IMG/VR virus record: IMGVR_UViG_3300043409_001318
Location: 32,001-96,000 of that record
From: a virus
Reading direction: 5' to 3' (one strand)
DNA length: 64,000 bases
The notes below the pieces were generated by a model. That model made no database searches. It was not told the origin of the DNA and saw only the letters and a program-made list of their open reading frames with translations. Numbering within the stretch: position 1 is the stretch's first letter; each line of letters opens with the position of its first letter. The translations under genes were made by a program, and so were the position numbers. Positions 1 to 64,000 of this stretch are shown here, in pieces.

Positions 1-708
1 AATCTATATAAATTTTTTACAGATACAAAATCTTATACTGTTATAAATCTTAACTCAAATAACGAAATCATTGATAGTGATGGAAAAATTTTAAGTTCTT
101 CTAAAAAAATTACTTATATTGTTAGTATAAAACAACCAAATGAAGTTCTATATTATTCATATACTTTTGGTTTAAAAGAATTTATAAATATGTTAGGTAA
201 AGAAAAAATAGAAGATTATAATTATCAAATTGAAAGACCCCAGCTTATTAAAAGGCTCAAAAATGAATATGACAACGCAACAAGAAAAATAATTTCACTT
301 GAGGCAACAACCCCAATAGATCAAGAAAAAATAAATACGCAAAAAGATTTACAACTTCAAATATTAGGACAAATGAATAGAGTTTCAAAAGAAGGAGCAT
401 TACAATTTAGATTTGGTTCAACCGTATTAAACAATACCGAAGGTATTGAGAAAATATTAAAAGGTAATATTTTATCAATATCAGCCGAAGATAAAGATAA
501 AATTGTTGAAAATAATCAAAATATTTTCAATATAAACATTAAAAATATTATCGAACAATCAAATTTAGTATATTATAAAGTAAATAATTTCTTACTTACT
601 CAAGGTGCAGAAACAGAAGCTAAGGATGCTTATAGTTCTGTTAAAATTTTAGAAACCAGCTTATTGAATTATTTACCTAAGAGAAAAGAAAATATTAAAC
701 CTTCTTGA
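1..708 (+). CDS. hypothetical protein, 5' truncated
   Basis: Frame 1 is open from base 1 to TGA at 708; the track start at 190 is internal. Confidence 0.7.
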   Translation, partial: NLYKFFTDTKSYTVINLNSNNEIIDSDGKILSSSKKITYIVSIKQPNEVLYYSYTFGLKEFINMLGKEKIEDYNYQIERPQLIKRLKNEYDNATRKIISLEATTPIDQEKINTQKDLQLQILGQMNRVSKEGALQFRFGSTVLNNTEGIEKILKGNILSISAEDKDKIVENNQNIFNINIKNIIEQSNLVYYKVNNFLLTQGAETEAKDAYSSVKILETSLLNYLPKRKENIKPS

Positions 709-751
709 CTTTTCCTAAAACAATATTATAATACCCATATACGGAGTTTTT

Positions 752-2320
752 ATGAGTAAGCAATACTGCGATGGTCGCTCTTTAAGTGAAGCAATCCTAA
801 AAGGCGCAAATATATTAGCAGATAACGTTTCTTCTACATTAGGACCAAGAGGAAGAACGGTTATTCTACATGAAAAAGGAAAAACACCAATCATTACGAA
901 AGATGGTGTCACGGTAAGCAATTATGTTGAACTTTCAGATCCATTTGAGAATTTGGGAGCACAAGTAATTAAACAAGCTTCTCAACAAACTGCTACTCTT
1001 GCTGGTGATGGAACAACAACATCAGTCGTTCTTTCACGCGCAATTCTTCGTGAAGCACAGAAATATCTAATTGCTGGTGTTTCTCCTACCGAATTAAAAA
1101 GAGGAATAGATTTAGCCGTTGACGCTTTGGTAATTAGAATTGGAGAAATAGCACAACCAATTTCGTCCGAAGAAGAAATCGAACATATTGCTTCTATCTC
1201 TGCTAATAACGATAGAACAATTGGTAAATTAATTGCTACTGCGGTAGATAAGGTAGGTAAGGATGGTTCTATCACTATTGAAGAAGCACGGTCAGTCGAT
1301 ACTTCTCTTGATATTGTTGAAGGCTTTCGTTTCGATGCGGGATACCTTGCAGGAGCGTTCATCAACGACGAGAGACGAGGGGTAGTAAAATATGAAGACC
1401 CTTATATTCTTGTAACAGATCATAAATTTGACTCCGTTCAAGATATGTTGCCTGTTCTTGAATTAATCGCAAGAGAAGGAAAACCATTTGTAATTGTAGC
1501 AGATGAAATTGAAGGTCAAGCTCTTGCTGCTCTTATTATGAACGCTATGAGAGGCACAATGAAAGTTGCAGCCGTTAAAGCTCCTCGTTATGGTGAAGAG
1601 CGTAAAAACATTCTTAAAGACCTTGCTATTTCAGTAGGAGCAACTTTTGTTTCTCTTGAAAATAGTATGAAGATTGGCGATGTAAAACTCAAAGATTTTG
1701 GTCGTTCAAAGAAAATTGAAATTGCTAAAAACCTTACCACTATCGTAGGTGGAAAAGGTGATATGGAACAAGTTGACCAAAGAATTGAAACAATTAAAGC
1801 TGAACTTCAACAAACTGAATCAATTTACGAGTGTGAACGTCTACAAGAAAGAATTACTCGTCTTGCTTCTGGTATTGCGATTATTCGTGTAGGTGCTCCA
1901 ACTGAAATTGAAATGATTGAGAAGAAGCACCGTATTGAAGATGCCTTAGAAGCCGTCCGTAGTGCCCAACAGGAAGGTATAGTTGCTGGGGGTGGCGTAG
2001 CCCTCCTTAGAGCAGCAGAAGGGATTGTAGACCCAACAGGGAACGAAGAACAAGCACTTGGTTTCAAGATCATAATGAAGGCTATTGAAGAGCCTGTAAG
2101 ACAAATGGCCCTAAATTCTGGTGAGTCGCCAGACATTATTATTAGTATGATTAAAACAGAACATTCTAATTTTGGTTATGATTTCTTGGGTCGTTCTATG
2201 ATTAATATGGTTGAGAAGGGCATTATTGATCCAGCAAAGGTTACAAGATGTGCTCTTCAAAATGCAGCTTCAGCAGCAGGAACTCTAATCACAACTAACT
2301 ATGCTATTGTCCAAATTTGA
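752..2320 (+). CDS. groEL: chaperonin GroEL (Cpn60), phage type
   Basis: TLGPRGR, ITKDGVTV, AGDGTTT, GIVAGGG, GIIDPAKV motifs; 522 aa, no GGM tail. Confidence 0.97.
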   Translation: MSKQYCDGRSLSEAILKGANILADNVSSTLGPRGRTVILHEKGKTPIITKDGVTVSNYVELSDPFENLGAQVIKQASQQTATLAGDGTTTSVVLSRAILREAQKYLIAGVSPTELKRGIDLAVDALVIRIGEIAQPISSEEEIEHIASISANNDRTIGKLIATAVDKVGKDGSITIEEARSVDTSLDIVEGFRFDAGYLAGAFINDERRGVVKYEDPYILVTDHKFDSVQDMLPVLELIAREGKPFVIVADEIEGQALAALIMNAMRGTMKVAAVKAPRYGEERKNILKDLAISVGATFVSLENSMKIGDVKLKDFGRSKKIEIAKNLTTIVGGKGDMEQVDQRIETIKAELQQTESIYECERLQERITRLASGIAIIRVGAPTEIEMIEKKHRIEDALEAVRSAQQEGIVAGGGVALLRAAEGIVDPTGNEEQALGFKIIMKAIEEPVRQMALNSGESPDIIISMIKTEHSNFGYDFLGRSMINMVEKGIIDPAKVTRCALQNAASAAGTLITTNYAIVQI

Positions 2321-2321
2321 T

Positions 2322-2329
2322 ACTAATTA
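2322..2329 (+). promoter_or_regulatory. putative late promoter motif ACTAATTA
   Basis: Exact ACTAWTTA motif, intergenic, upstream of the 2368 gene block. Confidence 0.55.
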
Positions 2330-2367
2330 AAGTATACAAATTTACTTTGTGATGGAGGGTCTTATCT

Positions 2368-2655
2368 ATGGCTACAGGTTCCGAACTTAACGAGCTAAAA
2401 GAAGCCATAACGGCACTTGATAAAAAAGTAGATAGAATGATGAGTTCTATTGAAAATCTTAAAGAAAAGCAAGATGATGTAGCCAAAGACATAAGCAAAA
2501 TAAAAGAAGCGGTATACCATCCAGATGAAGGTTTATACGCAAGAATAAAGATATTAGAAACGTGGAAAGAAACCCAATCAAAGGTTAGTTGGATTGCTAT
2601 AACTACCGTATTTGGTTTAGCAGTTAAGCAATTATGGGATATACTAACAAATTAA
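2368..2655 (+). CDS. coiled-coil protein with C-terminal transmembrane segment
   Basis: Heptad pattern followed by hydrophobic WIAITTVFGLAV. Confidence 0.75.
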   Translation: MATGSELNELKEAITALDKKVDRMMSSIENLKEKQDDVAKDISKIKEAVYHPDEGLYARIKILETWKETQSKVSWIAITTVFGLAVKQLWDILTN

Positions 2656-2667
2656 TAGAGGTGTTAA

Positions 2668-2958
2668 TTGAAAGTAAAAATTTCTTATACAGTAGAACTT
2701 GATGAAGTCCCCAATCAAGTTTATAAGTATTTGTTTAACCAAAGTGATATGTCTTTGGATAAAACGTTAGAAGGTGTATTAAAATTAATCCGTGAAGGTA
2801 ATGTTGAAAGTGCCTTGGAAGATATAGATCTTTTTAGAAAAGATCTTGCTAAATTAGATCTTAAGTTAGACGACGCACAATCGATCCTTGACGGCTACAT
2901 GAAGACGCGCTATGGTAATAACGTAGCAGAGAGCCCCGATGAACAACACAAAGTATGA
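2668..2958 (+). CDS. hypothetical protein
   Basis: TTG start with GAGG RBS; operonic. Confidence 0.75.
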   Translation: MKVKISYTVELDEVPNQVYKYLFNQSDMSLDKTLEGVLKLIREGNVESALEDIDLFRKDLAKLDLKLDDAQSILDGYMKTRYGNNVAESPDEQHKV

Positions 2959-3166
2959 AATAGGACAGCCAATAACTGTTCTGGCTTCATGCGATCTGTT
3001 TTACCCAACCATTAAAAACCCCAATAATTATAAAAAGTCCGAAGCTCCTTTGCTTGGATGGTTTGTTGAGGGTAATGATACAACCGTGACTATTATGACG
3101 GTTGATGATGGACGATATTGGCAAACTCAGTTAGATAGTATTAGAAACTACATGGAGACAAAATGA
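2939..3166 (+). CDS. small SH3/KOW-like protein
   Basis: YEIGQPI start motif; overlaps neighbours. Confidence 0.65.
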   Translation: MNNTKYEIGQPITVLASCDLFYPTIKNPNNYKKSEAPLLGWFVEGNDTTVTIMTVDDGRYWQTQLDSIRNYMETK

Positions 3167-3438
3167 TTCAACTTACAGAAGTAATTGAGAACACAGCAGG
3201 TAAGTATATGGTTAGATCAGTTTATATTAATCCTACCCAAGTTGTTATGGTTCGTGAAGACGTTAGATTGGGATCTATTATGGCCGAAGGTAAACTTGAT
3301 CTTGGGTTTACTCCAAATATGCGTTTTTCTCGCATTACGGTAAGAGGCGGAACAAGTAATTATGATGTTGTTGTTGCTGGTGACCCTACAATAGTATATG
3401 AGAAGGTAAATACTTCTAAAACTCTGCTAAAGGGTTAA
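3163..3438 (+). CDS. hypothetical protein, possibly FlbD-like fold
   Basis: MIQLT...INP..V pattern resembles the FlbD family; weak. Confidence 0.45.
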   Translation: MIQLTEVIENTAGKYMVRSVYINPTQVVMVREDVRLGSIMAEGKLDLGFTPNMRFSRITVRGGTSNYDVVVAGDPTIVYEKVNTSKTLLKG

Positions 3439-3441
3439 ACC

Positions 3442-3705
3442 ATGCACATAGCTTATTATCATATTCATGCTCTTGGAGATTGTGAATATTGCCTTGATGC
3501 ACTTAAACTTCTTCAAGATAATGGTTATCAATATGTTTTAACTCTTTATGATAAATCACCAGAAGCTTTGAATTTCATTAAATATACTATGGATCATCCA
3601 ACGGTTCCAATTATTTATGAGTATCGAAAAGATAAAAGTATTAGGAAAATTGGTGGTTATACAGAGTTGAAGAAGGAGCTTGACAGCCTCCACGAACAGG
3701 AATAG
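3442..3705 (+). CDS. glutaredoxin-like protein
   Basis: CEYC redox motif, TVPII, IGGYTEL. Confidence 0.9.
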   Translation: MHIAYYHIHALGDCEYCLDALKLLQDNGYQYVLTLYDKSPEALNFIKYTMDHPTVPIIYEYRKDKSIRKIGGYTELKKELDSLHEQE

Positions 3706-3731
3706 AATACTAAACAAAGGTAGGAGATAGC

Positions 3732-4340
3732 ATGGGTCGCCCAAAGGGTTCTAAGAACAAGCCTAAGAATGTTGAAGTTGAGGTTGAAACTAAGCAAGAA
3801 GAGGTTAAGGTAGTGGCAAGCGAAGAGCCAAAGAAGGAACGCAAGCCAAGGATCACCAAGAGGGTTAAGAATGAAGAAGAAGACGATGGTAATACTATCG
3901 TTGATGAAGGGGCCGCTCAAGCTCGTAAGAACCTTGATGATAGAACACTTGATCCTTTTGCGATGCTTACACTTGAAAAGTTTGAATGTGAATTTGTTGC
4001 CCTCACAGAGCGTCTAACTCCTGTTGAGGAAAATAGTGAGATTAAGAATGGCCGCTATTCAAGTTCTTATTACCCTATTAAGAATTGTAATTACACCGTT
4101 TGGCCTGTTTTGGCTTATATCAATGTTGACGTTGACGCGCTAAGAACAAAGGGTTATGTTGATAAGGTAATCTACGCTGGTTGTATTAATCACCTTTCTT
4201 CCCAAATGAATGGTAAGAAGCGCAAGTATGGTAATCTTTTCCCATTTAGTTTTGCTTTTAAGGAAGATAAGATTATTGCTACTTTCATTACAGACGACCG
4301 AAAGAATAAGAACTTTTGGGGAGAAGGCGTAGGTTCTTAG
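3732..4340 (+). CDS. hypothetical protein with N-terminal AT-hook
   Basis: MGRPKGSKNK; AGGAG RBS. Confidence 0.75.
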   Translation: MGRPKGSKNKPKNVEVEVETKQEEVKVVASEEPKKERKPRITKRVKNEEEDDGNTIVDEGAAQARKNLDDRTLDPFAMLTLEKFECEFVALTERLTPVEENSEIKNGRYSSSYYPIKNCNYTVWPVLAYINVDVDALRTKGYVDKVIYAGCINHLSSQMNGKKRKYGNLFPFSFAFKEDKIIATFITDDRKNKNFWGEGVGS

Positions 4341-4383
4341 ATTATAGAAAGTAAAGATAAAATCATTTTATAAGGAGAAATAA

Positions 4384-4770
4384 ATGAAATGCGTTAAAGA
4401 GCACATAGTAGCCCCTTGGGGTTGGCAAGAAATCATCCAAAAGAATGATAAATATGTTATGAAGCAAATTCATATTAATCCGGGTAAGCGTTTGTCTCTC
4501 CAATACCATGAGAACAAAACAGAAACGATTTTCTGTATGTCCGACGAAGCAATCGTGTGGACGAAACGCTCAGCAGAGGATACAGAAACAAAGAAGATAA
4601 CGCTTAAGTATGGCGAAGCCTTCCACGTTCAAGCCGGACAAATTCATCGCTTTACGGCAGGATTTAAAGCAGTTGATTTGATTGAAGTATCTACACCAGA
4701 ACTTGATGATATAGTTCGTCTTGAAGATGATTATAACCGTATTTCTACAACCACCACAACACAGGAGTAA
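4384..4770 (+). CDS. cupin, mannose-6-phosphate isomerase type II C-terminal-like
   Basis: RLSLQYH..KTET, GQIHRF, EVSTPELDDIVRLEDDY. Confidence 0.88.
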   Translation: MKCVKEHIVAPWGWQEIIQKNDKYVMKQIHINPGKRLSLQYHENKTETIFCMSDEAIVWTKRSAEDTETKKITLKYGEAFHVQAGQIHRFTAGFKAVDLIEVSTPELDDIVRLEDDYNRISTTTTTQE

Positions 4771-4773
4771 TTA

Positions 4774-5061
4774 ATGACTTTCGCACACACCGCTATCCAG
4801 ACCACCGATATTGAGAATAATATTGATGTAGACGTTAATCGTTCTTATTCTACATTTGACGTTCGCATTGTTCGTAATTCAGTTAGTAAGCGTAAGTTCT
4901 CTAATCGCCTTAGTGTGACTATTCCCGATGGACGTAGTGAAAGCACTTTCCATCTTACTATTCGTGAGGCAAATGCTCTTCGTAAGTTTTTGAATGAAAA
5001 TCTTGATGAAGGTGTTAATGGTTCTGCTATGGTTTCCATGAGTATGCGTGAGGCAAGCTGA
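4774..5061 (+). CDS. hypothetical protein
   Basis: AGGAG RBS; codons biased against A-endings. Confidence 0.75.
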   Translation: MTFAHTAIQTTDIENNIDVDVNRSYSTFDVRIVRNSVSKRKFSNRLSVTIPDGRSESTFHLTIREANALRKFLNENLDEGVNGSAMVSMSMREAS

Positions 5062-5089
5062 AATGACAACACCACAAGGAGAAACCTAT

Positions 5090-5458
5090 ATGAATATCGC
5101 ACAAGCAATTGATCGTCTTTATGCTGATACTTTCCCTCTTGCTTCTTATCCTCCACCAAGGGCTACACTTAGTAATGTAGACTTTGTATATAACGAAAAG
5201 AGCAGGGTTTATACAGCCACTATTGATGCAGCGGGAGCAGATAAGACAAAGTTTAATGTAAGTATTTCTAATAGAACACTTACCGTTTCTTATCGTGCTA
5301 CCGAAGGGTTCCGTTGTCGTTCCTTTAACTATTCCTTCAGCCTTGGACGAGATATCAACGTCTCGGAGTCAGTTGGAGAGTATAAGGATGGGGTTTTGAG
5401 AGTTGACGTTCATACAACCACAGAACGTAATGATACAGTCAACGTCACCATTCATTAA
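5090..5458 (+). CDS. small heat-shock protein Hsp20/alpha-crystallin
   Basis: F..SFSLG..I....A/G.YKDGVL.V motif; start at ATG 5090 after GGAG. Confidence 0.88.
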   Translation: MNIAQAIDRLYADTFPLASYPPPRATLSNVDFVYNEKSRVYTATIDAAGADKTKFNVSISNRTLTVSYRATEGFRCRSFNYSFSLGRDINVSESVGEYKDGVLRVDVHTTTERNDTVNVTIH

Positions 5459-5472
5459 GTAATTATATAATT

Positions 5473-5508
5473 AAGCCGTCAAAGGGTTCGCCTTTTGGCG
5501 GTTTTCTT
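5473..5508 (+). terminator. intrinsic terminator
   Basis: GCCGTCAAAGG / CCTTTTGGCGGT stem followed by T-rich tail. Confidence 0.85.
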
Positions 5509-5517
5509 GTATTTAAA

Positions 5518-5525
5518 ACTAATTA
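5518..5525 (+). promoter_or_regulatory. putative late promoter motif ACTAATTA
   Basis: Between the terminator and the AAGGA RBS of 5546. Confidence 0.6.
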
Positions 5526-5545
5526 ATTGGTAAGGAAAAGTATAA

Positions 5546-8500
5546 ATGTCAAACTTTAATAATCTTTGGAATAACTGGTATAGTACAAAAGTTTTAACTG
5601 AGATGAAGAAGAGAACAAGAGATAGAGTTGTAGCAATATCTAAAAAAATAAAAGAAGAAGCTGGATTAGAAGGACTTAATGATAGTTATACAAGAATGGC
5701 AGCTTTTCCAGAGATATTTGGTGATAAATTAAGAATAGTTGTTGAATCTCAAGATAGTGAACTTGTAATTATGTCTAAATATCTTGGCAGTCTTCAACAA
5801 TTAGTTGCCGCCAGTTTAAAAGATAAAAAAGAAAAGGGTTTTTTAAAACCACCTTACTTTGGAAGTTCTTTTATTACCGATCAAACAATTGCTAAAGAAA
5901 CTAAAAGAAGATTACAAGAAGATGGTGGTGGAACATACGAAATTGACGTTGTATATTACCAACCAACTTTAATAATTCAATATGTTAACATGCAAGAACA
6001 ACAAAAGAAAGAAATTTTTTCTCTTCTTAAAGCGTTTAACAAATTTAAAATGAAAGAAGCAGCAGATTATTGGGGTAAAATTCAATCTAAATATACAAAA
6101 GATAAAGATTTTATAAATAATTTAACAACACAATGGTTTGCAATTAATAAAAGCGATCAAGAACGAAAAATGAAATACGGAGGTGAAAGAAAAGCTATTG
6201 TTTATTCCCGTGCTCCTATTGACGTTTTAAGAATGTCTGACCATCCCATGATTTCTTCTTGTCACTCCCAAGGTGGAGGTTACTTTCAATGCGCTGTTCA
6301 AGAAGCGATTAGAGGAGGTGCTATTGCTTATTCAGTTAATCAAGAAGACATACAAAAAATTATTGATGAAGATAGATTACAAGACATAGAAATATTTGAA
6401 GATAATGAAAGAGGGGTAAAAGGTATTAATCCAGATGGTAGAATTAGAATTAGAAGAATGTTTGATACTGATACCAAACAAGAGTATGCCTTACCAGAGA
6501 TAAGAATATACGGTACTCCACCTGCTTCTTTCCAAAATAGTGTTTTAAGTTGGTCAGCAGAAAATCAAAAATCTAAATTTACAAATTTAGAAACTGGTGA
6601 ATTTCAATTACCAGAGATTAAAAATGCTATAAGAGTTGGTGGTTCTTATGAAGATAATTACGCACCAGATCTTTATAATAGATTAGCTAAGAAAGTTGCT
6701 AATTCTTTTGGAATTAAAGATGAAGATGTTCCAAATTCCAATGTTTATATTCAAAGTGTCACCGTTGATGAAGGCTTGGATTTAATGAGTAATTGCGAAA
6801 GAATTTCAAGAAATATACGAAACGAAATGGTAACTTTTGATATGACAAGACTAGCAGATTATAAAATTATATGTAAAAATAATGGTAAGACAGGTATCGC
6901 ATTTACAAGAGAAGGTCGTACAGAAGAATTTAATGATGAATTCAATGATGAATTTGTTGCGATAGAATTTAATTTCAAATATGAAATACATCAAAATAAT
7001 ATTAAAGGAAAACTTAAAACTGAATTAAACAACGATATAATAAAACAAATAATTAATAAAGGTGGTGAGATATCACCGGATTTTTATTTCTATAAATTAT
7101 ATAAATTACTAAATTTAGAAGGAACAGAATTCAAACCACGCAGAAACGGTCCACACTTGGTTTTTGAAGCAGATGCAAATTTAACCTTTAAAACCGTAGA
7201 AGAATTACGAACATTAAAAAATGAAATATTTAATTACGATAATGATGATAATAATTATCGTAATTTTGAAAGAACTGGTATAGCATTAGATTTTATAGAA
7301 ATGCAGCCATTTGACACAGCATACGCTAAACGTTTATTTAGAGATGTAAAAAATAGTGATTATATGTTCTATTATGAGAGTTCTTATGGTTCTTATAATG
7401 GTTCTACGGTATTATTGGCTCCACCAAGCGAATCTTCACGATCTGAAAGAACAAAAGCATATGATCGTGGTAATCTTAAACAAACAGATATGTTCCCTAC
7501 AATATATAATGGTTTTCTTGAAGGTATAGTGGAATATTTTTATGTTTATTCAATTCCAAAAGAAGCTTTAAGAGCTTCTTTAAAATATCCTACAAAAGAA
7601 AGACACCCAGATGGAGTAGTTTATCGCGCTTTGAAAATAGAGGCTAATCGAAAGAAAGAAGAAATAATGAGAGATATTCAAAAAGTTGTTTATGATATGC
7701 CAGACAAAATTATTAATAGTTTTGGTAGATTAGCACAATCAATTATAGAATTTGGCCCAACGGTAAGAAACCCAGAAGTTATAATCAACAATGAAACTGG
7801 TGAAGCTGATATTGAGAGAGATATTCAAATTGCCTTTACCCTTAAAATAAATCTTTCCACAAGCCTTAGTTCTGATCAACAAGAACAAGCTTTAAAACTT
7901 GTTGAATATTTTTACAATAACTTTTATAAATTTAGAGACAATTTAGAAGAACAATTAATTAATGATCTAAAACAAAAGGGTAGTCAGTTAGTAAAAAGTC
8001 TTATGTCCGATGCTTATCTCAAAGGTATAAAGGGTGAAAAACCTTTAGCAGACCCAATAGCAGAGATAAGACAATTAGACATACCAAACATAATGAAACA
8101 ATTAGAACAACCAGTTATCCAACAAGCAAGAGAAAGTTGGGAAAATTCAAATGGGATAACTACTGATTTAAAAGTTCCTTTTTTTGCTACGACTACAGAC
8201 GAACAAATGATAAGAGTTTATTATTCTTCTACCACTAACTACAAAAAAGTAAATCCATTAGAAGAAAACCTTTTTTATCTGGATTTTAAAATAGAGTATT
8301 TTAAATCAGGTACTAGCACTTATTTAATGATTAAATGTCCTATGATATTTCAACATACTTCTATAAGTGATATGAATGTTCAAGCTCTAACTATGGAAGA
8401 AATAATAGCTGATTTAGCATCGTCTATAGTGACTACTAATTATCGTGCTAAGGCTTCTAAAACAACTTACCAAGAACAAGAAAAGTATTTAGCTGGTAAA

Positions 8501-8704
8501 GAAAGCCAGATGGTATTTGATATAAGTAAGGAAACAAAAGAATTAATACAAACAAGACAAAAAGCAAAGGCAACAAAGGCAGATAAAGATGCGGCTATTG
8601 CTGCAACCACAGAAGACGAAAAACAAATGAAAATGTTTGAACGTAAGATGAATAAGAAACTAATTAAGGAAAGACTTATTAAGTGGTATAAAAGGAATTC
8701 ATAA
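5546..8704 (+). CDS. large unknown protein, paralogue 1 of tandem triplet (probable virion-internal)
   Basis: Shares SRxPxDVLRMSD..SCHS..YFxCA..GAxAY..RxRxR..IYG..GGS core with the next two ORFs. Confidence 0.9.
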   Translation: MSNFNNLWNNWYSTKVLTEMKKRTRDRVVAISKKIKEEAGLEGLNDSYTRMAAFPEIFGDKLRIVVESQDSELVIMSKYLGSLQQLVAASLKDKKEKGFLKPPYFGSSFITDQTIAKETKRRLQEDGGGTYEIDVVYYQPTLIIQYVNMQEQQKKEIFSLLKAFNKFKMKEAADYWGKIQSKYTKDKDFINNLTTQWFAINKSDQERKMKYGGERKAIVYSRAPIDVLRMSDHPMISSCHSQGGGYFQCAVQEAIRGGAIAYSVNQEDIQKIIDEDRLQDIEIFEDNERGVKGINPDGRIRIRRMFDTDTKQEYALPEIRIYGTPPASFQNSVLSWSAENQKSKFTNLETGEFQLPEIKNAIRVGGSYEDNYAPDLYNRLAKKVANSFGIKDEDVPNSNVYIQSVTVDEGLDLMSNCERISRNIRNEMVTFDMTRLADYKIICKNNGKTGIAFTREGRTEEFNDEFNDEFVAIEFNFKYEIHQNNIKGKLKTELNNDIIKQIINKGGEISPDFYFYKLYKLLNLEGTEFKPRRNGPHLVFEADANLTFKTVEELRTLKNEIFNYDNDDNNYRNFERTGIALDFIEMQPFDTAYAKRLFRDVKNSDYMFYYESSYGSYNGSTVLLAPPSESSRSERTKAYDRGNLKQTDMFPTIYNGFLEGIVEYFYVYSIPKEALRASLKYPTKERHPDGVVYRALKIEANRKKEEIMRDIQKVVYDMPDKIINSFGRLAQSIIEFGPTVRNPEVIINNETGEADIERDIQIAFTLKINLSTSLSSDQQEQALKLVEYFYNNFYKFRDNLEEQLINDLKQKGSQLVKSLMSDAYLKGIKGEKPLADPIAEIRQLDIPNIMKQLEQPVIQQARESWENSNGITTDLKVPFFATTTDEQMIRVYYSSTTNYKKVNPLEENLFYLDFKIEYFKSGTSTYLMIKCPMIFQHTSISDMNVQALTMEEIIADLASSIVTTNYRAKASKTTYQEQEKYLAGKESQMVFDISKETKELIQTRQKAKATKADKDAAIAATTEDEKQMKMFERKMNKKLIKERLIKWYKRNS

Positions 8705-11283
8705 TGAACGATAAAAAAGATTACCAAGTATTATGGGAAGGCTTTATTTCCAATAAAAAAATGTTATTGAATGAAATGGAAGGGCAGTATATGAATTTAA
8801 TTTCTAATGCTACTGCCTATGCCGAAAGCCACCCAGAATTACTACCATTCAAAGAAGTGTTTGGTAATGATTTAAGAAAAGTTATTCCATTCCAACAAAA
8901 GAATGTAGATAAAATTGCTTATCTTTTAAGTATATTTAAATTATTTTCAAGAACAACAGAAGGGAAGCAATATTTAGTACCACAAGTTCAACCAACCACC
9001 GTAAAAGTTAAAAGACAACGCCAAGGTGGTGGTGAAACTTACGAACAAGAACAAACCTTAAATCAACTTGTAGCGGTACATACCTTTATAGATCAAATGG
9101 GTAATTCAAAAACAAGAAATTTGACGATTGTTAATAGTCTAAAATTATTAAATGGTGCTTATAAAAAGTATTTAGAAAAGTCAAATCAAGATCCAAATTC
9201 TGTAAATGTCTCCCAATTTACTATATTAAAAGTATTAGATACTATACCAAGAATGATAGATTGGTGGCAGAAAAATCAATCAAAAATTAATCAAGATCCA
9301 GAAATAGCACAATTATCAAAAGATCTTTCTGACGATATGAGCCAAGAAGCTTGGAAAATGTTTGATACGATTGATGAAAATGAAGGTGCTGGCGAGATAA
9401 CTTCTAAATATTCTATTGTTCTTTCAAGAGTTCCTGTTGATGTGTTAAGAATGTCGGACCATGAAGGGATTAGTTCATGCCATTCTCAACCAAAGAACTA
9501 TGGATCAAATGGATACTTTTATTGTGCTATAGCAGAAGCACAAAATCAAGGTGCTATTGCTTATGTTGTTAATACAGAAGATTTGGAGAATATAGATTTA
9601 AAATCAAAGGAAATCTTTGTAGACCGTGAAAGATCAATAGGAGGAATTAGACCATTATCTCGTATTCGTCTTAGAACTTTAAAAGATACTTCCACAGATC
9701 AAACTATTGCTGTTCCAGAACAAAAGATATATGGTTTATTAATTAATGGTTTTCAAGAATTTATAGATAAATATACGGCTCAATCTCAAAAAGAAATGTT
9801 TGTAGAGCAAGACGAAGATGGAACAAAACAATTAAAACTTCCAATACAAAGAAATCTTACTTATGTTGGTGGTTCTTGGCAAGATAGTCAAATAGGTAGA
9901 AACTTTAAAAGAATGTTAGATTATATAACTGGTTTAGGTGAAGTTAAACCAACCGAAGAACAAAAATTATTGATTAATGATTTTGCTGCGATAAGTGTTA
10001 GATACTCTGGAAATGATACTCAATACGAAGATGATGATGAAGATTATGATGAAGACAATAATGATGAAGACGATCAAAGAGAAGCAGCAGAACAAGAATA
10101 TTACGATCAAATAAGACGAGGAGCTTTTAATACAGATAATTCTTTTATATTTAGAAGTTCTAATTTTAATTGGGTTTGGGGTGAGGGAGTTGAACTAAAA
10201 CTTGTAGCATATACAAAAATTCCAATAGAAACATCTTCATTAAGTAAGAAATATTTTGTTAACGGAGAAGTAGATACAGAAACATTATGTAGTGATATTT
10301 TATCCGCAATAGTAGATAAAGCAGATAAATCTGAAGTAAAAGTTCAACTTGATTACCCAGACGTTGCTATTGATGAAAGTGAAACATATATACAAGGCGA
10401 TAAAGATGATAAATATTTAACACTTAATTTATTTTATATTGAAGATGATATATCAGATATAGGAACATTTGGTTCTCACATATCGGACTTTATCCAATTT
10501 TATAATTCAATAGATAGTTTAGAAGATATATTAAAAGTCTATTTAATAGATAATGGTATTATTAGTGATGGAACATTTAGTATAAGTCAAAGAATAGCAA
10601 ACTTAAAAAATTCTTTTGATCGTGATAAACAAAGAAACTTTACTTATATTGGTGGTGATAAATTTGAGTTTCGTCCTATAACTAATACACAACTTGTTGA
10701 TAGTTCTAAAACTGGAGTATTGTTAACAAAAATTAATGTAGAAGATTATAGAGATATTCGTCATAATTTTGATAGTAGTTTTAATGAAGATATAGTAAGA
10801 TCTTTTGTTAGGGAACAAGAGAAAACACTATCAAGTGCCTATAATAGTTTACAACGAAATTTATTCGATAATATACCAGCTAATTATTTATCTGAATTTA
10901 CAGAACAGGAAAAATTTTCTTTCCTTGGTATTACTGGTGCTTTTAGTGTTGAACTTAAATTTGTTTATATGACCGAAGATATGAAAACAGCAATAGTAAT
11001 GAAAGATAGCGAAGAAGCTAAAATAGTTGGTATTTATGCGGTTCCTGTTATAACAATTGATAGTAAGAAATCACCAGAAGCATTATTGGGACTTATAAAT
11101 TATATGTATATGGTTGATGAAGACCCAGAACAATTTATAGATTTATTATACCTCTCATTTAAGATAGCAGCAAGTCAATATTCTGATCTTAATAATGCTA
11201 TTTCTAAATTGACTGAAAGAAGAAAAAGAGTTATTAAAGAAAGGCTGAAGAATTGGTATAGAAAGAATAAAGGAATTATTTAA
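8704..11283 (+). CDS. large unknown protein, paralogue 2
   Basis: Same core; TAATG translational coupling. Confidence 0.9.
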   Translation: MNDKKDYQVLWEGFISNKKMLLNEMEGQYMNLISNATAYAESHPELLPFKEVFGNDLRKVIPFQQKNVDKIAYLLSIFKLFSRTTEGKQYLVPQVQPTTVKVKRQRQGGGETYEQEQTLNQLVAVHTFIDQMGNSKTRNLTIVNSLKLLNGAYKKYLEKSNQDPNSVNVSQFTILKVLDTIPRMIDWWQKNQSKINQDPEIAQLSKDLSDDMSQEAWKMFDTIDENEGAGEITSKYSIVLSRVPVDVLRMSDHEGISSCHSQPKNYGSNGYFYCAIAEAQNQGAIAYVVNTEDLENIDLKSKEIFVDRERSIGGIRPLSRIRLRTLKDTSTDQTIAVPEQKIYGLLINGFQEFIDKYTAQSQKEMFVEQDEDGTKQLKLPIQRNLTYVGGSWQDSQIGRNFKRMLDYITGLGEVKPTEEQKLLINDFAAISVRYSGNDTQYEDDDEDYDEDNNDEDDQREAAEQEYYDQIRRGAFNTDNSFIFRSSNFNWVWGEGVELKLVAYTKIPIETSSLSKKYFVNGEVDTETLCSDILSAIVDKADKSEVKVQLDYPDVAIDESETYIQGDKDDKYLTLNLFYIEDDISDIGTFGSHISDFIQFYNSIDSLEDILKVYLIDNGIISDGTFSISQRIANLKNSFDRDKQRNFTYIGGDKFEFRPITNTQLVDSSKTGVLLTKINVEDYRDIRHNFDSSFNEDIVRSFVREQEKTLSSAYNSLQRNLFDNIPANYLSEFTEQEKFSFLGITGAFSVELKFVYMTEDMKTAIVMKDSEEAKIVGIYAVPVITIDSKKSPEALLGLINYMYMVDEDPEQFIDLLYLSFKIAASQYSDLNNAISKLTERRKRVIKERLKNWYRKNKGII

Positions 11284-14108
11284 TGTCGAAGAACACTCAT
11301 CATTATAACTGGAATTTGTGGTCAAGCAAGAACAAAAAGTTAACAGAAAGAAAGAAAGTTTTGTTAAAAGAGATGGACGAGCAGTTTATTGATATGATAG
11401 AACCAGCTATTATTGCTGCTGGTTCGGGAGCAAATAAAAACTTTGCTCCTTATTTTAATAACAAGAATAGACTTGTAATTAATTATGATGAATCAAAAGT
11501 TAATTATATTGCTACATTAGGCGCATTATGTAGTAATTACATTAAAGAAACAATAGCAAGACAATCCAAATCTTATCAAGCTACTGATGTTTATAAACAA
11601 GATAGACAACAAGTAGATGATATATTAGCAAAAGTAAGAGAGGATGATCCCCACTCTCATTACAGAGAAGAAAGGTTATTTGGTTATGTGAGATATCCAG
11701 TATTAGATTCTATTAACTTTAATATATCACAAAAAGAAACTATACAAACTGGTGTGGGCGTTGGTGGTGTTGGAACAATAGAGAAAAAAATAACTATATA
11801 TGAACCTGTTCTTGAATATAAAGTCACTAAACCAATATTAATTGGAAGTGAAAAGTATTCAGATCTAAATAGACAAAGCACTACTACTTTTGTTTCTACT
11901 TTTGGAGAAATTCTTAACAGGAATAAAGAAAAAGAATTGTTTAATGAATGGAATGGAGCAAAAGGTATAAGTTCACTTAGAGAAAGTATTTGTCAAGATG
12001 GTGAGGTTGTTAAACAAGCTAAAAAAGAATTTCTTAAAATAAATGAAAGTACAGAAACTTTAAAATTATCATTAAGTAAAAGTTTAGAAGCAAAAGCAAG
12101 TGAATATTCTATTGTTATTTCAAGAGCACCTATCGATGTTTTAAGAATGTCCGACTTTGTTGGTATGGAGTCATGCCATTCTACTGGTCGTGAATATTTT
12201 TATTGTGCTCTTGCTGAATCAAGAAATCAAGGGGCTGTTGCTTATCTTGTAAAGACAGAAGATCTTAAAAAAGTAAATCTAAATGATGAAGAAATATTTA
12301 ATGACCGTCAAAGAAGGGTAGGAGGTATAAATCCAATATCAAGAGTTAGACTTAGAAGAATTTATGATGAAGCATTGAAAAGCGATTATATGGTTGTAGA
12401 AGACGCAATTTATGGTTCCAGAAAAGCTTTCTTTGTTGATACAATAAAAAAATGGGCTTCAAATATTCAAAAAGATGTGTTTGCTTTGGGAAACACACCA
12501 GAAGATATTTATATTCCAGATCCAGATGATATAACTTTAAAGGGTGGAAGTTATACTGACTTGGACCAAAGTGGTTTAGCAAAAGAAATAAGAGATATTA
12601 TTTCTAATTCTATTAAATTAAAATTTGGAAATGAGGTATTAGAACAATATAAAACACAAATTGAATCAATTCGATATATTCAATATACAGGTCAAGAAAA
12701 TGAAAATGAATTAAGTACAGATTGTAGTGATGCTGAAAACCTTAAAGATAGTTGGGAAGACACGGTAAGTAGAGTAGGATATGTTAGTAGTGTTGCGTTT
12801 GATGTAATTTGTAATGGTAGTGGTTTAGATCGTATAGAAATGAATATTGAATTAGAAAGTATTGTAATTGGTAATGGTGAAGAATATAATAATAAGAAAC
12901 GTCGTTTTAATATGACGAAAGTAAAAGAATTATTACAAGGTGGTCATTACCATACTTCATATAGAACCGATGCGATGTTAACAGAAAAGTTGGAAAAATA
13001 CTTTAATAAAATTCCTCACTTTAAAGATCTGGTAGGATATGATGTTGAAGGAAATGTTGTTATAAGTGATGATAGAATAGAGTATACAATAAAATTTATA
13101 GGTAATTATCCAACCTCAAGTGAAGCAGAATATTTATCCGGTAGATTTTATAATGTATTAAAGAAATATGATCTTTATGAATTTGAAGAAGTTTGTTTAG
13201 AATTTGCTGAAGAAATGGGATTGCTTGAAGACCAACCATTTGATATAGCAAACGAATATTCCTTAGAAAAATTTGCTGAAGATCTTTTTAAATCAAGAAA
13301 TCATTTTAGATATAATGAAGGAGAAAGTGAAGAAGGTACAAAAGACGTATATTCTTTAATGGGAAATCCAGAAGGACAAGGACCATCTACAAACAATTCT
13401 CCAATAATAGGAATTATTCCATTTGAATATGAACTTAGAGAGAAGTTTATGGAACTATTCCAATATGGCTCTACTAACTTTCAAGTTTCTTTTAGAAATA
13501 AATTTAGTAATAAAATGTATAAATTAAATTCTTCTGTTGATGAACTTGCTTTACCAAGAGAATATAGTAGTAGACAATATCAAATTCCTATGGGTAAACA
13601 AGGAGACTACGGAAAAGCACTAAGAGCCGTAGCACCATCAGCAAGGATGCCGGATGATGAAAGCTTAAGCATTGTTTTAACTGCTGGAGAAGAAAATACA
13701 TTCCAACAAGCACGAAATACAAAACAAATTGAAGTTAAATTATTGTTAGACATACACATAAATGAAGAAATGCAGTCCGAAAACGAAATTATGAGTACCA
13801 TGAACTTTATGGATATATATGGTGGCGAGAAGTATGATGAACTTATAGGCTTAGCCACAGAAGCATTTAAAGAAGCTTGGAAACAATTTGGATTTGAGAT
13901 GGATAGACTTATTTCTAAATTAAGTGAACCAAAACAAAAGAAACCAGATGATTTTTCTTCATTAGAAGCTGGTGTTCAAACAGGTAATCTTCCGCTTTAT
14001 ACTATGAAGTCTGTTGAACAACCAGAAGATAAGAACGAAGCAAAGAAGAATAAGAAACTACTTATTAATGAAAGATTTAAGCGTTTGCTAAGGAACATGA
14101 AAAAATGA
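11283..14108 (+). CDS. large unknown protein, paralogue 3
   Basis: Same core; TAATG coupling. Confidence 0.9.
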   Translation: MSKNTHHYNWNLWSSKNKKLTERKKVLLKEMDEQFIDMIEPAIIAAGSGANKNFAPYFNNKNRLVINYDESKVNYIATLGALCSNYIKETIARQSKSYQATDVYKQDRQQVDDILAKVREDDPHSHYREERLFGYVRYPVLDSINFNISQKETIQTGVGVGGVGTIEKKITIYEPVLEYKVTKPILIGSEKYSDLNRQSTTTFVSTFGEILNRNKEKELFNEWNGAKGISSLRESICQDGEVVKQAKKEFLKINESTETLKLSLSKSLEAKASEYSIVISRAPIDVLRMSDFVGMESCHSTGREYFYCALAESRNQGAVAYLVKTEDLKKVNLNDEEIFNDRQRRVGGINPISRVRLRRIYDEALKSDYMVVEDAIYGSRKAFFVDTIKKWASNIQKDVFALGNTPEDIYIPDPDDITLKGGSYTDLDQSGLAKEIRDIISNSIKLKFGNEVLEQYKTQIESIRYIQYTGQENENELSTDCSDAENLKDSWEDTVSRVGYVSSVAFDVICNGSGLDRIEMNIELESIVIGNGEEYNNKKRRFNMTKVKELLQGGHYHTSYRTDAMLTEKLEKYFNKIPHFKDLVGYDVEGNVVISDDRIEYTIKFIGNYPTSSEAEYLSGRFYNVLKKYDLYEFEEVCLEFAEEMGLLEDQPFDIANEYSLEKFAEDLFKSRNHFRYNEGESEEGTKDVYSLMGNPEGQGPSTNNSPIIGIIPFEYELREKFMELFQYGSTNFQVSFRNKFSNKMYKLNSSVDELALPREYSSRQYQIPMGKQGDYGKALRAVAPSARMPDDESLSIVLTAGEENTFQQARNTKQIEVKLLLDIHINEEMQSENEIMSTMNFMDIYGGEKYDELIGLATEAFKEAWKQFGFEMDRLISKLSEPKQKKPDDFSSLEAGVQTGNLPLYTMKSVEQPEDKNEAKKNKKLLINERFKRLLRNMKK

Positions 14109-14950
14109 TAATGGAAAGCATATTAAATAATTGGAAAGGCTTTCTCAAAGAAGGCTTTACAGAAGAAGGAACCCCAGACCTTAAATACTATGCTTTCGAT
14201 TGGGATGATAATATAGCCTTTATGCCTACCAAAATTATTCTTCTTGATACAGAGGGTAATGAAGTAGGGATGGCTACCGATCATTTTGCGGAGTATAGAA
14301 CAGAGATAGGTAAGAAAGAGTTTGAATATGAGGGGCACACAATAAAAGACTTTGCTCCATTCCCATTTAGAAATTTTAGAGTTGAAGGTGATACTCAATT
14401 CTTACAAGACGTTATGACTGCTAAATTAGGACCATCATTTCCAGACTTTAAAGAATGTGTTGAAGGTGCTTCTATATTTGCTATAATTACAGCAAGAGGT
14501 CATAATCCAGAAACTCTTAAAGAAGCTTGTAAAAAGTATATTCTTTCTGGTTATGGTGGAATTAATACAGAACAAGTTATATCAAATATTAAAAAATATA
14601 ATGAATTGTATAAATCTTCTGGCTCAACAGATAATTCTAAATTAGTAGATGATTATTTACAAATTTGTAAATTTCATCCTGTAACGTTTGGAGAAGGAAG
14701 CGCAGCAAACCCAGAGCAATTAAAAGTAGTTGCTTTAAATAACTTTATTCAATATGTTAATACAGAAGTAAAGAAAGTTAAAAAACACGCTCAAAAAGGT
14801 TCTAAAATTAAAATAGGTTTCTCCGACGATGATTTCAAGAATATTGAAGCGATGATATCTCACTTTGGGTCAAGAGACGAAAAAGGTAAATTTAAAGCTG
14901 GACGACCACAATCATTAAAGATAAAGTATACAGGCAAACCCCGTGGATAA
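14105..14950 (+). CDS. HAD-superfamily phosphatase (RNA-repair-associated HAD-like)
   Basis: FDWDD motif I, ITARGH motif II, GFSDDD motif IV; ILNNWKGFLKE leader. Confidence 0.8.
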   Translation: MIMESILNNWKGFLKEGFTEEGTPDLKYYAFDWDDNIAFMPTKIILLDTEGNEVGMATDHFAEYRTEIGKKEFEYEGHTIKDFAPFPFRNFRVEGDTQFLQDVMTAKLGPSFPDFKECVEGASIFAIITARGHNPETLKEACKKYILSGYGGINTEQVISNIKKYNELYKSSGSTDNSKLVDDYLQICKFHPVTFGEGSAANPEQLKVVALNNFIQYVNTEVKKVKKHAQKGSKIKIGFSDDDFKNIEAMISHFGSRDEKGKFKAGRPQSLKIKYTGKPRG

Positions 14951-15146
14951 GGATAAGCAAATCCAATTACTTCAAAATAAAATAAAGTTGTTAGAGGATT
15001 TGCTTACTGAGTCAAATGAAGAATGTAAATTACTTTGGGATTATTTGGATGAAGTAAGGGAAAATGAAAAAGCCCTTATGAAAGAAATACAAATTGCCGT
15101 AGATCACTATATTGTGACTAAAATGAAACCTGTTGGTGACGCTTAA
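14943..15146 (+). CDS. small coiled-coil protein
   Basis: GTG start overlapping upstream stop. Confidence 0.65.
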   Translation: MDKDKQIQLLQNKIKLLEDLLTESNEECKLLWDYLDEVRENEKALMKEIQIAVDHYIVTKMKPVGDA

Positions 15147-15221
15147 ATAACTTTGTCTAACTTTGTCTATGCTTTTACCCTCTTATCAAAACTAATTACT
15201 TTCCTATGGGGGTAATATGAA

Positions 15222-15551
15222 TTGTCTAAACATAAGAAAAGAGGTATACAGGTAGGTGACCCTGTAAAACTAAAAATAAGCAGATCATCAAGACCACCAA
15301 GAAGAGTGGAAACCCCAGAAGAATTAGGGATAGGAACCGTTGTTGAAAAACTAACAGGACTTTTTCTATATCCTCACGAAAAAAATATTATATTTGAATA
15401 TGATAGCGAATTAGATCCTAATTATATTAGTTATAAAAGTTCCAAAGAAAAAGAAGTAGAACAAACTTCAATATGTAAAGTTTATTGGTTTGGAATAGAT
15501 AAAGACAAATGGGAATATGAAAAAGATTTAGAAGTCTTGACGGATAACTGA
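15222..15551 (+). CDS. SH3/KOW-like protein
   Basis: IQVGDPV motif; ACTAATTA at 15191-15198 upstream. Confidence 0.7.
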   Translation: MSKHKKRGIQVGDPVKLKISRSSRPPRRVETPEELGIGTVVEKLTGLFLYPHEKNIIFEYDSELDPNYISYKSSKEKEVEQTSICKVYWFGIDKDKWEYEKDLEVLTDN

Positions 15552-15564
15552 AAGGGGTTAAAGT
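15537..15564 (+). promoter_or_regulatory. sigma70-like early promoter
   Basis: TTGACG-16 nt-TAAAGT, embedded in the end of the upstream ORF. Confidence 0.7.
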
Positions 15565-15599
15565 GTGGCTATGGAAAAGACTACAAGAAGCACTCAAAA

Positions 15600-15721
15600 G
15601 GGCTCTGCTCGTCGGGAACACTTTAAGAGGGGCAATACCCCATCTATGTGGAGAGGTTCAGCCAAGACCTTTACAGATAGGCGCAAGCAGGATAATAGAA
15701 ACAAGTGTCGTCGCAGAGGCC
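15600..15721 (+). ncRNA. candidate structured leader or small RNA
   Basis: GC-rich; CTCTGC/GCAGAG and ACACTT/AAGTGT nested pairings with internal hairpins. Confidence 0.4.
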
Positions 15722-15730
15722 AAGAAAGAA

Positions 15731-15979
15731 ATGAAGATATTTAGAACAGGTGATCTTGTAAGAACAATAGGTCATTGGGATGGTTGGGTTACCCTTGGAA
15801 TTGCTTATAGTTATGAAGATTGGTTAGAAGCTTCAAAAGAACAAGACAGCGAACACAATAGGCGTTATGTGTATATACAAACCATTTCGGGCAAGCAAGT
15901 AGAAAAACACCCAGAGTCCGGTTATGAATTAGGTGGGTTTTACCCAGATAATCTTGAAAGAATTTCCACAACGGAGTAA
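15731..15979 (+). CDS. SH3/KOW-like protein
   Basis: MKIFRTGDLV; start moved from 15563 to ATG 15731. Confidence 0.7.
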   Translation: MKIFRTGDLVRTIGHWDGWVTLGIAYSYEDWLEASKEQDSEHNRRYVYIQTISGKQVEKHPESGYELGGFYPDNLERISTTE

Positions 15980-15981
15980 AA

Positions 15982-16107
15982 ATGGAAAAGAAGATGCGCG
16001 GATCTTATGTAGATGGTTCTTATGTTCCAGCACAAGAGGAGCAGGTAGTTGTTAAGGTTATTAGTCTTAAAAATCCAAAGACGCTTGACAATAAAGATAA
16101 GAAGTAA
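15982..16107 (+). CDS. 41-aa hypothetical protein
   Basis: GGAG RBS; MEKKMRGSYV...TLDNKDKK. Confidence 0.55.
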   Translation: MEKKMRGSYVDGSYVPAQEEQVVVKVISLKNPKTLDNKDKK

Positions 16108-16116
16108 TAAGAGGGA

Positions 16117-16575
16117 TTGATGGAAAGAGAAGAATGGAAAAGTAATTTCACAGAAGAAATGAGAGAATATTTTTATCGTGCTCTCTTTTTCCATAAGAAG
16201 GACCATAGAAATAAGAAGAATTCACTTAACAGAATTGTATATAAATATATAATTCCTAAACATGAATTAGAAAACATAGAATATTATAGTATAATCCCAA
16301 CTGAAGGCGAATATAAAAGAGTAATAACAAATCGTAATTTTGTTAAATACTGCGAAAGAAGAAACAAAAGATTTAATGTTGGCGATTTGGTTTGGTATAT
16401 GTTACACTATGGTCCAAGTAAAGAACGTGTCGCTATCGTTACAAATATACGAGATTATTCAAGTGGTTGGATATACACCATTAAATATATTGCTAATGGT
16501 GATGAAGTATCAGTATCCTCCGATGGAGTTATAGGTGTTGAAGCCAGAAATCTTGATAAAGAAAATGACTATTAG
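16117..16575 (+). CDS. hypothetical protein with C-terminal SH3/KOW-like domain
   Basis: RFNVGDLVWY. Confidence 0.75.
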   Translation: MMEREEWKSNFTEEMREYFYRALFFHKKDHRNKKNSLNRIVYKYIIPKHELENIEYYSIIPTEGEYKRVITNRNFVKYCERRNKRFNVGDLVWYMLHYGPSKERVAIVTNIRDYSSGWIYTIKYIANGDEVSVSSDGVIGVEARNLDKENDY

Positions 16576-16582
16576 AAACTCC

Positions 16583-16610
16583 TTGACTTTGTTAATAAAA
16601 GTGTTATATA
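16583..16610 (+). promoter_or_regulatory. sigma70-like promoter
   Basis: TTGACT-16 nt-TATATA (TATAAT at 16609-16614). Confidence 0.7.
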
Positions 16611-16651
16611 TAATTGTTGGCTATTTGATAGGTTTGGCTTATAGAGGTTTT

Positions 16652-16881
16652 GTGGGTTAGGGATTAGATAGACTTTAAATATATATTTGTTTAGGTTGTA
16701 GGCTACTATCAACCTTGTTACCTCCAAACACTAGGTTTAAATCTAAGGGATTACCTATTAATTCCTGTTTGACGATTTAAACTGAAGTTGGGTTTGTGTG
16801 GAAGGGCAGTAACGTAAATTAGAATGTAGCTAGTCCGAGAGTAACAAAGATACTCTTACTTTTATCTAATCCCTAATCCAT
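16652..16881 (+). ncRNA. unannotated ~230-nt structured RNA (6S-like architecture)
   Basis: About 21-bp closing helix 16652-16672/16861-16881 plus several nested stems; no ORF; own promoter. Confidence 0.7.
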
Positions 16882-16900
16882 TTTACTACATGAGGTTTAA

Positions 16901-17425
16901 ATGCTGGAAGTTATTTGTGGTGGAATGTTTGCCGGTAAATCCGAACTTCTTATCCAAAGACTAAATCGAGCTGGATATGCGAAGAAGAATATTATTGCTT
17001 TTAAGCCAGCAATAGATAATCGATATTCAATAACCGAAATTGCTTCTCATTCGGGACATACCTATAAATCAGTAGCAGTTAAATCGGCTACTGATATTAC
17101 CGATTACATTACAAATGATATTGATGTAATTGGAATTGATGAAGCACAATTCTTTGATGATTATATTATTGAACTTGTTGAGATATTATCCAGCAAAGTT
17201 GATATTTATGTAGCAGGATTAGATTTAGATAGTGCTGGTAAGCCGTTTGGTAGTATGCCTTACTTGCTTGCTATCGCTGATAAGGTTACTAAGGTATCTG
17301 CCGTCTGTATGAAGTGTGGTGCTGATGCTACACGTTCTCAAAGACTTGTTGATAGTAAAGAACAGGTTATGGTAGGAGCAAATGGAACCTATGAAGCAAG
17401 ATGCCGAAAGTGTTGGACCCCCTAA
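16901..17425 (+). CDS. tdk: thymidine kinase
   Basis: GGMFAGKS Walker A, IDEAQF, GLDLD, C..CG and YEARCRKC zinc motifs. Confidence 0.97.
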   Translation: MLEVICGGMFAGKSELLIQRLNRAGYAKKNIIAFKPAIDNRYSITEIASHSGHTYKSVAVKSATDITDYITNDIDVIGIDEAQFFDDYIIELVEILSSKVDIYVAGLDLDSAGKPFGSMPYLLAIADKVTKVSAVCMKCGADATRSQRLVDSKEQVMVGANGTYEARCRKCWTP

Positions 17426-17639
17426 ATATTCTCTTGGTCAAATAGTTGTAGCAGATCTTTCACTTGATAAGGTTATTGGTTATGTTATTGAAGTCCAAGA
17501 AGATAACTTTGGAAACTTTAATGGATGGTATAAAATATATGATCTTTATGCTGGAACATTTCCTCCACAATTTGAAGCAAAAGAGGATTGGATAGAAACC
17601 TATGAAGAATTTTCAGATCGGAGACATTCTAAAATATAA
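17382..17639 (+). CDS. small SH3/KOW-like protein
   Basis: KYSLGQIV. Confidence 0.65.
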   Translation: MEPMKQDAESVGPPKYSLGQIVVADLSLDKVIGYVIEVQEDNFGNFNGWYKIYDLYAGTFPPQFEAKEDWIETYEEFSDRRHSKI

Positions 17640-17817
17640 TAAGGGAGAGTATATTATTAATTACTTTCTTGTTGTTAATAGAACAGAAATCAAATCTAAT
17701 CTTCATCATGCTGGATATCTTGTCGAGTATAAGATAAAGAACATGGAAACAGATGGAATTAATATTATATTTAGTGATGATAAAGTTATAAGCAGATTTG
17801 TGAGGCAAAATGAATAA
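17602..17817 (+). CDS. small SH3/KOW-like protein
   Basis: FQIGDIL. Confidence 0.7.
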   Translation: MKNFQIGDILKYNKGEYIINYFLVVNRTEIKSNLHHAGYLVEYKIKNMETDGINIIFSDDKVISRFVRQNE

Positions 17818-18013
17818 TCAAATTAAACTTGGTGATATCGTTCATGTTGCGATGAACCCGGATATTATGGCTTACGTCACAGATATTCGTAGTCAAAAAG
17901 ATACACAAGAAGCATTTAAAAATCTATACTATGTTGAGTTTTTTAGTGGTCCCCTTACAGAAGGAAAGCATGTAACTTATTATTATGCTCACGAAATTAG
18001 AAAGGTTACTTAA
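17810..18013 (+). CDS. small SH3/KOW-like protein
   Basis: IKLGDIV; ends RKVT. Confidence 0.7.
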   Translation: MNNQIKLGDIVHVAMNPDIMAYVTDIRSQKDTQEAFKNLYYVEFFSGPLTEGKHVTYYYAHEIRKVT

Positions 18014-18303
18014 TGCGCTGGAGATATGGAATAATTAAAGATACAAAAAAGCATAAATCAAAAGAATACACAGAATATTTTATTGGTGAAGTATATTATA
18101 CTGATGATCCAAATAAAGCAACAATGTGTTCCGGTGAAGGATATTTCCCCAGCATTGAAGAAGAAGCAATACCTCAAACAGAAGAACAAATTATTGAAGG
18201 ATTTAAGAAAGAAATCCAAAAGATTTTAAATGATATTGAAGGCAACAAAATAATTGATGCTGATGGTCCATTTGATAGATTGAAGAAGAAAGAAAGACCT
18301 TGA
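18013..18303 (+). CDS. hypothetical protein
   Basis: TAATG coupling. Confidence 0.7.
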   Translation: MRWRYGIIKDTKKHKSKEYTEYFIGEVYYTDDPNKATMCSGEGYFPSIEEEAIPQTEEQIIEGFKKEIQKILNDIEGNKIIDADGPFDRLKKKERP

Positions 18304-18352
18304 CGATCTCTCTAAACTGATTAAGTAGAAGAAGAAGGAGAAAGAAAATGAC
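18298..18352 (+). repeat. 55-bp promoter+RBS cassette, copy 1
   Basis: 54/55 identical to 32142-32196. Confidence 0.95.
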
Positions 18353-18650
18353 CATTGACCTTGAGGATATCGAGTCACGCATCAAGCACACTTCCGAGAA
18401 CGACTATGCGTGGTTGCTGGGCACGCACGGGGGGGCTGCGCTCGTCGCGGAGGTGGAGCGTCTACGTCTTGACCTTGCTGATATTGAGCACGCCTATAAA
18501 TTTGCTTGCGATAAGGCAAAGTTGCTGGAGCGTCAAGCCGTGGTGGCGTGGCTGCGGGAGGAAGGTTCGATCAACAGTATACTATCACCGCTGAAAGGTG
18601 CAGCCGACGAGATCGAACGCGGCGACCACCTTAGAGAGAATGAAAAATGA
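18348..18650 (+). CDS. hypothetical protein, GC-rich
   Basis: ERQAVVAWLR...IERGDH; AGGAG RBS. Confidence 0.8.
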   Translation: MTIDLEDIESRIKHTSENDYAWLLGTHGGAALVAEVERLRLDLADIEHAYKFACDKAKLLERQAVVAWLREEGSINSILSPLKGAADEIERGDHLRENEK

Positions 18651-18811
18651 ACATCGACAACACCGAACAGATTGGGGCTGATCGTGAACGTCAAGCAATT
18701 GTAATATTTCTGCGAGCAAGTGCGAAAAGCCGTGCAACAGGATCAGAAATAAGATTACTTCAAGATCAAGCAACGCGAATTGAACGAGGAGAACACCAAA
18801 ATGAAAGTTAA
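18647..18811 (+). CDS. 54-aa paralogue of the preceding gene
   Basis: ERQAIVIFLR...IERGEH; ATGA overlap; not in ORF track. Confidence 0.7.
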   Translation: MNIDNTEQIGADRERQAIVIFLRASAKSRATGSEIRLLQDQATRIERGEHQNES

Positions 18812-19016
18812 AGCAACTCTATATATTCAAAAGATAATTTGGATTGAACATCAAGTAGAAGTAGAAGCATATAATAAAGATGAAATCAATAATGTAATTG
18901 AAGATGCTTTTGGTGATTGGTCCGATAAACAAGAAGATAATAATGATCCAGCAGTATCTTATGAACTTGATGATTATGGTTGGGAAGACCTTGACGAGAA
19001 CTTCAGCAAGGGATAA
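18801..19016 (+). CDS. acidic hypothetical protein
   Basis: GAGGAG RBS before ATG 18801. Confidence 0.7.
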   Translation: MKVKATLYIQKIIWIEHQVEVEAYNKDEINNVIEDAFGDWSDKQEDNNDPAVSYELDDYGWEDLDENFSKG

Positions 19017-19039
19017 GATAGAAACATGAAGGAGAGAAG

Positions 19040-19129
19040 ATGCTGATCCTAATGATGTTTGCTTGTCTTATCCAAGATCGTTATATAAATCACGATACAA
19101 CAGAATTTGAGGATACCGCGACTGAATAA
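19040..19129 (+). CDS. 29-aa putative micro-lipoprotein
   Basis: MLILMMFAC; AAGGAG RBS; promoter at 18991. Confidence 0.5.
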   Translation: MLILMMFACLIQDRYINHDTTEFEDTATE

Positions 19130-19195
19130 AGAAAGTTAAAGAAACCCTTGACGAGAGACAACGAAGAGGGTACATTGAAAGGGTGAGGAGAAGAA

Positions 19196-19408
19196 ATGAC
19201 CGCTATCCAAATCGCAGACCTAATTGACCTTGTTGTTGAAACTTCTGTTGATGGTGCTAAATGGACTGATACTGAAATTCAACGATTTTCAAATCTTAAT
19301 CGTGCTCTATGGGATTTAGCGCATAAAAATAATATTAAGAAAGAGGTTGATTTTATTTTATATGAACGCTCTGTGCTTAAAGTGATAAAATCTCTTGACG
19401 CTCCTTGA
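19196..19408 (+). CDS. hypothetical protein
   Basis: Promoter TTGACG-17-TACATT at 19148; GAGGAG RBS. Confidence 0.75.
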   Translation: MTAIQIADLIDLVVETSVDGAKWTDTEIQRFSNLNRALWDLAHKNNIKKEVDFILYERSVLKVIKSLDAP

Positions 19409-19431
19409 TAGAGTGGTTAAGATAGAGAAGG

Positions 19432-19455
19432 AAGCAGAGAGGTTCAAGTCCTCTC
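19432..19455 (+). repeat. T-arm-like hairpin, copy 1
   Basis: AAGCAGAGAGGTTCAAGTCCTCTC; 23/24 identical to 19908-19931. Confidence 0.85.
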
Positions 19456-19800
19456 AACTGAATAATGCCTGTGCCTATGACAGTTAGAACAGAGAAGAAC
19501 ACACTTATCAAGTTCTGCTATCATAGTTTCAAGCTTAACAATTCTCATTTTGCTCCAATCAATATCTTTTGAAGCAGGATCTAAATGATGAAAATCGTAA
19601 ACATATGGAGGATAAACTTGGTTACAATCCAAACATTTTCCTCCTTTGTAATTAATAGCCCATTCGCGTCTTTGTTTCCACTTATCGTTTGAAACTTTGT
19701 CTTTACAAACTTTACAGTGACTATAAACACCTTTTTTTCTATCTTTTTGTTTATAGAATTCGTTAATATCTTTTTCTTGATTACATTTAGTGCATAGCAT
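19444..19800 (-). mobile_element. free-standing HNH homing endonuclease
   Basis: CxxC..CxxC, DFHH, LLCSNCHR; own ACTATTTA motif (19818-19825, minus strand) and GGAGG RBS. Confidence 0.88.
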
Positions 19801-19907
19801 TTTATTGCCTCCACTAATAAATAGTAGGATAGAAAGAAAACTTCTCTCCAAGAAAAGAAAAAAAGACACTTGACAAGCGAAACGAGACACAATAGATTAG
19901 ATAGTGA

Positions 19908-19931
19908 AAGCAGAGAGGTTCAAGCCCTCTC
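19908..19931 (+). repeat. T-arm-like hairpin, copy 2 (leader of tRNA operon)
   Basis: Follows promoter TTGACA(19870)-17-TAGATT. Confidence 0.85.
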
Positions 19932-19937
19932 GTTAAT

Positions 19938-20014
19938 GTGGGGATAGCTCAAATGGATAGAGCAAAAGTTTTCTACACTTTAGGTTGAAGGTTCAAGTCC
20001 TTCTCTCCACGCCA
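19938..20014 (+). tRNA. tRNA-Arg(TCT)
   Basis: Cloverleaf; AAAGT/ACTTT stem, loop TTTCTAC; CCA encoded. Confidence 0.92.
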
Positions 20015-20081
20015 CTTTAACAATATGCTATACCGATTATGATGCTTTTAAAAGCTCGTTTAAACCAACTGTAAACATTAT

Positions 20082-20158
20082 CCACCTTTAGCTCAGTTGG
20101 TCAGAGCAATAAGCTTATATCTTATCGGTCCCCCGTTCAAATCGGGGAAGGTGGACCA
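20082..20158 (+). tRNA. tRNA-Ile(TAT)
   Basis: ATAAG/CTTAT stem, loop CTTATAT; CCA. Confidence 0.9.
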
Positions 20159-20174
20159 ATCAGCTTGAAACTAC

Positions 20175-20202
20175 TTGACACCTTTGCGAAGCGTGTTAAA
20201 GT
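20175..20202 (+). promoter_or_regulatory. sigma70-like promoter inside the tRNA array
   Basis: TTGACA-16 nt-TAAAGT. Confidence 0.7.
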
Positions 20203-20221
20203 ATAGGCAAGCAAACAGTAC

Positions 20222-20307
20222 GGCTCCTTGGTGGAATGGTATACACAGCAGACTTAAAATCTGTCGCCCTCACGGGCTTGCGAGTTCAAGTCTCGCAGGA
20301 GCCACCA
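20222..20307 (+). tRNA. tRNA-Leu(TAA)
   Basis: Long variable arm; loop CTTAAAA; CCA. Confidence 0.95.
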
Positions 20308-20313
20308 CTTTTT

Positions 20314-20400
20314 GGGAAGATGGTGTAATGGTAGCCACGACAGACTCAAAATCTGTTGCTTAACGTAAGCGTAAGGGTTCAAGTCCCTTTCTTCCCACCA
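20314..20400 (+). tRNA. tRNA-Leu(CAA)
   Basis: Long variable arm; loop CTCAAAA; CCA. Confidence 0.95.
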
Positions 20401-20406
20401 CATTAC

Positions 20407-20492
20407 GGAGAATTAGTCTAATTGGTAAGGCAACGGATTTGAAATCCGTCGAGGTAAAACTCTTACACGTTCAAGTCGTGTATTCTCCGCCA
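20407..20492 (+). tRNA. tRNA-Ser(TGA)
   Basis: Long variable arm; loop TTTGAAA; G discriminator; CCA. Confidence 0.95.
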
Positions 20493-20497
20493 TTTTA

Positions 20498-20573
20498 GGG
20501 ACGGTAGCTCAGTTGGTAGAGCAAGGGCCTTTTAAGCCCAAGGTCGTGGGATCGTGCCCCACCCGTCCCACCA
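20498..20573 (+). tRNA. tRNA-Lys(TTT)
   Basis: Loop CTTTTAA; atypical T-loop ATCGTGC; CCA. Confidence 0.9.
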
Positions 20574-20579
20574 CTTTTT

Positions 20580-20655
20580 GCCTGTATAGCTCAGTTGGTA
20601 GAGCACTATCTTTGTAAGCTAGTGGTCACCCGTTCAAATCGGGTTACAGGCTCCA
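20580..20655 (+). tRNA. tRNA-Thr(TGT)
   Basis: Loop TTTGTAA; CCA. Confidence 0.92.
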
Positions 20656-20660
20656 CATAC

Positions 20661-20735
20661 GGTCCCATCGTCTAGTGGTTAAGACTCCAGCTTTTCACGC
20701 TGGCAATCGGAGTTCAATTCTCCGTGGGACTACCA
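20661..20735 (+). tRNA. tRNA-Glu(TTC)
   Basis: CCAGC/GCTGG stem, loop TTTTCAC; CCA. Confidence 0.95.
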
Positions 20736-20739
20736 TTTT

Positions 20740-20815
20740 GGCACTATAGCTCAGTTGGTAGAGCAAGCGTTTCATACACGTTCGGTCACTTGTTCAAATC
20801 AAGTTAGTGCCACCA
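20740..20815 (+). tRNA. tRNA with CAT anticodon (elongator Met or Ile2)
   Basis: Loop TTCATAC; paired 1-72 and no three consecutive G-C anticodon pairs, so not an initiator. Confidence 0.9.
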
Positions 20816-20828
20816 TAAAGTTAATTAG

Positions 20829-20913
20829 GGGAGCATCGCATAGCGGCAATTGCAAGGGACTGTAAATCCTTTCTCATACGAGTTCGTTGGTTCGAGTCCA
20901 ACTGTTCCCACCA
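20829..20913 (+). tRNA. tRNA-Tyr(GTA)
   Basis: Loop CTGTAAA; long variable arm; CCA. Confidence 0.92.
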
Positions 20914-20919
20914 TTTTAT

Positions 20920-20996
20920 TCCCGATTAGCTCAGTTGGTTAGAGCAACGGACTGTTAATCCGTGGGTCGTGTGTTCAAATCACACATCGGGAGCCA
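20920..20996 (+). tRNA. tRNA-Asn(GTT)
   Basis: ACGGA/TCCGT stem, loop CTGTTAA; CCA. Confidence 0.95.
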
Positions 20997-21016
20997 TTTA
21001 GAAAAAGAGAAATAAA

Positions 21017-21652
21017 ATGTATGAATTTCTTAAAGAAGTTAGGGAACTTAAATATACTTCTAATTCATATTCGGACGCAAAGCATGAAAATGAAGTAAAA
21101 AACTTGTTAATTAAGCATGGATTTTCTGAAAAAATCATAGATACTAAAAAGCTACCTGTTATGGCTATTCGTGACTCTTTACTTGAAGAAGAACAAACAT
21201 ATATTGATATTATACAAAATAATGAATTTGTATATCAATTTTGTGGTAAGAATGATTCACCAGATTTTATTTTAAAGTTAAATGATAAATTTTATTTTAT
21301 AGAATGTAAAACTAATAAAAGTGCTTCGTTCCCTGTATACAATAGCGGAAAACCAAAGCAAAAATATATATATATTTTTAGTAGTGGTAAATATAATCAA
21401 ACAACTTTCTTTTGGGGTAGAGATATAATAACAAAAGAAAAAGATCGTCTGTTTTCAAACCTAATAGAAAAAATAAATAAAACGATCAAAGAGACTGAGT
21501 TAGATCCTGCTTGGGAAGATGATGTTGGACTTGGTTTCTATTGTAGAGCGATGTATCATCATATTGGTAAATCTGATAAAACTGATTATATTAAACATAA
21601 GTATAGAACAACCCGTGAGGAAAACGTACTAAATGAATTCTTACAAAATTGA
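21017..21652 (+). CDS. putative type II restriction endonuclease (PD-(D/E)XK)
   Basis: SPDF...IECK motif; overlaps the MTase gene. Confidence 0.75.
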   Translation: MYEFLKEVRELKYTSNSYSDAKHENEVKNLLIKHGFSEKIIDTKKLPVMAIRDSLLEEEQTYIDIIQNNEFVYQFCGKNDSPDFILKLNDKFYFIECKTNKSASFPVYNSGKPKQKYIYIFSSGKYNQTTFFWGRDIITKEKDRLFSNLIEKINKTIKETELDPAWEDDVGLGFYCRAMYHHIGKSDKTDYIKHKYRTTREENVLNEFLQN

Positions 21653-22481
21653 AAATGGTAACTGTTTGGAAGTTATTAAAAATCATCAAGATGAAAGTTT
21701 TGATGCCTGTATAACTGATCCGCCATATGGTATGGGAATGGAATTTTGGGATCATTCAGTACCATCTGTAGATATTTGGAAAGAAATTTATAGGGTATTA
21801 AAACCCGGTTCTTTTTGTCTAGCTTTTTGTAGCCCTCAATTATACCATAGACTAGCTCTTAACATAGAAGATGCTGGTTTCAAAATTCAAGATCAAATTA
21901 TGTGGATGAGCACTACCAAAATGCCAAAAGTAAATAAGCTAAAACCAGCTCATGAACCTATTGTTGTAGCTCAAAAACTTTTTAGTGGAACTATAGAAAG
22001 CAACTTTAATAAATATGGAGTTGGTAAAATAGATATTGAAAGTGTTAGAATACCTTGGGATAAAGAACCTCCTAAAAATTGGGTAGCACAAGGTTCTAAA
22101 CGTAGAACTTTTGGGAAGCAAGGTAATACAAAAGGTGGTGCTGATATCTATGGAAAGGTGGATGCTAATATTAACGGAAGATACCCTTCTAATATTGTTG
22201 GCGAAACTCTGTCTGAACATCAAAAATATTTTTATGCTCCAAGAGTAACATCAAAAGAAAGACTAGAGTTTAACGATCATCCAACTCCAAAACCAATTAG
22301 CTTAATGGAATATCTAATAAAGATTTATTGTCCAAAAGATAAACTAGTATTAGATCCTTTCTGTGGTAGTGGCTCCACAGGTATTGCCGCTCTCTTAAAT
22401 GAAAGAAATTTTCATGGTATTGAAATGGAACAGAAATATTGTGAAATAGCAGAAAAGAGAATAGAAAACTATCTAAATTAA
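21633..22481 (+). CDS. N6-A/N4-C DNA methyltransferase, beta class
   Basis: DPPY before HPTPKP and VLDPFCGSGSTG. Confidence 0.95.
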   Translation: MNSYKIENGNCLEVIKNHQDESFDACITDPPYGMGMEFWDHSVPSVDIWKEIYRVLKPGSFCLAFCSPQLYHRLALNIEDAGFKIQDQIMWMSTTKMPKVNKLKPAHEPIVVAQKLFSGTIESNFNKYGVGKIDIESVRIPWDKEPPKNWVAQGSKRRTFGKQGNTKGGADIYGKVDANINGRYPSNIVGETLSEHQKYFYAPRVTSKERLEFNDHPTPKPISLMEYLIKIYCPKDKLVLDPFCGSGSTGIAALLNERNFHGIEMEQKYCEIAEKRIENYLN

Positions 22482-22542
22482 AAGAAGATTTAATTAAAAC
22501 ACCCCATTTAAAATCTGTTTAATATAAATTTAAATTAATAAT

Positions 22543-22584
22543 AAAACCCCTTAATCACAAAATGGTTAAGGGGTTTTTCTTTTT
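22543..22584 (+). terminator. intrinsic terminator
   Basis: AAAACCCCTTAA/TTAAGGGGTTTT stem plus T tract. Confidence 0.85.
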
Positions 22585-22591
22585 ATCCCCC

Positions 22592-22619
22592 TTGACTTCT
22601 TCTTCAGCCACGATAAGAT
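22592..22619 (+). promoter_or_regulatory. sigma70-like early promoter
   Basis: TTGACT-16 nt-TAAGAT. Confidence 0.75.
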
Positions 22620-22625
22620 TGAAGC

Positions 22626-22826
22626 ATGATGAAAAGAAAGAACAGGTTTGATGTTGGAGACATTATCAAATTTAATTCTACACATGATTTGTCTAGTTAT
22701 TATTATCTAATTGTAGGAGAAGAAACAGAGAATTATTCAGACAATTATTTAGTTCTTTGCTTTGGTGATGGTTATGAATATCCTCTTGAAAAAAGCAACT
22801 CTCACTTCTATGATAAGGTGTCCTAA
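22626..22826 (+). CDS. small SH3/KOW-like protein
   Basis: FDVGDII; ends KVS. Confidence 0.75.
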   Translation: MMKRKNRFDVGDIIKFNSTHDLSSYYYLIVGEETENYSDNYLVLCFGDGYEYPLEKSNSHFYDKVS

Positions 22827-23050
22827 TGCTTCAAATTGGTGATTTGGTTGAATTAGTAAAACATATTGCTCTAAAAAATCAAGACCGCTATAAGGCTGAC
22901 CAACTCTATAAACCTTCTAATGTTTATGGACTTATTACTAAAATCTCCAGCGGTTATTATGATAACAAAGTAAACTATTATACCGTTATGTGGCTTACAA
23001 CGGGCGATAGTTATAAGTATGAAGCAGAAGAATTAGTAAAGGTATCATAA
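22826..23050 (+). CDS. small SH3/KOW-like protein
   Basis: MLQIGDLV; ends KVS. Confidence 0.75.
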   Translation: MLQIGDLVELVKHIALKNQDRYKADQLYKPSNVYGLITKISSGYYDNKVNYYTVMWLTTGDSYKYEAEELVKVS

Positions 23051-23253
23051 TGAAGTATAAAATTGGTGATATTCTTTGTTATGAAGATAAATTTGAAAAT
23101 ACTATTGTTGGTTCAGTACATTTTCTTATTACTGATGTGGATGTGGACGAAGTGCTATATTATTTTATGTGTCTTGATGAAGAAGTTGATCCAAATGCGT
23201 CATATAGTATAACTTTTGTTGATAGTTCCCCAAAATGGAGGAAGGTATCATAA
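23050..23253 (+). CDS. small SH3/KOW-like protein
   Basis: MKYKIGDIL; ends KVS. Confidence 0.75.
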   Translation: MKYKIGDILCYEDKFENTIVGSVHFLITDVDVDEVLYYFMCLDEEVDPNASYSITFVDSSPKWRKVS

Positions 23254-23459
23254 TGAAGTATAAAATCGGAGATATCTGCTATTATCGTGGATATCTCGCA
23301 AAAATTCCAAAATATGTTTTAATTGTTGATGAAGTAAGAGAGGGTCTTAAAGAAATGATATTTTTGGAAGATGGTTATAGATTTGTCGGCAAAGAACTTT
23401 ATTTATTGCCCCTTGACTTCCTTCGAAAGATTGATAAGGTAGAAGAAGAGGAAGCCTAA
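23253..23459 (+). CDS. small SH3/KOW-like protein
   Basis: MKYKIGDIC at the TAATG junction. Confidence 0.75.
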   Translation: MKYKIGDICYYRGYLAKIPKYVLIVDEVREGLKEMIFLEDGYRFVGKELYLLPLDFLRKIDKVEEEEA

Positions 23460-23683
23460 TGTTCCAAATTGGTGACCTTGTTCAAGTGAAAACACGCCTC
23501 AAAAACGATGCAGATAATCGACAATTAGTAGGAATTGTTGAAAGTGTTGTAGACGGTAAAGTTGGCGTTCGTTATTTAAATACTAATGACTTTGGATTTC
23601 ATATTTATAGTGGTATTACAGTTTACACAAATCCCCTTGACTATCTTCGAAAGATTGATAGTATTGTTGAAAAGGTAAAGTAA
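23459..23683 (+). CDS. small SH3/KOW-like protein
   Basis: MFQIGDLV. Confidence 0.75.
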   Translation: MFQIGDLVQVKTRLKNDADNRQLVGIVESVVDGKVGVRYLNTNDFGFHIYSGITVYTNPLDYLRKIDSIVEKVK

Positions 23684-23684
23684 A

Positions 23685-24011
23685 ATGGAAATCCCCCTTA
23701 CTTATTCTTCGCAAGCAGTTAAGGCCCGTGGAAATAATATTAATGAGAAACTACAATATCTTATTAATTGGTATACAAAAACAGGTAAGGATATTGAACC
23801 TTCTTGGGAATTTCAACGAGAACTTATGGAGTTTACAAAGCATTGGACTTTTGGACTTATCCAGCTTATGCGCGAAACTCCCGAAGAAACAAAGGAAGAA
23901 ATTATTAATCATCTACCGGATATTGAATATGTAATAATGAATTCTAAAAAGTCAGCTAATACGGTAGGTGCTATGTATCTTTATTGTGAACTACAAAATA
24001 TTGTGAGGTAA
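23685..24011 (+). CDS. hypothetical protein
   Basis: AAGG RBS; operonic. Confidence 0.7.
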   Translation: MEIPLTYSSQAVKARGNNINEKLQYLINWYTKTGKDIEPSWEFQRELMEFTKHWTFGLIQLMRETPEETKEEIINHLPDIEYVIMNSKKSANTVGAMYLYCELQNIVR

Positions 24012-24012
24012 T

Positions 24013-24210
24013 ATGATTTTTTCTCTTTTAATTATGTCTATTGGTTTTACCGCTTTTTGTATTCTCCATGAGGAAATCCCACCAAAAAAGCAAATTGTTC
24101 TTAAAATTCCAATCATTCCTGTTGTTGTCGATTTGATAGAAGATGATTATGTTTCAGATCCCGAAGAGATTGATCCTCCAACAATGATAATGCCAAGGAA
24201 GCAAAAATGA
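24013..24210 (+). CDS. small protein with N-terminal transmembrane helix
   Basis: MIFSLLIMSIGFTAFCIL. Confidence 0.65.
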   Translation: MIFSLLIMSIGFTAFCILHEEIPPKKQIVLKIPIIPVVVDLIEDDYVSDPEEIDPPTMIMPRKQK

Positions 24211-24434
24211 AGTTGACTGAATATCTAAATAATTCTATCACCGATGAAACTTCTGTAATTTTTGGAAAGTTTGGAGCAATTGAAAGTTTTAATTTAAATC
24301 CTAATGAAAAAGTAAAAGTTCTTACTCAAAAGATTATGAGGGACAAAAAGTATTTCTCAATCGATACCTTGACGGTCAACAAGAGTGGAGATATCTTGTT
24401 GATTGAAAGCGGAGATAAGAAGTGGGTGCCGTAA
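24207..24434 (+). CDS. hypothetical protein
   Basis: ATGA overlap; 3' end carries a promoter cassette. Confidence 0.6.
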   Translation: MKLTEYLNNSITDETSVIFGKFGAIESFNLNPNEKVKVLTQKIMRDKKYFSIDTLTVNKSGDILLIESGDKKWVP

Positions 24435-24634
24435 AGTTTAATTATGGGGATCTTGTCACCATTCAAGTAAATTATAGTAAATCTAATACTAATTTTGCGC
24501 GTCAAGGCTCCATAGGAATTATTATTGAACCAACAAAAGATTATACTCGCGGTTCTAATGTTGTGAAGGTATTTGGTAGTGATGATGAATGGTATCTTAG
24601 AAATAATGAAATGGATCTTCTTCATCGTGCTTGA
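24422..24634 (+). CDS. small SH3/KOW-like protein
   Basis: FNYGDLV. Confidence 0.7.
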   Translation: MGAVKFNYGDLVTIQVNYSKSNTNFARQGSIGIIIEPTKDYTRGSNVVKVFGSDDEWYLRNNEMDLLHRA

Positions 24635-24684
24635 CGGCTAAACGATAATGGTGATATACTTTTGGTTGAGAGTGGAGAACAAAG

Positions 24685-24909
24685 ATGAGTTCCCTAAAAT
24701 ATGCTGCTGGTGATATTGTTGTAAACTTTAATATTGGTGATATTGTTATTGTTAACTCCGAAGCATATGAAGAAGCTTTTGTAGGTGAAATAGGATATGT
24801 AGCATCAATGCCTTATCTATCTTTTTCATATATTACGTTTTTTAGTGATCCAGAACAAGAGATATTGTTTAAGAACTCCGAAATCTTTCTTAAACCTCTT
24901 GACGGCTAA
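24685..24909 (+). CDS. small SH3/KOW-like protein
   Basis: AGDIV..FNIGDIV. Confidence 0.7.
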   Translation: MSSLKYAAGDIVVNFNIGDIVIVNSEAYEEAFVGEIGYVASMPYLSFSYITFFSDPEQEILFKNSEIFLKPLDG

Positions 24910-24943
24910 ACAACAACAGGCTAAGGTATAAGCATCGGAGGAA

Positions 24944-25258
24944 ATGATGATGAATAACCGTCCCGAAATTGGCGATATGATTATGCTTCTTCGTCCCGAA
25001 ATCCGCGAACTTCCTCCCAAGGTTCGTCGTGGTCGTCCTCCCAAGGTTCCGCGTATTGAAACGGAAACTACTTGGCACGACGACGTTGAAGCAATCATTC
25101 TTAGTGGTCCTACGCAGGGAATTTCGTCCGATGGTGAAGATTATTGGCTGGAGTGGTTGACCCAGCGACTTGACAACGGAAAGAAGTGTGTTATTAGTAG
25201 TGGCGGCAGAGGATACATGAGTAATACCTTCCGTATTGTGCGAAGGGCAAATGAGTGA
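24944..25258 (+). CDS. SH3/KOW-like protein with AT-hook insert
   Basis: PEIGDMI; PPKVRRGRPPKVPR; GC-rich codons. Confidence 0.75.
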   Translation: MMMNNRPEIGDMIMLLRPEIRELPPKVRRGRPPKVPRIETETTWHDDVEAIILSGPTQGISSDGEDYWLEWLTQRLDNGKKCVISSGGRGYMSNTFRIVRRANE

Positions 25259-25455
25259 AGAAATTTGTAAAGAATAGTGTATGGTTTGCTTCACCAACCA
25301 ACGAAACCAAACCATTTTATTTTATTGTAATTCGTCCTCGCCCTATGGATATGAAGATTTCTATTTACAATTTTGATAGTGGCGAAATCAAAGAAAACTA
25401 TTATTTTAAATATGAAGAGATGGACCTAAATTATATCTTGACGAGGATTGACTAA
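25255..25455 (+). CDS. small hypothetical protein
   Basis: GTG start, operonic. Confidence 0.6.
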   Translation: MKKFVKNSVWFASPTNETKPFYFIVIRPRPMDMKISIYNFDSGEIKENYYFKYEEMDLNYILTRID

Positions 25456-25655
25456 TGCGAAAGTTCTTTAAGGATGTTGTGCTTGGCGATATTCTAATTT
25501 CAAAGCAGAGTATCAGCGGTATTAACTTTGTTGGAGTTGTTGAAACTATCGAACATGCACCAAAGCAATCTGTATCGATTAGAACTTTTCGCGAAGGCAA
25601 GACTTATATTATTCATGGTTCTTCAATTGGAGATACATGGGAAATTGTGACGTAA
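25455..25655 (+). CDS. small SH3/KOW-like protein
   Basis: VVLGDIL. Confidence 0.7.
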   Translation: MRKFFKDVVLGDILISKQSISGINFVGVVETIEHAPKQSVSIRTFREGKTYIIHGSSIGDTWEIVT

Positions 25656-25673
25656 ACAATAAAGGAAATTAAC

Positions 25674-25880
25674 ATGAAACTAATGCATGGTGATATACTT
25701 GTATACAAAAGTAATTTGTTCTTCGTTCTAAACCCTTCTCGTTTAGTATATGATGATGGTTCTTTTTTAGTGCTCGTCCAAAATTTAGAAGATAGTGGAG
25801 ATTTTAGAAACATTAATTCTACATACCATCTTGACAGCGGTATGTGGACCCGATACAATAACCAAACAAAGGAGAACTAA
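25674..25880 (+). CDS. small SH3/KOW-like protein
   Basis: LMHGDILV. Confidence 0.7.
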   Translation: MKLMHGDILVYKSNLFFVLNPSRLVYDDGSFLVLVQNLEDSGDFRNINSTYHLDSGMWTRYNNQTKEN

Positions 25881-25881
25881 A

Positions 25882-26088
25882 TTGACTTTCCGTGGCTTTT
25901 TCAATGATGATGCGAAGAGTGATAATGATAGTGATGTGATTATTTGTTCCGTTCATGGAGAATACCCAGCTTCTATGAAGGCTTTTGGGTGTCCCGAATG
26001 TGTTAAGGAAGCAGAAGACGAAGAGCAAGAAGAAGAAATGCTTAATAAGTCTAAAATTGCTCGCTTTAATACTCCAAGGAAGCGATAA
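25882..26088 (+). CDS. small zinc-finger protein
   Basis: CSVHG...CPEC; TTG start after AAGGAG. Confidence 0.6.
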   Translation: MTFRGFFNDDAKSDNDSDVIICSVHGEYPASMKAFGCPECVKEAEDEEQEEEMLNKSKIARFNTPRKR

Positions 26089-26252
26089 TGCCTATTTACA
26101 ATGATTTAACTGAAAAAGAAATAATCCAAAATCTTGTTGAAGATAAGATTTTACTTGAAGCAAAAGTAAAGCAGTTAGAAGCAGAAGTAAAAGGTCTTAA
26201 ACAAACAGACAGAAAATCTAAAATTATTCCTATCTACAATTTGGGAGATTAA
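26088..26252 (+). CDS. 54-aa coiled-coil protein
   Basis: TAATG coupling; followed by a TCAAAAGCATCAA inverted repeat. Confidence 0.6.
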   Translation: MPIYNDLTEKEIIQNLVEDKILLEAKVKQLEAEVKGLKQTDRKSKIIPIYNLGD

Positions 26253-26330
26253 TCAAAAGCATCAAATATTTAATTGATTTTGATGCTTTTGACGTAGTTT
26301 AAAACTATTTATTTCATAGGAGAAAATTCT

Positions 26331-27035
26331 ATGGAAGAAAATATAAAACTAAAAGAACAAAAAAAAAGATGGTATCAAGCCAATAAAGAACGGCTCAATC
26401 AAAAACAAAAAGAGCGTAACGAAGTCAATAAAGAACTAATAAGAGAAAGAAAAAAAAGATACGGGCAAGAAAATAAAGAAAAGATTTCAAATTTTAAAAA
26501 AGAGTGGTATCTTAAAAACAAAGAGAGAATTTTAGAAAATAGAAAAGAATATTATGAAAGTAATAAAGAACAAATAACTAAATATAAAAAAGAGTGGCAT
26601 CTAAAAAATAGACCAAAACGCTTGTTAGAGTTTAAAAGATATAATGAAGAAAACCAAGATAAAATTAAACAACAAAAAGCAATTTACAAAAGTAAATATC
26701 CAAACAAAAACAAAGAAAGTTCTTCTGCGTACAGACGTAAATATTTTGATAAGTTTAAAAGATATAGTATTACAAAATATGGGATTACGATTAAACAATA
26801 TCAAGATTTATTAGATAAACAATTACATAAATGCTATATATGTAAAATTGAAACCAAGAAGAACGGAAGAAGGTTATGTATAGACCACGATCATATTAAT
26901 GGTAAAGTTAGGGGTTTGTTGTGTAATCTTTGTAATTCCATATTAGGCTACGCAAAAGATAATATTGAAATATTACAAAACGCAATAAAATATTTACAAG
27001 AACCTCCATTCCAATCGGTTGACGAGGTAAAGTAA
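26331..27035 (+). mobile_element. endonuclease VII-family (His-Me) free-standing homing endonuclease
   Basis: CYICK..LCIDHDH..GKVRGLLC..CN..LG; repeated KEWY.KNKE; ACTATTTA at 26304. Confidence 0.9.
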
Positions 27036-27053
27036 ACAGATTAAGAGGTTTCT

Positions 27054-27254
27054 ATGAACGACCGAACCCTTTATGAATTCCAAATTGGGGATATTGTAGC
27101 CCATCGCATGAATGAGAATTTGACGGGGATCGTTCTTGAAACCAAATTTCTAAATCATAAAGATAGAGAAATTCTTTATATTTGTTGGTTTGCCGAAGGT
27201 CCAGCATCTAAAAAGCGTTATCCAGCCGCACATATCGTAAAGGTATCGTCGTGA
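27054..27254 (+). CDS. small SH3/KOW-like protein
   Basis: FQIGDIV; ends KVSS. Confidence 0.72.
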   Translation: MNDRTLYEFQIGDIVAHRMNENLTGIVLETKFLNHKDREILYICWFAEGPASKKRYPAAHIVKVSS

Positions 27255-27448
27255 AATATGAAATTGGGGATATTGTAAGATTGAAAGATACTAAGTTAAT
27301 TGGTATTGTTTTAGATTTTCACTTAGAACCAAATTCATCTTCAATTTTTGACGCTCAATCTTATCTTGAAATTCTTTTATTTCATAATAATATTTCCATG
27401 AAATATACATATTTTCCCCATTATGATAATTTTGAGAAGATATCATAA
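27251..27448 (+). CDS. small SH3/KOW-like protein
   Basis: YEIGDIV; ends EKIS. Confidence 0.72.
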   Translation: MKYEIGDIVRLKDTKLIGIVLDFHLEPNSSSIFDAQSYLEILLFHNNISMKYTYFPHYDNFEKIS

Positions 27449-27469
27449 ATTTTTATAGGAGAAACTAAA

Positions 27470-27550
27470 ATGTCTGTTGATCCTTTTTTGATTGTAGTTT
27501 TTTTAGGTTTTTTCTTCGCTATCTATTCTGCTGCGAAACTTCGTCTTTAA
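27470..27550 (+). CDS. 26-aa single-TM micropeptide
   Basis: AGGAG RBS; MSVDPFLIVVFLGFFFAIYSAAKLRL. Confidence 0.55.
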   Translation: MSVDPFLIVVFLGFFFAIYSAAKLRL

Positions 27551-27602
27551 CCCTTGCGCTCTTCCTACAACCCGTTAAGATTAGTTTGAAGAGAGGAAGA
27601 AA

Positions 27603-28223
27603 ATGAAAGGCTATCGTCGTCAGTCTAAATGCTCTTTCTGCTCCACCGTGGGTCATAATCGACGGGGCTGCGAATTATTTAAAAGTTCCAGAAACCAAAT
27701 TGTAGAGAAATATAAGATTTTCCGTGCAAAATGGTGGGAAGCTTACAAAGATCTTCCTTATGGCTATGGAACTATTTACGAACACGCGCTTGGAAGTTAT
27801 TGCCACAACGAAAAAGGACAATGGACCCGTTGCGAAGTTAATAATCTACTTACCGATACCATTGTGGGTATTATGCTTCCAAGCCTTATTAATGAAAGCG
27901 GAAATCTTATTGTTTCGGCTTTTTCTAATATTGAAGATAAAAGTAAGCACAATTATATTGAACTTCCTTTTGTTAAGGGATACATTACGGAATACTCCCG
28001 CAGAATAAACTCTCATGGATTTACTTATTGCGCTTTTCAAGAACCTTTTGAGAAGAATATTCTTTCTTTTGGAGCGACCCTTGCGGAAAGTGTAGACCGG
28101 GATAAGCTGAAGGAGTGGTTGGAAGCCGAAGATCTTCACAAGTCTTATAGGTTTATGGACCCTTCAACTTCTTACGATAATCTTATGGAAGGTTATGGAA
28201 TGAATACTGAAATCGTCGGGTAA
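27603..28223 (+). CDS. CCHC zinc-knuckle protein
   Basis: CSFCSTVGHNRRGC. Confidence 0.8.
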   Translation: MKGYRRQSKCSFCSTVGHNRRGCELFKSSRNQIVEKYKIFRAKWWEAYKDLPYGYGTIYEHALGSYCHNEKGQWTRCEVNNLLTDTIVGIMLPSLINESGNLIVSAFSNIEDKSKHNYIELPFVKGYITEYSRRINSHGFTYCAFQEPFEKNILSFGATLAESVDRDKLKEWLEAEDLHKSYRFMDPSTSYDNLMEGYGMNTEIVG

Positions 28224-28288
28224 AAGAAACTTGAAATCGTCCTTGACGGTGGACTTCAACGGGTTAATAGTAGAAGACAAGGGAGGAA

Positions 28289-29023
28289 ATGATGGGATCG
28301 TGCCGTTTCTGTGGAAGCAAAGGACATAATCGTAATGGTTGCCCCGATGTTGCGGCTCACGCTGCCAGCGGCAAGGCAAAGATCGTAGAAGGACAGGATC
28401 GCTATTCTCTTGATTGGAGGGAGCGTTTCGCGGTTTCTATCCAAGAGAACAAGGCTACCCGTTCTGCTCGTGTATCTACTTCTCCTCGCAAGTGTTCCTA
28501 TTGCTCCGTAGCGGGTCATACGCGCGCAACCTGCACTACTCTTGTTGAGGATCGGCAAGCAGCTTTCAATCACGAAAAGACGTTCCGCACTAATTTTGTG
28601 AATTGGGTTGCTAATAGCGGAATTGGTATTGGAACAATTCTAACTCGTCAAATGTGGGATAATACAGAGTTTTCGCTGCTTGTGCTTGGTGTGGATTACA
28701 AAACAATCAATATTTTGAATACTCATGGAAGTAATGTTATTCGCGCGCAGTATCTTAATCGTGTTGGTTGGGAAAATGAGGTAGGAAATTACAATATTGC
28801 TCCAATTAAATCTTTTGGGTTTGAAATTTCCGCTCCTGCTTCTTCCGTTCCTGTTCCCGAAAGTTTCCTAAATGAAGAAGTAATTAAGAATTTGGTTGAT
28901 GGTTGGTTTGATGGAAAAAGCACGCGCTCTTCTCGTTGGGATAATTATAACGCTGGTTGTTTCCGCGTAGGTCGGCCCGATCTTACGGATTTGAGCGAGA
29001 AGGCAAAGATTTACGCAGTTTAG
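28289..29023 (+). CDS. double CCHC zinc-knuckle protein
   Basis: CRFCGSKGHNRNGC and CSYCSVAGHTRATC. Confidence 0.85.
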   Translation: MMGSCRFCGSKGHNRNGCPDVAAHAASGKAKIVEGQDRYSLDWRERFAVSIQENKATRSARVSTSPRKCSYCSVAGHTRATCTTLVEDRQAAFNHEKTFRTNFVNWVANSGIGIGTILTRQMWDNTEFSLLVLGVDYKTINILNTHGSNVIRAQYLNRVGWENEVGNYNIAPIKSFGFEISAPASSVPVPESFLNEEVIKNLVDGWFDGKSTRSSRWDNYNAGCFRVGRPDLTDLSEKAKIYAV

Positions 29024-29086
29024 AAATTATTTAGCCCTCCTTGACTTCCGGGTCTTGGAGGGCTAATCATTAGTGGGAGACGAAAA

Positions 29087-29299
29087 ATGAAGTTCGATGT
29101 TGAAGAAGCAATTGAAGAAATCCTTGTCGAAGGTTTTAGCGAGGGAGATCTTTTGCGAGCGGTCCTTGCAGTTCTTCCAAAAAGTGATATTGCTGAAATT
29201 CTAAATTCAGCCGAAGAACACCTTTTTGCTGGTAAGGAAGAAGAGGAAGAAGATTGGGATAGCGACGAAGATCAAATTGACGAGGAAGAAGAATTCTAA
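29087..29299 (+). CDS. highly acidic small protein
   Basis: D/E-rich tail; paralogue of 31938. Confidence 0.75.
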   Translation: MKFDVEEAIEEILVEGFSEGDLLRAVLAVLPKSDIAEILNSAEEHLFAGKEEEEEDWDSDEDQIDEEEEF

Positions 29300-29490
29300 T
29301 GCTTAACGTCGGAGATCTTGTTGAAGTAATTTACAGGCAAAATAAACCTGCGATCATAATCTCCATTTTTAAGGAAAGAGACAATAAAGATAAATTTAAA
29401 GAACTGAAAACTTATTATGTCGTTAAACATTTTGAGGATGAAGGAACAGGAGAATGGTTGGAAACTTCGCTCCGACGCTTGACGGCTTGA
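29299..29490 (+). CDS. small SH3/KOW-like protein
   Basis: MLNVGDLV. Confidence 0.72.
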   Translation: MLNVGDLVEVIYRQNKPAIIISIFKERDNKDKFKELKTYYVVKHFEDEGTGEWLETSLRRLTA

Positions 29491-29527
29491 AAGCACAAGG
29501 ATAAGGTATAAGCATCGGAGGAAAGAA

Positions 29528-29824
29528 ATGGCTGGTGAAAGACTTTGCGGGAATTGTGGTGAGCCTAACCATAACCGGCGCACTTGTAAAAACCTCGCAA
29601 AAGCTCCAGCCGTAAGGGAGGTCGCCCCTTTTCCCCAAATCCCTGCTATTCCTTTTAAGCAGGTTGAACGGGTAGAATATGAGGGTGACCTCCCGATAGT
29701 CGATATGACGCCTTGCCTTCTTCGACTAAAAGGTTATACCCAAATCTGTTCGGGGTCGTTCCGTATGACCGTTCCCGATGATACCACCTTCGATCAAATC
29801 TCTAACTATGTCTTTTGGAGATAA
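29528..29824 (+). CDS. CCHC zinc-knuckle protein
   Basis: CGNCGEPNHNRRTC. Confidence 0.8.
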   Translation: MAGERLCGNCGEPNHNRRTCKNLAKAPAVREVAPFPQIPAIPFKQVERVEYEGDLPIVDMTPCLLRLKGYTQICSGSFRMTVPDDTTFDQISNYVFWR

Positions 29825-29825
29825 T

Positions 29826-30044
29826 ATGCGAGAATACCAGCGGTTCAACCTTGGAGATATTGTCAAGCATAAGTATCAAAATAATCATGGTTATATTTTT
29901 AAGGTTCATAGTCCATATTATGCCGTGCTTAACCCTCACAACGAAGCTTATACGGTTATATGGTTTAACGAAGACCTTAACGACCGTCTAAGGTATGGAT
30001 ACGATCAAATCGAACTTGGCGATATTATCGTAAAGGTGTCCTAA
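29826..30044 (+). CDS. small SH3/KOW-like protein
   Basis: FNLGDIV; ends KVS; start at ATG 29826. Confidence 0.72.
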   Translation: MREYQRFNLGDIVKHKYQNNHGYIFKVHSPYYAVLNPHNEAYTVIWFNEDLNDRLRYGYDQIELGDIIVKVS

Positions 30045-30235
30045 TGTTCCAAATCGGTGATATTGTTGAACTTTATAACTCCGAAGAAGATAAAGTTCAT
30101 ACAGGTATGATATCTTCCAATATTATGGCTTCTACTTGGCATGATGAAGAAGAAGAATATTATAAAGTTGTTTGGTTTGATGAAAAAAATTCCTTGACGG
30201 AAGAACATTATTCTAATCTTGAAAAGGTATCCTAA
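30044..30235 (+). CDS. small SH3/KOW-like protein
   Basis: MFQIGDIV; ends KVS. Confidence 0.75.
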   Translation: MFQIGDIVELYNSEEDKVHTGMISSNIMASTWHDEEEEYYKVVWFDEKNSLTEEHYSNLEKVS

Positions 30236-30393
30236 TGCTCCAAATTGGCGATATCGTAAATTTTAGTTATCTTACGGGTTTTGTAGTAAAACTTGACAAA
30301 GATCATTTTTGGATTAAGTGGTTTGATCTGGAAGAAGAATATGCTTATCATCTTTCCCAAGAAACACTTTTTCTAATCAAAAAGGTATCGTAA
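30235..30393 (+). CDS. 52-aa SH3/KOW-like protein (not in track)
   Basis: MLQIGDIV...KKVS; TAATG at both ends. Confidence 0.75.
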   Translation: MLQIGDIVNFSYLTGFVVKLDKDHFWIKWFDLEEEYAYHLSQETLFLIKKVS

Positions 30394-30563
30394 TGTTTCA
30401 AATTGGTGATATTGTAATGATGGAGGAAGATAAACAAGAGGGAGAAATTTACGGATATGTGACCGAATTTGAAGAAGAAACCCTTTATCTTTGCGTTTCT
30501 TGGTTTGACGGGCAAAAAAGCATAGAATTCCCTAATCATGTGAAAAAGGTAGAAAATGGCTAA
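30393..30563 (+). CDS. 56-aa SH3/KOW-like protein (not in track)
   Basis: MFQIGDIV. Confidence 0.75.
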   Translation: MFQIGDIVMMEEDKQEGEIYGYVTEFEEETLYLCVSWFDGQKSIEFPNHVKKVENG

Positions 30564-30804
30564 ACTTCCCGATTACATCGACAAAACCGATAAACGTGCT
30601 ATTGCTGAATACTTCATAAAGCAACGAGAACTTCAAGAATATGAGAAATATTATCTTGAAGCAATAAATAATCTTGAAAAGCCATATATCGACCTTTATG
30701 GAGATTTTAACCGGTATACTACCGAAATTGGGGATCATCTTATCTCGCAAGGCTGGAAGGTTGAGAATATAGCCCTTCTTACTTGGAGAATTTGGAAACC
30801 TTGA
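30556..30804 (+). CDS. hypothetical protein
   Basis: AAGG RBS; overlap. Confidence 0.7.
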   Translation: MAKLPDYIDKTDKRAIAEYFIKQRELQEYEKYYLEAINNLEKPYIDLYGDFNRYTTEIGDHLISQGWKVENIALLTWRIWKP

Positions 30805-30860
30805 AAAGTTCCTTGACGCTTTAGAACAACAGGTTAAGTAGAAAACCCCAAGGAGAACAA

Positions 30861-31016
30861 ATGACCGACCTTTTCATGGAAATCCTCAACCCTACGCTTG
30901 AACCTGTTTCCTCCGATTATCAGTTGACGGACGAAGAAGCAGATGCTATGGTGAATGATGATGATGCCCTGCTAATCTTCGCTGCTTCTGTCTACCCTCA
31001 CATTTTGTGGAATTAA
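30861..31016 (+). CDS. 51-aa acidic protein
   Basis: Promoter at 30813 and AAGGAG RBS. Confidence 0.65.
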   Translation: MTDLFMEILNPTLEPVSSDYQLTDEEADAMVNDDDALLIFAASVYPHILWN

Positions 31017-31041
31017 ACTAACAACTTTTTTTGGAGTTAAA

Positions 31042-31176
31042 ATGTCTGCTATCGAACGCTATTATTCTACACTTTCTCCTATGGGACCGTGGTGCGCTGA
31101 AGATGAAGATGATACTACCCCTATGAGCGAGGAAGAAATCGCTATTGCCTATGAAGTAGCGATGCAAGACTTCTAA
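31042..31176 (+). CDS. 44-aa acidic protein
   Basis: GGAG RBS. Confidence 0.6.
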   Translation: MSAIERYYSTLSPMGPWCAEDEDDTTPMSEEEIAIAYEVAMQDF

Positions 31177-31279
31177 ATGAAAAATCCACCTAATTCAACG
31201 GGGCCTCCCTAACTTTCTTGAGTTTAGCCCTTGCACCCTTTCAGCAACCCGTTAAGAGGAAGAAGAGGAGAAAAGAGAA

Positions 31280-31519
31280 ATGTGGACGAGAAAGCAAATT
31301 GAGACTATGCTTCAACAGGACGGAGCGGTCAATCAAGCCGTTATATCCCTTGCGAGGAACGTCGATCTTCTTCCCGAAAAGACCCGTTCTTACGTTATTA
31401 ATTGGGGAAATTGGGTAGCAAGCGGCAAAACCCTTAGCGGGAAGCACCTTGTAAACGCCCGTCGAACTTGCATTTTCAACTCCAAGACCCTTACCGCAAT
31501 CGCAAATAAGGAGGTTTAA
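31280..31519 (+). CDS. hypothetical protein
   Basis: Promoter cassette (CTTGCA variant) and GAGGAG RBS. Confidence 0.75.
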   Translation: MWTRKQIETMLQQDGAVNQAVISLARNVDLLPEKTRSYVINWGNWVASGKTLSGKHLVNARRTCIFNSKTLTAIANKEV

Positions 31520-31520
31520 T

Positions 31521-31655
31521 ATGGATAATTGGGAAGAGCAGAAAAAGAAAGATATTGAATTCATGGATAAGCTTACTTTTGTCCTTGCTTCTGCCGCAAG
31601 TTGCTATATAGTCTTTTACTTTATCCCTATGGTTATCCATAAGATTTTCTTCTAA
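31521..31655 (+). CDS. 44-aa single-TM protein
   Basis: AAGGAGG RBS. Confidence 0.6.
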   Translation: MDNWEEQKKKDIEFMDKLTFVLASAASCYIVFYFIPMVIHKIFF

Positions 31656-31711
31656 AAGTTCCTTGACGCTCTTTGTAGATCGGTTAATCTCTAAAACGAA
31701 GGAGAAAGAAA

Positions 31712-31867
31712 ATGTTCATCGTCGCGGTTCACGATTGGAATACTAACGAGGTCAAATACGCTGGTCCCTTTGACTTCGTAAACGCTGCTATAGTATGGAT
31801 TGACGAGCAAGCAAAAAACGATAACGAAGATATTGATTACGAGATTTGCCCGCTTAAGGCTCCGTAG
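31712..31867 (+). CDS. 51-aa hypothetical protein
   Basis: Promoter at 31663 and AAGGAG RBS. Confidence 0.65.
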   Translation: MFIVAVHDWNTNEVKYAGPFDFVNAAIVWIDEQAKNDNEDIDYEICPLKAP

Positions 31868-31937
31868 TTCAAAAATCTTGAAAACTTCCTTGACGGCTCC
31901 CCGAAACGCATTAAGTGGATGAAGAAGGAGAAAGAAA

Positions 31938-32147
31938 ATGGCTGGTAATTCTGCTTGGGTCCGCATGGAACGGCTTCTTGAGATTGGTTTTACTCACGAA
32001 AAGCTGCTTGAAGAGATTATGCACGCTCTTTCTGCTGCTGAAGCTGAAGATATTTTCGACCATATTGAGCGTATGCACGATATCGGGGAAGAAGAAGAAG
32101 AAGAAGAAGAAGAAGAAGAAGATTGGATTTGTGAAGGAACGCCTTGA
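31938..32147 (+). CDS. acidic small protein with poly-Glu (E11)
   Basis: (GAA)11 at 32088-32120; promoter at 31890. Confidence 0.75.
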   Translation: MAGNSAWVRMERLLEIGFTHEKLLEEIMHALSAAEAEDIFDHIERMHDIGEEEEEEEEEEEDWICEGTP

Positions 32148-32196
32148 CGCTCTCTCTAAACTGATTAAGTAGAAGAAGAAGGAGAAAGAAAATGAC
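32142..32196 (+). repeat. 55-bp promoter+RBS cassette, copy 2
   Basis: 54/55 identical to 18298-18352. Confidence 0.95.
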
Positions 32197-32374
32197 GGTC
32201 GCTCAGCTTCGTGCGCTTCTCGCTAATCTTCCCGATGATATGCGGATCGCTCTTTCCTATGAGGGTTCGGTATCTACGTTCATTTCTGGTTATACCTGCT
32301 TTGAAGATGAACGCGGCAACGAGATTAGCGAAAGTGAGGCTACGTCAAGCGATTTTCTCGTTTTTGTTGAATGA
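32192..32374 (+). CDS. small hypothetical protein
   Basis: MTVAQLRALLANLPDDMRI, a common phage small-protein start. Confidence 0.75.
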   Translation: MTVAQLRALLANLPDDMRIALSYEGSVSTFISGYTCFEDERGNEISESEATSSDFLVFVE

Positions 32375-32395
32375 AAGAAAGAGGAAAGAAAATGA

Positions 32396-32632
32396 TTGAC
32401 GGACTTAGAGGTAATGGTTAATTGAAAGGGGCTGGAGAGAAAACCAGCAAGAAGAAGAAAAGAGAAAAAGACCCTTGACGAAGTTTGAGGGTCGGTTAAG
32501 AAGAAAAGGACAACGTGAGGATTGAAAGCCCCTCACCAAAGAAAAAAGGTCAAGGCGGAAAGTTGAGAAACTTCCTTGACGCTCAGCCAAGAAAGGTTAA
32601 GTAGAAAGGGCTGGAGGGAATGGTTCCCAAAG
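32396..32632 (+). promoter_or_regulatory. three tandem early promoters with hairpin leaders
   Basis: TTGACG at 32396, 32475 and 32576, each followed by GGTTAA. Confidence 0.7.
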
Positions 32633-32665
32633 GCTCAGCAACTCAAAGTCGATACGAGGTTCACA

Positions 32666-33088
32666 ATGGCCCGCGCGAACACCCCCTCTACCTACGCTTG
32701 TGGTTCCTGCAACGAGTTCGGCCACAACAAGCGCACCTGCCCTGCTCTTGGTCTTGTCGCAAAGGCTAAGCCTGTCAAGAAGCCCCGTGCGAAGAAGGTT
32801 GTTGAGGAAACGGTGACCGCTCCCGCTATCCCGCTCGCAACCGTGGAAGAGATTGAGGCTCTTCACGCGATGGTTGAAGCTCTTGTTGCCGCCGATGCGG
32901 AGCAGGACGAGGTTAGCGAGGTTGAGGAAGAGATTGAGCCTACCGACGAAGAGCTTAGCGAGATCGAAATTGCGGAGGTTGATGCTGCCTTTGAGGCTGA
33001 GACTGAGGAAGAGACTTTCGATGCCTCCGACGTTACCGACGAAGAGGCCGATGCTTTCCTCGATCAGTATGCTGCGCTCTTCGCCTAA
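32666..33088 (+). CDS. CCHC zinc-knuckle protein with long acidic tail
   Basis: CGSCNEFGHNKRTC; start moved to ATG 32666. Confidence 0.85.
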   Translation: MARANTPSTYACGSCNEFGHNKRTCPALGLVAKAKPVKKPRAKKVVEETVTAPAIPLATVEEIEALHAMVEALVAADAEQDEVSEVEEEIEPTDEELSEIEIAEVDAAFEAETEEETFDASDVTDEEADAFLDQYAALFA

Positions 33089-33103
33089 AAGTTGAGAGAT
33101 ATT

Positions 33104-33146
33104 AAGAGGTTGGAGGTTCAAAAGGCTTCCAGCCTCTTTTTCTTTT
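33104..33146 (+). terminator. intrinsic terminator
   Basis: AAGAGGTTGGAGG/CTTCCAGCCTCTT stem plus T tract. Confidence 0.8.
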
Positions 33147-33203
33147 AGTGAGAGAGGAATTATCAAGTTCCCTCCAAGGTTTTTACAAATCTTCAAAGCC
33201 TCC

Positions 33204-33355
33204 TTGACGGTCTTTGAGGAGGGGTTAAGAAGAAAGGGTGAGGGTCGAAACCCCTCAGCAAGTTCCAAAGAGGGTCGAAAGGAAATCTTCAAAAGACCCT
33301 TGCGCCCCTTTGAGGAACGGTTAAGTAGAAAGTGTGGAGGGAATGGTTCCCAAAG
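33204..33355 (+). promoter_or_regulatory. two tandem early promoters with hairpin leaders
   Basis: TTGACG 33204 and TTGCGC 33300; 21-nt leader identical to 32612-32632. Confidence 0.7.
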
Positions 33356-33384
33356 CAAAACCCGCAATCAAGGTAATTCACCAA

Positions 33385-34470
33385 ATGGCTATCGACTTCA
33401 AGACCTTCCTTTCTATCGTTCCTTACGTTCTTGATGTGCGTAAGCCTGTTCTCATTCGCGGTCGCCACGGTATCGGCAAGAGCGAGGTTATCTATCAGAT
33501 CGCCCGTGAGCTTGGTCTGCCGGTGGTCGAACGTCGTGTTTCGCAAATGACTGAGGGTGACCTTCTTGGTATGCCTTCCGCTATCGGCGTGGAGATTGGC
33601 GGCAAGCGTGCGACTACTTGGGACGCTCCCGATTGGCTTCTTACCGCTTGTGCTCAGCCCGTCGTGATGTTCCTTGACGAAGTGGATCGCGGAACTACGG
33701 AGGTTCGACAGGGCATTTTTGAGCTTACTGATAGCCGCAAGATTGCCGGTGTCACGCTTCACCCCGGAACGCTGATTATTGCCGCTGTAAACGGAGGAAA
33801 TCACGGGTCGCAATACCAAGTTGGTGAAATGGACCCTGCTGAGCTTGACCGCTGGACTGCTTTTGACCTTGAGCCTACCGTAGAGGATTGGCTTACTTGG
33901 GCTAAGGACAACACCCACGGGCTTGTTTGGGACTTTATCAACCAAAATCGCAAGGATCTTGAGCACGGTGGCGATTTTGAGCCTAATAAGAAGTATCCTT
34001 CTCGTCGTTCGTGGAAGCGGTTGAATGATTGTCTCGTCGCTGGCAAGCTTACGACGGACGCGGCTACCAAGGCTTCAATCATTTACAACCTCGCTTGTGG
34101 ATTTGTGGGCTTTGAAGCGGCAGTTAAGCTCAAGTCTCACGTTGAAAACTACAAGGAGCAGGTTACCGTCGAAGATATCCTTGACGCTGGAAAGGTGAGC
34201 AAGACTAAGGACTTCACGGTTACCGATCACGCTGCGCTGGTCGAAAAGATCGCTCAGTCGGATCGTCTTAAGGTCGCTCTTGACGCTAAGATCCTGAAGA
34301 ACCTTGGTGCATATTGGCTTACCGTCCCCTCTGAGGTAAGCATGAAGCTCTACACGGAAGTTGGTCGTCAGTTCGTAAAGAACGCAGTTGCTATGCACGC
34401 AATTGAGATTGACGGCGTGAAGCTTGGTGGGCACCTTGCCGCGATGCTTGGAGCCAACCGCAACAAGTAG
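33385..34470 (+). CDS. MoxR-family AAA+ ATPase
   Basis: GRHGIGKS Walker A, FLDEVDR Walker B, MDPAELDRW, PSRRSW. Confidence 0.92.
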   Translation: MAIDFKTFLSIVPYVLDVRKPVLIRGRHGIGKSEVIYQIARELGLPVVERRVSQMTEGDLLGMPSAIGVEIGGKRATTWDAPDWLLTACAQPVVMFLDEVDRGTTEVRQGIFELTDSRKIAGVTLHPGTLIIAAVNGGNHGSQYQVGEMDPAELDRWTAFDLEPTVEDWLTWAKDNTHGLVWDFINQNRKDLEHGGDFEPNKKYPSRRSWKRLNDCLVAGKLTTDAATKASIIYNLACGFVGFEAAVKLKSHVENYKEQVTVEDILDAGKVSKTKDFTVTDHAALVEKIAQSDRLKVALDAKILKNLGAYWLTVPSEVSMKLYTEVGRQFVKNAVAMHAIEIDGVKLGGHLAAMLGANRNK

Positions 34471-34485
34471 TCGATAATCCCCATT

Positions 34486-34524
34486 AAACCCTCGCTTTTC
34501 CTTCGGGATTAGCGGGGGTTTTCT
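34486..34524 (+). terminator. intrinsic terminator
   Basis: AAACCCTCGCT/AGCGGGGGTTT stem. Confidence 0.75.
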
Positions 34525-34529
34525 GCTTT

Positions 34530-35095
34530 TAATCCGCAAATTTCAAGGGCATTTCAGTTCTTGGAATGTGAAATGTGAAAGCCTTACGGGTGAGGTTCAA
34601 GGGGCACCAGCAAGACCCCCGTTAGACCCTCTTGGAACGCTTATGAGCCCCGAAGAGCACAAGGGGTAGGGGCGAGTAGGAGCGAGGAAGAAGAAGCCCC
34701 ATATCGCAATAGGTTTAGCAAGTAGTTTTGGACCAACGCGCAACCTCTTTTAGAAGAAAAAGATCAGATAAAGCCCTTGACAAACCAAACTAAACTTTTG
34801 GTTTAGGTTCGTTATTGTAAAAAGCTTGTGAAGCCTCTTGACTTTTAGAAGATACAAAATGTCGTTAGTTCTCCACAAGTAACGCAAGATCGGAACACCC
34901 TTCCAGCCTGCCCCGTGGAGGAACCTGTAAGACCTCCGCTAAGGGCTATGGGAACGCTTATGGGAGCGATGAAGGGCAAAGGGTAGGGTAAGGTGGCTCT
35001 CCAAGGTCCACGAGGCTCATAAGCGAAATGGTGATGTTGAGAGAAGTTGGTGGGCTGTCAAGGGTAAAGAAGAAGAAAGTTGAAGAAAGTTTCTC
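34530..35095. other. GC-rich ORF-poor region with direct and inverted repeats
   Basis: GGAACGCTTATG twice (34634, 34951); CGCTTATGAGCC/GGCTCATAAGCG inverted pair (34638, 35014). Confidence 0.6.
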
Positions 35096-35148
35096 CTTGA
35101 CGATCAAGGTGGACCCGTTAAGAAGAGTGCGAAGGAGAAAGAAAGAAA

Positions 35149-35325
35149 ATGGCAAAGCTCATCGGCATCTACCTCATCGCGGTTTCTCACCTTTCCAACA
35201 TCGTGCCCCTTGCAGTTCCCGAAGGCGAGGTTAGTGGAGGTGGCGCGGAGATCGAAGCGGTTTACCTTCCTGCTGGTTTCACCGGTCCTATCGTCGCTGC
35301 TCCTTTTGATGTCAAGGTCTTTTAA
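35149..35325 (+). CDS. 58-aa hypothetical protein (not in track)
   Basis: Promoter at 35097 and AAGGAG RBS. Confidence 0.7.
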   Translation: MAKLIGIYLIAVSHLSNIVPLAVPEGEVSGGGAEIEAVYLPAGFTGPIVAAPFDVKVF

Positions 35326-35384
35326 GAAATAAAAAGTCCTTGCTCTTATCCACCAACCTGTTAATAGGAAGAAGAGGAGGGAAG

Positions 35385-35981
35385 ATGAACGGTCAAGAAC
35401 GGATAGCAGCGATCAAAGCTTCTGCTGGATGGGCTACGCTTTCTGCAAGGCATCAAGATTTCGTCAATTCTGTTGAGGAATTCGTCAAAACCCGTCCTCT
35501 TTCGATTGGTCAAGAAAGCTGGGTTGAACGTGTTGAAAATATGGTAGCCAACCCCGTCGATCCTTCTTGGTTTGACCTCAATAACGAGGAAAATCAAAAG
35601 AAGCGCGCTTATACTATCCAGCACTACAAGGCTGCGGGTTTTTATCACGTTCAAACTACGCGAATGGAAGCCGATCCTGCTTTTATGCCTAATAAAGAAC
35701 TTTGGGATAGAATGTGGGGAAACAAGTATATCAACGCGGCTTTTACGAGGTGGACAAAAGGATCGCGCTTCAAAATCGGCGATATGGTAGTCAATAAGTA
35801 TTTTACTCATTACTACGGAAAGATCGCGGTTGTTGAAAGCGTCAAGTGGAATAATTCGTGCTGGATTTATGACGCTATTGCGCTTAGTCCGGGCGAAAGT
35901 TGTCCTAATCCAAAAATGCAGATGATTGATGAAAAGCACTTGCTTCCTGCTTCTAATCGCAATCTTAAAAATCGTATCTAA
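35385..35981 (+). CDS. hypothetical protein with C-terminal SH3/KOW-like domain
   Basis: GGAGG RBS before ATG 35385; FKIGDMVV. Confidence 0.8.
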   Translation: MNGQERIAAIKASAGWATLSARHQDFVNSVEEFVKTRPLSIGQESWVERVENMVANPVDPSWFDLNNEENQKKRAYTIQHYKAAGFYHVQTTRMEADPAFMPNKELWDRMWGNKYINAAFTRWTKGSRFKIGDMVVNKYFTHYYGKIAVVESVKWNNSCWIYDAIALSPGESCPNPKMQMIDEKHLLPASNRNLKNRI

Positions 35982-36063
35982 TCCTTAGTCGTCAAGGTCT
36001 TTCTCTAAAAAAGATTGACCTTGACGGCTTTTCATAGCGGGTTAACTTCAAGGAGGAGGAAAG

Positions 36064-36231
36064 ATGCAAGAAAGCTTCAAGAGCGAAGACCACACGGCTT
36101 TTTGCGATATGGTGCTTGGCTCCGATAATGGTTTTAGCGAGGGAGATTGTCAAGTTCTTTATCTTCATGCTCTTATGGAGAAGTGGGGCACGCCCCTTGA
36201 CAATCCCCGCGATAACGATAAACTCTTTTAG
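36064..36231 (+). CDS. 55-aa acidic protein (not in track)
   Basis: AGGAGG RBS; promoter near 36020. Confidence 0.6.
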   Translation: MQESFKSEDHTAFCDMVLGSDNGFSEGDCQVLYLHALMEKWGTPLDNPRDNDKLF

Positions 36232-36239
36232 GAGGTTCT

Positions 36240-36449
36240 ATGGCTAAGGCAAAGCATCCAATCCGCGTTTATCCTCTTATCCATGAAGTTGTGGAGGAAG
36301 TCAAGACTAATCGTTCAGCAAAGGTCACTTTCCTTGATCCTCGTATTGTCAAGGTTAGGTGGACTGATACTGATATTGTTGAAGAGTTGAGCCGTGAGCT
36401 TTTCTTTGATACAAATTTCCGTATCATCCAGCGTGTGACTTTTGCTTAA
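36240..36449 (+). CDS. small hypothetical protein
   Basis: AGGAGG RBS. Confidence 0.7.
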   Translation: MAKAKHPIRVYPLIHEVVEEVKTNRSAKVTFLDPRIVKVRWTDTDIVEELSRELFFDTNFRIIQRVTFA

Positions 36450-36651
36450 GCCTGCTCCCGAACTTGGAACACCTGTTATAGCCCAAAATATTGAGGGTAA
36501 AAAGGATTATGGATATGTAGCCAGATTTATGGGAAACCCAAAGGATAAAGAAGGTCGATATTCAATCCTAATTACTTTTTATCAAGATCAGAATTCACGT
36601 TATTTCACGAATGGGGAGGAAGGTTCACTATGGTCCAAAATCCACTTGTAA
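36442..36651 (+). CDS. small SH3-like protein
   Basis: PELGTPV variant; operonic. Confidence 0.6.
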   Translation: MLKPAPELGTPVIAQNIEGKKDYGYVARFMGNPKDKEGRYSILITFYQDQNSRYFTNGEEGSLWSKIHL

Positions 36652-36863
36652 ATATTGGAGATTTGGTATGGGTTAAAATCCAACTTGGAAAAGATCATTA
36701 TACTTCCTTGACGGCTTTTATTCTTTCGGTTAACCCTATTAATGTTGGACTTGGTGAATATATATCATCCTATCATGTTGAATATTTTGAGATAAATACT
36801 CCCGAAGGAACTACCCTTTATGGTGTTGACTATGGTAATAGGTGGGGGAAACTTGATACATAA
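36630..36863 (+). CDS. small SH3/KOW-like protein
   Basis: VNIGDLV. Confidence 0.7.
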   Translation: MVQNPLVNIGDLVWVKIQLGKDHYTSLTAFILSVNPINVGLGEYISSYHVEYFEINTPEGTTLYGVDYGNRWGKLDT

Positions 36864-37080
36864 TATTGATGTTGGAGATCTTGTAGAAGTTAAATATAGT
36901 ATCAGTAGCACAAATTATACTTATCGATATGCTTACGTTACTGAAATTGATGTTCAAGTTGGAGCGCACCGAGCTTCTAATTCACACGCAAGCGATGGAT
37001 TTGTTGCTAAATATTTTGATGTAGATGATATTTGTTATCTTCTTTATAATCAAAATGGAAGCTGGTGGCAAAAGATATGA
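36820..37080 (+). CDS. small SH3/KOW-like protein
   Basis: IDVGDLV; start uncertain. Confidence 0.68.
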   Translation: MVLTMVIGGGNLIHNIDVGDLVEVKYSISSTNYTYRYAYVTEIDVQVGAHRASNSHASDGFVAKYFDVDDICYLLYNQNGSWWQKI

Positions 37081-37274
37081 ATATGAGCGAACCAAAGGTC
37101 GGAGATATTATTAGTTATAAATCTTCTTTGATAGAGAAACAATATGGAATAATTGCTAAATTGCCTTATGGGGAAATTATGCACGTTGAATGGTTTGATC
37201 CAGCCAACGCAGAATTGATTGGAAATAAAATCTCAATTTGGGGATATGGTGAGATATGGCATATAGCAAATTAA
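37065..37274 (+). CDS. small SH3/KOW-like protein
   Basis: PKVGDII. Confidence 0.68.
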   Translation: MAKDMNMSEPKVGDIISYKSSLIEKQYGIIAKLPYGEIMHVEWFDPANAELIGNKISIWGYGEIWHIAN

Positions 37275-37480
37275 ATATTGGTGACTTGGTTGAAGTTATT
37301 GATGCGTCCAAATATGTCTTGACAACCGAACTTGGAATATATACAATTATCGAAGAACAAATAGGAGAAACATATACAACCTATCTTGCCGTTTTAATGT
37401 TTGGCGAAGAACAAAATAGAATTTGGATATTTCCATCACAGGAGAATAAATCATGGATAAAAGTTTCATCCGTGAATTGA
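37256..37480 (+). CDS. small SH3/KOW-like protein
   Basis: LNIGDLV; ends KVSSVN. Confidence 0.68.
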   Translation: MAYSKLNIGDLVEVIDASKYVLTTELGIYTIIEEQIGETYTTYLAVLMFGEEQNRIWIFPSQENKSWIKVSSVN

Positions 37481-37677
37481 ATGTCGGACAAGTTGTTATG
37501 TATAAGGCAAGCCACGAGTTCAACAACCCTCCTATTGCTGCCTATGGTGTTGTTAGCGAAGTAAGCGACAAAGTATTTATTAAATGGTTTGACACCGATA
37601 AAGAAACTACATATGCTTTCAACACAATCCATAGACTATTGAGGGAGAAAATGTTGGAAATCGTATCGAAGGATTAA
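37453..37677 (+). CDS. small SH3/KOW-like protein
   Basis: LNVGQVV. Confidence 0.68.
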   Translation: MDKSFIRELNVGQVVMYKASHEFNNPPIAAYGVVSEVSDKVFIKWFDTDKETTYAFNTIHRLLREKMLEIVSKD

Positions 37678-37875
37678 ATGAATATATTTAATATTGGCGA
37701 TATCATCATTCCCATTGAAGGGATTAAAGGAAATATATGGATTGTATTAAATGTAATAACTCCAGCCGTCGATAGCACTTCTTATTATGTTCTTCAAAAT
37801 TTAGAGGAAGAAGATGAAATAGAAGTATTGTATTGTAATCATATAGAGAAGTATTATGAGAGAGCCAATGAATAA
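37678..37875 (+). CDS. small SH3/KOW-like protein
   Basis: FNIGDII. Confidence 0.7.
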   Translation: MNIFNIGDIIIPIEGIKGNIWIVLNVITPAVDSTSYYVLQNLEEEDEIEVLYCNHIEKYYERANE

Positions 37876-38086
37876 TCAATTCAATGTAGGCGATATAATC
37901 CAATCAACTTATAGTGATGCCCATGATAATCATATTTACTTTCTTGTAATTGAAGCAACCCATATATCAAATGATAATCAGCTTTATAAGTTTAAGAATA
38001 TTGCTTATGATCTTGAACTAACTTATAGTTTTAATGATATTACTTATAAGAACTATGAATTAGTATCAAAAGCTCAAAGGGATTAA
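37856..38086 (+). CDS. small SH3/KOW-like protein
   Basis: FNVGDII; ends VSKAQRD. Confidence 0.7.
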   Translation: MREPMNNQFNVGDIIQSTYSDAHDNHIYFLVIEATHISNDNQLYKFKNIAYDLELTYSFNDITYKNYELVSKAQRD

Positions 38087-38292
38087 AATGAAATGTTTAA
38101 GATAGGGGATATCATCCAGCATAAATCTATTAATGATGATTATTACTATATTGTTCTTAATACATTCCATAGAGATACATATGAATTTTACACTCTATTC
38201 TCTTTTATTGAAATGAAGGAAGTACCCGTAAGAGCAAATCATTCTATACATTATAAGATAGTCTCAAAAGCTCAAAGGGATTAAAATGAAAT
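38066..38292 (+). repeat. 29-bp exact direct repeat bracketing one gene
   Basis: TCAAAAGCTCAAAGGGATTAAAATGAAAT at 38066-38094 and 38264-38292. Confidence 0.95.
38093..38284 (+). CDS. small SH3/KOW-like protein
   Basis: MFKIGDII; ends VSKAQRD. Confidence 0.72.
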   Translation: MFKIGDIIQHKSINDDYYYIVLNTFHRDTYEFYTLFSFIEMKEVPVRANHSIHYKIVSKAQRD

Positions 38293-38456
38293 TCAATATA
38301 GGTGATGTTGTTAAGGGTATGACAGAGAACGATGTTTATTGGATTATTATTGATATGGATAACACCAATTACTCTATAAAGCCTATTAACAATATAGAGC
38401 ATGTAACTATAAGGATGGCTATTACAAGAATAGATAGATATTGGGAGTGTTGTTAG
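38286..38456 (+). CDS. 56-aa SH3/KOW-like protein (not in track)
   Basis: MKFNIGDVV. Confidence 0.7.
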   Translation: MKFNIGDVVKGMTENDVYWIIIDMDNTNYSIKPINNIEHVTIRMAITRIDRYWECC

Positions 38457-38592
38457 TTATTTAATAAAACTTAACGAATGATAGAACTTCCAATTAATTC
38501 AAGGGAATAACATATAGTTAAATTTGTGAATTTATGGGGATAATTTGGCACATAATAGCCAAAAATAAATAGTTTGTCAAGTAATAAAAAGC

Positions 38593-38646
38593 ATGTATCA
38601 TTAAAAATAAATGTATCATGTATCAACACTTATGTATTATGTATCA
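38593..38646 (+). repeat. five ATGTATYA octamers in AT-rich non-coding DNA
   Basis: Copies at 38593, 38611, 38618, 38632, 38639. Confidence 0.8.
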
Positions 38647-38893
38647 TCGCAATAGTTAGAATACTCTTTAAGATCTTGTCAAGCCCTATCATCATAATAA
38701 AGTTTAGCAAGAGGTAGAAGAACAAAAGAAGTTCCTTGCGCCTATAAGGGAAAGGGTTATGTTCTTTGTGGGGAGGGAAGAAATCCTCTCAGCTTCCTTG
38801 AAAACTCAATAAGATTAAACGATAGAGATCCCTTGCAGCTTCTAATGATGGAAGCTATAAGGAAAAGGTCAATGAACCACTAAGGAGGCAACA

Positions 38894-40063
38894 ATGGAAA
38901 CCGAAGAAACTTCCTACGATCTTAATAGGGATCTTTACTTTCTTTTGAAGGACGAGCCATTCTTCGCTACCTTCTCTCGCAATATCAACAAAACTTCTTC
39001 TACCGCTATTCCAACTGCGGGCGTGAGGATCAATAAGGAAACCCAGCAATTTGAAATGATTTACAATCCTTCTTTCTTTGGAAAGCTGGAAGATAAGGAA
39101 CGTATCGATGTTCTAAAGCATGAGTTCTATCATGTTATTTTTGAACACGTTACAGGTCGTCTTCCCCCCGAAGGAATGACGAAGATGTGGAATATTGCTA
39201 CGGACCTTGCGATTAATTCCCATCTTCCCAACATTCCAAAAATGGCTTGTATTCCGGGTGTAGGGAAGTTCGCTGATTATTCCCCTCGTCTTTCCTCCGA
39301 ACAATACTTTGATCTTCTTAAGGAAGATCCCGAAATGAATAAGGAACCTCAAGAGGGTGAAGGGGGCGAAGGGAATTTTGACGATCACGAAGGTTGGGGC
39401 GATGAAGCCATTGATAATACTATGCGAGAAATTGCTAAGGAGCATCTTAAGGAAGCTCTTGGCAAGGCAGCAAAGGAAGGCAACGCAAAGAATTGGGGTT
39501 CTGTTCCTTCCGATATTCGCAAGCAAATCATGGATAAGCTTGAAGCAACCGTAGATTGGCGTAATATGCTTCGATACTTTATCAAGACTTCTCAGCGTGC
39601 GGATAAGAACTCTACCGTTCGCAAGGTTAATAAGCGGTTTCCTCGTATCCACGCTGGCAAGAAAGTCAATCGTGTTGCGAAGATTGCGATTAGTATTGAC
39701 CAAAGCGGATCTGTATCAGATGAAATGCTTGCTCTATTCTTTACCGAATTGAATGAGCTTGCGAGCCTTGCGACATTCACGGTTATTCCCTTTGATACAC
39801 GGGTCGATCAAAAGCTTGTGTATGTATGGAAGAAGGGTAAGAGCCATGTATGGGAACGTGTGATGTGTGGTGGTACGGATTTCAATGCTCCTACCAAGTA
39901 TGTCAATGAAGAAGGTGATTGGGATGGTCACATTATTCTAACGGATATGTGTGCTCCTAAGCCTGTTAGTTCTCGTCCTTCTCGTATGTGGTTGACTGAT
40001 AAGTCCAACGCAGCCAACCCATACTTCAAGACTTCCGAGCTTGTGGTAGCGATTGGTAAGTAA
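38894..40063 (+). CDS. metallopeptidase-VWA protein (DUF2201-like), MoxR partner
   Basis: HEFYH, WNIATDLAIN, DQSGS MIDAS, GGTDF. Confidence 0.9.
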   Translation: METEETSYDLNRDLYFLLKDEPFFATFSRNINKTSSTAIPTAGVRINKETQQFEMIYNPSFFGKLEDKERIDVLKHEFYHVIFEHVTGRLPPEGMTKMWNIATDLAINSHLPNIPKMACIPGVGKFADYSPRLSSEQYFDLLKEDPEMNKEPQEGEGGEGNFDDHEGWGDEAIDNTMREIAKEHLKEALGKAAKEGNAKNWGSVPSDIRKQIMDKLEATVDWRNMLRYFIKTSQRADKNSTVRKVNKRFPRIHAGKKVNRVAKIAISIDQSGSVSDEMLALFFTELNELASLATFTVIPFDTRVDQKLVYVWKKGKSHVWERVMCGGTDFNAPTKYVNEEGDWDGHIILTDMCAPKPVSSRPSRMWLTDKSNAANPYFKTSELVVAIGK

Positions 40064-40066
40064 TCT

Positions 40067-40105
40067 AAGCCCCCTTGACCTTTGTGGTTGAGGGGGTTTT
40101 CTTTT
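40067..40105 (+). terminator. intrinsic terminator
   Basis: CCCCCTTGACC/GGTTGAGGGGG stem plus T tract. Confidence 0.85.
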
Positions 40106-40215
40106 GTCAACAATATATATATCTTTTATATATTTCTTTTAGCCCTTGACAATTAGAATGTATTACAATGTGTTGAATGTGTCATGATACAAACTAATGA
40201 TTACAGGGGGTTAGG

Positions 40216-40246
40216 CCCCCCCCTCCCCCCTCTCCCTCCCCCCCCC
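40216..40246 (-). other. C-tract (G-quadruplex potential on the minus strand)
   Basis: C8-T-C6-TCT-C3-T-C9. Confidence 0.75.
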
Positions 40247-40331
40247 GGAATGTATCACCCATACTTGACAGGCATGTTATATTACATTAGGTGCTCATTT
40301 GCGACACGGGGATAATTTTTGAGATTTTTTG

Positions 40332-40339
40332 ACTATTTA
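40332..40339 (+). promoter_or_regulatory. putative late promoter ACTATTTA
   Basis: Same octamer at 41642, 42270, 42911, 44962, 45878, 49651, 49952, 57522 and 58130. Confidence 0.65.
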
Positions 40340-40362
40340 AAACAGTTAAAAGGAACTATAAT

Positions 40363-41586
40363 ATGAAAAATTTATTTGAAAACTGGAAGGCTTACCTCAA
40401 GGAAGCAATCGTAGATACTCCTAGTGAGAGACTGTCTGATGTTTTTGATGATAATGGGGTTATGCAAGAAAAAGTTATCGCTGTTATCAAGGACGCAAAA
40501 GAAAAACTTGATAAGTTCTTAAGCTCTCAAAATTTAAAAATAACAGAAATGTTTGTTGTTGGTGCTGCTGTTACTTATCAGTTTTCTCCTTCTTCCGATA
40601 TCGATACAACCGTTGTTATTCCAAACATAACAGATGAACAGTCGAAACAAGTTGATAATTGGATGGAAGAAAACTTAAATTATTCAAATTGGTCTGTTGA
40701 TGGAAGTAGCCGTCCTTTTCAATTTAAACCAGCTTCATCAAATATTGGATACAAAAATGTAGACGCAGCTTATGATCCTTTTAATAAGAAATGGATTAAA
40801 GAACCAAACCTTGAAACAACAAAGAAAGAATATAATCAAGTTGTTTCGGACCCGCAATCAAAAGAAAGAAAGATGTATGCCTTTGTTGAGAAACACATTC
40901 AACCATCTTTACAACAGTTGCTTAACATATTAAGCAACACAAGTTTAAATGAAAACGTTTCTGATAATATTAAAAATGCAATTAAAAATGCTTTCAAACG
41001 TTATGAAGTATTAAAAAAGAAAAGAGGTACTGCATACGGAGAAGAACCTTCACAAACAGGACGTATAAGCCAAAATTGGGGATTAGGAAACGTTTTATAT
41101 AAATTTTTAGATAGAGAAGGCTATAGTGAAGTATATGGGTATTTGAAAAAAGCAATTAAATCTGACTTCAAGATTGTTGATCAAGATTTTATAAACAATC
41201 TTAAACAAAAATTAGAAAATGTTCTCAAAGGAGAGCATGGTTATTCAGTAAATGAAACAAAGGAAAAAAATAAAATGGCTAAATTAACAGAATCATATTT
41301 AAGAGGTATGATAAAACAAGTAATGAATGAAATGCATGATATGTATGATGATTCACCAGAAGCTATGGGTAATGCTGCTGACGAGTATAGTATGGGCGGC
41401 TTTGATTCTATTGAAGAAACTGCTAAAAGATTGGGCGTTAATCCTATGAAATTAAAAGCATTTATAGAGAAAGAACAAGCTGGTGCAAGTGCTATGTATG
41501 ACGAAATGGGAGATGATCCTAATGACTATTTAGCAGAAAGAAAAAGATTTCTATCTAATTCAAGAACTGCTCCAAAACGTAGATAA
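40363..41586 (+). CDS. Pol-beta-superfamily nucleotidyltransferase with ENW leader and fused C-terminal module
   Basis: VVGAAVTYQFSPSSDIDTTV (G-x-D-x-D); internal RBS and ATG at 41275. Confidence 0.8.
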   Translation: MKNLFENWKAYLKEAIVDTPSERLSDVFDDNGVMQEKVIAVIKDAKEKLDKFLSSQNLKITEMFVVGAAVTYQFSPSSDIDTTVVIPNITDEQSKQVDNWMEENLNYSNWSVDGSSRPFQFKPASSNIGYKNVDAAYDPFNKKWIKEPNLETTKKEYNQVVSDPQSKERKMYAFVEKHIQPSLQQLLNILSNTSLNENVSDNIKNAIKNAFKRYEVLKKKRGTAYGEEPSQTGRISQNWGLGNVLYKFLDREGYSEVYGYLKKAIKSDFKIVDQDFINNLKQKLENVLKGEHGYSVNETKEKNKMAKLTESYLRGMIKQVMNEMHDMYDDSPEAMGNAADEYSMGGFDSIEETAKRLGVNPMKLKAFIEKEQAGASAMYDEMGDDPNDYLAERKRFLSNSRTAPKRR

Positions 41587-41607
41587 TATTTAATATTCTT
41601 CGTTAAG

Positions 41608-41640
41608 AAAAAAATCCCTAGAAGAAATTCTGGGGATTTT
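41608..41640 (+). terminator. intrinsic terminator
   Basis: AAAATCCCTAGAA/TTCTGGGGATTTT stem. Confidence 0.85.
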
Positions 41641-41654
41641 AACTATTTAATAAC

Positions 41655-42266
41655 ATGAAAACACTATTAGAAAATTGGAAAAAATTTATAAATGAGCAAT
41701 CCCACATAATGGGAAACTATGAAGGACAAACTACAGAAAAAAAAGATAAACTTATTTCTTTCTTTGATGATTTGAAAAATATGAACAAAGAAAATGCAAA
41801 TCAAATTGCTTCTGTTTTATTGGGAACAAAACCTTTATATTTTAGTGCTGTAACTGTAATTCCTAATAATAAGTTCTCTCAAAAGTTTTTAGATTATTTA
41901 AGGTCTAGAAATATGATGTTTGCATCAGCTCCAAATATAATGGGAACTGGTAGTAATATATTTTTTATTGGAAATAAAGATAAAGTTGCACAAGCTTTAG
42001 AATTACAAAAAAATCCTTATATTGGTATTGAAAAAATGGGATTTTCTTCTGAGTTTAACAGCTGGGCAAAAGAAAATGCAAAACGTGAGATAGCTGCAAC
42101 TCCCGAATATCATAAAAGAATGGGAATTTTATTGGGATATGGAGAAGCTAATTCCGAGAAATTTTCTCAAGATTATATTTCAAAATGGAAAGAAGTATAT
42201 TCTCATTGGCAACAACAATCTCAAGACACTAATTCTTCTAATAGTTCTAAAACAGAAGTATTATAA
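41655..42266 (+). CDS. hypothetical protein with ENW leader
   Basis: MKTLLENWKKFINE; YHKRMGILLGY motif. Confidence 0.8.
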   Translation: MKTLLENWKKFINEQSHIMGNYEGQTTEKKDKLISFFDDLKNMNKENANQIASVLLGTKPLYFSAVTVIPNNKFSQKFLDYLRSRNMMFASAPNIMGTGSNIFFIGNKDKVAQALELQKNPYIGIEKMGFSSEFNSWAKENAKREIAATPEYHKRMGILLGYGEANSEKFSQDYISKWKEVYSHWQQQSQDTNSSNSSKTEVL

Positions 42267-42280
42267 ATTACTATTTAAAA

Positions 42281-42421
42281 ATGAATTAATCACAATATAA
42301 AGGAAGTATTGATTCTGCACTTAGAGAATTAATGACCGTTCAAGAAGCCCTTTCTAGTGTTGACGAGGATTATATGTTAAGCGAATCCCGTAAATCAAGA
42401 ACTGCTCCAAAACGTAGATAA
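42281..42421 (+). pseudogene. degenerate ORF with TAA at codon 3
   Basis: ATG AAT TAA, then open to ...SRTAPKRR, the same C-terminus as 40363. Confidence 0.5.
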
Positions 42422-42442
42422 TCTTTAATTTAGTTTGTTAGC

Positions 42443-42475
42443 AAAAAAATCCCTAGAAGAAATTCTGGGGATTTT
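42443..42475 (+). terminator. intrinsic terminator (duplicate)
   Basis: Identical to 41608-41640. Confidence 0.85.
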
Positions 42476-42505
42476 CATTATGGGTTATATCTATCTATTT
42501 ATTAT

Positions 42506-42700
42506 ATGGGGCTTTCGCGCTTTCATGTTGGAGATCTTGTTAAGGAGTTAAACCTTGATAAGTGTGGTTTTGTTGAAAAAATTGAAGAACATTATGTAAT
42601 AAGTGAAAAAAATTTTGTATTTGTTTATTACATAAGAATGTTTCATGATGGTGCTATTGCAATCTGGTTTTATGATGAAAAACTAATTAAGATATCATAG
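42506..42700 (+). CDS. small SH3/KOW-like protein
   Basis: FHVGDLV; ends KIS. Confidence 0.7.
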   Translation: MGLSRFHVGDLVKELNLDKCGFVEKIEEHYVISEKNFVFVYYIRMFHDGAIAIWFYDEKLIKIS

Positions 42701-42702
42701 AG

Positions 42703-42909
42703 GTGCAAATGGAAAAAAATTTCGTTCGGTATAAAACGGAAGGATTGTTTGGAGATATTATAACAATTACAATTTCAAAAGAAGAAGCAATTGAAAGACA
42801 AATTAAATCTGGCGAAATAAACAATTATATTTATAATTCCAGAGAAGAAGCACTTAAAGATTTTATGAATTGTAATTGGGCTTCTTTCATTGAAGAAACA
42901 CCTTATTAA
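42703..42909 (+). CDS. small hypothetical protein
   Basis: GAGG RBS; start may be ATG 42709. Confidence 0.6.
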   Translation: MQMEKNFVRYKTEGLFGDIITITISKEEAIERQIKSGEINNYIYNSREEALKDFMNCNWASFIEETPY

Positions 42910-42923
42910 TACTATTTAATAAC

Positions 42924-43778
42924 ATGAAACTCTTATTAGAAAATTGGAATCGTTATCTTAAAGAAAGTGAAATAGTTTCTTATCAACAACAAGTTGGAGA
43001 TATTGAAACAATCGCTCAAGATATCTCCGATAAAGTTCAAGAGTTTATGTCCGATCATGGATACGATTGGTTACGACAAAATGCCAGCATTGTTGAAAAA
43101 GAAATTCAAGATGAAATAAGAAAAAACTTTAATCGTGATATAACAGAAGCTGGTAGTGGTTCATTTAGAACAACATATATGGTTGATAATGATTATGTTA
43201 TTAAAGTTGATTCTTCTATAAATGGTTCTGGAAAACAAATGAATAAAGAAGATGGAGAAGTTGGAAGAAATCCAAAGTATTCTTCAATCTTTCCAAAAGC
43301 TTTAGGTGTTGCTCCAGATGGTTCTTGGGTTGTATTACAAAAAGTTCATGAGATACAAGATTTAAAAACTTTAATTACTCTTTTTCCAAATAAAATAATT
43401 CCATCTACATCGTTTGGAAAATTTTATACTCAATCATTATTATCTATTGCTTTAAGTTATCAAGTAGCTGCTTTACAATACGACCAAAATCAAATGGATT
43501 TTCACAAATATCAATATGAAAGTATGTTTAAAAATTCTTTAGTAAAAGATATTGGTAGAGACGTTACTTTTCAAGAATTTATAAAATCTTGGATATCTCC
43601 TACATTTATAACGGTAGCAAAAGCTGTTATAGAATATGGTTTAGACGCTGATGAAGCTGTGCGTCCTTATAATTCTGGATATGTTGTTGAAGAGAATGGA
43701 GAAAAAAGATTTGTTATTCTTGATTCATCCGTTCAAAAAACCGTGGAAGCTGGTCTTAATGCTTTTAACAACCCATAA
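42924..43778 (+). CDS. protein-kinase-like fold protein with ENW leader (atypical)
   Basis: GSGSFRTTY G-loop, YVIKV, VRPYN, VILDS. Confidence 0.78.
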   Translation: MKLLLENWNRYLKESEIVSYQQQVGDIETIAQDISDKVQEFMSDHGYDWLRQNASIVEKEIQDEIRKNFNRDITEAGSGSFRTTYMVDNDYVIKVDSSINGSGKQMNKEDGEVGRNPKYSSIFPKALGVAPDGSWVVLQKVHEIQDLKTLITLFPNKIIPSTSFGKFYTQSLLSIALSYQVAALQYDQNQMDFHKYQYESMFKNSLVKDIGRDVTFQEFIKSWISPTFITVAKAVIEYGLDADEAVRPYNSGYVVEENGEKRFVILDSSVQKTVEAGLNAFNNP

Positions 43779-43790
43779 GGATTATTTATC

Positions 43791-44747
43791 ATGATGAAAT
43801 TATTATTAGAAAATTGGAAAAGATATATTAAAGAAGAATTAAGACCAGAAGATTATGAAGATTTCCCACAAAAAGAAAATGAAGAAGCAGAAGCTTATTT
43901 AGGAAATCCAAAAGAAATTGGTGAATTTATTTATAGAGCTTTTCGTGAAGAACTTGAAAAGCAACCAGATGATACTGAAGCTCAACTTTGGTCCGATAGA
44001 ATTGTAAGCGATGCTAATTCTAAAATTAGAAAACAATTTCCAAATGTAAAGTATCTTGGTCATGGTGTATTTAGAACTGCTTTTACGTTAAACAAAAATT
44101 TAATTATAAAAGTTAATACTTCTTTTACAACTGATAGCGGGCAGTTAATGAATAAAGACGATTTTACATTAAGTCGTGATTCTAAAACTTCTAAAATATT
44201 TCCAAGAGTTTATTCTCACGATCCAAACTTTAATTGGATTGTTATGGACTTGGTTTTTCCAATTGTAACACCAAAAGAATTTTGTTCTTTCTTTCCAAAC
44301 AAATTAATTCCTTCTTCTTTGATTAGCAGTAATACTATATTTTATAGATCAATATTACAAAATTCTATAAGATATAAAGTTGCTAAAGTTGCACAAGACG
44401 ACGAAACACTGAAAAAGGTTCAATACTTACATGATGCTACTATTAAAACTACATTAGAACCAATAGTAGGTAAACCTATAACTGTGGAAGAAATAGTTAG
44501 TGGATTTGACCAAACATTTTTTGAAGTTTGTAGTGCTATTGAAAAATATAATATAAAAATTATAGAAATAAGACCAAATAATACAGGCTTCACGATTGGT
44601 GAAAGTGGTAATAAACAATTTGTAATTTTAGATTCTTCAATTGACGCAAGTTTAAAAAAAGGACTTAATGAACCAGAACCTAAAGCTGCTCCTCCAAAAC
44701 CAGATAAACAAATATTAAATGCTGTAACTGCTCCCCCTAAAAAATGA
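43791..44747 (+). CDS. protein-kinase-like fold protein with ENW leader (atypical), paralogue
   Basis: GHGVFRTAF, LIIKV, EIRPNN, VILDS. Confidence 0.8.
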   Translation: MMKLLLENWKRYIKEELRPEDYEDFPQKENEEAEAYLGNPKEIGEFIYRAFREELEKQPDDTEAQLWSDRIVSDANSKIRKQFPNVKYLGHGVFRTAFTLNKNLIIKVNTSFTTDSGQLMNKDDFTLSRDSKTSKIFPRVYSHDPNFNWIVMDLVFPIVTPKEFCSFFPNKLIPSSLISSNTIFYRSILQNSIRYKVAKVAQDDETLKKVQYLHDATIKTTLEPIVGKPITVEEIVSGFDQTFFEVCSAIEKYNIKIIEIRPNNTGFTIGESGNKQFVILDSSIDASLKKGLNEPEPKAAPPKPDKQILNAVTAPPKK

Positions 44748-44962
44748 AATATAAAATTGGAGATATTGTTGAAGTAACCTTATCTCCAAAAAAAGGTTAT
44801 TCTCAAAAAACTCCACCTGTTATGGCTTTAATAAAAGATATTGATGATACAAAAGTAAATTTTAGAAAAACTGCTTATTATGTTTGGTTAATGAGTTCTC
44901 TAAATGAAACTTGTTTATGGGTAGAATTAGAAAAGTATAAAGTAAAAAAACTAACAGATTAA
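44744..44962 (+). CDS. small SH3/KOW-like protein
   Basis: MKYKIGDIV. Confidence 0.7.
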   Translation: MKYKIGDIVEVTLSPKKGYSQKTPPVMALIKDIDDTKVNFRKTAYYVWLMSSLNETCLWVELEKYKVKKLTD

Positions 44963-44999
44963 CTATTTAATTTGTTATATTATAAAAGGAAAATATTAT

Positions 45000-45293
45000 A
45001 TGAAAATTACAGAAGCTAAAATACGTCAAGTAATAAAAGAAGAAATACAAAACGTATTAAATGAAATGCACAATGAAGATCCAACATCATTAGGACTTAC
45101 TGGTCCAAAAGTTGCTGCTGGCGTTGCTGGGGCTGTTGGTGTCAACGGATTAATTAAATACTTAGAACAAGCTTTAATGGAACATCCAGAATGGAGAGAT
45201 AACGTAGAAAAATTTTTAATGGCAGGCAACGAAACAATTAATAGTGTTGGTAATGCTGTCAGCGGTATGTTTGAAAATAAAAAAAGAAAATAA
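45000..45293 (+). CDS. probable virion protein
   Basis: MKITEAKIRQVIKEEIQNVLNE leader; late motif at 44962. Confidence 0.75.
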   Translation: MKITEAKIRQVIKEEIQNVLNEMHNEDPTSLGLTGPKVAAGVAGAVGVNGLIKYLEQALMEHPEWRDNVEKFLMAGNETINSVGNAVSGMFENKKRK

Positions 45294-45349
45294 TTCTTTC
45301 TTGACTTTCTAATTTGACCTGCATAAGATGTATACTCTTAGGAGATAGT

Positions 45350-45835
45350 ATGTCTGTGCAGGTTGATTATTTTTCTAGTTCAAAATTTATTGTAAAAGTG
45401 GATAAAGCTGAGCGTCTAAAAGACCTTATTGAACTTCTTAAAGAAGAAGGAAATACTGGATCTGGTTATTATAGTAGTGATCATTATATAAATCTTTATG
45501 ACTATGGTAATAATGCTTTTTCTCTTCATACAGGTGGGTATTGTGATGGGAGTCCAGAACTTAAGGACACCATTATAAATGAATATAATAGCGAAGAATA
45601 TGAAAGTGAAGAAGATCAAAATAGTTATTGTGGCTCTCATAACATTTTTGATTTAATCCAAAATATGCTACAAGAAGAATCTTGGTTTTTTGTTGACTCT
45701 ACTGGATTTGAGAAAGGTAGAATTTATAATAACACTTCTTTTTATCACGCAGATGGTAGGAATGGTTCTATAAATACATGGGAACTAAAACGTAAGATCC
45801 TTGAAGAACACGGAGTAGACAGCAAACAGTTATAA
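45350..45835 (+). CDS. hypothetical protein
   Basis: Sigma70-like promoter near 45301; AGGAG RBS before ATG 45350. Confidence 0.75.
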   Translation: MSVQVDYFSSSKFIVKVDKAERLKDLIELLKEEGNTGSGYYSSDHYINLYDYGNNAFSLHTGGYCDGSPELKDTIINEYNSEEYESEEDQNSYCGSHNIFDLIQNMLQEESWFFVDSTGFEKGRIYNNTSFYHADGRNGSINTWELKRKILEEHGVDSKQL

Positions 45836-45838
45836 TAT

Positions 45839-45870
45839 AAGCCCTCGCAGAAATGCGGGGGTTTTCTTTT
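45839..45870 (+). terminator. intrinsic terminator
   Basis: CCCTCGCA-GAAA-TGCGGGGG plus T tract. Confidence 0.88.
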
Positions 45871-45898
45871 ATGAAAAACTATTTATTAAGAGGTAAAA

Positions 45899-46606
45899 AT
45901 GAATATAACTCCACAACAGAAACACGTTATTGATTGTGTTTTATCAATTTTTGAAACAGGAAGAATTCCAACTACTGCTTCTTATTCTACTTGTTCTATT
46001 TTAGAAGATGGAGCAGGTATATCATATGGAAAACATCAATGCACCGATAAAGCAGGTTCATTAGATTTGGTTTGTAAGAAGTATATTAAATTAGGTGGAC
46101 AACAAGCAGAACCATTAAAACAATATATGAATTATCTTGCTACAAATCAATCTTCGAAATTTGGTTCAAGAAGAGAAACTTACCCAACTTGGCTTGTATC
46201 CTTGATTAATCTTTTAAAATCTGCTGGTCCAGATCCTTTAATGCAGAAAGCACAAGATGAAATATTTGATGTAAATTATTGGCTTCCAGCAGTTAACCAT
46301 TGTAATAATATTGGATTGAAAACCCCTTTAGGTCATTTAATTGTTTATGATAGCACAATTCATTCTGGTCCTAATGGCGTAACAATAATTCGTAATCTAT
46401 TTCCTCAAAAATCTCCTGCTAATGGTGGCGATGAAAAAGAATGGTGTCTTGCTTATATTAACGCAAGAAGAATTTGGCTTTTAAATAATCCAAACGCATT
46501 AGTTAAAAAAACAATTTATAGAATGGATGCACTTAAAGCTATTGCTGATGCTAATAATTGGGAACTTAAAACTCCTCTTGTAGTAAGAAACGTAAAAATT
46601 ACCTAA
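45899..46606 (+). CDS. chitosanase/GH46-like lysozyme-fold protein, probable lysin
   Basis: SIFETG, GAGISYGKHQ.TD, DSTIHSG. Confidence 0.75.
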   Translation: MNITPQQKHVIDCVLSIFETGRIPTTASYSTCSILEDGAGISYGKHQCTDKAGSLDLVCKKYIKLGGQQAEPLKQYMNYLATNQSSKFGSRRETYPTWLVSLINLLKSAGPDPLMQKAQDEIFDVNYWLPAVNHCNNIGLKTPLGHLIVYDSTIHSGPNGVTIIRNLFPQKSPANGGDEKEWCLAYINARRIWLLNNPNALVKKTIYRMDALKAIADANNWELKTPLVVRNVKIT

Positions 46607-46637
46607 TTAATAGGTAAGATTAAAGGATAAAAAAATA

Positions 46638-46919
46638 ATGTTAACAGAAAGAAGACTTAGACAAGTAATTCGCAAAATAATTATGGAAGTTACTGGTGCG
46701 GACGCAGAAAGATTTACGGCAATTGCCAATTCAGCCAGACAACAAATGGGTTCTGAACAAGAAAAATTTTTTAATAATAAATTAGGTAGTTCCGATAAAG
46801 AAAGAGCTAATAACATACAAAGGCTTCAACATTTAATTATGGGTGGAAAAGATATTGAACCTAAAGATAAGGGAGCAGTTTCTACTCTAATCCAGAAAGC
46901 ACTTGCTGAATTAAAATAA
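46638..46919 (+). CDS. probable virion protein
   Basis: MLTERRLRQVIRKIIME leader. Confidence 0.75.
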   Translation: MLTERRLRQVIRKIIMEVTGADAERFTAIANSARQQMGSEQEKFFNNKLGSSDKERANNIQRLQHLIMGGKDIEPKDKGAVSTLIQKALAELK

Positions 46920-46950
46920 TCCAGTTAGAGATCCCACAGAGAGGTGTTTA

Positions 46951-47358
46951 ATGGAACGTCCTTCGTGGGATTTTATTTGGTCCTCATTTGCTTCTACAAT
47001 CGCTCAACGTTCTATGGACCCTAACTTCAAGGTGGGTGCCGTAATCGTTCCAGAAGACAATACAGGTGTGCTGGCGATTGGATATAACGGCGATGAGAAA
47101 GGTGGAGAGAATTGTAGGGATAGCGAAGAAACTGGTTCATCTGGTTTTATTCACGCTGAGATAAACGCACTTATTAAGATGGATTTTAATAACCCAAAAA
47201 GAAAGAAAATGTATGTAACTCTTTCTCCTTGTAAGATGTGCGCGAAAGCAATTATTAATGCAGATATAAAAGAAGTTTATTACATACAAGAATACCGTGA
47301 TGATGCAGGAATTAAATTACTACAAAATCACGGTATTAAGGTTTGTAAGATTATCTAA
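46951..47358 (+). CDS. dCMP deaminase family
   Basis: HAEINAL and SPCKMC zinc motifs. Confidence 0.92.
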   Translation: MERPSWDFIWSSFASTIAQRSMDPNFKVGAVIVPEDNTGVLAIGYNGDEKGGENCRDSEETGSSGFIHAEINALIKMDFNNPKRKKMYVTLSPCKMCAKAIINADIKEVYYIQEYRDDAGIKLLQNHGIKVCKII

Positions 47359-48329
47359 ACAGGAATGTCGGAAGGCTTTGAAGTTCTTGTTGGTCTTTCG
47401 TTTGGATCGGCTGGTGTTAAAGCGGTTATATCTGATCTTGAATCAAGATAATTAATAACTGCTTTTAATACAAGCATAAGCATGTTTACGTCTGCTAATG
47501 CATCGTGCCAACCTTTATTTACAATGTCAAAGGCATCAATTAATTTACCAAGGGAAACGGTAAAGTATGGAGCACCAGCTTTATTTACTGCTGAGAGTTT
47601 AGTTAATAAACGCTTATCTTTCTCTGATAGATTTTTTCCTTGTTCTTCATCAGCTTTAAATTGTTTTAAGGCTGGTGTAATAAACATTTTGAATACTGGT
47701 ACTGTATCTAAAACAGCATCGTCAAGAACTGGAATTCCATATCTTTGGTGCATTTCATTAAGGTATCCAACATCGAACGGAGCATTTTGAGCTACCAATA
47801 TTCTATCTGGGTATTGTTGTACAAATTCATTAAATTTTGTTAGTGCTTCTTCCATAGATTCAAAACGAAATTCTGGTGCTATACCTTTTTTCATTCTTTT
47901 CTTTGGATCTTGTGAAACACCATAACCTGTCATAGAAAAGATTTGTGGAATAGTCATAAATGAGCTTTTCTCACCAGCAGCAGCTCTTTCTGCTTGCTTT
48001 TTCTTTTCCCAACCCATAAATCCTTTTGTTCTGTCGGATAAATTAATTTTAATATTAATTTGACCTATGATTTGTGGTTCTTGACCTTCTTCAAATCCTT
48101 TTGGATCAACAGCAATAGCAGCTAATTGTGTGATTTGATTGTAATCTTTTTCTGGTTTAAGACCTGTTGTTTCTGTATCAAAGAAAATCCAAGTTTTGTT
48201 TCTTGCACTTTCAACATTATTTCTAAATTCTGGAAAACTTCCACCAATTTCATCTCTGGTCATAGTTCTTTCATTAACGACTTTTTTAAACCCTCTCCAG
48301 CTTTCCATAATCAAACCAAAATTTTTCAT
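47355..48329 (-). CDS. DEDDh 3'-5' exonuclease (DnaQ-like) with leader
   Basis: FFDTETTG, VAQNAPFD, WHDALAD; IMESWRGF..VVNE leader; ACTAATTA on minus strand 48352-48359. Confidence 0.92.
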   Translation of the reverse strand: MKNFGLIMESWRGFKKVVNERTMTRDEIGGSFPEFRNNVESARNKTWIFFDTETTGLKPEKDYNQITQLAAIAVDPKGFEEGQEPQIIGQINIKINLSDRTKGFMGWEKKKQAERAAAGEKSSFMTIPQIFSMTGYGVSQDPKKRMKKGIAPEFRFESMEEALTKFNEFVQQYPDRILVAQNAPFDVGYLNEMHQRYGIPVLDDAVLDTVPVFKMFITPALKQFKADEEQGKNLSEKDKRLLTKLSAVNKAGAPYFTVSLGKLIDAFDIVNKGWHDALADVNMLMLVLKAVINYLDSRSDITALTPADPNERPTRTSKPSDIPV

Positions 48330-48380
48330 TTATAAACCCTCACTTTATTGGTAATTAGTATTTAAAAACTAATTAGATAT

Positions 48381-48815
48381 ATGAACACAAAAAAATGGTA
48401 TAAATTTCTTCGCGAACAACAAGAAGAAGAAAAAGAAAATGGTATAGCATTAACAAAAAACGAAGAAGACATTAATGCTGACCCAATTGAAAAACATTCT
48501 GGATTAGATCCAATTGTTACAGATGATATTTCTGTATTTCAACTTGTTGTTAAAGCAGAATTTCGTAAAGGATCAAAAGTTCTTCTTACACAATTCAAAG
48601 ATATTATTAGAGGTATTGTTTCTGTTACTACAGTTGGAACGGAAGATCTTCCAGATGCCTCCGAAATGTATGATAGAAGGAATCTTAATGTTAAATTTGA
48701 ATTAGAACGTGGTGAGAATATCGATGAATATATGAGAGCCGTTCTTATTCCTCAATTAAGAAAGATTAGAGGTATGAGAGTTCTACATTACGGAAAAATA
48801 GAAAAAGTAAGATAG
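48381..48815 (+). CDS. probable virion protein
   Basis: KKWYKFLRE leader; ACTAATTA at 48368. Confidence 0.75.
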   Translation: MNTKKWYKFLREQQEEEKENGIALTKNEEDINADPIEKHSGLDPIVTDDISVFQLVVKAEFRKGSKVLLTQFKDIIRGIVSVTTVGTEDLPDASEMYDRRNLNVKFELERGENIDEYMRAVLIPQLRKIRGMRVLHYGKIEKVR

Positions 48816-48816
48816 T

Positions 48817-48845
48817 TGACAGAATTGGTATTTATGTATATAATA
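48817..48845 (+). promoter_or_regulatory. consensus sigma70 promoter
   Basis: TTGACA-17 nt-TATAAT. Confidence 0.8.
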
Positions 48846-48859
48846 TCTTAGGTATCTAA

Positions 48860-49159
48860 ATGGCCGAGACAAAGAAATTAAAAATTCCTGCTGAAAAATT
48901 AGCTACTGCTGCTAATATTGATGCTTTATTAAAAACTCAAAAGAAAATAAAAGAATTATATTCTTATGAAATGATTATTGGCGAAGGTTATGGACATTAT
49001 TATAGTCCAGAAGAAAGAACTTTTGTAAAAATAAGAAAAGGAAGATTAGTTATTCGTTTGTCAGAGGACACCGATAAGAAAGGAAGATATCTTATCTACG
49101 CGGAGAACCAAAAAATATTGGTTCCAAAAGAAGAAATAATAGACATAGGATATCACTAA
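48860..49159 (+). CDS. hypothetical protein
   Basis: Follows the promoter; TAATG coupling to the next gene. Confidence 0.7.
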   Translation: MAETKKLKIPAEKLATAANIDALLKTQKKIKELYSYEMIIGEGYGHYYSPEERTFVKIRKGRLVIRLSEDTDKKGRYLIYAENQKILVPKEEIIDIGYH

Positions 49160-49632
49160 TGAAAAAAGAACGTTGGTTTTCTGGCGATTACAAAGAAACA
49201 AATTTAGAAGAAATATTTGCTGATATTACAAATCACTCCAAGAATAAAGGAAAGATTTATATTGGATCTGACTCATACGTCCAAAAACAAAATTGTGTGT
49301 TTTGTTGTGCGATTGTTCTTCACGGAGCAGAAGGTCAAAGTGGTGGAAGATATTATTATCATAGGTTTTTAACTCATAAGAATAATTTTCCTTCTATGAC
49401 AGCAAGAATTACTCATGAAGTTCAAAAGTCAATTGAGATTGGAATGCAAGTTGGTCAAGAATGTCCTAATGTAAAAGTAGAACTTCATTTAGATATTAAT
49501 AATGATAAAAGAATGTCTAGTCAAAAAATGGCAGAATCTATGACAGGATGGGTTAAAGGACTTGGATTTGATTGTAAGATAAAACCAGAATCTTGGGCTT
49601 CATCAAAGATAGCAGATATACACACCAAATAA
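49159..49632 (+). CDS. RNase H-like YkuK/DUF458 family protein
   Basis: IYIGSDS, ELHLDIN, IKPESWASS.IAD. Confidence 0.85.
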   Translation: MKKERWFSGDYKETNLEEIFADITNHSKNKGKIYIGSDSYVQKQNCVFCCAIVLHGAEGQSGGRYYYHRFLTHKNNFPSMTARITHEVQKSIEIGMQVGQECPNVKVELHLDINNDKRMSSQKMAESMTGWVKGLGFDCKIKPESWASSKIADIHTK

Positions 49633-49643
49633 AAAAAGATTTT

Positions 49644-49677
49644 CCCCTTAACTATTTAATGTAGTTAGGGGGTTTTT
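49644..49677 (+). terminator. terminator hairpin containing a late promoter octamer
   Basis: 11-bp stem 49644-49654/49662-49672; ACTATTTA at 49651-49658. Confidence 0.75.
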
Positions 49678-49678
49678 C

Positions 49679-49948
49679 TTGTTTGAAAAAGATAATATTT
49701 TTGGTGGTTCACTTGTTTCTAAATTTGATGTTGGTGATATAGTTTCTTGGCCTGTAATTAAAAATTATTATGACCAAGATGCAGACACTGTAATTAAAAT
49801 TGGTATATTAGCAGAACTAAAAAAAGTAATAAGATCTGAAAGACCTGTTATGCTTGCTAAGGTTCTTGATTTAGAAGCAGGAGTAGAAAAAGAAATATTA
49901 CTTGTTTCTATTAGTTTAGTATCAAAAGCAAAAGAAAATAGAGTTTAG
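49679..49948 (+). CDS. SH3/KOW-like protein
   Basis: FDVGDIV; start uncertain. Confidence 0.65.
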   Translation: MFEKDNIFGGSLVSKFDVGDIVSWPVIKNYYDQDADTVIKIGILAELKKVIRSERPVMLAKVLDLEAGVEKEILLVSISLVSKAKENRV

Positions 49949-49964
49949 AGGACTATTTAATATT

Positions 49965-51851
49965 ATGAAATTTATGCTAAATAAACAAACTGGTGTCTTT
50001 ATTTTAAGAGAAGATATATTTGATAGAATCTCTCGTCAAGCTAAGGCTGAGGTCGGATCAGAAATAGCTAGTGAAAATGCCGCTGCTTCTGATAGAGCTG
50101 CGGCATTTTTAAAATCAATTGATAGGGTTAGAGATAATTATATCAAACAACTTTATGAGAAAAAAGAAACTGATAAACCTTCTTATTTAACTATTATTCC
50201 TTTGTTGGTTGATAAAGCCACTTCTAATAATTTAATAAACGAAATTAAAAAAAGTATTGATAAAGTTAACGCTGAATGTACACCATTTTTTACTGATATA
50301 AGAGATAAAAAACAAGTTGATTATAATAAACTTATTAATGCGTTACAGATAAATCTTAAAGGTACAGTTGCAAGATTAGTATTAGAAGCCATATCTGGAC
50401 CACCATTACAAACAGAAGTAATATTTCAATCAATTATAAAAAATTATATTGCTTTTTTAATAAACGAAACTTTATTAAAAGATTTATCTGATGAAGATAA
50501 AAAAAATGTTTTTGGAAATGAGGAAAATTTTAAAAAATTTCAACAAATTTTTAGTAAAATGTTAATGGCAACAGATGAAGAAATTAAAGTTTATCAAGTT
50601 TCTCTTCAAAAATATAATATAGCAAAAGATAAATTAAAAACAAAAAGTCCAGAAGAAGCAAAAGAAGAAGAAGATACAAAAAGAGCAGAAAAAAAAGAAC
50701 AAGATGAACTTAGACTATATTTAACAGGAAAGAATAAAGAATTAGCCCGTTTTGTTCGTATATATGGTATTCTTTCAAGAACAGAGGGCATAGGTGATCA
50801 AGATAAACATCAACAGGTTATTGACGACTTTGAATCATATATTGATGAATTTTCTGATTTAATTGATAGTAATGAAAAACTTGATAAAGAAGGATCAAAA
50901 GATCGGATGGAACTGATATTAAATTCTATAGAGATGAAATATGGTTCTCTTAAAGATGAGCTTAAAGAATTAAATGCAGCAAAAGCAGTAAAAGAATCAA
51001 AAACTCTCAAAGAATATAGAGAAGAAATTAACAATCTTCTTATTCCTCACATGCAGAAACAACTTGGTTTTAATCATCCTCCAACAATTAATTTTGCTGA
51101 TGATCAAGGAAACGCACAAGATATGTTTGGAAAAACAGCATATTATAATCCAAGCACAAGCGAAATAACCGTTTATATAACCAATAGACACCCAAAAGAT
51201 ATCATGCGTTCTGTTGCTCACGAAGTAATACACCACGCACAGAACCAAAGAGGAGAGTTTGAGAACTCATTTAATCTTGGTGAAGAAGGTTACGCACAAA
51301 ACAATTCCCATTTAAGAAGTATGGAAGAAGAAGCTTATTTAAGCGGAAACATGATATTTAGAGATTGGGAAGATCAATTTAAAAAACAAAGGAACCAAAA
51401 AACTATGGTAAACGAAAATAATTTAAGAGCCAAGATAAGATCTATGATTGTTGAAGAAATCGCCAATCAAACCGAGAACAAGCCAGCCAAAGAACATGAT
51501 AGTAATTGCGAATGTGAAGATTGTAGTAAGAAAAGAACATTCTTAAAGAATAAGGGTGTTAAAAACATAGCTGAGAAAGTTGAAAAAGAAATTATGCCAC
51601 TTAAAGAATGGAGAAATATGGAATTAAACTCATTACTTCTTCATAGATTTGGTCTTGTTTCTCCACAAGTTTTAGGTGAGAAGAAAAAAATGCCTATGAA
51701 AAAAGATATAGAAGATGCCGATGGTGATGGGGATACAAATGAAAAAGTACCAGCTTTCTTGAAAAAAGGAAGTGCTAAAAAAACTCCAACCAAGAAAGGT
51801 AAAGTCCCACCACAATTTTTAAAAGGTAAGAAAAAAGATGAAAGCAAGTAA
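49965..51851 (+). CDS. large probable virion protein with HExxH metallopeptidase domain
   Basis: RHPKDIMRSVAHEVIHHAQ..E; DADGDGD loop; LxE segments. Confidence 0.8.
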   Translation: MKFMLNKQTGVFILREDIFDRISRQAKAEVGSEIASENAAASDRAAAFLKSIDRVRDNYIKQLYEKKETDKPSYLTIIPLLVDKATSNNLINEIKKSIDKVNAECTPFFTDIRDKKQVDYNKLINALQINLKGTVARLVLEAISGPPLQTEVIFQSIIKNYIAFLINETLLKDLSDEDKKNVFGNEENFKKFQQIFSKMLMATDEEIKVYQVSLQKYNIAKDKLKTKSPEEAKEEEDTKRAEKKEQDELRLYLTGKNKELARFVRIYGILSRTEGIGDQDKHQQVIDDFESYIDEFSDLIDSNEKLDKEGSKDRMELILNSIEMKYGSLKDELKELNAAKAVKESKTLKEYREEINNLLIPHMQKQLGFNHPPTINFADDQGNAQDMFGKTAYYNPSTSEITVYITNRHPKDIMRSVAHEVIHHAQNQRGEFENSFNLGEEGYAQNNSHLRSMEEEAYLSGNMIFRDWEDQFKKQRNQKTMVNENNLRAKIRSMIVEEIANQTENKPAKEHDSNCECEDCSKKRTFLKNKGVKNIAEKVEKEIMPLKEWRNMELNSLLLHRFGLVSPQVLGEKKKMPMKKDIEDADGDGDTNEKVPAFLKKGSAKKTPTKKGKVPPQFLKGKKKDESK

Positions 51852-52068
51852 ATTTTTAAGATTAAGATCTAAATTAGAAAAAGCTTCTAATATAATTACA
51901 GAAGCTACAAAAGAAATAATTATTGTAGTAGAACAAGCAGTTAAAGAAGTAGAGAAAGTTGTAGAAGAAGAAATAAAAGAAGAAGTAGTAGAAGCAACAT
52001 CAATTATACAATCTGTAGTTGAAGAAGTCAAGCCAACAATAAAAAAGAAAGTGGGAAAAGATGCCTAA
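51838..52068 (+). CDS. low-complexity E/V-rich protein
   Basis: Operonic overlap. Confidence 0.6.
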   Translation: MKASKFLRLRSKLEKASNIITEATKEIIIVVEQAVKEVEKVVEEEIKEEVVEATSIIQSVVEEVKPTIKKKVGKDA

Positions 52069-52351
52069 CACTAATTTATTAGATAATATTACATGGAATT
52101 TTATTAAAGAAAGCGCACAACCAAGCGTTAGATCTTATATTCTTTCAATAGAAGAAAAATTAAAGTCTCTTAAACCATCTACTACTTCGGACGGTGATAG
52201 AGTTGCTACCGCTCTAAGAGACTTGAAAGAAGTAAAGAAGCATGTTAATAGAATAGAAGAAGAATTAGAACAAGAGAAGAACGATCATAAGGATCTTAAG
52301 TTTAGATATGAGAAGTTAAAGTCTAAAGCAAAAGCATCTAAGGAAGAATAA
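52061..52351 (+). CDS. coiled-coil probable virion protein
   Basis: WNFIKE leader. Confidence 0.7.
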   Translation: MPNTNLLDNITWNFIKESAQPSVRSYILSIEEKLKSLKPSTTSDGDRVATALRDLKEVKKHVNRIEEELEQEKNDHKDLKFRYEKLKSKAKASKEE

Positions 52352-52352
52352 C

Positions 52353-54362
52353 ATGGGTCTAAGCAGCATACCACACGTTTATGATGATAAAGAATTAAAG
52401 TATGAAGAAGTAGTAGAAATACTTACAAAAGCTGCTAATGGTAGAATTCAAGGAACTGAAAAAACAGATGGTCTTAATTTGTTTCTTGGTTATAAAGATG
52501 GTCAACCAAAAGCAGCAAGAAACTTTACTGAAATAAGCCAAGGTGGTTTAGATGCTGAAGCTTTTGCTGATAGAGAATTTAAAGCTGATGATCACATAAA
52601 AGAAATATTTAGAGCAGCTTTTAATGCTTTCTCTAATGTTGTTAAACACTTAAATCAAGAACAAATTAATATTTTGTTTGGAACTAATGGAAATACATTT
52701 TTAAATTGTGAGATTATCTCTGGTAAAACAAATGTTATTACATATGATACACAAGTTATATTAATTCATCGTTCTGGTCACAAAGAATTTAATACTGCAA
52801 CTGGGAAAGTTGAGTCAGTTAGAGAAGATAAACAAAAAGCAATTTCTATTATGATAAGTAACTTTAATGAAGTTATGCAGCAAATGTTAAACGGAACAGA
52901 ATTTAAAGTTCAGCAAGATAGATTAGAAAGACTACCAGCATTAGAAGACCAATCAACATTAGCCAATACAATTCAAAAACTAAAACAAGCTGGTTTTAAA
53001 GAAGGTATGACTATTAATGATTACCTCTTACGAAAGTCTCTTGCATATGTTAAAGAGAAACTACCATCCTTAAATAATGAAATAACAATAGAAGTAGCAA
53101 AGAAGATAGTTGGAACAAAAGGAGCAGATAGTATTACTGTTCTTAAAAGTTATGTTAATCAAAATCCTAAATTTGTTGAAGAATTACAAAATTTAGTAAA
53201 AAGAAAAGAAGAAATAGTTGATGAAATTACTTTTCCTATTGAAGATGCTATACATGATTTTACTGTAGAAATATTAAGTAAGTTAAATTCACAATTCGTT
53301 CAAGATAAAGAAAAGTCAACAGAAGTAATAAAACAAGAATTAGCAAAGAAAGTAAAAGAATTACAAAACTATAATGGACCAGATAGAGAAAAGGTACATA
53401 ATAAATTAAAGAAACAATTATTAAAGTTAAAACATATAGATAAGATATCAAGTCCAACTGAAGGATTTGTTTTTAATTATAATAGTAAGATGTATAAGTT
53501 TACTGGTAATTTTGCTCCAGTAAATCAAATAAGAAATATGAAGATTAACCAAGAAACAGATACTTCTGGTGCTTCAAGTATGAACTTTAATCTTAAAGAG
53601 AATAAATCTAAAATTGGTATATTTCCGGGTTCTTTTAGACCACCACATAAAGGTCATTTAGATCTTATTAAAAAAGCCTTACCAAATTACTCTAAAATAA
53701 TTATATTAGTCTCTCAACCAGAAAAGAATATGAGATCAGATATTTCAGCAGAACAATCAAAACAAATATTTGATGAATATACAAGAGGTCTTCCAGTAGA
53801 AACAAGAACTTGTGGTAAAAGTTCTCCATATGTAGAAGCTGCTGATATGATTAAAAGTGGAGAAGGTAATGTTGTGTTAACTTCCGACAAAGAACCAACA
53901 AAATTTGATAAGTTTAATTTTCCAAAAGAAGTTATACATGCAGAACATAATATTAGCGCAAGTCAAATGAGAAACATTATTGGATCTGAAAAAACAAGAG
54001 AAGAAAAGAAAGCAGAATTATTAGGATATTTACCAGAGAAAATTGATAGTGAAATAATCTTCAATGTGTTATTAAATCAAGAAGATCCTATTTCGTTACA
54101 AGAGATATTTTCAATGATAGAAAACTTACCAATAAAAGAAAATAATTCTTCTTCAAATACATTGAAAATGGAAGATATATTTGGTATATTAGATGAAATG
54201 TCTGGTGCTGCTGTTGGTTCCAGTATGTCTGCTGGTGCGGTTGAAGGGGCATCTATGCTTACGTCTAAACCACAAAGAAAAAAGAAAAAAACAAGAACTT
54301 ATACACTTGAAGAGATAATTAATATGTCTAACAATTATCTAAAGGAATCTAAAAATGATTAA
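52353..54362 (+). CDS. ligase-like nucleotidyltransferase domain fused to HxGH cytidyltransferase-like domain
   Basis: TEKTDG, EGFV, YKFTG.FAPVNQ; FPGSFRPPHKGH. Confidence 0.72.
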   Translation: MGLSSIPHVYDDKELKYEEVVEILTKAANGRIQGTEKTDGLNLFLGYKDGQPKAARNFTEISQGGLDAEAFADREFKADDHIKEIFRAAFNAFSNVVKHLNQEQINILFGTNGNTFLNCEIISGKTNVITYDTQVILIHRSGHKEFNTATGKVESVREDKQKAISIMISNFNEVMQQMLNGTEFKVQQDRLERLPALEDQSTLANTIQKLKQAGFKEGMTINDYLLRKSLAYVKEKLPSLNNEITIEVAKKIVGTKGADSITVLKSYVNQNPKFVEELQNLVKRKEEIVDEITFPIEDAIHDFTVEILSKLNSQFVQDKEKSTEVIKQELAKKVKELQNYNGPDREKVHNKLKKQLLKLKHIDKISSPTEGFVFNYNSKMYKFTGNFAPVNQIRNMKINQETDTSGASSMNFNLKENKSKIGIFPGSFRPPHKGHLDLIKKALPNYSKIIILVSQPEKNMRSDISAEQSKQIFDEYTRGLPVETRTCGKSSPYVEAADMIKSGEGNVVLTSDKEPTKFDKFNFPKEVIHAEHNISASQMRNIIGSEKTREEKKAELLGYLPEKIDSEIIFNVLLNQEDPISLQEIFSMIENLPIKENNSSSNTLKMEDIFGILDEMSGAAVGSSMSAGAVEGASMLTSKPQRKKKKTRTYTLEEIINMSNNYLKESKND

Positions 54363-55107
54363 CGAGAAAGAAGCAGTAAGATTGTATATTAGAAAAGCAA
54401 TACAATTATATAAAGAAAGCAAAAAACAACAAGAAATTTTAGAAGAAACAAAATTAAGACAACTTGTTCGTGGTCTTATCTTAAGAGAAGTAGCAGAGGA
54501 CCAACCAAAGCACGCTTCAACTGGTATTAACGTTCTTGAAGATCTATTAAAAAAAATTATTCCAGTTCTTCAAGCAGACTTCAAAATGATTACAACCTCC
54601 GAACAACAAAGAAAATCATTTAGAGCACATTTAGTTAATGCTATTCAAAATTCATTATCACCAGAATTAATGTATGTTCTTTCCGACAAAGAAAAAGAAC
54701 AACTTAAAGAAGCAGCAACAATTAAGGTAGATGATCCAGATATGGAAAAATTTATTGATATTGAAGAACCAGTAGACGAACCAGAAGAAGAAGTTTCACC
54801 AGAAGAACAATTTTCAAAAGGACTTGAAGATCAAAACTTAGATACAACTGGTAGAAATATGGCTATGGATACTTTTAACAAGGTTGAAAAAGGTATTCTA
54901 AGTGCTTATGAACTTCTTGACGACGCAAAAGATAGAGAGTTGTTCTACGATTATCTTATTACAAATATGAAATTATACTTTGATAAATTTGAAGAAGAAA
55001 TGAACCCATCTGGTATTACTGAACCAACCACACCAGAATACGAAGCAGAGAAAGATCGTAAAGAAGCAGAAGATACAGGAACAGCACAAACTCCAGAAGG
55101 TCTTTGA
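54355..55107 (+). CDS. probable virion protein
   Basis: EETKLRQLVRGLILRE leader; TGINVLEDLLKKI. Confidence 0.75.
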   Translation: MINEKEAVRLYIRKAIQLYKESKKQQEILEETKLRQLVRGLILREVAEDQPKHASTGINVLEDLLKKIIPVLQADFKMITTSEQQRKSFRAHLVNAIQNSLSPELMYVLSDKEKEQLKEAATIKVDDPDMEKFIDIEEPVDEPEEEVSPEEQFSKGLEDQNLDTTGRNMAMDTFNKVEKGILSAYELLDDAKDRELFYDYLITNMKLYFDKFEEEMNPSGITEPTTPEYEAEKDRKEAEDTGTAQTPEGL

Positions 55108-55496
55108 TGCATTGGAAGAGAAAAAGTAAACAAAATTTAAATGGCGTTTATTCAAAACATTCTCTTTCAAAAAAGTTAAAAGAAGAAGGTAAGTCGTCCG
55201 ATGAATTTGAAGTATGGGTTGGACGGCTTACCATTGAAGAGTTAATAGCACTTAAGCTTGAAGTTTCAGCCAGAATATTAGGTGGTAAACTTTATGGTTT
55301 TAATTTATGGTCTGCTATGCCTAAAATCGCTAAGGACGCAGCATTAATGTTTGCTATTTCTTCTTCTAATACAATTGAAGAAGCAGCAACACTTTTAAAC
55401 ATGCATACTCTTCGTTATTTAAGCATTCTTGATATTTACAAAACCGATAAATATTTTGGTATTGTTAAAAGAAGCTTGACGAGCAAAAAAGAATAG
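55104..55496 (+). CDS. hypothetical protein
   Basis: ATGA-type overlap. Confidence 0.75.
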   Translation: MMHWKRKSKQNLNGVYSKHSLSKKLKEEGKSSDEFEVWVGRLTIEELIALKLEVSARILGGKLYGFNLWSAMPKIAKDAALMFAISSSNTIEEAATLLNMHTLRYLSILDIYKTDKYFGIVKRSLTSKKE

Positions 55497-55525
55497 ATTA
55501 CATTACTTCCATCGTTGGAGGTCGT

Positions 55526-55690
55526 ATGGCTAGTCAATTAGATAAAACAAAATACAAAAATAAGATTGCCGAAGTTGAAGCAGAAGCTCAATTAGAAGAT
55601 CTTGATTATCTTGAAGAAAAGAAAAAACGACTTAATAGAAAAGAACTTTACATGAAGGAAGGAAAAGATGAGTCACAAAGCACCACATAG
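55526..55690 (+). CDS. 54-aa hypothetical protein (not in track)
   Basis: GGAGG RBS. Confidence 0.6.
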   Translation: MASQLDKTKYKNKIAEVEAEAQLEDLDYLEEKKKRLNRKELYMKEGKDESQSTT

Positions 55691-55751
55691 TCATGGTAGA
55701 CGTAGACGTAAGTTGGGTTCAAAAAAGCGTAGAGCAAGACGTAATAAATAA
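55668..55751 (+). CDS. 27-aa very basic peptide
   Basis: MSHKAPHSHGRRRRKLGSKKRRARRNK; AAGGA RBS. Confidence 0.55.
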   Translation: MSHKAPHSHGRRRRKLGSKKRRARRNK

Positions 55752-55784
55752 CAATAACTTTACCTCTATTTATTATATGGAGGT

Positions 55785-56000
55785 ATGATAATGATTTTTG
55801 AAATTGAATTATTAAGAGTTGGAAGTAAAATATTATACAATGCTTATAAAAAAGATAGGCTTGGTGTAGAATATGCTTGTGCTGCTGATTTACAAAGTGA
55901 AGAAGCAGCAGTAAATATAATAAGAAATAAATGGAAGCATAATGGTCCTATAAGAGTAATTGGACCAGATAACGAAATTAAAACAATAGGTGGTTTATAA
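55785..56000 (+). CDS. hypothetical protein
   Basis: GGAGG RBS; CTATTTA upstream. Confidence 0.65.
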   Translation: MIMIFEIELLRVGSKILYNAYKKDRLGVEYACAADLQSEEAAVNIIRNKWKHNGPIRVIGPDNEIKTIGGL

Positions 56001-56449
56001 TGAGTGATGCTTATTCAACTGTTTGTGTGTCTGGTGGGTTTGATCCAATTCATAAGGGTCATATTCGTATGATACGAGAAGCAGCACAATTTGGTGATGT
56101 TATCATAATTGCTAATTCAGACGAATGGATACTTAGAAAGAAAGGTAAATTTTTTATGACTTGGGAAGAAAGAGCAGAAATTTTAGAATCAATTAAAGGT
56201 GTAATTAAAGTAGTAAAAGCTAAAGATGATGATGGAACGGTTTGTGAAAGTTTAAGAGAATTAAAGCCCACTTATTTTGCTAATGGTGGAGATCGTAAAG
56301 ATTATAATACGCCAGAAGCAGAAGTTTGTAAAGAATTAGGAATTACCTTGCTTTGGGGAGTTGGTGGAGGAAAAATCCAATCTTCTTCTTGGTTACTTGC
56401 AGAAGCAGCAAAGGATGTTAATGTATTGGCTGATAGACAAACTATTTGA
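56000..56449 (+). CDS. cytidylyltransferase-like (RfaE/TagD-type HxGH) protein
   Basis: VSGGFDPIHKGH, ANSDEW..RKKG, FANGGDR, KIQSSS. Confidence 0.92.
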   Translation: MSDAYSTVCVSGGFDPIHKGHIRMIREAAQFGDVIIIANSDEWILRKKGKFFMTWEERAEILESIKGVIKVVKAKDDDGTVCESLRELKPTYFANGGDRKDYNTPEAEVCKELGITLLWGVGGGKIQSSSWLLAEAAKDVNVLADRQTI

Positions 56450-56456
56450 GTTGTTC

Positions 56457-56561
56457 ATGACGATTATTCTTGATGATCGATACTTTTATGGTTTTCTATC
56501 TATTTATACAATCCTATTAACAGGATTAATTATATTATATTTTAATAAAATGGAGAAATAA
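56457..56561 (+). CDS. small membrane protein
   Basis: Hydrophobic 34-aa ORF. Confidence 0.45.
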   Translation: MTIILDDRYFYGFLSIYTILLTGLIILYFNKMEK

Positions 56562-56562
56562 A

Positions 56563-56637
56563 ATGCTTAGTGTTATTATGCTTTTCCTTTTCGGTTGTAC
56601 CGGAAAGAGTGACGACAGTTCCGATACTGCCGCTTGA
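56563..56637 (+). CDS. 24-aa putative micro-lipoprotein
   Basis: MLSVIMLFLFGC-TGKSDDSSDTAA; GGAG RBS. Confidence 0.5.
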   Translation: MLSVIMLFLFGCTGKSDDSSDTAA

Positions 56638-56665
56638 TTAAATAAAACAAAAGGAAATAAATAAA

Positions 56666-56863
56666 ATGATTTCAGTATTACTTTCAGCCCTTATAGCTTG
56701 CTCACCAGCAGAAACACCTGTTCAAGAAGTTCCAGCAACAACACCAGTTGTCGTAGAAGCTGCCCCAGCATTACCAGTTGTTGTAGAGACTATCGAAGTT
56801 AAGCAAGCAGAAACAACCGCTCCTGCTGCCACTACAACACCAGCAACTACTACTGGCGTATAA
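56666..56863 (+). CDS. putative lipoprotein, Pro/Thr/Ala-rich
   Basis: MISVLLSALIAC lipobox-like signal. Confidence 0.65.
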   Translation: MISVLLSALIACSPAETPVQEVPATTPVVVEAAPALPVVVETIEVKQAETTAPAATTTPATTTGV

Positions 56864-56877
56864 GCAACAACCACATT

Positions 56878-56947
56878 AAACTATCTTCGTCGCTAAGGTT
56901 CCCATCCTTACAATCTGTGAAAGTCAGATCGAGAAGATAGTTTTTTT
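56878..56947 (+). ncRNA. three-way-junction RNA element followed by a U tract
   Basis: P1 56878-88/56933-43 (+3 bp), P2 TAAGG/CCTTA, P3 ATCTG/CAGAT. Confidence 0.55.
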
Positions 56948-56962
56948 ATTTGGAGTAAATAA

Positions 56963-57499
56963 ATGCGTAAGACCCGTCGTGATCGTTATAACGAAAAGAT
57001 TTCTAATGGAGAAGTAAAGCATTATCCTTTCTCTCTTTGTTCGGTTAATTTTCAATGTGATGAAAATATTGCTTATCTTGTAAGAACAGCGGCTTGTTTT
57101 GGTCTTCGCGATATTCATGTTATTGGATCAATTCCAAATTATGAAGATATGCGCCGAAAGTCTGGAACTCTTCATGATTATGTGAATATCCATCAATATT
57201 CTACGCCTTCACAATTTATGGAATATGCCCGCAGAACAGGTATGAATGTAATATCTGTTGAACTTACTGATGGGGCTATTAATCTTCACGATCTAAACAT
57301 TCCAAAGATTATAGAAGAAACCAATAATATTTGTTTTGTTGTTGGAAACGAAACAAGTGGAGTTCCAGCAGAAATTCTACATACAACAGATAGTGTTTAT
57401 ATTCCTATGCCGGGAGCGGGTTTCTGTCTAAATACTAGTCAAGCGGCTAATATTGTAATTTATGAAGCAATCAAGCAGATGGAGCAGCAAAACGATTAA
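56963..57499 (+). CDS. SpoU/TrmH-family RNA 2'-O-methyltransferase
   Basis: NIAYLVRTAACFG, VGNETSGV, VYIPM..CLNTSQA. Confidence 0.9.
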   Translation: MRKTRRDRYNEKISNGEVKHYPFSLCSVNFQCDENIAYLVRTAACFGLRDIHVIGSIPNYEDMRRKSGTLHDYVNIHQYSTPSQFMEYARRTGMNVISVELTDGAINLHDLNIPKIIEETNNICFVVGNETSGVPAEILHTTDSVYIPMPGAGFCLNTSQAANIVIYEAIKQMEQQND

Positions 57500-57554
57500 C
57501 TTGACCTCTGGGTAAAAAGATACTATTTATTAGACTGACTAAGGAGGTCACAAA

Positions 57555-58061
57555 ATGTTATTATACTTACTTCTCGCTTGTAGGGAACAAGAACCAATCA
57601 ATATAGAGATTTGTGAAGAGCAAATTTCTGTAACAGATATGGCTAATGGTTTAACAGACAAACAAAAAGAAGTTTCTTACATTATTGAGGAACAATTTGG
57701 TGAAATGAATATTCCACCAAATATTACAGCAGCAGCAATCGTAAACGCTATTGCTGAAAGTAGACTAAACGCAAATGCTATTGGAGACGGTGGTAAAGCA
57801 GTAGGAGCTTTTCAACTACATAAAAGTGGTCTTGGTAATAATTTATCTGTAAAAGAAAGAACAAATGTTTATACAAGCGCAAATGTTATAGGAATTCAAA
57901 TTCTTAAAAATAATAATCTGTATGAATTAGAAAATAATAACGCATTTATACCAGAGATTACAAAAACAATCACAGAAGATATAATGCGACCAGATAAGTT
58001 AGAACAACAAAAAGAAAAACGAAGTAATTTAGCAAAAAAAATATTCCCTAACAGAATATAA
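57555..58061 (+). CDS. lysozyme-like (phage tail lysozyme-type) protein with lipoprotein-like signal
   Basis: AAIVNAIAESRLN..AIGDGG.A.GAFQL; MLLYLLLAC. Confidence 0.72.
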   Translation: MLLYLLLACREQEPINIEICEEQISVTDMANGLTDKQKEVSYIIEEQFGEMNIPPNITAAAIVNAIAESRLNANAIGDGGKAVGAFQLHKSGLGNNLSVKERTNVYTSANVIGIQILKNNNLYELENNNAFIPEITKTITEDIMRPDKLEQQKEKRSNLAKKIFPNRI

Positions 58062-58066
58062 AACAT

Positions 58067-58100
58067 AAACCTCCAAGGATTAAAACACTTGGAGGTTTTT
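58067..58100 (+). terminator. intrinsic terminator
   Basis: AAACCTCCAAG/CTTGGAGGTTT stem. Confidence 0.85.
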
Positions 58101-58103
58101 AAT

Positions 58104-58137
58104 TTGACAACTTACAAAAAGGGTCTTATACTATTTA
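58104..58137 (+). promoter_or_regulatory. overlapping sigma70-like and late promoters
   Basis: TTGACA-17-TATACT overlapping ACTATTTA. Confidence 0.65.
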
Positions 58138-58158
58138 TATTAGTTCAACAGGAATTAA

Positions 58159-59472
58159 ATGGCTAAAAAAACTTACGTTCTAGATACAAGTGCTTTAATT
58201 ACAGATACCGAATGTGTAAATTCATATGGTAATAATGATATTCTTATTCCAATTAAAGTATTGGAAGAATTAGATAAACACAAAAAGCGTCAAGATTTAG
58301 TAGGAGCAAGTGCAAGAACCGTTATTCGTTTTCTTGACTCACTTCGTTCAAGTGGCTCTTTGTACGAAGGAGTAAAGTTAGGTAAAGGAAAGGGTGTTTT
58401 AAGAGTAAAGGGATATTCAACAACAATGGACTTCCCACCAGAGTTAGATTTATCTGTTGCAGATCATCAAATCTTAGCAGTTGCTTTAAGTGAGAAAACA
58501 GAAACTAAAAAAGTAATTGTTGTATCAAATGATATCAACATGAGAGTTGTTTGTGATTCAATTGGGATGGAATCCGAAGATTGCAACCCAGAAAAAGTTG
58601 TAGAATCAACTTCCAGCTTGTTTCACGGATTTACAGATGTTTTGGTAGATGATGAATTTATTGACAGGTTCTACGCTAATGAAAGCCTTGAACTTCCAGA
58701 AAAAAAGGATAAACTTTTTCCAAATCAATATCTAATGCTTACTTCTTCTTCTAACAACAAGAAAACAGCCTTAGCAAAATTTGTTGGACCAAATCAACCA
58801 TTAGCAAGACTAACAAACCTTGGTAAAAAAGGTGTATTCAATATTAAACCAAAAAATAAAGAACAAAATTTTGCTCTTGATTTATTAATGAACCCAGATA
58901 TTCCACTTGTTTCAATTGTAGGTAAAGCGGGTTGTGGTAAAACCATGCTTGCTATCGCTGCTGGATTGGAACAAACAATTGGATTAGATAGTAAATATAC
59001 TCGTTTAATTGTTTCTCGACCAGTTCAACCATTAGGTAAAGATATTGGTTTCTTGCCCGGAACCTTAGAAGAAAAAATGGCTCCTTGGCTTCGTCCAATT
59101 CAAGACAACTTACAATTCTTAATGGGCAACGATAAAGTAACACTTGAAATGTATATGCAGAAAGGTGTTATTGAAGTTGAAGCAATTACATATATTCGTG
59201 GTCGTTCAATAGCCAACGCCTATATCATTATAGACGAGGCACAGAACTTATCCATGCATGAGATTAAAACTATCATTACTCGCGCTGGTGAAGGCTCCAA
59301 GGTGGTTCTAACAGGCGACATAGAACAGATAGACAACGTATATGTAGATGAATTAACAAATGGTTTAACAATCGCCGCAGAGAAATTTAAAAACTCTAAT
59401 TTGGCAGGGCATGTAACACTATTAAGTGGTGAAAGATCTGCTTTGGCTTCATTAGCATCGAAAATATTATAA
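58159..59472 (+). CDS. phoH: PhoH-like ATPase with N-terminal PIN domain (PhoH2/YlaK type)
   Basis: YVLDTS, EELDKHK, GKAGCGKT, IIDEAQN, GDIEQID. Confidence 0.93.
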   Translation: MAKKTYVLDTSALITDTECVNSYGNNDILIPIKVLEELDKHKKRQDLVGASARTVIRFLDSLRSSGSLYEGVKLGKGKGVLRVKGYSTTMDFPPELDLSVADHQILAVALSEKTETKKVIVVSNDINMRVVCDSIGMESEDCNPEKVVESTSSLFHGFTDVLVDDEFIDRFYANESLELPEKKDKLFPNQYLMLTSSSNNKKTALAKFVGPNQPLARLTNLGKKGVFNIKPKNKEQNFALDLLMNPDIPLVSIVGKAGCGKTMLAIAAGLEQTIGLDSKYTRLIVSRPVQPLGKDIGFLPGTLEEKMAPWLRPIQDNLQFLMGNDKVTLEMYMQKGVIEVEAITYIRGRSIANAYIIIDEAQNLSMHEIKTIITRAGEGSKVVLTGDIEQIDNVYVDELTNGLTIAAEKFKNSNLAGHVTLLSGERSALASLASKIL

Positions 59473-59481
59473 GAGGATAAA

Positions 59482-59736
59482 ATGGAAGAACAAAATACAG
59501 AAGTAGTGGCTGATAATCCTATGAAATCTTGGCTTGTAGATTATGTAGGTCAAAACTATAAGCCAGAGAATGGAGAAGTCACGGTAGAACTGATCGTAGA
59601 AGCTTTAGCACAAGAATTCCCAGACTTTGTATTGGTGTTAGCACAAGAAAACTTTATTAGAGGATATCAACAGGCTTTATATGATGTTGATTATGGTGAA
59701 TTAAGAAAAAATGAAGAACAACCAGAACCTGTTTAA
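59482..59736 (+). CDS. hypothetical protein
   Basis: GAGG RBS. Confidence 0.72.
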   Translation: MEEQNTEVVADNPMKSWLVDYVGQNYKPENGEVTVELIVEALAQEFPDFVLVLAQENFIRGYQQALYDVDYGELRKNEEQPEPV

Positions 59737-60439
59737 TTATATGAAGAAATCTTCGACTAATTCCAAGAAAAATCATAAAGAAAGAATATTTCTTGATGGT
59801 ATAAAAGTTTTAATCAAAGATCCCTTTACTACTAACGAAATAGATTTAGATAAAGTATTGAATAAAGTTAAAAATTCAATACCTCATTTTTTGTTCCAAA
59901 ATGTAGAAGCCATCTATATAGGTCAATTTAAAGAACTTAAAGAAAGAGATTTAAATGCTGCTTATATGGATGGTGCTTTATACATAACTAATGAACAAAA
60001 AAATGAAGTAAATATGTTAGAAGACATAATTCACGAAATAGCACATTCAATAGAAGAATTAGCAAGTTTTGATATGTATACTGACAATAAACTTAATAGA
60101 GAGTTAGAAGTAAAAAGAGCAAAGTTAAAACAAATTTTAAAAGACAATAAATTTGATGTTAGTAAACAAGAATTCTTAAATATTGAATATAGCAAGAAAT
60201 TTGATATCTATTTGTATGAAGAAATAGGATATCCAGTGTTAAACACACTTACGGTTGGATTATTTTGTTCTCCTTATGGTGCAACATCAATAAGAGAATA
60301 CTTTGCTAATGGATTTGAGTTTTTCTTTTTGAAAGATAGAGAAATAGTAAAACAAATATCCCCTCAATTATATAAGAAATTAATAGAAATTGAAAGAGGA
60401 GAGTTTTTCAATGAGTCAACAGAGGATTTATCCTATTGA
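59711..60439 (+). CDS. HExxH zinc metallopeptidase-like protein
   Basis: IIHEIAHS..; SPYGATSIREYFANGFE. Confidence 0.72.
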   Translation: MKNNQNLFNYMKKSSTNSKKNHKERIFLDGIKVLIKDPFTTNEIDLDKVLNKVKNSIPHFLFQNVEAIYIGQFKELKERDLNAAYMDGALYITNEQKNEVNMLEDIIHEIAHSIEELASFDMYTDNKLNRELEVKRAKLKQILKDNKFDVSKQEFLNIEYSKKFDIYLYEEIGYPVLNTLTVGLFCSPYGATSIREYFANGFEFFFLKDREIVKQISPQLYKKLIEIERGEFFNESTEDLSY

Positions 60440-60489
60440 CCTATTGGCTTCTTGTTGTTATGATGGTGACATAGAAAAAAGGGCATATC

Positions 60490-61263
60490 TTGTCACACAT
60501 CTCATTCTCTGAGCTTAAAATTTGGAATAGTTGTCCGTATAAACATAAACTACAATACATTGATAAGAACAAAGTATTCACATCAACAGAATATACTTGT
60601 TTTGGTATTGCTATCCATGAAACTTGTGAGAAATCACTACTTAAAGTAATCAAGGAGGAGCAACATAGTGAATACTTTGAAGCAAAATTCAAGGAAGAAC
60701 TCAAAATCCTTGATGGTAAAACTCAAAATAACCAAGATCTTATTGATGATATGGTGGAGCAGGGTAAAGCAATCCTCTCTGAACTTTATAGAAGCCTTGA
60801 TAGTTACTTGGAAGGGTACGAAGTAGTAGCAACAGAACAACCTCTCTTTGAGCGTATCCAAAACCTTGACTTTGAGTATGACTTCAAGGGTTTCATCGAT
60901 CTTGTTCTTAAAACACCAGATGGTAAGTATCATATTATTGATTGGAAGTCTTGTTCATGGGGTTGGGGTGTTGATAAACGCTCTGACCCCATGATTAATT
61001 ACCAACTAACATATTACAAGATGTTTTATGCTCAAAAGTTTAATATTGATCCTAAAATGATTGAAACTCACTTTGCTCTTCTTAAAAGAACAGCCAAAAA
61101 AGAACGTGTTGAGTTCTTCCGCGTAACAAGTGGAACAAAAAAGATAGAAAACGCAAATTTACTATTGACAAAGGCAATTAAGGCGATTAAAAGTAATAAG
61201 TATATTAAAAATCGTTTATCTTGTAATGGATGCGAGTTTTATAAAACAGAATTATGCAAGTGA
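60490..61263 (+). CDS. PD-(D/E)XK (RecB/Cas4-like) exonuclease
   Basis: SFSE..CP; FKGFIDLV..IIDWKS; QL..Y; terminal CxxC..C. Confidence 0.9.
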   Translation: MSHISFSELKIWNSCPYKHKLQYIDKNKVFTSTEYTCFGIAIHETCEKSLLKVIKEEQHSEYFEAKFKEELKILDGKTQNNQDLIDDMVEQGKAILSELYRSLDSYLEGYEVVATEQPLFERIQNLDFEYDFKGFIDLVLKTPDGKYHIIDWKSCSWGWGVDKRSDPMINYQLTYYKMFYAQKFNIDPKMIETHFALLKRTAKKERVEFFRVTSGTKKIENANLLLTKAIKAIKSNKYIKNRLSCNGCEFYKTELCK

Positions 61264-61270
61264 GTAATAA

Positions 61271-62515
61271 ATGAAAAAAATTAAAGTGTTGACAATGAGT
61301 GACCATCCTTTTTCTCCCTCTGGTGTTGGTCACATGGCTAAGAATTTTATTGAGGGATTATTAAATACTGGAAAGTATCAATTTATCTCTCTTGGTGGTG
61401 CAGTTAAGCATCAAGATTATAGACCACAAAAGACAGAACAATGGGGAGACAATTGGATTGTATTTCCTGTTGATGGATATGGTAATAAAGATATGATCCG
61501 TTCAATTATGAGAACAGAAAAACCAGATGTTGTTTGGTTTATGACTGATCCACGTTTTTGGGGATGGTTATGGGAGATGGAAAATGAAATTAGACCAAAT
61601 ATTCCTTTGGTTTATTACCATGTTTGGGATAACTACCCATATCCAACCTTTAATCGTAAGTTCTATCTTTCAAATGATCATATTGCTACTATCTCTAAGC
61701 TTACAGATGATATTGTGGCTACCGTAGCACCAGAAGTTCCAAGAACTTATGTTCCACACGCAGTTGATACTAATATCTTCAAGAGACTACCAGCAGAAGA
61801 GATTGTTAAATTTAAGAAAGAGAACTTAAAGATTGAAGATGATAGATTGATCTTCTTCTGGAACAATAGAAACGCAAGACGTAAACAATCTGGTTCACTT
61901 CTATGGTGGTTTGCTGAATTCTTAAAGAAAGGAACAAAAGCAACCCTAATCATGCATACAGATCCAAGAGATATGCACGGACAAGACCTCCACGCTATTA
62001 TGAAGGAATTAAAACTTGTAAATAGAGAAGTTCTTATCTCCGAACAAAAAGTTCCATCACAAAATCTTGCTTATTTCTATAATGCTGCTGATGCTACTAT
62101 CAATATCTCCGATGCAGAGGGATTTGGTCTTGCTACACTTGAATCACTTGCTTGTGAAACACCAATTATAGTGACTAAGACAGGTGGACTTCAAGATCAA
62201 ATAAGAAATGGTAACCAATTGTTTGGTATTGAGATTATTCCAGCCTCACAAGCAATAATTGGTTCACAAGAAGTTCCATTTATCTATGAAGATAGAATTA
62301 GCCAAGAACAAATGGTTGGTGCTCTTCAAACATTTACAGAAATTCCAAAAGAAACAAGAAAGTTAATTGGACAAGCAGGTAGACAACACGTTATAGATAA
62401 TTTCAACTTTACAGATTTTATTAATCGTTGGGATACTATCTTAACTGACACTTATAACAAAGGTGTTTGGCCTAATAAATCTTACAAAGGTTGGGAGCTT
62501 AAAGAAATCGCATGA
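61271..62515 (+). CDS. GT-B glycosyltransferase (family 4-like)
   Basis: NRNARRK, EGFGLATLESLACETPII. Confidence 0.92.
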   Translation: MKKIKVLTMSDHPFSPSGVGHMAKNFIEGLLNTGKYQFISLGGAVKHQDYRPQKTEQWGDNWIVFPVDGYGNKDMIRSIMRTEKPDVVWFMTDPRFWGWLWEMENEIRPNIPLVYYHVWDNYPYPTFNRKFYLSNDHIATISKLTDDIVATVAPEVPRTYVPHAVDTNIFKRLPAEEIVKFKKENLKIEDDRLIFFWNNRNARRKQSGSLLWWFAEFLKKGTKATLIMHTDPRDMHGQDLHAIMKELKLVNREVLISEQKVPSQNLAYFYNAADATINISDAEGFGLATLESLACETPIIVTKTGGLQDQIRNGNQLFGIEIIPASQAIIGSQEVPFIYEDRISQEQMVGALQTFTEIPKETRKLIGQAGRQHVIDNFNFTDFINRWDTILTDTYNKGVWPNKSYKGWELKEIA

Positions 62516-63780
62516 AAAAGAAATTATTAGTTACAGGACCAGCTTTAACTGCTTCTGGTTATGGTGAGCAGTCCAGATTTGCCCTTAGAGCCCTTCGTTC
62601 AAGAGAAGACCTATTCGATATCTACCTTACTCCTACTTCTTGGGGACAATGTGGATGGATACATGAAGATAATGAAGAACGTGCTTGGATTGATAGTATA
62701 ATCATGAAAACGGTTCAATATACGCAAGTTTGCAACAATCAACCACAATATGATATGTCTTTACAAGTCACTATTCCAAATGAATGGAAGAAGATGGCTC
62801 CAATCAATATTGGTTATACAGCAGGAATTGAAACAAGCAAGATTTCTCCTCATTGGATTAATCCATCAAATCAAATGGATAAAATTATTGTTGTTTCAAG
62901 TTTTGCGAAGAAAGGATTTGAAAATGGCGTTTATACCGCAACAGATCAAGCAACAGGTCAACAAGTTCCTAACTATAAAGTAAATATACCAATTGAAGTA
63001 GTTAATTATGCTTCAAGAAAAATTGATGGTGTAGAACTTGATTTAAATCTTACAACAGATTTCAATTTTCTTGTAGTTGCTCAAGCAGGACCAAGAAAGA
63101 ACTTAGCAAATACTATCAAATGGTTTGTTGAAGAGTTTAAGAATGATAATGTAGGTTTGATTTGTAAAACCCATCTTGGTGGTTCTTCTCAAATTGATCG
63201 AGAAGCAATAACAAATAATCTAAAACAAATGGAACAACATAAAGATAGAAAATGTAAAGTTTATCTTCTTCATGGTGATATGAGTGAAGGAGAAATGACT
63301 TCTCTTTATACCCATCCAAAAGTTAAAGCATTAGTATCTCTATCTCATGGTGAAGGCTTTGGTTTGCCCTTGTTTGAAGCAGCAGGATTAGGACTTCCAG
63401 TAATCACAACTGAATGGTCTGGTCATACAGATTTTATGTATTGCCCAAACAAAGAAGGAAAAGTTAAACCACATTTTGCAAGAGTAGATTTCACACTTGG
63501 TCCTGTCCAGCCAGAAGCATTATGGGAAGGGGTAATAGAAAAAGATACTATGTGGTCATTCCCTGTTGGAAACTCTGCCAAAAGTGAAATGAGAGTGGTT
63601 TACAAGGATTGGGATAGATACCGTGGACAAGCAAAACGTCTTGCCCTTCATATCGAGAAAGAGTTTGCAGCAGAGAAGATTTATGAACATTTTATTAACT
63701 TTCTTACAAAAGAAGAAAAATATGATTTAAATAATTGGATTAAAAATTTTAATGAGCAACAAGTAATAACACATGGGTAA
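62512..63780 (+). CDS. GT-B glycosyltransferase (family 4-like)
   Basis: SGYG, RKN, HGEGFGLPLFEAA..GLPVI..WSGH.DF. Confidence 0.92.
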   Translation: MKKKLLVTGPALTASGYGEQSRFALRALRSREDLFDIYLTPTSWGQCGWIHEDNEERAWIDSIIMKTVQYTQVCNNQPQYDMSLQVTIPNEWKKMAPINIGYTAGIETSKISPHWINPSNQMDKIIVVSSFAKKGFENGVYTATDQATGQQVPNYKVNIPIEVVNYASRKIDGVELDLNLTTDFNFLVVAQAGPRKNLANTIKWFVEEFKNDNVGLICKTHLGGSSQIDREAITNNLKQMEQHKDRKCKVYLLHGDMSEGEMTSLYTHPKVKALVSLSHGEGFGLPLFEAAGLGLPVITTEWSGHTDFMYCPNKEGKVKPHFARVDFTLGPVQPEALWEGVIEKDTMWSFPVGNSAKSEMRVVYKDWDRYRGQAKRLALHIEKEFAAEKIYEHFINFLTKEEKYDLNNWIKNFNEQQVITHG

Positions 63781-64000
63781 AATTGTTTATGTCTCAGACT
63801 ATTTTTCAAGTGAAATAAATGGTGGTGGTGAATTAAATGACAATGAATTAATAAATATCTTTTTATCAAAAGATATTGAAATTTTAAAGTTGAAATCTAG
63901 TAATGTAAAACTACCAATATTAAAACAAATAAACAATATACCAATTATTATTTCTAATTTTATAAATCTTGATTCTGAATGTATTGCATATTTGCAGGAG
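63773..64000 (+). CDS. probable glycosyltransferase-cluster protein, 3' truncated
   Basis: MGKIVYVSDYF..GGGELND; open to the window end. Confidence 0.6.
   Translation, partial: MGKIVYVSDYFSSEINGGGELNDNELINIFLSKDIEILKLKSSNVKLPILKQINNIPIIISNFINLDSECIAYLQE

Follow-up and report, generated by a model that had tools for sequence, protein, structure and literature searches.

The uncultured virus examined here is a T4-type phage whose whole genome is contained in a single contig of 184,352 bp. The window that we analyzed covers 64,000 nucleotides of it (genome bases 32001-96000), and positions given below are those of the window unless they are marked as genome positions. The phage has a head of the T4 type: its genome encodes a gp23 capsid protein (Gp23, E 2.6e-72), a gp20 portal (Portal_T4, E 4.5e-76) and an S77 (gp21-type) prohead protease (Peptidase_S77, E 7.4e-28; PHROG head maturation protease, E 2e-53). 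The GC-rich region at about 32-36 kb encodes a MoxR-type AAA ATPase and has no match in Rfam.

About 20 unrelated proteins of this phage carry one of two short N-terminal peptides. The type 1 leader (T1) has 14 residues and the consensus M-K-x-L-L-E-N-W-x-x-F/Y-L/I-x-E; at least nine proteins begin with it, and there are in addition a divergent form, in three giant paralogues, and an internal copy (genome 2740). The type 2 leader (T2), of about 22 residues, has the consensus M-K-I-T-x-x-Q-L-R/K-Q-I/V-I-K-E-E; at least eight proteins begin with it and it too has one internal copy. Beyond the window, T1 genes occur at genome 9402 and 10702, where they are surrounded by replication genes, and T2 genes at genome 23153, 147539, 153401, 154705, 155122 and 156293. 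The folds that follow these peptides include a protein-kinase-like fold, a DEDD exonuclease, a protein with a Pol-beta-type nucleotidyltransferase (NTase) motif, a HAD-like protein and a 2H + DSP phosphatase.

The first tagged genes of the window are the three giant paralogues (1052, 859 and 941 aa), which lie in tandem on the plus strand at 5546..14108. Their divergent T1 leaders, in which a W is followed by L-x-E-M, align column for column with the canonical T1 leaders of their homologues (MKLILENWNKFLKE...LNE), the Met, Trp and Glu columns being invariant. In relatives, the tagged homologues of the giants (about 800 aa) have the capsid genes on one side and the sheath gene on the other. The giants matched no Pfam family, and a model of their conserved core (pLDDT 59) gave no convincing fold: Foldseek returned GNAT-like rows only, with E of at least 0.1, and only a helical hairpin was matched in a comparison with VIA. 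The next plus-strand gene, 14105..14950, has the T1 leader MESILNNWKGFLKE at 14111-14152 (T1 HMM E 0.003) and is a candidate HAD-like phosphatase. This assignment is a lead only, drawn from Atlas neighbors annotated DUF2608/acid phosphatase, and searches of Pfam and PHROG gave no match; tagged HAD_SAK_1 proteins are present in relatives.

A second group of tagged genes begins at 40363..41586 (plus strand) with a candidate Pol-beta-type nucleotidyltransferase, whose T1 leader occupies 40363-40404 (T1 HMM E 3.7e-7); it has the motif G-x(11)-D-I-D and a sub-threshold match to PF01909 (E 0.0068). PDB sequence searches with this protein and with the HAD candidate returned nothing useful. The plus-strand gene 41655..42266 encodes a 203-aa protein with no assigned role, which begins with MKTLLENWKKFINE (T1 HMM E 4.9e-8) and has ACTATTTA 13 nt before its ATG. 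There follow, on the same strand, two kinase-like genes: a paralogue at 42924..43778 (leader MKLLLENWNRYLKE; T1 HMM E 1.4e-7), and a protein-kinase-like protein at 43794..44747 (leader MKLLLENWKRYIKE), a gene that was listed at 43791 and most likely starts at 43794 instead. The paralogue aligns with the family of the 43794 protein and retains the G-x-G-x-F-R, V-I-K, N and D-S-S motifs. The best Foldseek matches of the AF2 model of the 43794 protein are APH(2''), choline kinase and PRPK (probability 0.9-1.0, low TM); the model has a pLDDT of 79 overall, with residues 1-32 below 50. When the two proteins are aligned with 18 homologues (20 sequences), residues M1-E6 and E14 of the leader are invariant, the linker is variable, and the leader is the best-conserved part of the family. 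Judged from this alignment and model, the leader of the kinase-like family behaves like a detachable peptide: its sequence is conserved, it is flexible in the model, and the linker that comes after it varies.

Downstream lie two plus-strand T2 genes that encode ORFans, one of 97 aa at 45000..45293 (leader MKITEAKIRQVIKEEIQNVLNE; T2 HMM E 3e-9; ACTATTTA 38 nt upstream) and one of 93 aa at 46638..46919 (leader MLTERRLRQVIRKIIME; T2 HMM E 0.045), the latter having a homologue with an identical leader in the relative L102. On the minus strand, 47355..48329 encodes a DEDD (RNase T-type) exonuclease (PF00929, E 4.6e-13) with a long T1 variant, MKNFGLIMESWRGFKKVVNE, at 48270-48329 (T1 HMM E 0.035) and ACTAATTA about 30 nt upstream; its homologues have leaders that are canonical (MKILLENWKKYINE) or of other variants. 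The 144-aa product of 48381..48815 (plus strand) starts with a short T1 variant, MNTKKWYKFLRE, its L102 orthologue bears MNTSKWYRFLRE, and ACTAATTA lies 13 nt before its ATG. All of the leaders quoted in an earlier, sequence-only reading of this DNA are present at these genes, and there are more members than it had listed. Of the N-termini that it had assigned to a second type, the third, MAKLTESYLRGMIKQVMNE, does not start a gene and is an in-frame T2-like peptide at residue 305 (41275-41331) inside the nucleotidyltransferase ORF; the C-terminal module of about 100 aa that follows it there is a separate T2 gene in L102. The same reading had also included a protease in the cargo. No tagged protease was found: the gene that was considered for this role, 54355-55107, has just a vague T2-like helix at its start, is missed by the T2 HMM, and has neither a family match nor a protease signature.

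The two leaders do not depend on this genome for their definition. HMMs trained exclusively on the IMG/VR leaders of other phages recover both sets here: the T1 model matched eight N-termini (E 5e-8 to 0.035) and the T2 model eight, all at residues 1-23. In six-frame scans the motifs occurred at ORF starts, save for the two internal copies and a few matches in non-coding frames. At the conserved positions Leu is written with all six of its codons, and Lys, Glu, Asn and Phe each with both of theirs; the synonymous codons of the leaders thus vary freely, which indicates selection at the level of the peptide. An origin of the similarity in common descent, or in a DNA-level element such as the edge of a recombination cassette or a translation-initiation or regulatory RNA site, would suit leaders that begin at an ATG and are in many cases A-rich (ATG AAA…), and also the variable arrays of tagged genes, which resemble those of recombination-prone loci. 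We nonetheless regard it as exceedingly improbable, since the amino acids are fixed while the synonymous sites are free, the bodies have unrelated folds, the Trp and the terminal Glu are retained despite changed spacing, and the upstream regions differ, some having an SD sequence and others the promoter-like motif 13 nt away. This comparative evidence supports the earlier interpretation in part: the leader is a portable tag, conserved at the peptide level, on unrelated folds.

The tagged genes also have an upstream sequence in common. The motif ACTAWTTA has 48 copies on the plus strand and 11 on the minus strand, and 34 of the 48 have a start codon 8-60 nt downstream, compared with an expectation of 2.9. 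Those at the tagged genes include 40332..40339 and the copies at 41642, 42911, 44962 and 48368 on the plus strand, and one at about 48352-48359 on the minus strand. The motif was said to precede most of the leader genes, and it does stand ahead of six of the nine T1 genes, as against 16% of all genes. This late-promoter-like motif is common to the tagged and the structural genes, being found as well ahead of scaffold-like, tube-candidate, baseplate-region and other structural-region genes.

Both leaders are widespread among related viruses. Each of the degenerate leader DNA patterns occurs in more than 119 IMG/VR contigs among the matches listed, nearly always directly after the start Met; for T1, about 90% of the matches have a Met four residues upstream. 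Among prokaryote genomes (596 Gb), the T1 pattern gave 28 matches, a chance level, of which a single one resembles an N-terminus of phage style; by these counts the tags are virus-only. No GenBank phage had a DNA-level match to the cargo island of this phage, and neither an earlier description nor virion proteomics was found in the full-text literature with the motif strings and the nearest cultured phages. The bodies behind the leaders are highly diverse, the 233 T1 ORFs collected falling into about 102 families and the 77 T2 ORFs into 58. Domains behind T1 in relatives include ART-PolyVal, HAD_SAK_1, NTase and NUDIX; a SAM lyase is found behind T1 and behind T2, and one cargo family can occur both with and without a tag. 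The cargo bodies are neutral to acidic (a mean of 17% D+E vs 12.7% K+R), and the net charge of the tagged proteins of this genome is mostly near 0 or negative.

In relatives, the tagged genes are located in or beside the head-assembly genes, and four of five large tagged contigs encode the S77 protease. The slot between the portal-side genes and the protease, which is the position of core genes 67 and 68 in T4, is occupied by a T1 gene in six relatives and by a T2 gene in this genome. TerL lies in the fetched flank of 63 of the 116 T2 loci and 32 of the 119 T1 loci listed, where about 8% would be expected. This neighborhood gives some weight to the possibility that the T2 proteins, and perhaps some T1 proteins, are parts of the prohead core or scaffold, like T4 gp67, gp68 and gp22, that are degraded by the protease, expelled and never delivered. 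T2 genes flank the protease and portal genes, TerL accompanies more than half of the T2 loci listed, and the T2 bodies are mostly small ORFans (median 107-111 aa) nearly devoid of enzyme domains; moreover, T4 core proteins are described as being cut to peptides that exit the head (PMC9546572; PMC9026906). Such a role is unlikely as a general explanation. A conserved structural part would not be expected to have at least 58 unrelated bodies in several copies per genome and in variable arrays, one T2 body is a SAM lyase, and the T1 enzymes would be left unexplained. Some individual T2 proteins may nevertheless be core or scaffold parts and not delivered enzymes.

The ends of the leaders point to the head by another route. 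Both finish in hydrophobic-x-Glu, and so does the aligned maturation site of the capsid protein: opposite the L-T-E|A of T4 gp23, this clade has L-L-R-E|S/A, and two cultured relatives, Mel-JY01 and immuto, have I-S-E|A and V-S-E|A. A Glu stands at W+6 in 173 of 239 proteins gathered by the N-terminal pattern M…[E/N][N]W alone, a loose set that includes non-leaders such as capsid-protein N-termini; in the recognizable leaders that lack it there, the Glu is displaced by 1-7 residues and is mostly still part of a hydrophobic-x-E. In T2 leaders a second hydrophobic-x-E peaks at residues 21-22 (84/151). The residues after the leader Glu, in contrast to classic gp21 sites, are not consistently small (A/S/G). 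These alignments support the view that the leader end is the kind of motif at which the S77 (T4 gp21-family) prohead protease of this phage would cut. That the leaders instead recruit their proteins to some other hub (a replication or transcription factory, a membrane, a chaperone), or mark protease substrates for timed activation or turnover, with no capsid loading, seems very unlikely to us. Such a role would fit the generic nature of amphipathic helices as interaction modules, the location of several tagged genes away from the structural region, the acidic cargo and the failure to identify a binding partner; against it stand the enrichment of tagged genes beside terminase, portal and protease genes, the match of the terminal hydrophobic-x-E to the head protease site in the capsid-protein alignment, the promoter motif shared with structural genes and a T4 precedent that follows the same logic.

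Hence the reading that we favor, and consider fairly probable, is that the leaders are T4-style capsid-targeting propeptides, the equivalents in this lineage of the capsid-targeting sequence (CTS) of T4. Each would form a short amphipathic helix at the N-terminus, by which a protein made late docks into the scaffolding core while the prohead assembles; the S77 protease would then clip the leader after its terminal Glu, at (L/I/V/F)-x-E, and the mature protein would remain within the head. T1 (…LLENWxxFLxE) would carry mostly enzymes and the giant proteins, T2 (MKITxxQLKQIIKEE…LxE) mostly small ORFans encoded beside the portal, protease and terminase genes, and the internal copies in two fusion ORFs would serve as joints at which the products are cut apart. 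That the leader docks and is cleaved, and that the protein stays in the virion and is ejected into the host, we infer from the T4 analogy; injection and counter-defense roles of the tagged proteins are plausible on the same grounds, and their action before transcription rests on analogy with T4 IPI-III and Alt. Several features weigh against this reading: the tags are longer than the T4 CTS and not homologous to it, the cargo is not basic as the T4 internal proteins are, some tagged genes lie among replication genes, the residues that follow the Glu are not reliably small, and the T1 HMM has no significant match in the propeptide of the capsid protein.

A more specific version, with two addresses, seems quite unlikely: T2 would lead to the prohead core, and T1 would mimic the propeptide helix of the capsid protein, so that the enzymes use a docking site on the shell. 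The lead for it is a resemblance between L-L-x-K-W-x-K-T-G-L-L-E-G in the capsid protein and L-L-E-N-W-K-x-F-L-x-E in the tag; the T1 HMM gave no significant match to the capsid protein's own propeptide, and the resemblance stays a lead at the regex level. The enzymes (kinase-like, NTase, HAD, 2H/DSP phosphatase, exonuclease, NUDIX, SAM lyase and ART) would then form a kit for RNA-end and nucleotide-signal processing, acting in the host before any phage gene expression.

If the tags do work like the T4 CTS, sequence alone reveals which proteins of an uncultured phage are carried in the head and delivered along with the DNA. About 100 protein families of a widespread aquatic T4-type clade would become candidate first-minute effectors, among them kinase-like proteins, nucleotidyltransferases, phosphatases, exonucleases, SAM lyases and one ADP-ribosyltransferase, and two new compact address peptides would be available for loading foreign proteins into T4-type capsids. 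What is in T4 a matter of a few small basic proteins would then extend to a large repertoire of enzymes.

Among known systems, phiKZ, 201phi2-1 and SPN3US use a distant relative of gp21 to remove the propeptides of many head-internal proteins by cuts after Glu, and a review notes no common short address peptide in its passages on these phages (PMC9026906); the present phage is not phiKZ-like. The nearer parallel is the T4 CTS, MKTYQEFIAE (confirmed in NC_000866), in which residues 4 and 7 are reported to serve targeting and residues 8 and 10 processing (PMC9026906; PMC9546572). In both cases proteins with unrelated bodies share a short N-terminal peptide whose hydrophobic positions lead up to a closing (L/I)-x-E, gp23, gp20 and a gp21-family protease are encoded, and the cargo sets differ between relatives. 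The tags described here nevertheless have no sequence homology to MKTYQEFIAE, and there are two of them, of 14 and about 22 residues, compared to one of 10. T4 IPI-III are small, basic and DNA-associated, whereas the cargo here is mostly neutral or acidic, comprises many enzymes of 150-1200 aa, belongs to far more numerous families in this clade and is known from sequence alone. It is closer to Alt, a T4 ADP-ribosyltransferase that is packaged into the head, undergoes trimming by gp21 and leaves with the DNA (PMC9026906; PMC9546572). Alt sets a precedent for enzymes as head cargo, its short propeptides being removed by cuts after Glu, and in one relative an ART-PolyVal domain follows a T1 tag, while the tagged genes of this window include no ADP-ribosyltransferase; Alt, however, stands alone, with a 7-residue propeptide that belongs to it and no family-wide tag. 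The polyvalent proteins of phages and conjugative elements, reportedly described by Iyer, Aravind and colleagues as multi-domain effectors proposed to enter with the DNA, overlap with the present cargo in their domain types (Kinase-PolyVal, as an Atlas lead, ART-PolyVal, HAD_SAK_1, NTase and NUDIX), and the two fusion ORFs with internal tag joints recall them as well. Unlike these giant chains, the cargo of this phage consists mostly of single-domain proteins, each of which has its own tag.

All of the leaders quoted in the sequence-only reading, which had taken them to be a tag that directs enzymes into the virion, are present in this genome, and genome-wide scans added further members. Type 1 (T1), with the consensus M-K-x-L-L-E-N-W-K/N-x-F/Y-L/I-K/N-E, opens the genes starting at window 14111, 40363, 41655, 42924, 43794 and 48381, a minus-strand gene ending at window 48329 and, outside the window, genes starting at genome 9402 and 10702. 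Type 2 (T2), M-K-I-T-x-x-Q-L-R/K-Q-I/V-I-K-E-E, opens genes at window 45000 and 46638 and at genome 23153, 147539, 153401, 154705, 155122 and 156293. HMMs built only from the leaders of other phages recovered 8 T1 and 8 T2 N-termini here, with the first non-member matches at E >0.1. At the conserved leader residues the synonymous codons are freely variable; therefore, selection acts on the peptide and not on the DNA or RNA.

Both tags also occur internally. A T2 copy lies at residue 305 of the window 40363 ORF, and a T1 copy at residue 175 of a 2H-phosphoesterase/DSP-phosphatase fusion ORF (genome 2218-3585, locus L001 of this genome), where it is flanked on either side by L-N-E. Near its C-terminus the same fusion carries a T2-like peptide, …LRRVIRRLIRE, which by analogy could be a C-terminal propeptide like that of T4 Alt. 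Elsewhere, a 135-aa protein (genome 146270-146677; L008:270-677, a second locus of this genome) has a degenerate start, MIKILVKDLNKLKSF-CPEAT…, and its orthologues in many relatives bear a canonical T1 tag, MKLLFENWKKFINEAKELVCPKAT…; this suggests a tag that has decayed while the cargo itself was conserved.

The leader tags are confined to viruses. The T1 core, searched as a degenerate DNA pattern, matched >119 IMG/VR contigs, with a Met exactly four residues upstream in ~90% of the matches listed, and a T2 pattern matched >120, a Met codon preceding the match in 142 of the 151 distinct ORFs among those listed. As a control, the T1 pattern gave 28 matches in 596 Gb of prokaryote genomes, approximately the chance number, and only one of these had a phage-style N-terminus. 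This sole match (MKTIFENWNNFLNE, a 210-aa ORF; locus L161) comes from CP070664.1, a MAG assigned to candidate division WOR-3. It may belong to a prophage or to a phage contig that was binned wrongly, and could be a hint at a host.

The tags are portable. The 233 T1 ORFs of the fetched loci represent ~102 unrelated body families and the 77 T2 ORFs represent 58, the T2 bodies being for the most part small ORFans. Pfam families behind T1 include HAD_SAK_1, RNase_T, SAM lyase, PolyA_pol-type NTase, NUDIX, ART-PolyVal, Pkinase, P-loop kinases, thioredoxin and SpoVR; SAM lyase is found behind T1 and T2 alike, and one cargo family may bear a canonical tag, a variant tag or none. Within the window, the DEDD exonuclease (47355-48329; PF00929, E 4.6e-13) is a solid assignment, the Pol-beta-type NTase at 40363 is a candidate having the NTase motif and a Pfam match below threshold, and the HAD-like candidate at 14111 is a lead only. 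The 43794 family is protein-kinase-like, with conserved G-x-G-x-F-R, V-I-K, N and D motifs; its AF2 model has a pLDDT of 79 and its top Foldseek matches are all kinase-like, with low TM. In this family the leader, flexible in the model, is the best-conserved segment, and the linker after it is hypervariable. The tagged protease that had also been proposed was not found among the cargo. The tagged genes of the window are interspersed with untagged housekeeping genes, among them those for a dCMP deaminase, a GH46 hydrolase, an RNase H-like protein and PhoH.

The genome, a single contig of 184,352 bp (the window being its bases 32001-96000) with ~33% GC and nearly all genes on the + strand, encodes a head of the T4 type: the large terminase belongs to PHROG 2, the portal is of the gp20 type (PF07230, E 4.5e-76), the prohead protease is an S77 enzyme of the T4 gp21 family (genome 154097-154690; PF03420, E 7.4e-28; PHROG 207, E 2e-53) and the major capsid protein is of the gp23 type (genome 166708-168465; PF07068, E 2.6e-72). 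Its closest cultured phages, Microcystis phage Mel-JY01 and Flavobacterium phage immuto, are both distant (capsid protein identity 36-48%, TerL 43%); immuto has T2-like protein starts such as MKKSQLRQIIKE.

T1 and T2 alike terminate in hydrophobic-x-Glu. Where T1 spacing is altered, the Glu shifts together with the preceding L/I/V (…FLLKE, …KKDILNE, …SLLNE), and a second hydrophobic-x-Glu stands at residues 21-22 in 84 of the 151 T2 ORFs among the matches listed. The T4 gp23 maturation site, …L-T-E|A (NC_000866), aligns to …L-L-R-E|S/A in the capsid proteins of the clade, and thus the specificity of the prohead protease is probably conserved. Gene order in relatives links the tags to the head module. 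Six of them have a T1 gene with the portal-side genes on one side and the protease on the other, a slot occupied here by a T2 gene and in T4 by core genes 67 and 68; relatives also have T1-tagged homologues (~800 aa) of the window's three giant ORFs, placed between the capsid genes and that for the sheath. TerL is present in 63 of 116 T2 loci and 32 of 119 T1 loci listed (~8% expected), and an S77 protease is encoded on four of the five large contigs that carry tags. The three giant paralogues themselves (window 5546-14108) share with homologues in many relatives a core, …S-R-x-P-x-D-V-x-R-M-S-D…S-C-H…C-A-x-x-E…G-G-S-Y-x-D, that belongs to no Pfam family and matches no fold convincingly.

The ACTAWTTA motif, said to precede most leader genes, does so for six of the nine T1 genes. 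It is strand-biased (48 versus 11 copies), lies 8-60 nt upstream of a start codon in 34 of 48 cases and also precedes scaffold-like, tube-candidate and baseplate-region genes. In seven genes it begins 12-13 nt ahead of the ATG (exactly 13 in six) without a Shine-Dalgarno sequence (window 41642-41657, 42911-42926, 48368-48383 and 49952-49967; also genome 31406 and 174928); should ACTAWTTA act as a late promoter of the -10 type, the transcripts of these genes would have no leader, or hardly any.

Several other features of the window deserve mention. Eleven tRNA genes (Arg, Ile, Leu x2, Ser, Lys, Thr, Glu, Met, Tyr, Asn) form an array at 19938-20996, and >30 small genes (50-105 aa) at 22626-38456, many of which overlap at their stop and start codons, have a common N-terminal …(F/Y)-x-I-G-D-I-V… motif. 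A GC-rich stretch (32000-36000; 48.5% versus ~33%), in which an Rfam search gave no match, contains a MoxR-type AAA ATPase (33334-34470) and may be a recently acquired block; a DUF2201 metallopeptidase/VWA protein is encoded nearby (38894-40063). The 522-aa ORF at 752-2320, whose N-terminus looks GroEL-like on inspection by eye, has a homologue with 65% identity in the relative L016.

Capsid targeting combined with a protease site is the best-supported explanation of the leaders and, on these sequence comparisons, a rather likely one; delivery at injection and a counter-defence role are possible by analogy. The T4 internal proteins IPII and IPIII begin with MKTYQEFIAE. Residues 4 and 7 of this peptide serve core targeting, gp21 cleavage is directed by residues 8 and 10, and foreign proteins too are loaded by the peptide; packaging, trimming and ejection are also the fate of the T4 enzyme Alt (PMC9026906, PMC3012670, PMC9546572). 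T1, with hydrophobic residues at positions 4, 5, 8, 11 and 12 and Glu at 14, reads as the T4 pattern plus one helical turn, although the two are not homologous. In contrast to T4, there are two tag families here instead of one, the enzyme cargo is mostly neutral or acidic, tags also occur internally in fusion ORFs, and the cargo repertoire is very large.

Follow-up and report, generated by a model that had tools for sequence, protein, structure and literature searches.

The window analyzed here is a 64-kb stretch from the genome of an uncultured, T4-like freshwater myovirus (184 kb, encoding a T4 gp23-type capsid protein) and contains a large family of small genes on the + strand. The family is recognized by the N-terminal motif hydrophobic-x-[IVL]-G-D-[ILV]-[IV], which occurs at 30 places on the window's + strand but nowhere on its − strand, with all strong cases at window 16-50 kb; for the whole genome the tally by strand is 33 vs 1, with all but three at genome 48-82 kb. 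Alignment yields 35 members, roughly one in eight (roughly 12%) of the phage's genes, of which 30 are robust in a leave-one-out HMM test (E<0.01), three are marginal (23253, 36442 and 49679) and two fail (24944 and 25674, E about 1). A sequence-only reading of this DNA had described a family of small GD-motif genes, which these counts bear out, and had placed more than 30 of them at 22626-38456; that number is right for the genome (35), whereas the span itself holds 28 members, 26 of them robust. Thirty-three of the 35 are single-domain proteins of 52-90 aa; the remaining two are family domains at the C-termini of longer ORFs (16117-16575 and 35340-35981).

All on the + strand, the genes form four or five dense runs that share one orientation and resemble operons. 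Upstream of the main arrays lie the C-terminal domain of ORF 16117-16575 (16348..16575, motif at 16372; leave-one-out E 6.6e-9) and three adjacent, mutually overlapping members (17391-17639, 17602-17817 and 17810-18013, spanning 17391..18013; E 6.7e-4, 7.2e-4 and 2.8e-9). Array A opens with five contiguous TAATG-joined members (22626, 22826, 23050, 23253 and 23459, spanning 22626..23683; E 2e-7, 3.4e-9, 1.3e-6, 0.013 and 1.8e-5) and continues over 24422..25880 with members 24422, 24685 and 25455 (E 0.0019, 6.4e-7 and 5.2e-4), the doubtful members 24944 and 25674 (E 1.2 and 1.6) and a small non-member gene, 25255. Array B consists of two members (27054-27254 and 27251-27448, spanning 27054..27448; E 2.1e-8 and 1.8e-5) and is followed by a single member at 29299..29490 (E 4.7e-6). 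Array C comprises four contiguous TAATG-joined members (29826, 30044, 30235 and 30393, spanning 29826..30563; E 3.5e-10, 2.9e-8, 1.1e-5 and 6.5e-9), and the C-terminus of the 213-aa ORF 35340-35981 carries the next domain (35712..35981; E 0.0011). Array D holds ten members in an unbroken, mostly overlapping series (36442, 36630, 36853, 37077, 37256, 37453, 37678, 37868, 38093 and 38286, spanning 36442..38456; E from 0.039 for 36442 down to 2.7e-8). Two isolated members (42506..42700, E 9.2e-6; 44744..44962, E 8e-6) and a marginal one (49679..49948, motif at 49724; E 0.063) complete the set. Interspersed with the arrays are genes for CCHC zinc-knuckle proteins.

The members share a common core: a beta-1 word (hydrophobic-x-hydrophobic-G-D-hydrophobic-V), a G-x-V strand, a Y-x-V-x-W/F strand and a K-V/I end. 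Across the 35 aligned members the fold-determining positions are conserved and the remaining positions have diverged, in line with the earlier description of genes that carry the motif and then diverge completely. The median pI of 5.4 marks most members as acidic. Aromatic residues, from which the Royal-family Tudor/chromo/PWWP readers build the cage for methylated Lys/Arg, make up ~13% of their composition. Structurally, the AF2 model of member 30044 (pLDDT 87.5) has five strands and matches Tbtudor (Z 8.7, rmsd 1.8, 58 aligned), the MRG15 chromo-barrel (Z 8.0), R67 DHFR (Z 7.3), CarD and the Spt5 KOW domain (both Z 7.2); for small barrels, best Z values of 6-9 are also attained against many unrelated chains. 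For 23253, a divergent member, the model (pLDDT 72.6) has the same strand order and matches the same fold class at Z 5.5-6.5. The fold searches also match PWWP domains (Z 6.5). Both models show the features of the SH3-like small barrel class (about 60 residues, five antiparallel strands, SH3 topology); because both AF2 alignments consisted largely of the paralogues themselves, the two models are not wholly independent as evidence that the fold is shared. The modeling and the fold searches support one common SH3/Tudor/KOW-class barrel, as the sequence-only reading had inferred.

Sequence searches connect the family to no named one. No Pfam family is matched at threshold, the sub-threshold matches being confined to single members (SH3-C_UBE2O, DUF2158, YccV-like and KN17_SH3); PHROGs returns only 'unknown function' families for the members (best phrog_3261, with two members) and nothing for ten neighboring genes outside the family, among them those of the zinc-knuckle proteins and the N-terminal portion of ORF 35340. 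Cultured phages give no match (megablast of 18 kb; tblastn of one member), a profile search of 5.8 billion proteins retrieves only unnamed hypothetical proteins without Pfam domains, and one of PDB sequences finds none below E 0.016. In the ESM Atlas the nearest clusters are unnamed viral proteins, and the nearest named one is DfrB (score 0.89). Like the members, type II R67/DfrB dihydrofolate reductase, an SH3-like tetramer, is an SH3-like barrel of about 60 aa with a G-D word in its first strand (PMC9835603), but the likeness is confined to the fold level (21% identity to the member model); no member is hit by PF06442 at E up to 1, none contains [VI]Q[IV]Y (the V-Q-I-Y word of the DfrB active-site pore), and this identity was rejected. 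In the Viral AlphaFold Database, no phage-specific fold clusters are larger than those of SH3/Tudor-like barrels, which hold about 1.3% of phage proteins (PMC12487901). The family resembles those barrels in fold class, size, phage restriction and lack of names, and differs in its coupled arrays, its own sequence signature and the lack of a Pfam model. With about 35 copies, each individually conserved, the genome represents an extreme case of the commonest reported phage-specific fold.

Other small barrels act on RNA or the expression machinery, as in Hfq/LSm and NusG-KOW, and the Tudor-like domains of CarD, Mfd and UvrD bind the beta lobe of RNA polymerase. By analogy, and in keeping with the role proposed for T4 GoF, the members could act on RNA or on the transcription or translation machinery and modulate host or phage gene expression. 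Structural neighbors such as CarD, the UvrD/PcrA C-terminal Tudor domains bound to RNA polymerase and Spt5/NusG KOW, together with the interleaved CCHC zinc-knuckle proteins, speak for such a role, but fold similarity at Z 6-8 is no indicator of function, the KOW Pfam model PF00467 is matched by no member at E up to 1, and a median pI of 5.4 argues against general nucleic-acid binding. Profile comparison likewise shows no relation to T4 GoF or MotB.1 (hhalign of A1, probability 0.3% and 0.6%), and this kinship was rejected. A role of this kind is quite unlikely. The T4 GoF/MotB.1/Frd.2 LSm-like family nevertheless offers a parallel, being a set of multi-copy, mutually strongly divergent small barrels in dispensable early regions of a T4-type phage, non-essential in the laboratory. 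It comprises three copies, each an N-terminal barrel with an extra C-terminal domain, whereas the present family has about 35, mostly single-domain, and its two longer ORFs reverse the T4 build by placing the barrel C-terminally.

That the ORFs are very short and match no Pfam family at threshold would fit chance open frames in AT-rich DNA sharing a short motif rather than genes. This explanation has practically no probability left: it is already refuted by the strand bias (30 to 0), a dN/dS of about 0.28, orthologues kept across independent samples, a confident AF2 model and Shine-Dalgarno words upstream. Codon-level comparison shows the members to be real genes under purifying selection, and every one of them has a separate orthologue in related strains. 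For the concatenated genes, dN/dS is 0.28 in the comparison with strains of 97% identity; with phage L001, of 80% identity, it is 0.29 (0.18-0.43 for individual genes). In L001 the domain of ORF 35340-35981 (70% identical, dN/dS 0.21) and members 42506 (75%, 0.43) and 44744 (69%, 0.27) have orthologues; the continuation of array A (24422..25880) has orthologues in L018 and L020, and member orthologues occur across several independent metagenomes. Member 24422 shows 8.5 non-synonymous vs 0.5 synonymous differences, a tiny sample. The copies are old paralogues, 10-35% identical, with no near-identical pair among the members; best-matching pairs are adjacent in 6 cases vs 2 expected (p=0.04), a weak enrichment in which best-pair scores are low.

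These results do not support an accordion, in the sense of recent amplification, or the hypervariable surfaces that the sequence-only reading had proposed. Poxvirus-type genomic accordions are likewise tandem genes of a single family whose copy number varies by strain, but they arise by recent amplification and hold near-identical copies, whereas the copies here are ancient and individually conserved. A diversity-generating retroelement was also considered and rejected, as the complete genome contains no PF00078 reverse transcriptase and the orthologues are under purifying selection. Given purifying selection, old paralogues and the lack of a reverse transcriptase, the arrays are not a recent accordion, and they are not a hypervariable system either.

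The links between genes are more varied than had been described. The conserved junction AAGGTRTCVTAATG occurs at exactly the six sites reported earlier (22815, 23039 and 23242 in array A; 30033, 30224 and 30382 in array C), against 0.00 expected, and the two exact repeats claimed with it are confirmed, one of 25 nt (23039 = 23242) and one of 29 nt (38066 = 38264) on either side of gene 38093. Only the sub-arrays at 22815-23255 and 30033-30395 have the TAATG type, which accounts for 6-7 of about 30 junctions; array D (36442-38456) uses gene overlaps of 1-28 nt instead; array B has a variant junction with a GTG start (27240-27253). Of the 35 members, 10 carry K[VI]S in the final 7 residues. A Shine-Dalgarno-like word lies ≤18 nt upstream of 28 of the 35 members, usually within the last codons of the preceding gene, whose end often also overlaps the next start, and the runs would be translationally coupled. 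A promoter-like motif restricted to the array region occurs 17 times on the + strand vs 0 on the −, and no T4-type late promoter word is present on the + strand inside the arrays; the runs are probably transcribed early, from these local promoter-like sites.

Comparison with related metagenome contigs reveals that the arrays change by whole genes. In 97%-identical strains two unrelated genes stand in place of member 23459; L017-L022 carry an extra 94-aa gene between direct repeats of the RBS+ATG word; L025 carries one additional member, of 62 aa, which precedes the orthologue of 37868 and is bordered by about 30 nt of junction and N-terminal codons; in L028, member 30044 is missing between its neighbors, with breakpoints in the repeated junction; and L001 lacks 37868, 38093 and 38286 and has three other members replaced. 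Scaffold N-gaps in two contigs were disregarded: neither the seeming loss of two genes in L026 nor the order of genes in L028 beyond position 837 was counted as evidence. Ten of 11 breakpoints lie ≤30 nt from a start codon, although BLAST-defined breakpoints are biased towards the conserved N-terminal codons. Variation between strains, expected by the sequence-only reading, is thus present, with single genes present, absent or replaced and breakpoints at stop/RBS/start junctions; because whole-gene content differs, the test that it had set itself, invariant array content, does not refute it. Family matches number 22 in a 52-kb fragment of a close relative vs 0-1 in four distant relatives (near-complete or complete, 92-100% by CheckV), although the HMM was trained on this genome and the low counts may partly reflect low sensitivity; judged from these counts, the expansion is lineage-specific.

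What the junctions contribute to this turnover can be read in two ways. Their homology, in either reading a by-product of shared ancestry, coupling signals and conserved beta-1 codons, may serve as a recombination substrate: direct repeats of the junction border three independent indels of single genes, and the exact 25- and 29-nt blocks are embedded in gene pairs dissimilar elsewhere. It may instead be purely passive and not promote recombination, unit changes arising by illegitimate recombination or from co-infecting phages, with whole-gene events surviving selection. In favor of the passive reading, the TAATG junction is confined to two sub-arrays, the replacement of 23459 introduced unrelated genes, survivorship bias too would place breakpoints between genes, and synonymous sites of the motif codons vary freely, so that nucleotide-level constraint is not evident. 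The flanking homology is short (18-35 nt, 76-100% identity), and slippage or illegitimate recombination could therefore equally explain the indels. The passive account is possible, but the indels and exact blocks leave it doubtful.

In T4-type hyperplastic regions, gene shuffling is mediated by PeSLs (PMC2839356). As with PeSLs, short boundary repeats here coincide with insertion, deletion and replacement of small accessory genes among close relatives, but the repeat inside the arrays is coding (last codons, RBS, start and first-strand codons), without a promoter or stem-loop. Inside the arrays, coding junctions would do what PeSL promoter-terminator cassettes do in hyperplastic regions. In a more specific and unlikely form, the arrays would be a modular repertoire of host-specific counter-defence or takeover binders in which the coding junction doubles as a recombination cassette; if true, this would be a protein-coding analogue of PeSLs by which populations swap, add and drop single binders.

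The members are most likely early accessory binder proteins. They would be dispensable, mostly acidic and cytoplasmic, each with a diverged surface that recognizes its own target macromolecule in host or phage, and binding would tune takeover or host-specific fitness. The sequence-only reading went further and suggested an inhibitor repertoire in which each barrel blocks a different host immunity protein and units turn over with host defences. Members that are small, acidic, non-core, probably early and strain-variable, a lineage-specific expansion, and strain-swapping methyltransferase cassettes directly upstream are all compatible with this, but no member matches a known anti-defence protein or a named family, and selection is of the ordinary purifying kind, with no arms-race signature except possibly in 24422, which makes such a repertoire unlikely. 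Probably, the locus is a lineage-specific family of Tudor/SH3-like barrels in a + strand accessory region of hyperplastic type: old, dispensable binders under purifying selection, gained and lost as units by recombination at their junctions. Natural strain variants reveal the units that are dispensable or exchanged as well as the points of DNA breakage, and the system is well suited to two questions, what the proteins target and whether genes of phage accessory regions can be shuffled as modules by way of short coding junctions. If the members are specific host-protein binders, they would constitute a natural library of minimal binding scaffolds.

An arrangement resembling that of PeSLs, which place a sigma-70-like promoter and a stem-loop terminator at the boundary of swapped genes, is seen at the 5' edge of array A and is absent from the intra-array junctions, which are coding. 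A terminator-like hairpin (22543-22577) and a promoter-like site (22592-22619) lie just 5' of the first gene of the array; L017 and L019 have different upstream genes and in addition an extra 215-aa gene, and their homology breaks at 22580. In these comparisons 22543..22619 behaves like a PeSL cassette. Methyltransferase cassettes, found directly upstream of the arrays, are also swapped between strains.

The arrays are real and represent an unusually large case among phage SH3/Tudor-like barrels. The N-terminal word hydrophobic-x-[IVL]-G-D-[ILV]-[IV] occurs 30 times on the three plus-strand frames of the window versus 0 on the minus frames, and 33 times versus once by strand genome-wide, with all but three occurrences at genome 48-82 kb. 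When 35 candidate members are aligned, strand 1 contributes the shared G-D word; the other common columns form one strand with G-x-V, another with Y-x-V-x-W/F, and a terminal K-V/I, the remaining positions being variable (mean column identity 16%). Under leave-one-out HMM scoring, 30 of the 35 reach E<0.01, while members 24944 and 25674 (named by window start) fail and three more are marginal; a six-frame scan of the whole genome yields no further members (next best ORF, E 0.02). The sequence-only reading had placed more than 30 small genes at 22626-38456: the family does number 35 genome-wide, but 28 members lie within that span and seven outside it (16348, 17391, 17602, 17810, 42506, 44744 and 49679). 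In the doubtful member 24944-25258, the first strand motif is separated from the remaining protein by an AT-hook-like insert, RRGRPPKVPR, which would suggest minor-groove DNA binding by that one copy.

No Pfam model reaches threshold for any member, all PHROG matches are of 'unknown function', and a profile search of PDB sequences found no related solved structure. Structurally, the AlphaFold2 model of member 30044, built from a paralogue alignment, contains five strands (pLDDT 87.5, pTM 0.70). Foldseek returns no match below E 1e-3 for this model, and its list is uniform: Tudor, chromo-barrel, PWWP and R67 DHFR domains, the highest TM being 0.84. The divergent member 23253, only 12% identical to 30044, is modeled with the same strand order (pLDDT 72.6), though both alignments consist largely of paralogues of the family. 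An exhaustive VIA search with the 30044 model places Tbtudor first (Z 8.7, rmsd 1.8, 58 aligned residues), followed by MRG15 (Z 8.0), R67 DHFR (Z 7.3), CarD (Z 7.2) and Spt5 KOW (Z 7.2), and the 23253 model matches the same fold class at Z 5.5-6.5, values of a size common among small barrels. Together, the two models and their shared matches support the proposed common SH3/Tudor-class barrel as the predicted fold of the family.

The junction AAGGTRTCVTAATG occurs at exactly six sites (22815, 23039, 23242, 30033, 30224 and 30382) versus 0.00 expected, just as first described, and both exact repeats, of 25 and 29 nt, are likewise present in the sequence. The TAATG junction is confined to two sub-arrays; in its place, the ten-gene array at 36442-38456 shows gene overlaps of 1-28 nt. 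K[VI]S falls within the last seven residues of 10 members, and a Shine-Dalgarno-like word lies ≤18 nt from the start in 28, mostly within the final codons of the preceding gene. The 25- and 29-nt exact blocks are located in otherwise dissimilar gene pairs, a pattern that would fit recent exchange at junctions.

Comparison with related metagenome contigs reveals that single members have been gained, lost or replaced. In L017-L022, member 23459 gives way to two unrelated genes, one for a hydrophobic protein of 59 aa and one for a protein of 83 aa; the first breakpoint lies 2 nt inside the 23459 start codon, the second 11 nt ahead of where the next gene starts. The same contigs encode an extra 94-aa barrel-like variant bounded by a direct repeat of an RBS+ATG word, of which a single copy is left in the window (24193-24214). 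L025 (∼84% identity) has an additional 62-aa member preceding the 37868 orthologue, with ∼30 nt of junction and N-terminal codons repeated on its flanks; L001 also possesses this gene, lacks 37868, 38093 and 38286, and has 37077-37666 replaced. The L028 sequence is continuous between the two neighbors of 30044 and lacks that member, the breakpoints falling within the repeated junction; the N-gaps of L026 and L028 do not enter this evidence. Overall, 10 of 11 breakpoints lie ≤30 nt from a start codon, although BLAST ends are drawn towards conserved codons. The 23253 orthologue of L018 ends in a mosaic (960-990) of the window tails of 23253 (23430-23461) and 23459 (23655-23683), which share the ending P-L-D-F/Y-L-R-K-I-D, and this suggests recombination between paralogue tails. 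Upstream of the first array, the point where homology ends (22580) closely follows a strong hairpin and precedes a promoter-like site. The cassette there encodes a 211-aa protein and an N4/N6 methylase (PF01555) in the window (21017-22481), whereas in L017/L019, 97% identical within the arrays, a D12-class methylase (PF02086) is encoded together with a 193-aa protein and an additional gene of 215 aa; the difference amounts to a methyltransferase swap at a putative terminator/promoter boundary. T4-type phages are known to shuffle genes at repeated boundary cassettes (PMC2839356, PMC4122927); what is new here is that comparisons of natural strains locate the gain and loss of units at coding junctions.

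The copies themselves are old. Best pairwise paralogue scores are low, and a neighbor is a member's best match in only 6 cases versus 2.0 expected (p=0.04), which excludes the 'accordion' of the sequence-only reading in the sense of a recent amplification. Concatenated family orthologues show a dN/dS of 0.28 against the 97%-identical L017-L022, compared with 0.16 for neighboring non-family genes, and nine orthologues in L001 show 0.29 overall (0.18-0.43 per gene) at 39-75% amino-acid identity. By these ratios, the family genes are real and each is maintained individually. With a PF00078 search of the complete genome finding no reverse transcriptase, a hypermutation system is excluded, and the label 'hypervariable' for the barrel surfaces is not supported.

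Beyond this genome, of 1.84 billion representatives searched with the family profile, 163 proteins score E<1e-3, mostly stand-alone proteins of 50-80 aa and a few long ones with several repeats; all homologues are unnamed. The sequence family itself is new, as is its size in one genome. In the close relative L001 (∼80% nt identity), a 52-kb fragment yields 22 matches, versus 0-1 in four distant relatives (175-192 kb; CheckV completeness 92-100%; VWA protein ∼55% identical); the expansion thus appears specific to this sub-lineage, by a profile biased towards this genome. In the 860-aa protein P0001 (L030:4444-7026), the barrel motif recurs in six or more fused copies ahead of an unrelated C-terminal domain, so the units also occur as beads on a string. 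L030 itself is jumbo-phage-like, with genes for a divergent DNA polymerase and a tubulin homologue.

The members are mostly acidic (median pI 5.4), which argues for protein binding over general nucleic-acid binding as their probable role. Among the structural neighbors of the models, CarD and the UvrD C-terminal domain are RNA polymerase binders and KOW domains function in transcription; these are possible leads only. DfrB identity is ruled out by both Pfam and motif. SH3/Tudor-like barrels are reported to form the largest phage-specific fold clusters (PMC12487901). T4 GoF and MotB.1, described as an early family of SH3 topology (PMC12152347), show no sequence relation to the members.

The motif CTTG[AC][CG]-N15-[AG]TTAA occurs at 16 plus-strand sites in the window (15536-36045; for example 30812, 31662, 32143, 32575 and 33203) versus 0.48 expected. 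Genome-wide, 17 sites lie on the plus strand versus 0 on the minus, with few outside genome 47.5-68 kb. The motif is probably a phage-specific early promoter class of the sigma-70 type and often precedes a conserved leader, AGAAG...GGAGAAAGAAAATG. The T4-type late promoter word is absent from the plus strand within the arrays, and early expression of the arrays may be inferred.

The virus record, of which the window covers bases 32001-96000, is one contig of 184,352 bp with 33% G+C, 100% complete by CheckV. Its T4 gp23-type major capsid protein (PF07068, E 8.8e-60) marks the phage as a distant T4-like myovirus. The array region (megablast, 18 kb) and one family member (tblastn) find no match in cultured phages. 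Directly upstream of the arrays lies a cluster of 11 tRNA genes (19938-20996: Arg, Ile, 2 Leu, Ser, Lys, Thr, Glu, Met, Tyr, Asn). Between the arrays at 22626-25880 and 27054-27448, a 234-aa protein (26331-27035) has a C-terminal endonuclease VII domain (PF02945, E 1.7e-24), its N-terminal half being repetitive and rich in Lys and Glu. Four zinc-knuckle paralogues (27603-28223, 28289-29023, 29528-29824 and 32576-33088) are interleaved with the barrel arrays; they match no PHROG or Pfam family at threshold, and all carry an N-terminal CCHC knuckle (C-x2-C-x4-H-x4-C), two in the 244-aa protein. Most of the promoter motifs fall in a G+C island at 28000-36000 (43-50%, versus 29-38% in the rest of the genome), along with the zinc-knuckle genes, small proteins that are very acidic, and a MoxR-type AAA ATPase (33334-34470); the partner of this ATPase is a DUF2201 metallopeptidase/VWA protein (38894-40063).

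Follow-up and report, generated by a model that had tools for sequence, protein, structure and literature searches.

Phage kinases are known as proteins that are made once infection has begun. The T7 kinase gp0.7 (T7K), an early protein that is not packaged, targets host and defence proteins and disarms many bacterial defences (PMC13645617). Other compact kinases, such as RIO, Bud32, archaeal ArkI, and the bacterial effector kinases SteC, OspG, NleH, and HopBF1, have a kinase fold of ~200-250 residues with a truncated C-lobe, and the effector kinases among them are delivered ready-made into the target cell. Phage T4 delivers proteins from within its head, and one of these, the ADP-ribosyltransferase Alt, provides a precedent for enzymatic head cargo; a kinase is not known among the T4 internal proteins. 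IPI, IPII, IPIII, and Alt are unrelated proteins from a variable locus that carry a short MK..E leader ending in [LI]-x-E. For T4 head targeting, 10 residues are enough, and gp21 cleaves after Glu (PMC9026906). The ipII and ipIII products both start with MKTYQEFIAE.

The two adjacent genes considered here, A and B, share features with each of these systems. They belong to an uncultured phage of the T4-like kind and lie in a window of 64,000 nucleotides, positions 32,001 to 96,000 of the IMG/VR virus record IMGVR_UViG_3300043409_001318, and positions below are those of the window unless the genome is named. The reading that we favor, with a probability of about one in two, is that A and B are diverged paralogues, most likely active phosphotransferases, that are loaded into the head, lose their leader by cleavage, and are injected to phosphorylate host targets; both the activity and the packaging are what we infer from the evidence below. 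In such a scheme, catalysis would use the usual Lys, acid in αC, Asn, and Asp, and Glu would replace Asp as the base, in B at the usual position and in A one residue away from it. The leader tag would carry the kinase into the prohead core, where a T4-type prohead protease would remove it after [LI]-x-E; the mature kinase would then stay with the DNA in the head, enter the host at injection, and phosphorylate host targets, for takeover or anti-defence, ahead of any phage gene expression. The relevant features, all on the plus strand, are as follows.

40363..42266, plus strand: two more genes with the leader tag, from the same cassette array, encoding a 407-aa protein and a 203-aa protein
42911..42920, plus strand: ACTATTTAAT, a promoter-like motif, 4 nt before the A start codon
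42924..43778, plus strand: ORF for kinase-like protein A, 284 aa, paralogue of B, with an AlphaFold2 model
42924..42965, plus strand: putative capsid-targeting propeptide of A, MKLLLENWNRYLKE, residues 1-14, with the L-K-E protease motif at its end
43152..43169, plus strand: A glycine loop G77-S-G79-S-F-R82; G79 and R82 invariant
43203..43205, plus strand: A β3 lysine K94 (VIKV), invariant (171/171)
43653..43673, plus strand: A catalytic loop E244-A-V-R-P-Y-N250, acid at -6 from the Asn; N250 nearly invariant
43722..43730, plus strand: A metal-binding D267-S-S, the DFG equivalent; D in 165/165 of the family
43791..44747, plus strand: ORF for kinase-like protein B, 318 aa
43791..43835, plus strand: B leader MMKLLLENWKRYIKE, residues 1-15, with I-K-E at its end
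44058..44075, plus strand: B glycine loop G90-H-G92-V-F-R95, invariant columns
44109..44111, plus strand: B β3 lysine K107 (IIKV), invariant
44151..44162, plus strand: B αC motif N121-K-D-D124; Asn invariant, acid always D/E, helix 114-128 in the model
44565..44582, plus strand: B catalytic loop E259-I-R-P-N-N264, with Glu where the catalytic Asp canonically lies, five residues ahead of the Asn
44631..44639, plus strand: B metal-binding D281-S-S (VILDSS), invariant D
44673..44744, plus strand: B disordered Pro/Lys-rich C-terminal tail, pLDDT <50 from residue 282

A and B are true paralogues (32% identity, E 3e-45 by BLASTP), and their sharing of motifs is therefore not due to chance. The motifs of A (GSGSF-R, VIKV, E-A-V-R-P-Y-N, and VILDSS) and of B (GHGVF-R, IIKV, E-I-R-P-N-N, and VILDSS) coincide with the invariant columns of their family. 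A first-pass annotation, made from the letters alone, had correctly described the Gly loop, β3 Lys, catalytic-loop Asn, metal Asp, and leader in both ORFs. The gap between the A stop and the B start is 12 nt, and consequently the two genes are probably co-transcribed. Translation of B probably begins in fact at its second ATG (43794), because most orthologues begin MKLLLENW. Just before its C-terminal tail, B has a second L-N-E site (residues 292-294), possibly a site of C-terminal processing; a G-L-N/G-E-P motif in B is kept in orthologues.

The AlphaFold2 models (A, pLDDT 92.3 and pTM 0.86; B, pLDDT 78 overall and 83-96 in the folded core, residues ~41-280) both display a bilobal protein-kinase-like (PKL) architecture, with a five-stranded N-lobe sheet plus αC followed by a helical C-lobe that contains the catalytic loop. 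For A, 47-48 of the best 50 PDB matches have a kinase fold, the top ones being APH(2'') (Z 6.8), Rio2 (Z 6.4), and ArkI (Z 6.3). For B, the Foldseek PDB matches listed are kinase-fold throughout; ArkI (Z 7.1) is the best match in the VIA list, most of whose other entries are also kinase-fold. These matches have Z scores of only 5-7 and identities of 8-16%, and all lie below Z 8, the level at which the structural tool is comfortable with a single match; the kinase-fold call is made because one superfamily dominates the lists almost totally and because the order and spacing of the motifs agree with it. Taken together, the models support a kinase-like fold of the PKL superfamily for A and B, as the first-pass annotation had anticipated.

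A and B belong to a large family of minimal protein-kinase-like enzymes that carries no name and has so far been seen only in viruses; it comprises 1,353 cluster representatives at 50% identity in metagenomes. Neither protein gets an informative name from Pfam, NCBIfam, or PHROGs, and the family has no Pfam or NCBIfam model; the only match for the two proteins is phrog_4301 (function not annotated), to the N-lobe of B at E 7e-7. The family is absent from the cultured phages searched: tblastn with A, B, and one distant member as queries matched none of 50,697 phage records, and the family profile found nothing in Microcystis phage Mel-JY01 or Flavobacterium phage immuto, the two cultured phages whose proteases are most similar. 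Naming the family and giving it a function that can be tested would annotate many 'hypothetical' genes. Neither A nor B has a Pfam match to PF00069 (Hanks kinases), and only 1/81 relatives does (E 0.021). The sole match of the family profile among PDB sequences is the N-lobe of SteC (E 5e-4); with phmmer against the same sequences, B has no match and A matches only SteC, at E 0.18.

Minimal or atypical kinases, including RIO and ArkI, are the best structural matches of A and B, which share their compact fold and truncated C-lobe. If the leader is indeed a head-targeting tag, A and B would also resemble the effector kinases in reaching the target cell ready-made. In the models the C-lobe of A and B is atypical, lacking an activation segment with its APE as well as αF-αI; the chain ends 17-37 residues past D-S-S in a single helix. 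In contrast to the other minimal kinases, A and B have a helical insertion before the catalytic loop (between αD and αE), rather than helices after the DFG position, and their family alone has the G-x-G-x-x-R loop and an αC Asn that never varies. T7K shares with A and B a minimal kinase fold from a phage, a metal motif other than DFG (DPV in T7K, DSS in A/B), and the region of the glycine loop and β3 Lys (32 N-lobe columns in hhalign, probability 34%). However, T7K has no significant full-length sequence relationship to the family, its shut-off or DNA-binding C-terminal domain is missing from A and B, and it is an early cytoplasmic protein, whereas A and B bear a catalytic Glu and a predicted cleavable leader of the head-targeting type. 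The assignment of A and B as T7 gp0.7-type kinases was rejected, given an alignment confined to the N-lobe and DSS in place of DPV. In BFVD there are 47 matches at E<=1e-3, which include proteins annotated as phage kinases and one homologue of the T7 kinase; these add to the case for a kinase fold, whereas for a kinship with T7K the Atlas and BFVD searches are to be read as leads only. YrbL (PF10707, kinase clan) has a similar G-x-G-x-x-R ... I-K-[IV] pattern in its N-lobe, and 13/81 family members have sub-threshold PF10707 matches. Membership in this group was also rejected, with no PF10707 match for A, B, or the whole genome and an hhalign probability of 1% to E. coli YrbL.

What such kinases would phosphorylate is suggested by the catalytic loop, in which the acid is followed by R/K-P. 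This is a signature of Ser/Thr kinases that APH and choline kinases do not have, and it points to protein substrates (Ser/Thr or dual-specificity); because of the atypical C-lobe, the way in which a protein substrate would bind is not to be deduced from classical kinases. Active kinases acting instead on RNA, by analogy with the 2'-OH chemistry of ArkI, or on a small molecule, sugar, or lipid (APH, choline-kinase, or WaaP-like), perhaps together with the leader-tagged nucleotidyltransferase nearby, would account for the presence of the tRNA kinase ArkI (Z 7.1 with B, 6.3 with A) and APH(2'') among the best structural matches and for the missing activation segment. It would also fit two links to nucleotidyl transfer: the 407-aa leader-tagged protein, encoded two genes upstream, has weak nucleotidyltransferase matches (Pol-β-like), and one family member (P0123) is a fusion with the head domain of a poly(A)/CCA polymerase. 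We consider a non-protein substrate unlikely, since the protein kinases Rio2, Mps1, PINK1, and YabT reach Z scores level with ArkI and APH, the R/K-P signature argues for a protein, and the polymerase fusion occurs only once among ~150 representatives.

The case for packaging of the kinases rests on the leader and on the head genes. Both A and B begin with MKLLLENW..[LI]KE. Among 81 members, the final E of the leader is present in 79 and an L or I two residues earlier in 73. This [LI]-x-E end is the cut-site motif of T4-type prohead proteases, one of which is encoded in the same genome (genome positions 154097-154690; Peptidase_S77 at 97 bits; phrog_207 at E 2e-53) together with T4-type portal and major capsid protein genes. 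The leader is modular. In the window it is carried by four tandem ORFs, with further copies at window position 14111 and genome position 9402; on the 184-kb genome, the leader DNA pattern is found 4 times on the plus strand and 0 times on the minus strand, with 0 for a reversed-pattern control. Here and in related contigs, the same leader stands on unrelated neighboring proteins, such as the 203-aa protein of the cassette array, which has no family assignment, and, in related contigs, a protein with an SLT lytic-transglycosylase domain. Proteins with this domain are typical virion-internal enzymes. In other family members a second leader, LRxIIKEEL, replaces the first, and in this genome LRxIIKEEL is found on four ORFs that flank the prohead protease. 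In both models the leader stands apart from the folded protein (pLDDT 66-72 in A, below the core; pLDDT <50 for residues 1-32 of B). The likeness to the T4 internal proteins thus extends from the short leader to the gp21-type protease encoded in the genome, with the difference that the leader of A and B is 14-15 residues rather than 10 and has another sequence. Used as a literature query, the leader string returned unrelated words only.

Packaging of A and B in the head, followed by injection, is likely given the protease motif of the leader, the T4-type protease, portal, and capsid genes, and the modularity of the leaders; these lend considerable circumstantial weight to the first-pass suggestion that the proteins are injected. 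The two could instead be ordinary cytoplasmic enzymes, as T7K is, with a leader that serves as an oligomerization helix or a degradation or regulation tag or that is a relic of cassette recombination. Recombination would explain why the leader region and its upstream DNA are 67-75% alike between cassettes over 69 nt. However, the Leu codons of the leader vary between copies, which indicates selection on the leader peptide, and a cytoplasmic enzyme would not be expected to have the near-invariant cut site for the protease of its own genome, to share its leader with an SLT-domain protein, or to have its alternative leader on the genes around that protease. We therefore give this explanation only a minor chance.

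The question of whether the favored head-borne kinases would be catalytically active can be addressed with the family alignment. The glycine loop, G-x-G-x-[FY]-R, and the following [VI]-[IL]-K are invariant (G, R, and K each in 171/171), and conservation is likewise 100% for the αC Asn (172/172), the αC acid (D in 87 and E in 85 of 172, within the αC helix of the B model), a W, and the DFG Asp (165/165); the catalytic Asn is present in 161/165. At the catalytic position each of 165 members has an acid (E 93, D 72), and the family tree shows 15 or more switches between D and E. In 143/163 members, including B, the acid lies at -5 from the Asn; in 18/163, including A, the loop is longer by one residue and the acid lies at -6. 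Both A and B have Glu, not Asp, in this loop, and some relatives have D-I-R-P-H-N or D-F-K-P-A-N, the canonical loop of Ser/Thr kinases. The family profile aligns with the catalytic segments of p38 and MEK without a gap, and its acid column falls on the catalytic Asp. From arithmetic on profile positions, we take the acid, Asn, and Asp columns to be D150, N155, and D168 of p38; the metal Asp is 13 profile positions beyond the Asn, the same distance as in p38. (When only the catalytic segment was used, a profile built from five sequences lacked the strength to retrieve PDB kinases.) The acid of A sits one residue out of register with the canonical position.

Because the position never lacks an acid and has gone back and forth between D and E so often, because some relatives have canonical loops, and because the other ATP- and metal-binding residues are invariant, A and B look like active kinases with a conservative D-to-E exchange, not pseudokinases. 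Glu is unusual as a natural base among kinases, and its free interchange with Asp in this family offers a naturally occurring test of how kinases catalyze. The first-pass annotation had stated that the canonical catalytic Asp is lacking; taken literally this is correct, yet both proteins keep a conserved carboxylate, at -5 in B, as Glu rather than Asp, and at -6 in A. The absence of the Asp here should thus not be over-read as the mark of a pseudokinase. The further proposal, of shifted chemistry or a non-phosphotransfer activity like that of SelO, SidJ, or NiRAN, is not supported. At the level of sequence, the carboxylate found at the catalytic position in effect amounts to the outcome that the first-pass annotation had itself named as counting against its proposal. 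Kinase-fold enzymes that bind the nucleotide in a flipped or shifted position and catalyze AMPylation, glutamylation, or nucleotidyl transfer would be in keeping with the loss of the canonical Asp, with the atypical C-lobe, and with the invariant Arg of the glycine loop and Asn of αC, which are absent from classical kinase features; nevertheless, such chemistry is quite improbable for A and B when an acid occupies the canonical column in every member, D and E are freely exchanged, canonical D-[IF]-[RK]-P-x-N loops occur in relatives, the β3 Lys, αC acid, Asn, and DFG Asp are all retained, and SelO, SidJ, and NiRAN gave no sequence match in PDB searches. (The invariance of the Arg and the αC Asn could mean a different nucleotide pose.) A role as catalytically irrelevant head-core or scaffold parts that keep a kinase-like fold, for which one could cite the long N-terminal helix of A and weak, sub-threshold matches of the N-terminal helices to T4-type scaffold families (PF25623, E 0.007; phrog_237, E 0.027), is very improbable, since a structural role alone would not keep the catalytic residues so strictly over roughly 170 diverged members.

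In its fullest form, which we put forward tentatively as falling somewhat short of an even chance, the favored reading would make A and B members of a virus-only group of minimal kinases that are loaded into a T4-type capsid by interchangeable, protease-removable tags and injected, with Glu as a natural base. They would then be the first virion-delivered phage protein kinases, with host or defence targets reached before phage transcription and with tandem, diverged paralogues that reflect an arms race over substrates. If so, a capsid-borne kinase would act earlier than the known phage kinases, and the cargo known for T4-type heads would no longer be limited to IPI-III and Alt. The swappable leaders might also serve as a means to load foreign proteins into phages other than coliphages.

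The T4 late-promoter motif TATAAATA is absent upstream of the A/B genes, and a scan for sigma-70 promoters found 25, with no excess over the 28 expected from shuffles. The 9-mer ACTATTTAA is present 13 times on the plus strand and 3 times on the minus strand, mostly just 5' of ORFs, the leader-tagged genes among them.

The two consecutive genes under study are:

42924-43778, plus strand: gene A, kinase-like protein of 284 aa
43791-44747, plus strand: gene B, kinase-like protein of 318 aa

Both agree exactly with the first-pass annotation, and the motifs that it quoted (GSGSF/GHGVF, VIKV/IIKV, the Asn and ILDS) are invariant columns in the family alignment. A and B are paralogues (32% identity, E 3e-45) separated by 12 nt; a promoter-like motif precedes A only, with none before B, and the two are probably co-transcribed. 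The reading adopted here, at a probability of about 0.5, is that A and B would be active protein kinases that are injected and act on the host at an early stage; the analogies drawn are to T4 Alt and to the T7 gp0.7 kinase, which counters defences (PMC13645617).

The source IMG/VR record (184,352 bp, of which the window is 32001-96000; rated complete by CheckV, G+C about 32%) carries a T4-type head module.

Head-module genes and their matches
Portal: Portal_T4, E 2e-77
Prohead protease: Peptidase_S77 at 97 bits; phrog_207 at E 2e-53
Major capsid protein: Gp23, E 9e-60

By protease, the nearest cultured relatives are Microcystis phage Mel-JY01 and the Flavobacterium 'immuto' phages, at only 46% identity; together with the T4-type head genes, this indicates that the source is a distant, uncultured T4-like myophage.

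A word-indexed search finds 30 relatives of B (identity as low as 25%), all without a name, and profile searching across 1.84 billion representatives extends the family to 1,353 members at E<=1e-3 (263 at E<=1e-10). Most are 260-320 aa long; a few are fused within proteins of 500-1,000 aa, one of them with a poly(A)/CCA-polymerase head domain. The family matched nothing in Pfam or NCBIfam and no informative model in PHROGs, tblastn of 50,697 phage records found no member, and every neighbour in the ESM Atlas is viral. Sub-threshold matches to YrbL were seen for 13 of 81 members; membership was rejected because hhalign to E. coli YrbL was negative. The metagenomic protein P0123 (1,010 aa) joins a leader-like N-terminus, a PolyA_pol head with an RNA-binding domain and, at the C-terminus, a domain of the kinase family in a single chain, a fusion that may point to a connection of nucleotidyltransferase with kinase cargo.

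The AlphaFold2 model of A is confident (pLDDT 92.3, pTM 0.86); that of B has a pLDDT of 78 overall and 83-96 in the folded core (residues ~41-280). The modelled topology is β1-β2-β3(K)-αC-β4-β5-αD, followed by a helical insertion, αE, the catalytic loop, β7-β8, D-S-S and a single helix; the activation segment and helices αF-αI are absent from both models. Among the PDB matches listed by Foldseek there are only kinase-fold proteins (APH(2''), CK1, TTBK1, ERK2, choline kinase and PsiK), at E-values that are weak (about 2e-3). Exhaustive VIA searches return ArkI for B (Z 7.1) and APH(2''), Rio2 and ArkI for A (Z 6.8, 6.4 and 6.3), with 47-48 of the best 50 matches of A being kinase-fold. Single Z values are modest, yet in these model comparisons one superfamily dominates the match lists. 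BFVD yields 47 matches at E<=1e-3, mostly uncharacterised large-myophage proteins, along with a few annotated as kinases or T7-kinase homologues. A substrate that is RNA or a small molecule is an unlikely alternative, and the protein-kinase reading is preferred.

A and B each begin with a leader, a short N-terminal tag of consensus M-K-x-L-x-E-N-W-x-x-[YF]-[LI]-x-E, in which the final Glu (79/81) and the L/I at -2 from it (73/81) are near-invariant. T4 gp21 cuts after an [LI]-x-E motif (PMC9026906), and the leader ends in this motif. The ENW leader heads four consecutive, otherwise unrelated ORFs (40363, 41655, 42924 and 43791), and looser copies occur at window 14111, in the exonuclease gene 47355-48329 (minus strand) and at genome 9402. 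Five related contigs (L006, L016-L019) carry differing sets of leader-tagged genes in the same place; three kinase paralogues are among those of L006, and L018:2061-3332 encodes a protein of 423 aa whose start is leader-like (MEKYFKGWRKYLKE) and which contains an SLT lytic-transglycosylase domain (E 1e-14), typical of a virion-internal or ejection enzyme. In some family members the ENW leader gives way to a second one (x-L-R-x-I-I-K-E-E-L) or to one of a third type. In this genome the second leader (more fully, x-L-R-x-[IV]-I-K-E-E-[IL]..N-E-M) stands at the start of four ORFs on either side of the prohead protease (genome 153401, 154705, 155128 and 156293), a region whose T4 counterpart holds core and scaffold genes. 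T4 ipII and ipIII start MKTYQEFIAE and ipI starts MKTFKEF, so that they and the leader have in common an M-K-x-aromatic/aliphatic-x-E start. In the models of A and B the leader forms a helix of low confidence that stands apart from the folded domain. The [LI]-x-E end, the modular leaders, the protease-flanking copies, the T4-like start and the detached helix make head targeting of the leader-tagged proteins the best reading; some other role for the leader seems doubtful.

Active-site conservation among all 178 retrieved members, each column counted where covered
Glycine loop, second Gly: 171/171
Glycine loop, Arg: 171/171
β3 Lys: 171/171
αC Asn: 172/172
αC acid: D 87, E 85 of 172
Catalytic acid: E 93, D 72 of 165
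Catalytic-loop Asn: 161/165
Metal-binding Asp: 165/165

Counted back from the Asn, the catalytic acid stands at -5 in B and most other members (143 of 163 in all), and at -6 in a group of 18 to which A belongs. Ser/Thr kinases carry D-[L]-K-P-x-N in Hanks subdomain VIb, and loops of Asp-bearing members, such as D-I-R-P-H-N and D-F-K-P-A-N, correspond to this motif by sequence. A FastTree phylogeny of 155 cores, with the catalytic-acid column left out, requires at least 15 D/E switches there. Against PDB, the family profile matches the SteC N-lobe (E 5e-4) and, at sub-threshold E 0.4-1.3, dozens of p38 and MEK chains, with profile positions 227-261 aligned ungapped on chain residues 139-173. 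In a profile rebuilt to map positions, the acid, Asn and Asp are 238, 243 and 256, and therefore fall on D150, N155 and D168 of p38. Conservation, D/E switching, Asp-type loops and this mapping, taken together, argue that the Glu (E244 in A, E259 in B) is probably the catalytic-base equivalent and that the family appears to consist of active kinases. The first-pass annotation's proposal of pseudokinases is not supported, as the catalytic position is always acidic and relatives have canonical loops. Altered chemistry is improbable, and a purely structural role more so.

The motif ACTATTTAA(T/A), a candidate phage promoter, has 13 copies on the plus strand and 3 on the minus strand (window 40333, 41643, 42912, 44963, 49953 and others elsewhere in the genome), mostly at a distance of 4-30 nt ahead of a start codon, leader-tagged genes being among those so preceded; it is unlike the T4 late promoter motif TATAAATA. 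A 91-nt direct repeat (41556-41646 and 42391-42481, 89% identical) spans a coding-region end (...SRTAPKRR stop), a hairpin and, after it, a T run; its second copy follows a ~120-nt gene remnant 3' of a 203-aa ORF, and the arrangement suggests that recombination has left a cassette boundary here.

Between leader and kinase core, the motif E-x-x-[YHF]-[FL]-G is conserved in B (residues ~30-40) and in most family members; its Gly never varies among close relatives and, across the wider family, is kept by 60 of 81 members. The disordered C-terminal tail of B (44673-44744), preceded in B and its orthologues by a second L-N/G-E site, ends T-A-P-x-(x)-[KR]-[KR], as does the disordered tail (41560-41583) of a 407-aa leader-tagged ORF. 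The minus-strand exonuclease is DnaQ/RNase T-like and starts with a leader-like variant, MKNFGLIMESWRGFKKVVNE; its L006 homologue reads ..IMENWRGF... The second leader also heads small proteins at 45000-45293 and 46638-46919 and recurs in frame at ~41275 within ORF 40363-41586; in L006 the piece that is here joined to the nucleotidyltransferase ORF has a gene of its own, of 132 aa. The third leader, x-L-x-K-L-A-x-x-L-x-x-x-G-L-x-E-E-A, recurs in place of the ENW leader in some family members, such as P0119, P0122, P0126, P0132 and P0052. Outside the window, a 455-aa ORF (genome 2218-3585) has an internal leader-like MDKILQNWDKFLNE ~175 residues in; the N-terminal part before it includes H-I-T-L-L-Y-G, similar to a 2H-phosphoesterase motif, and the protein may consist of two modules joined at a protease site.
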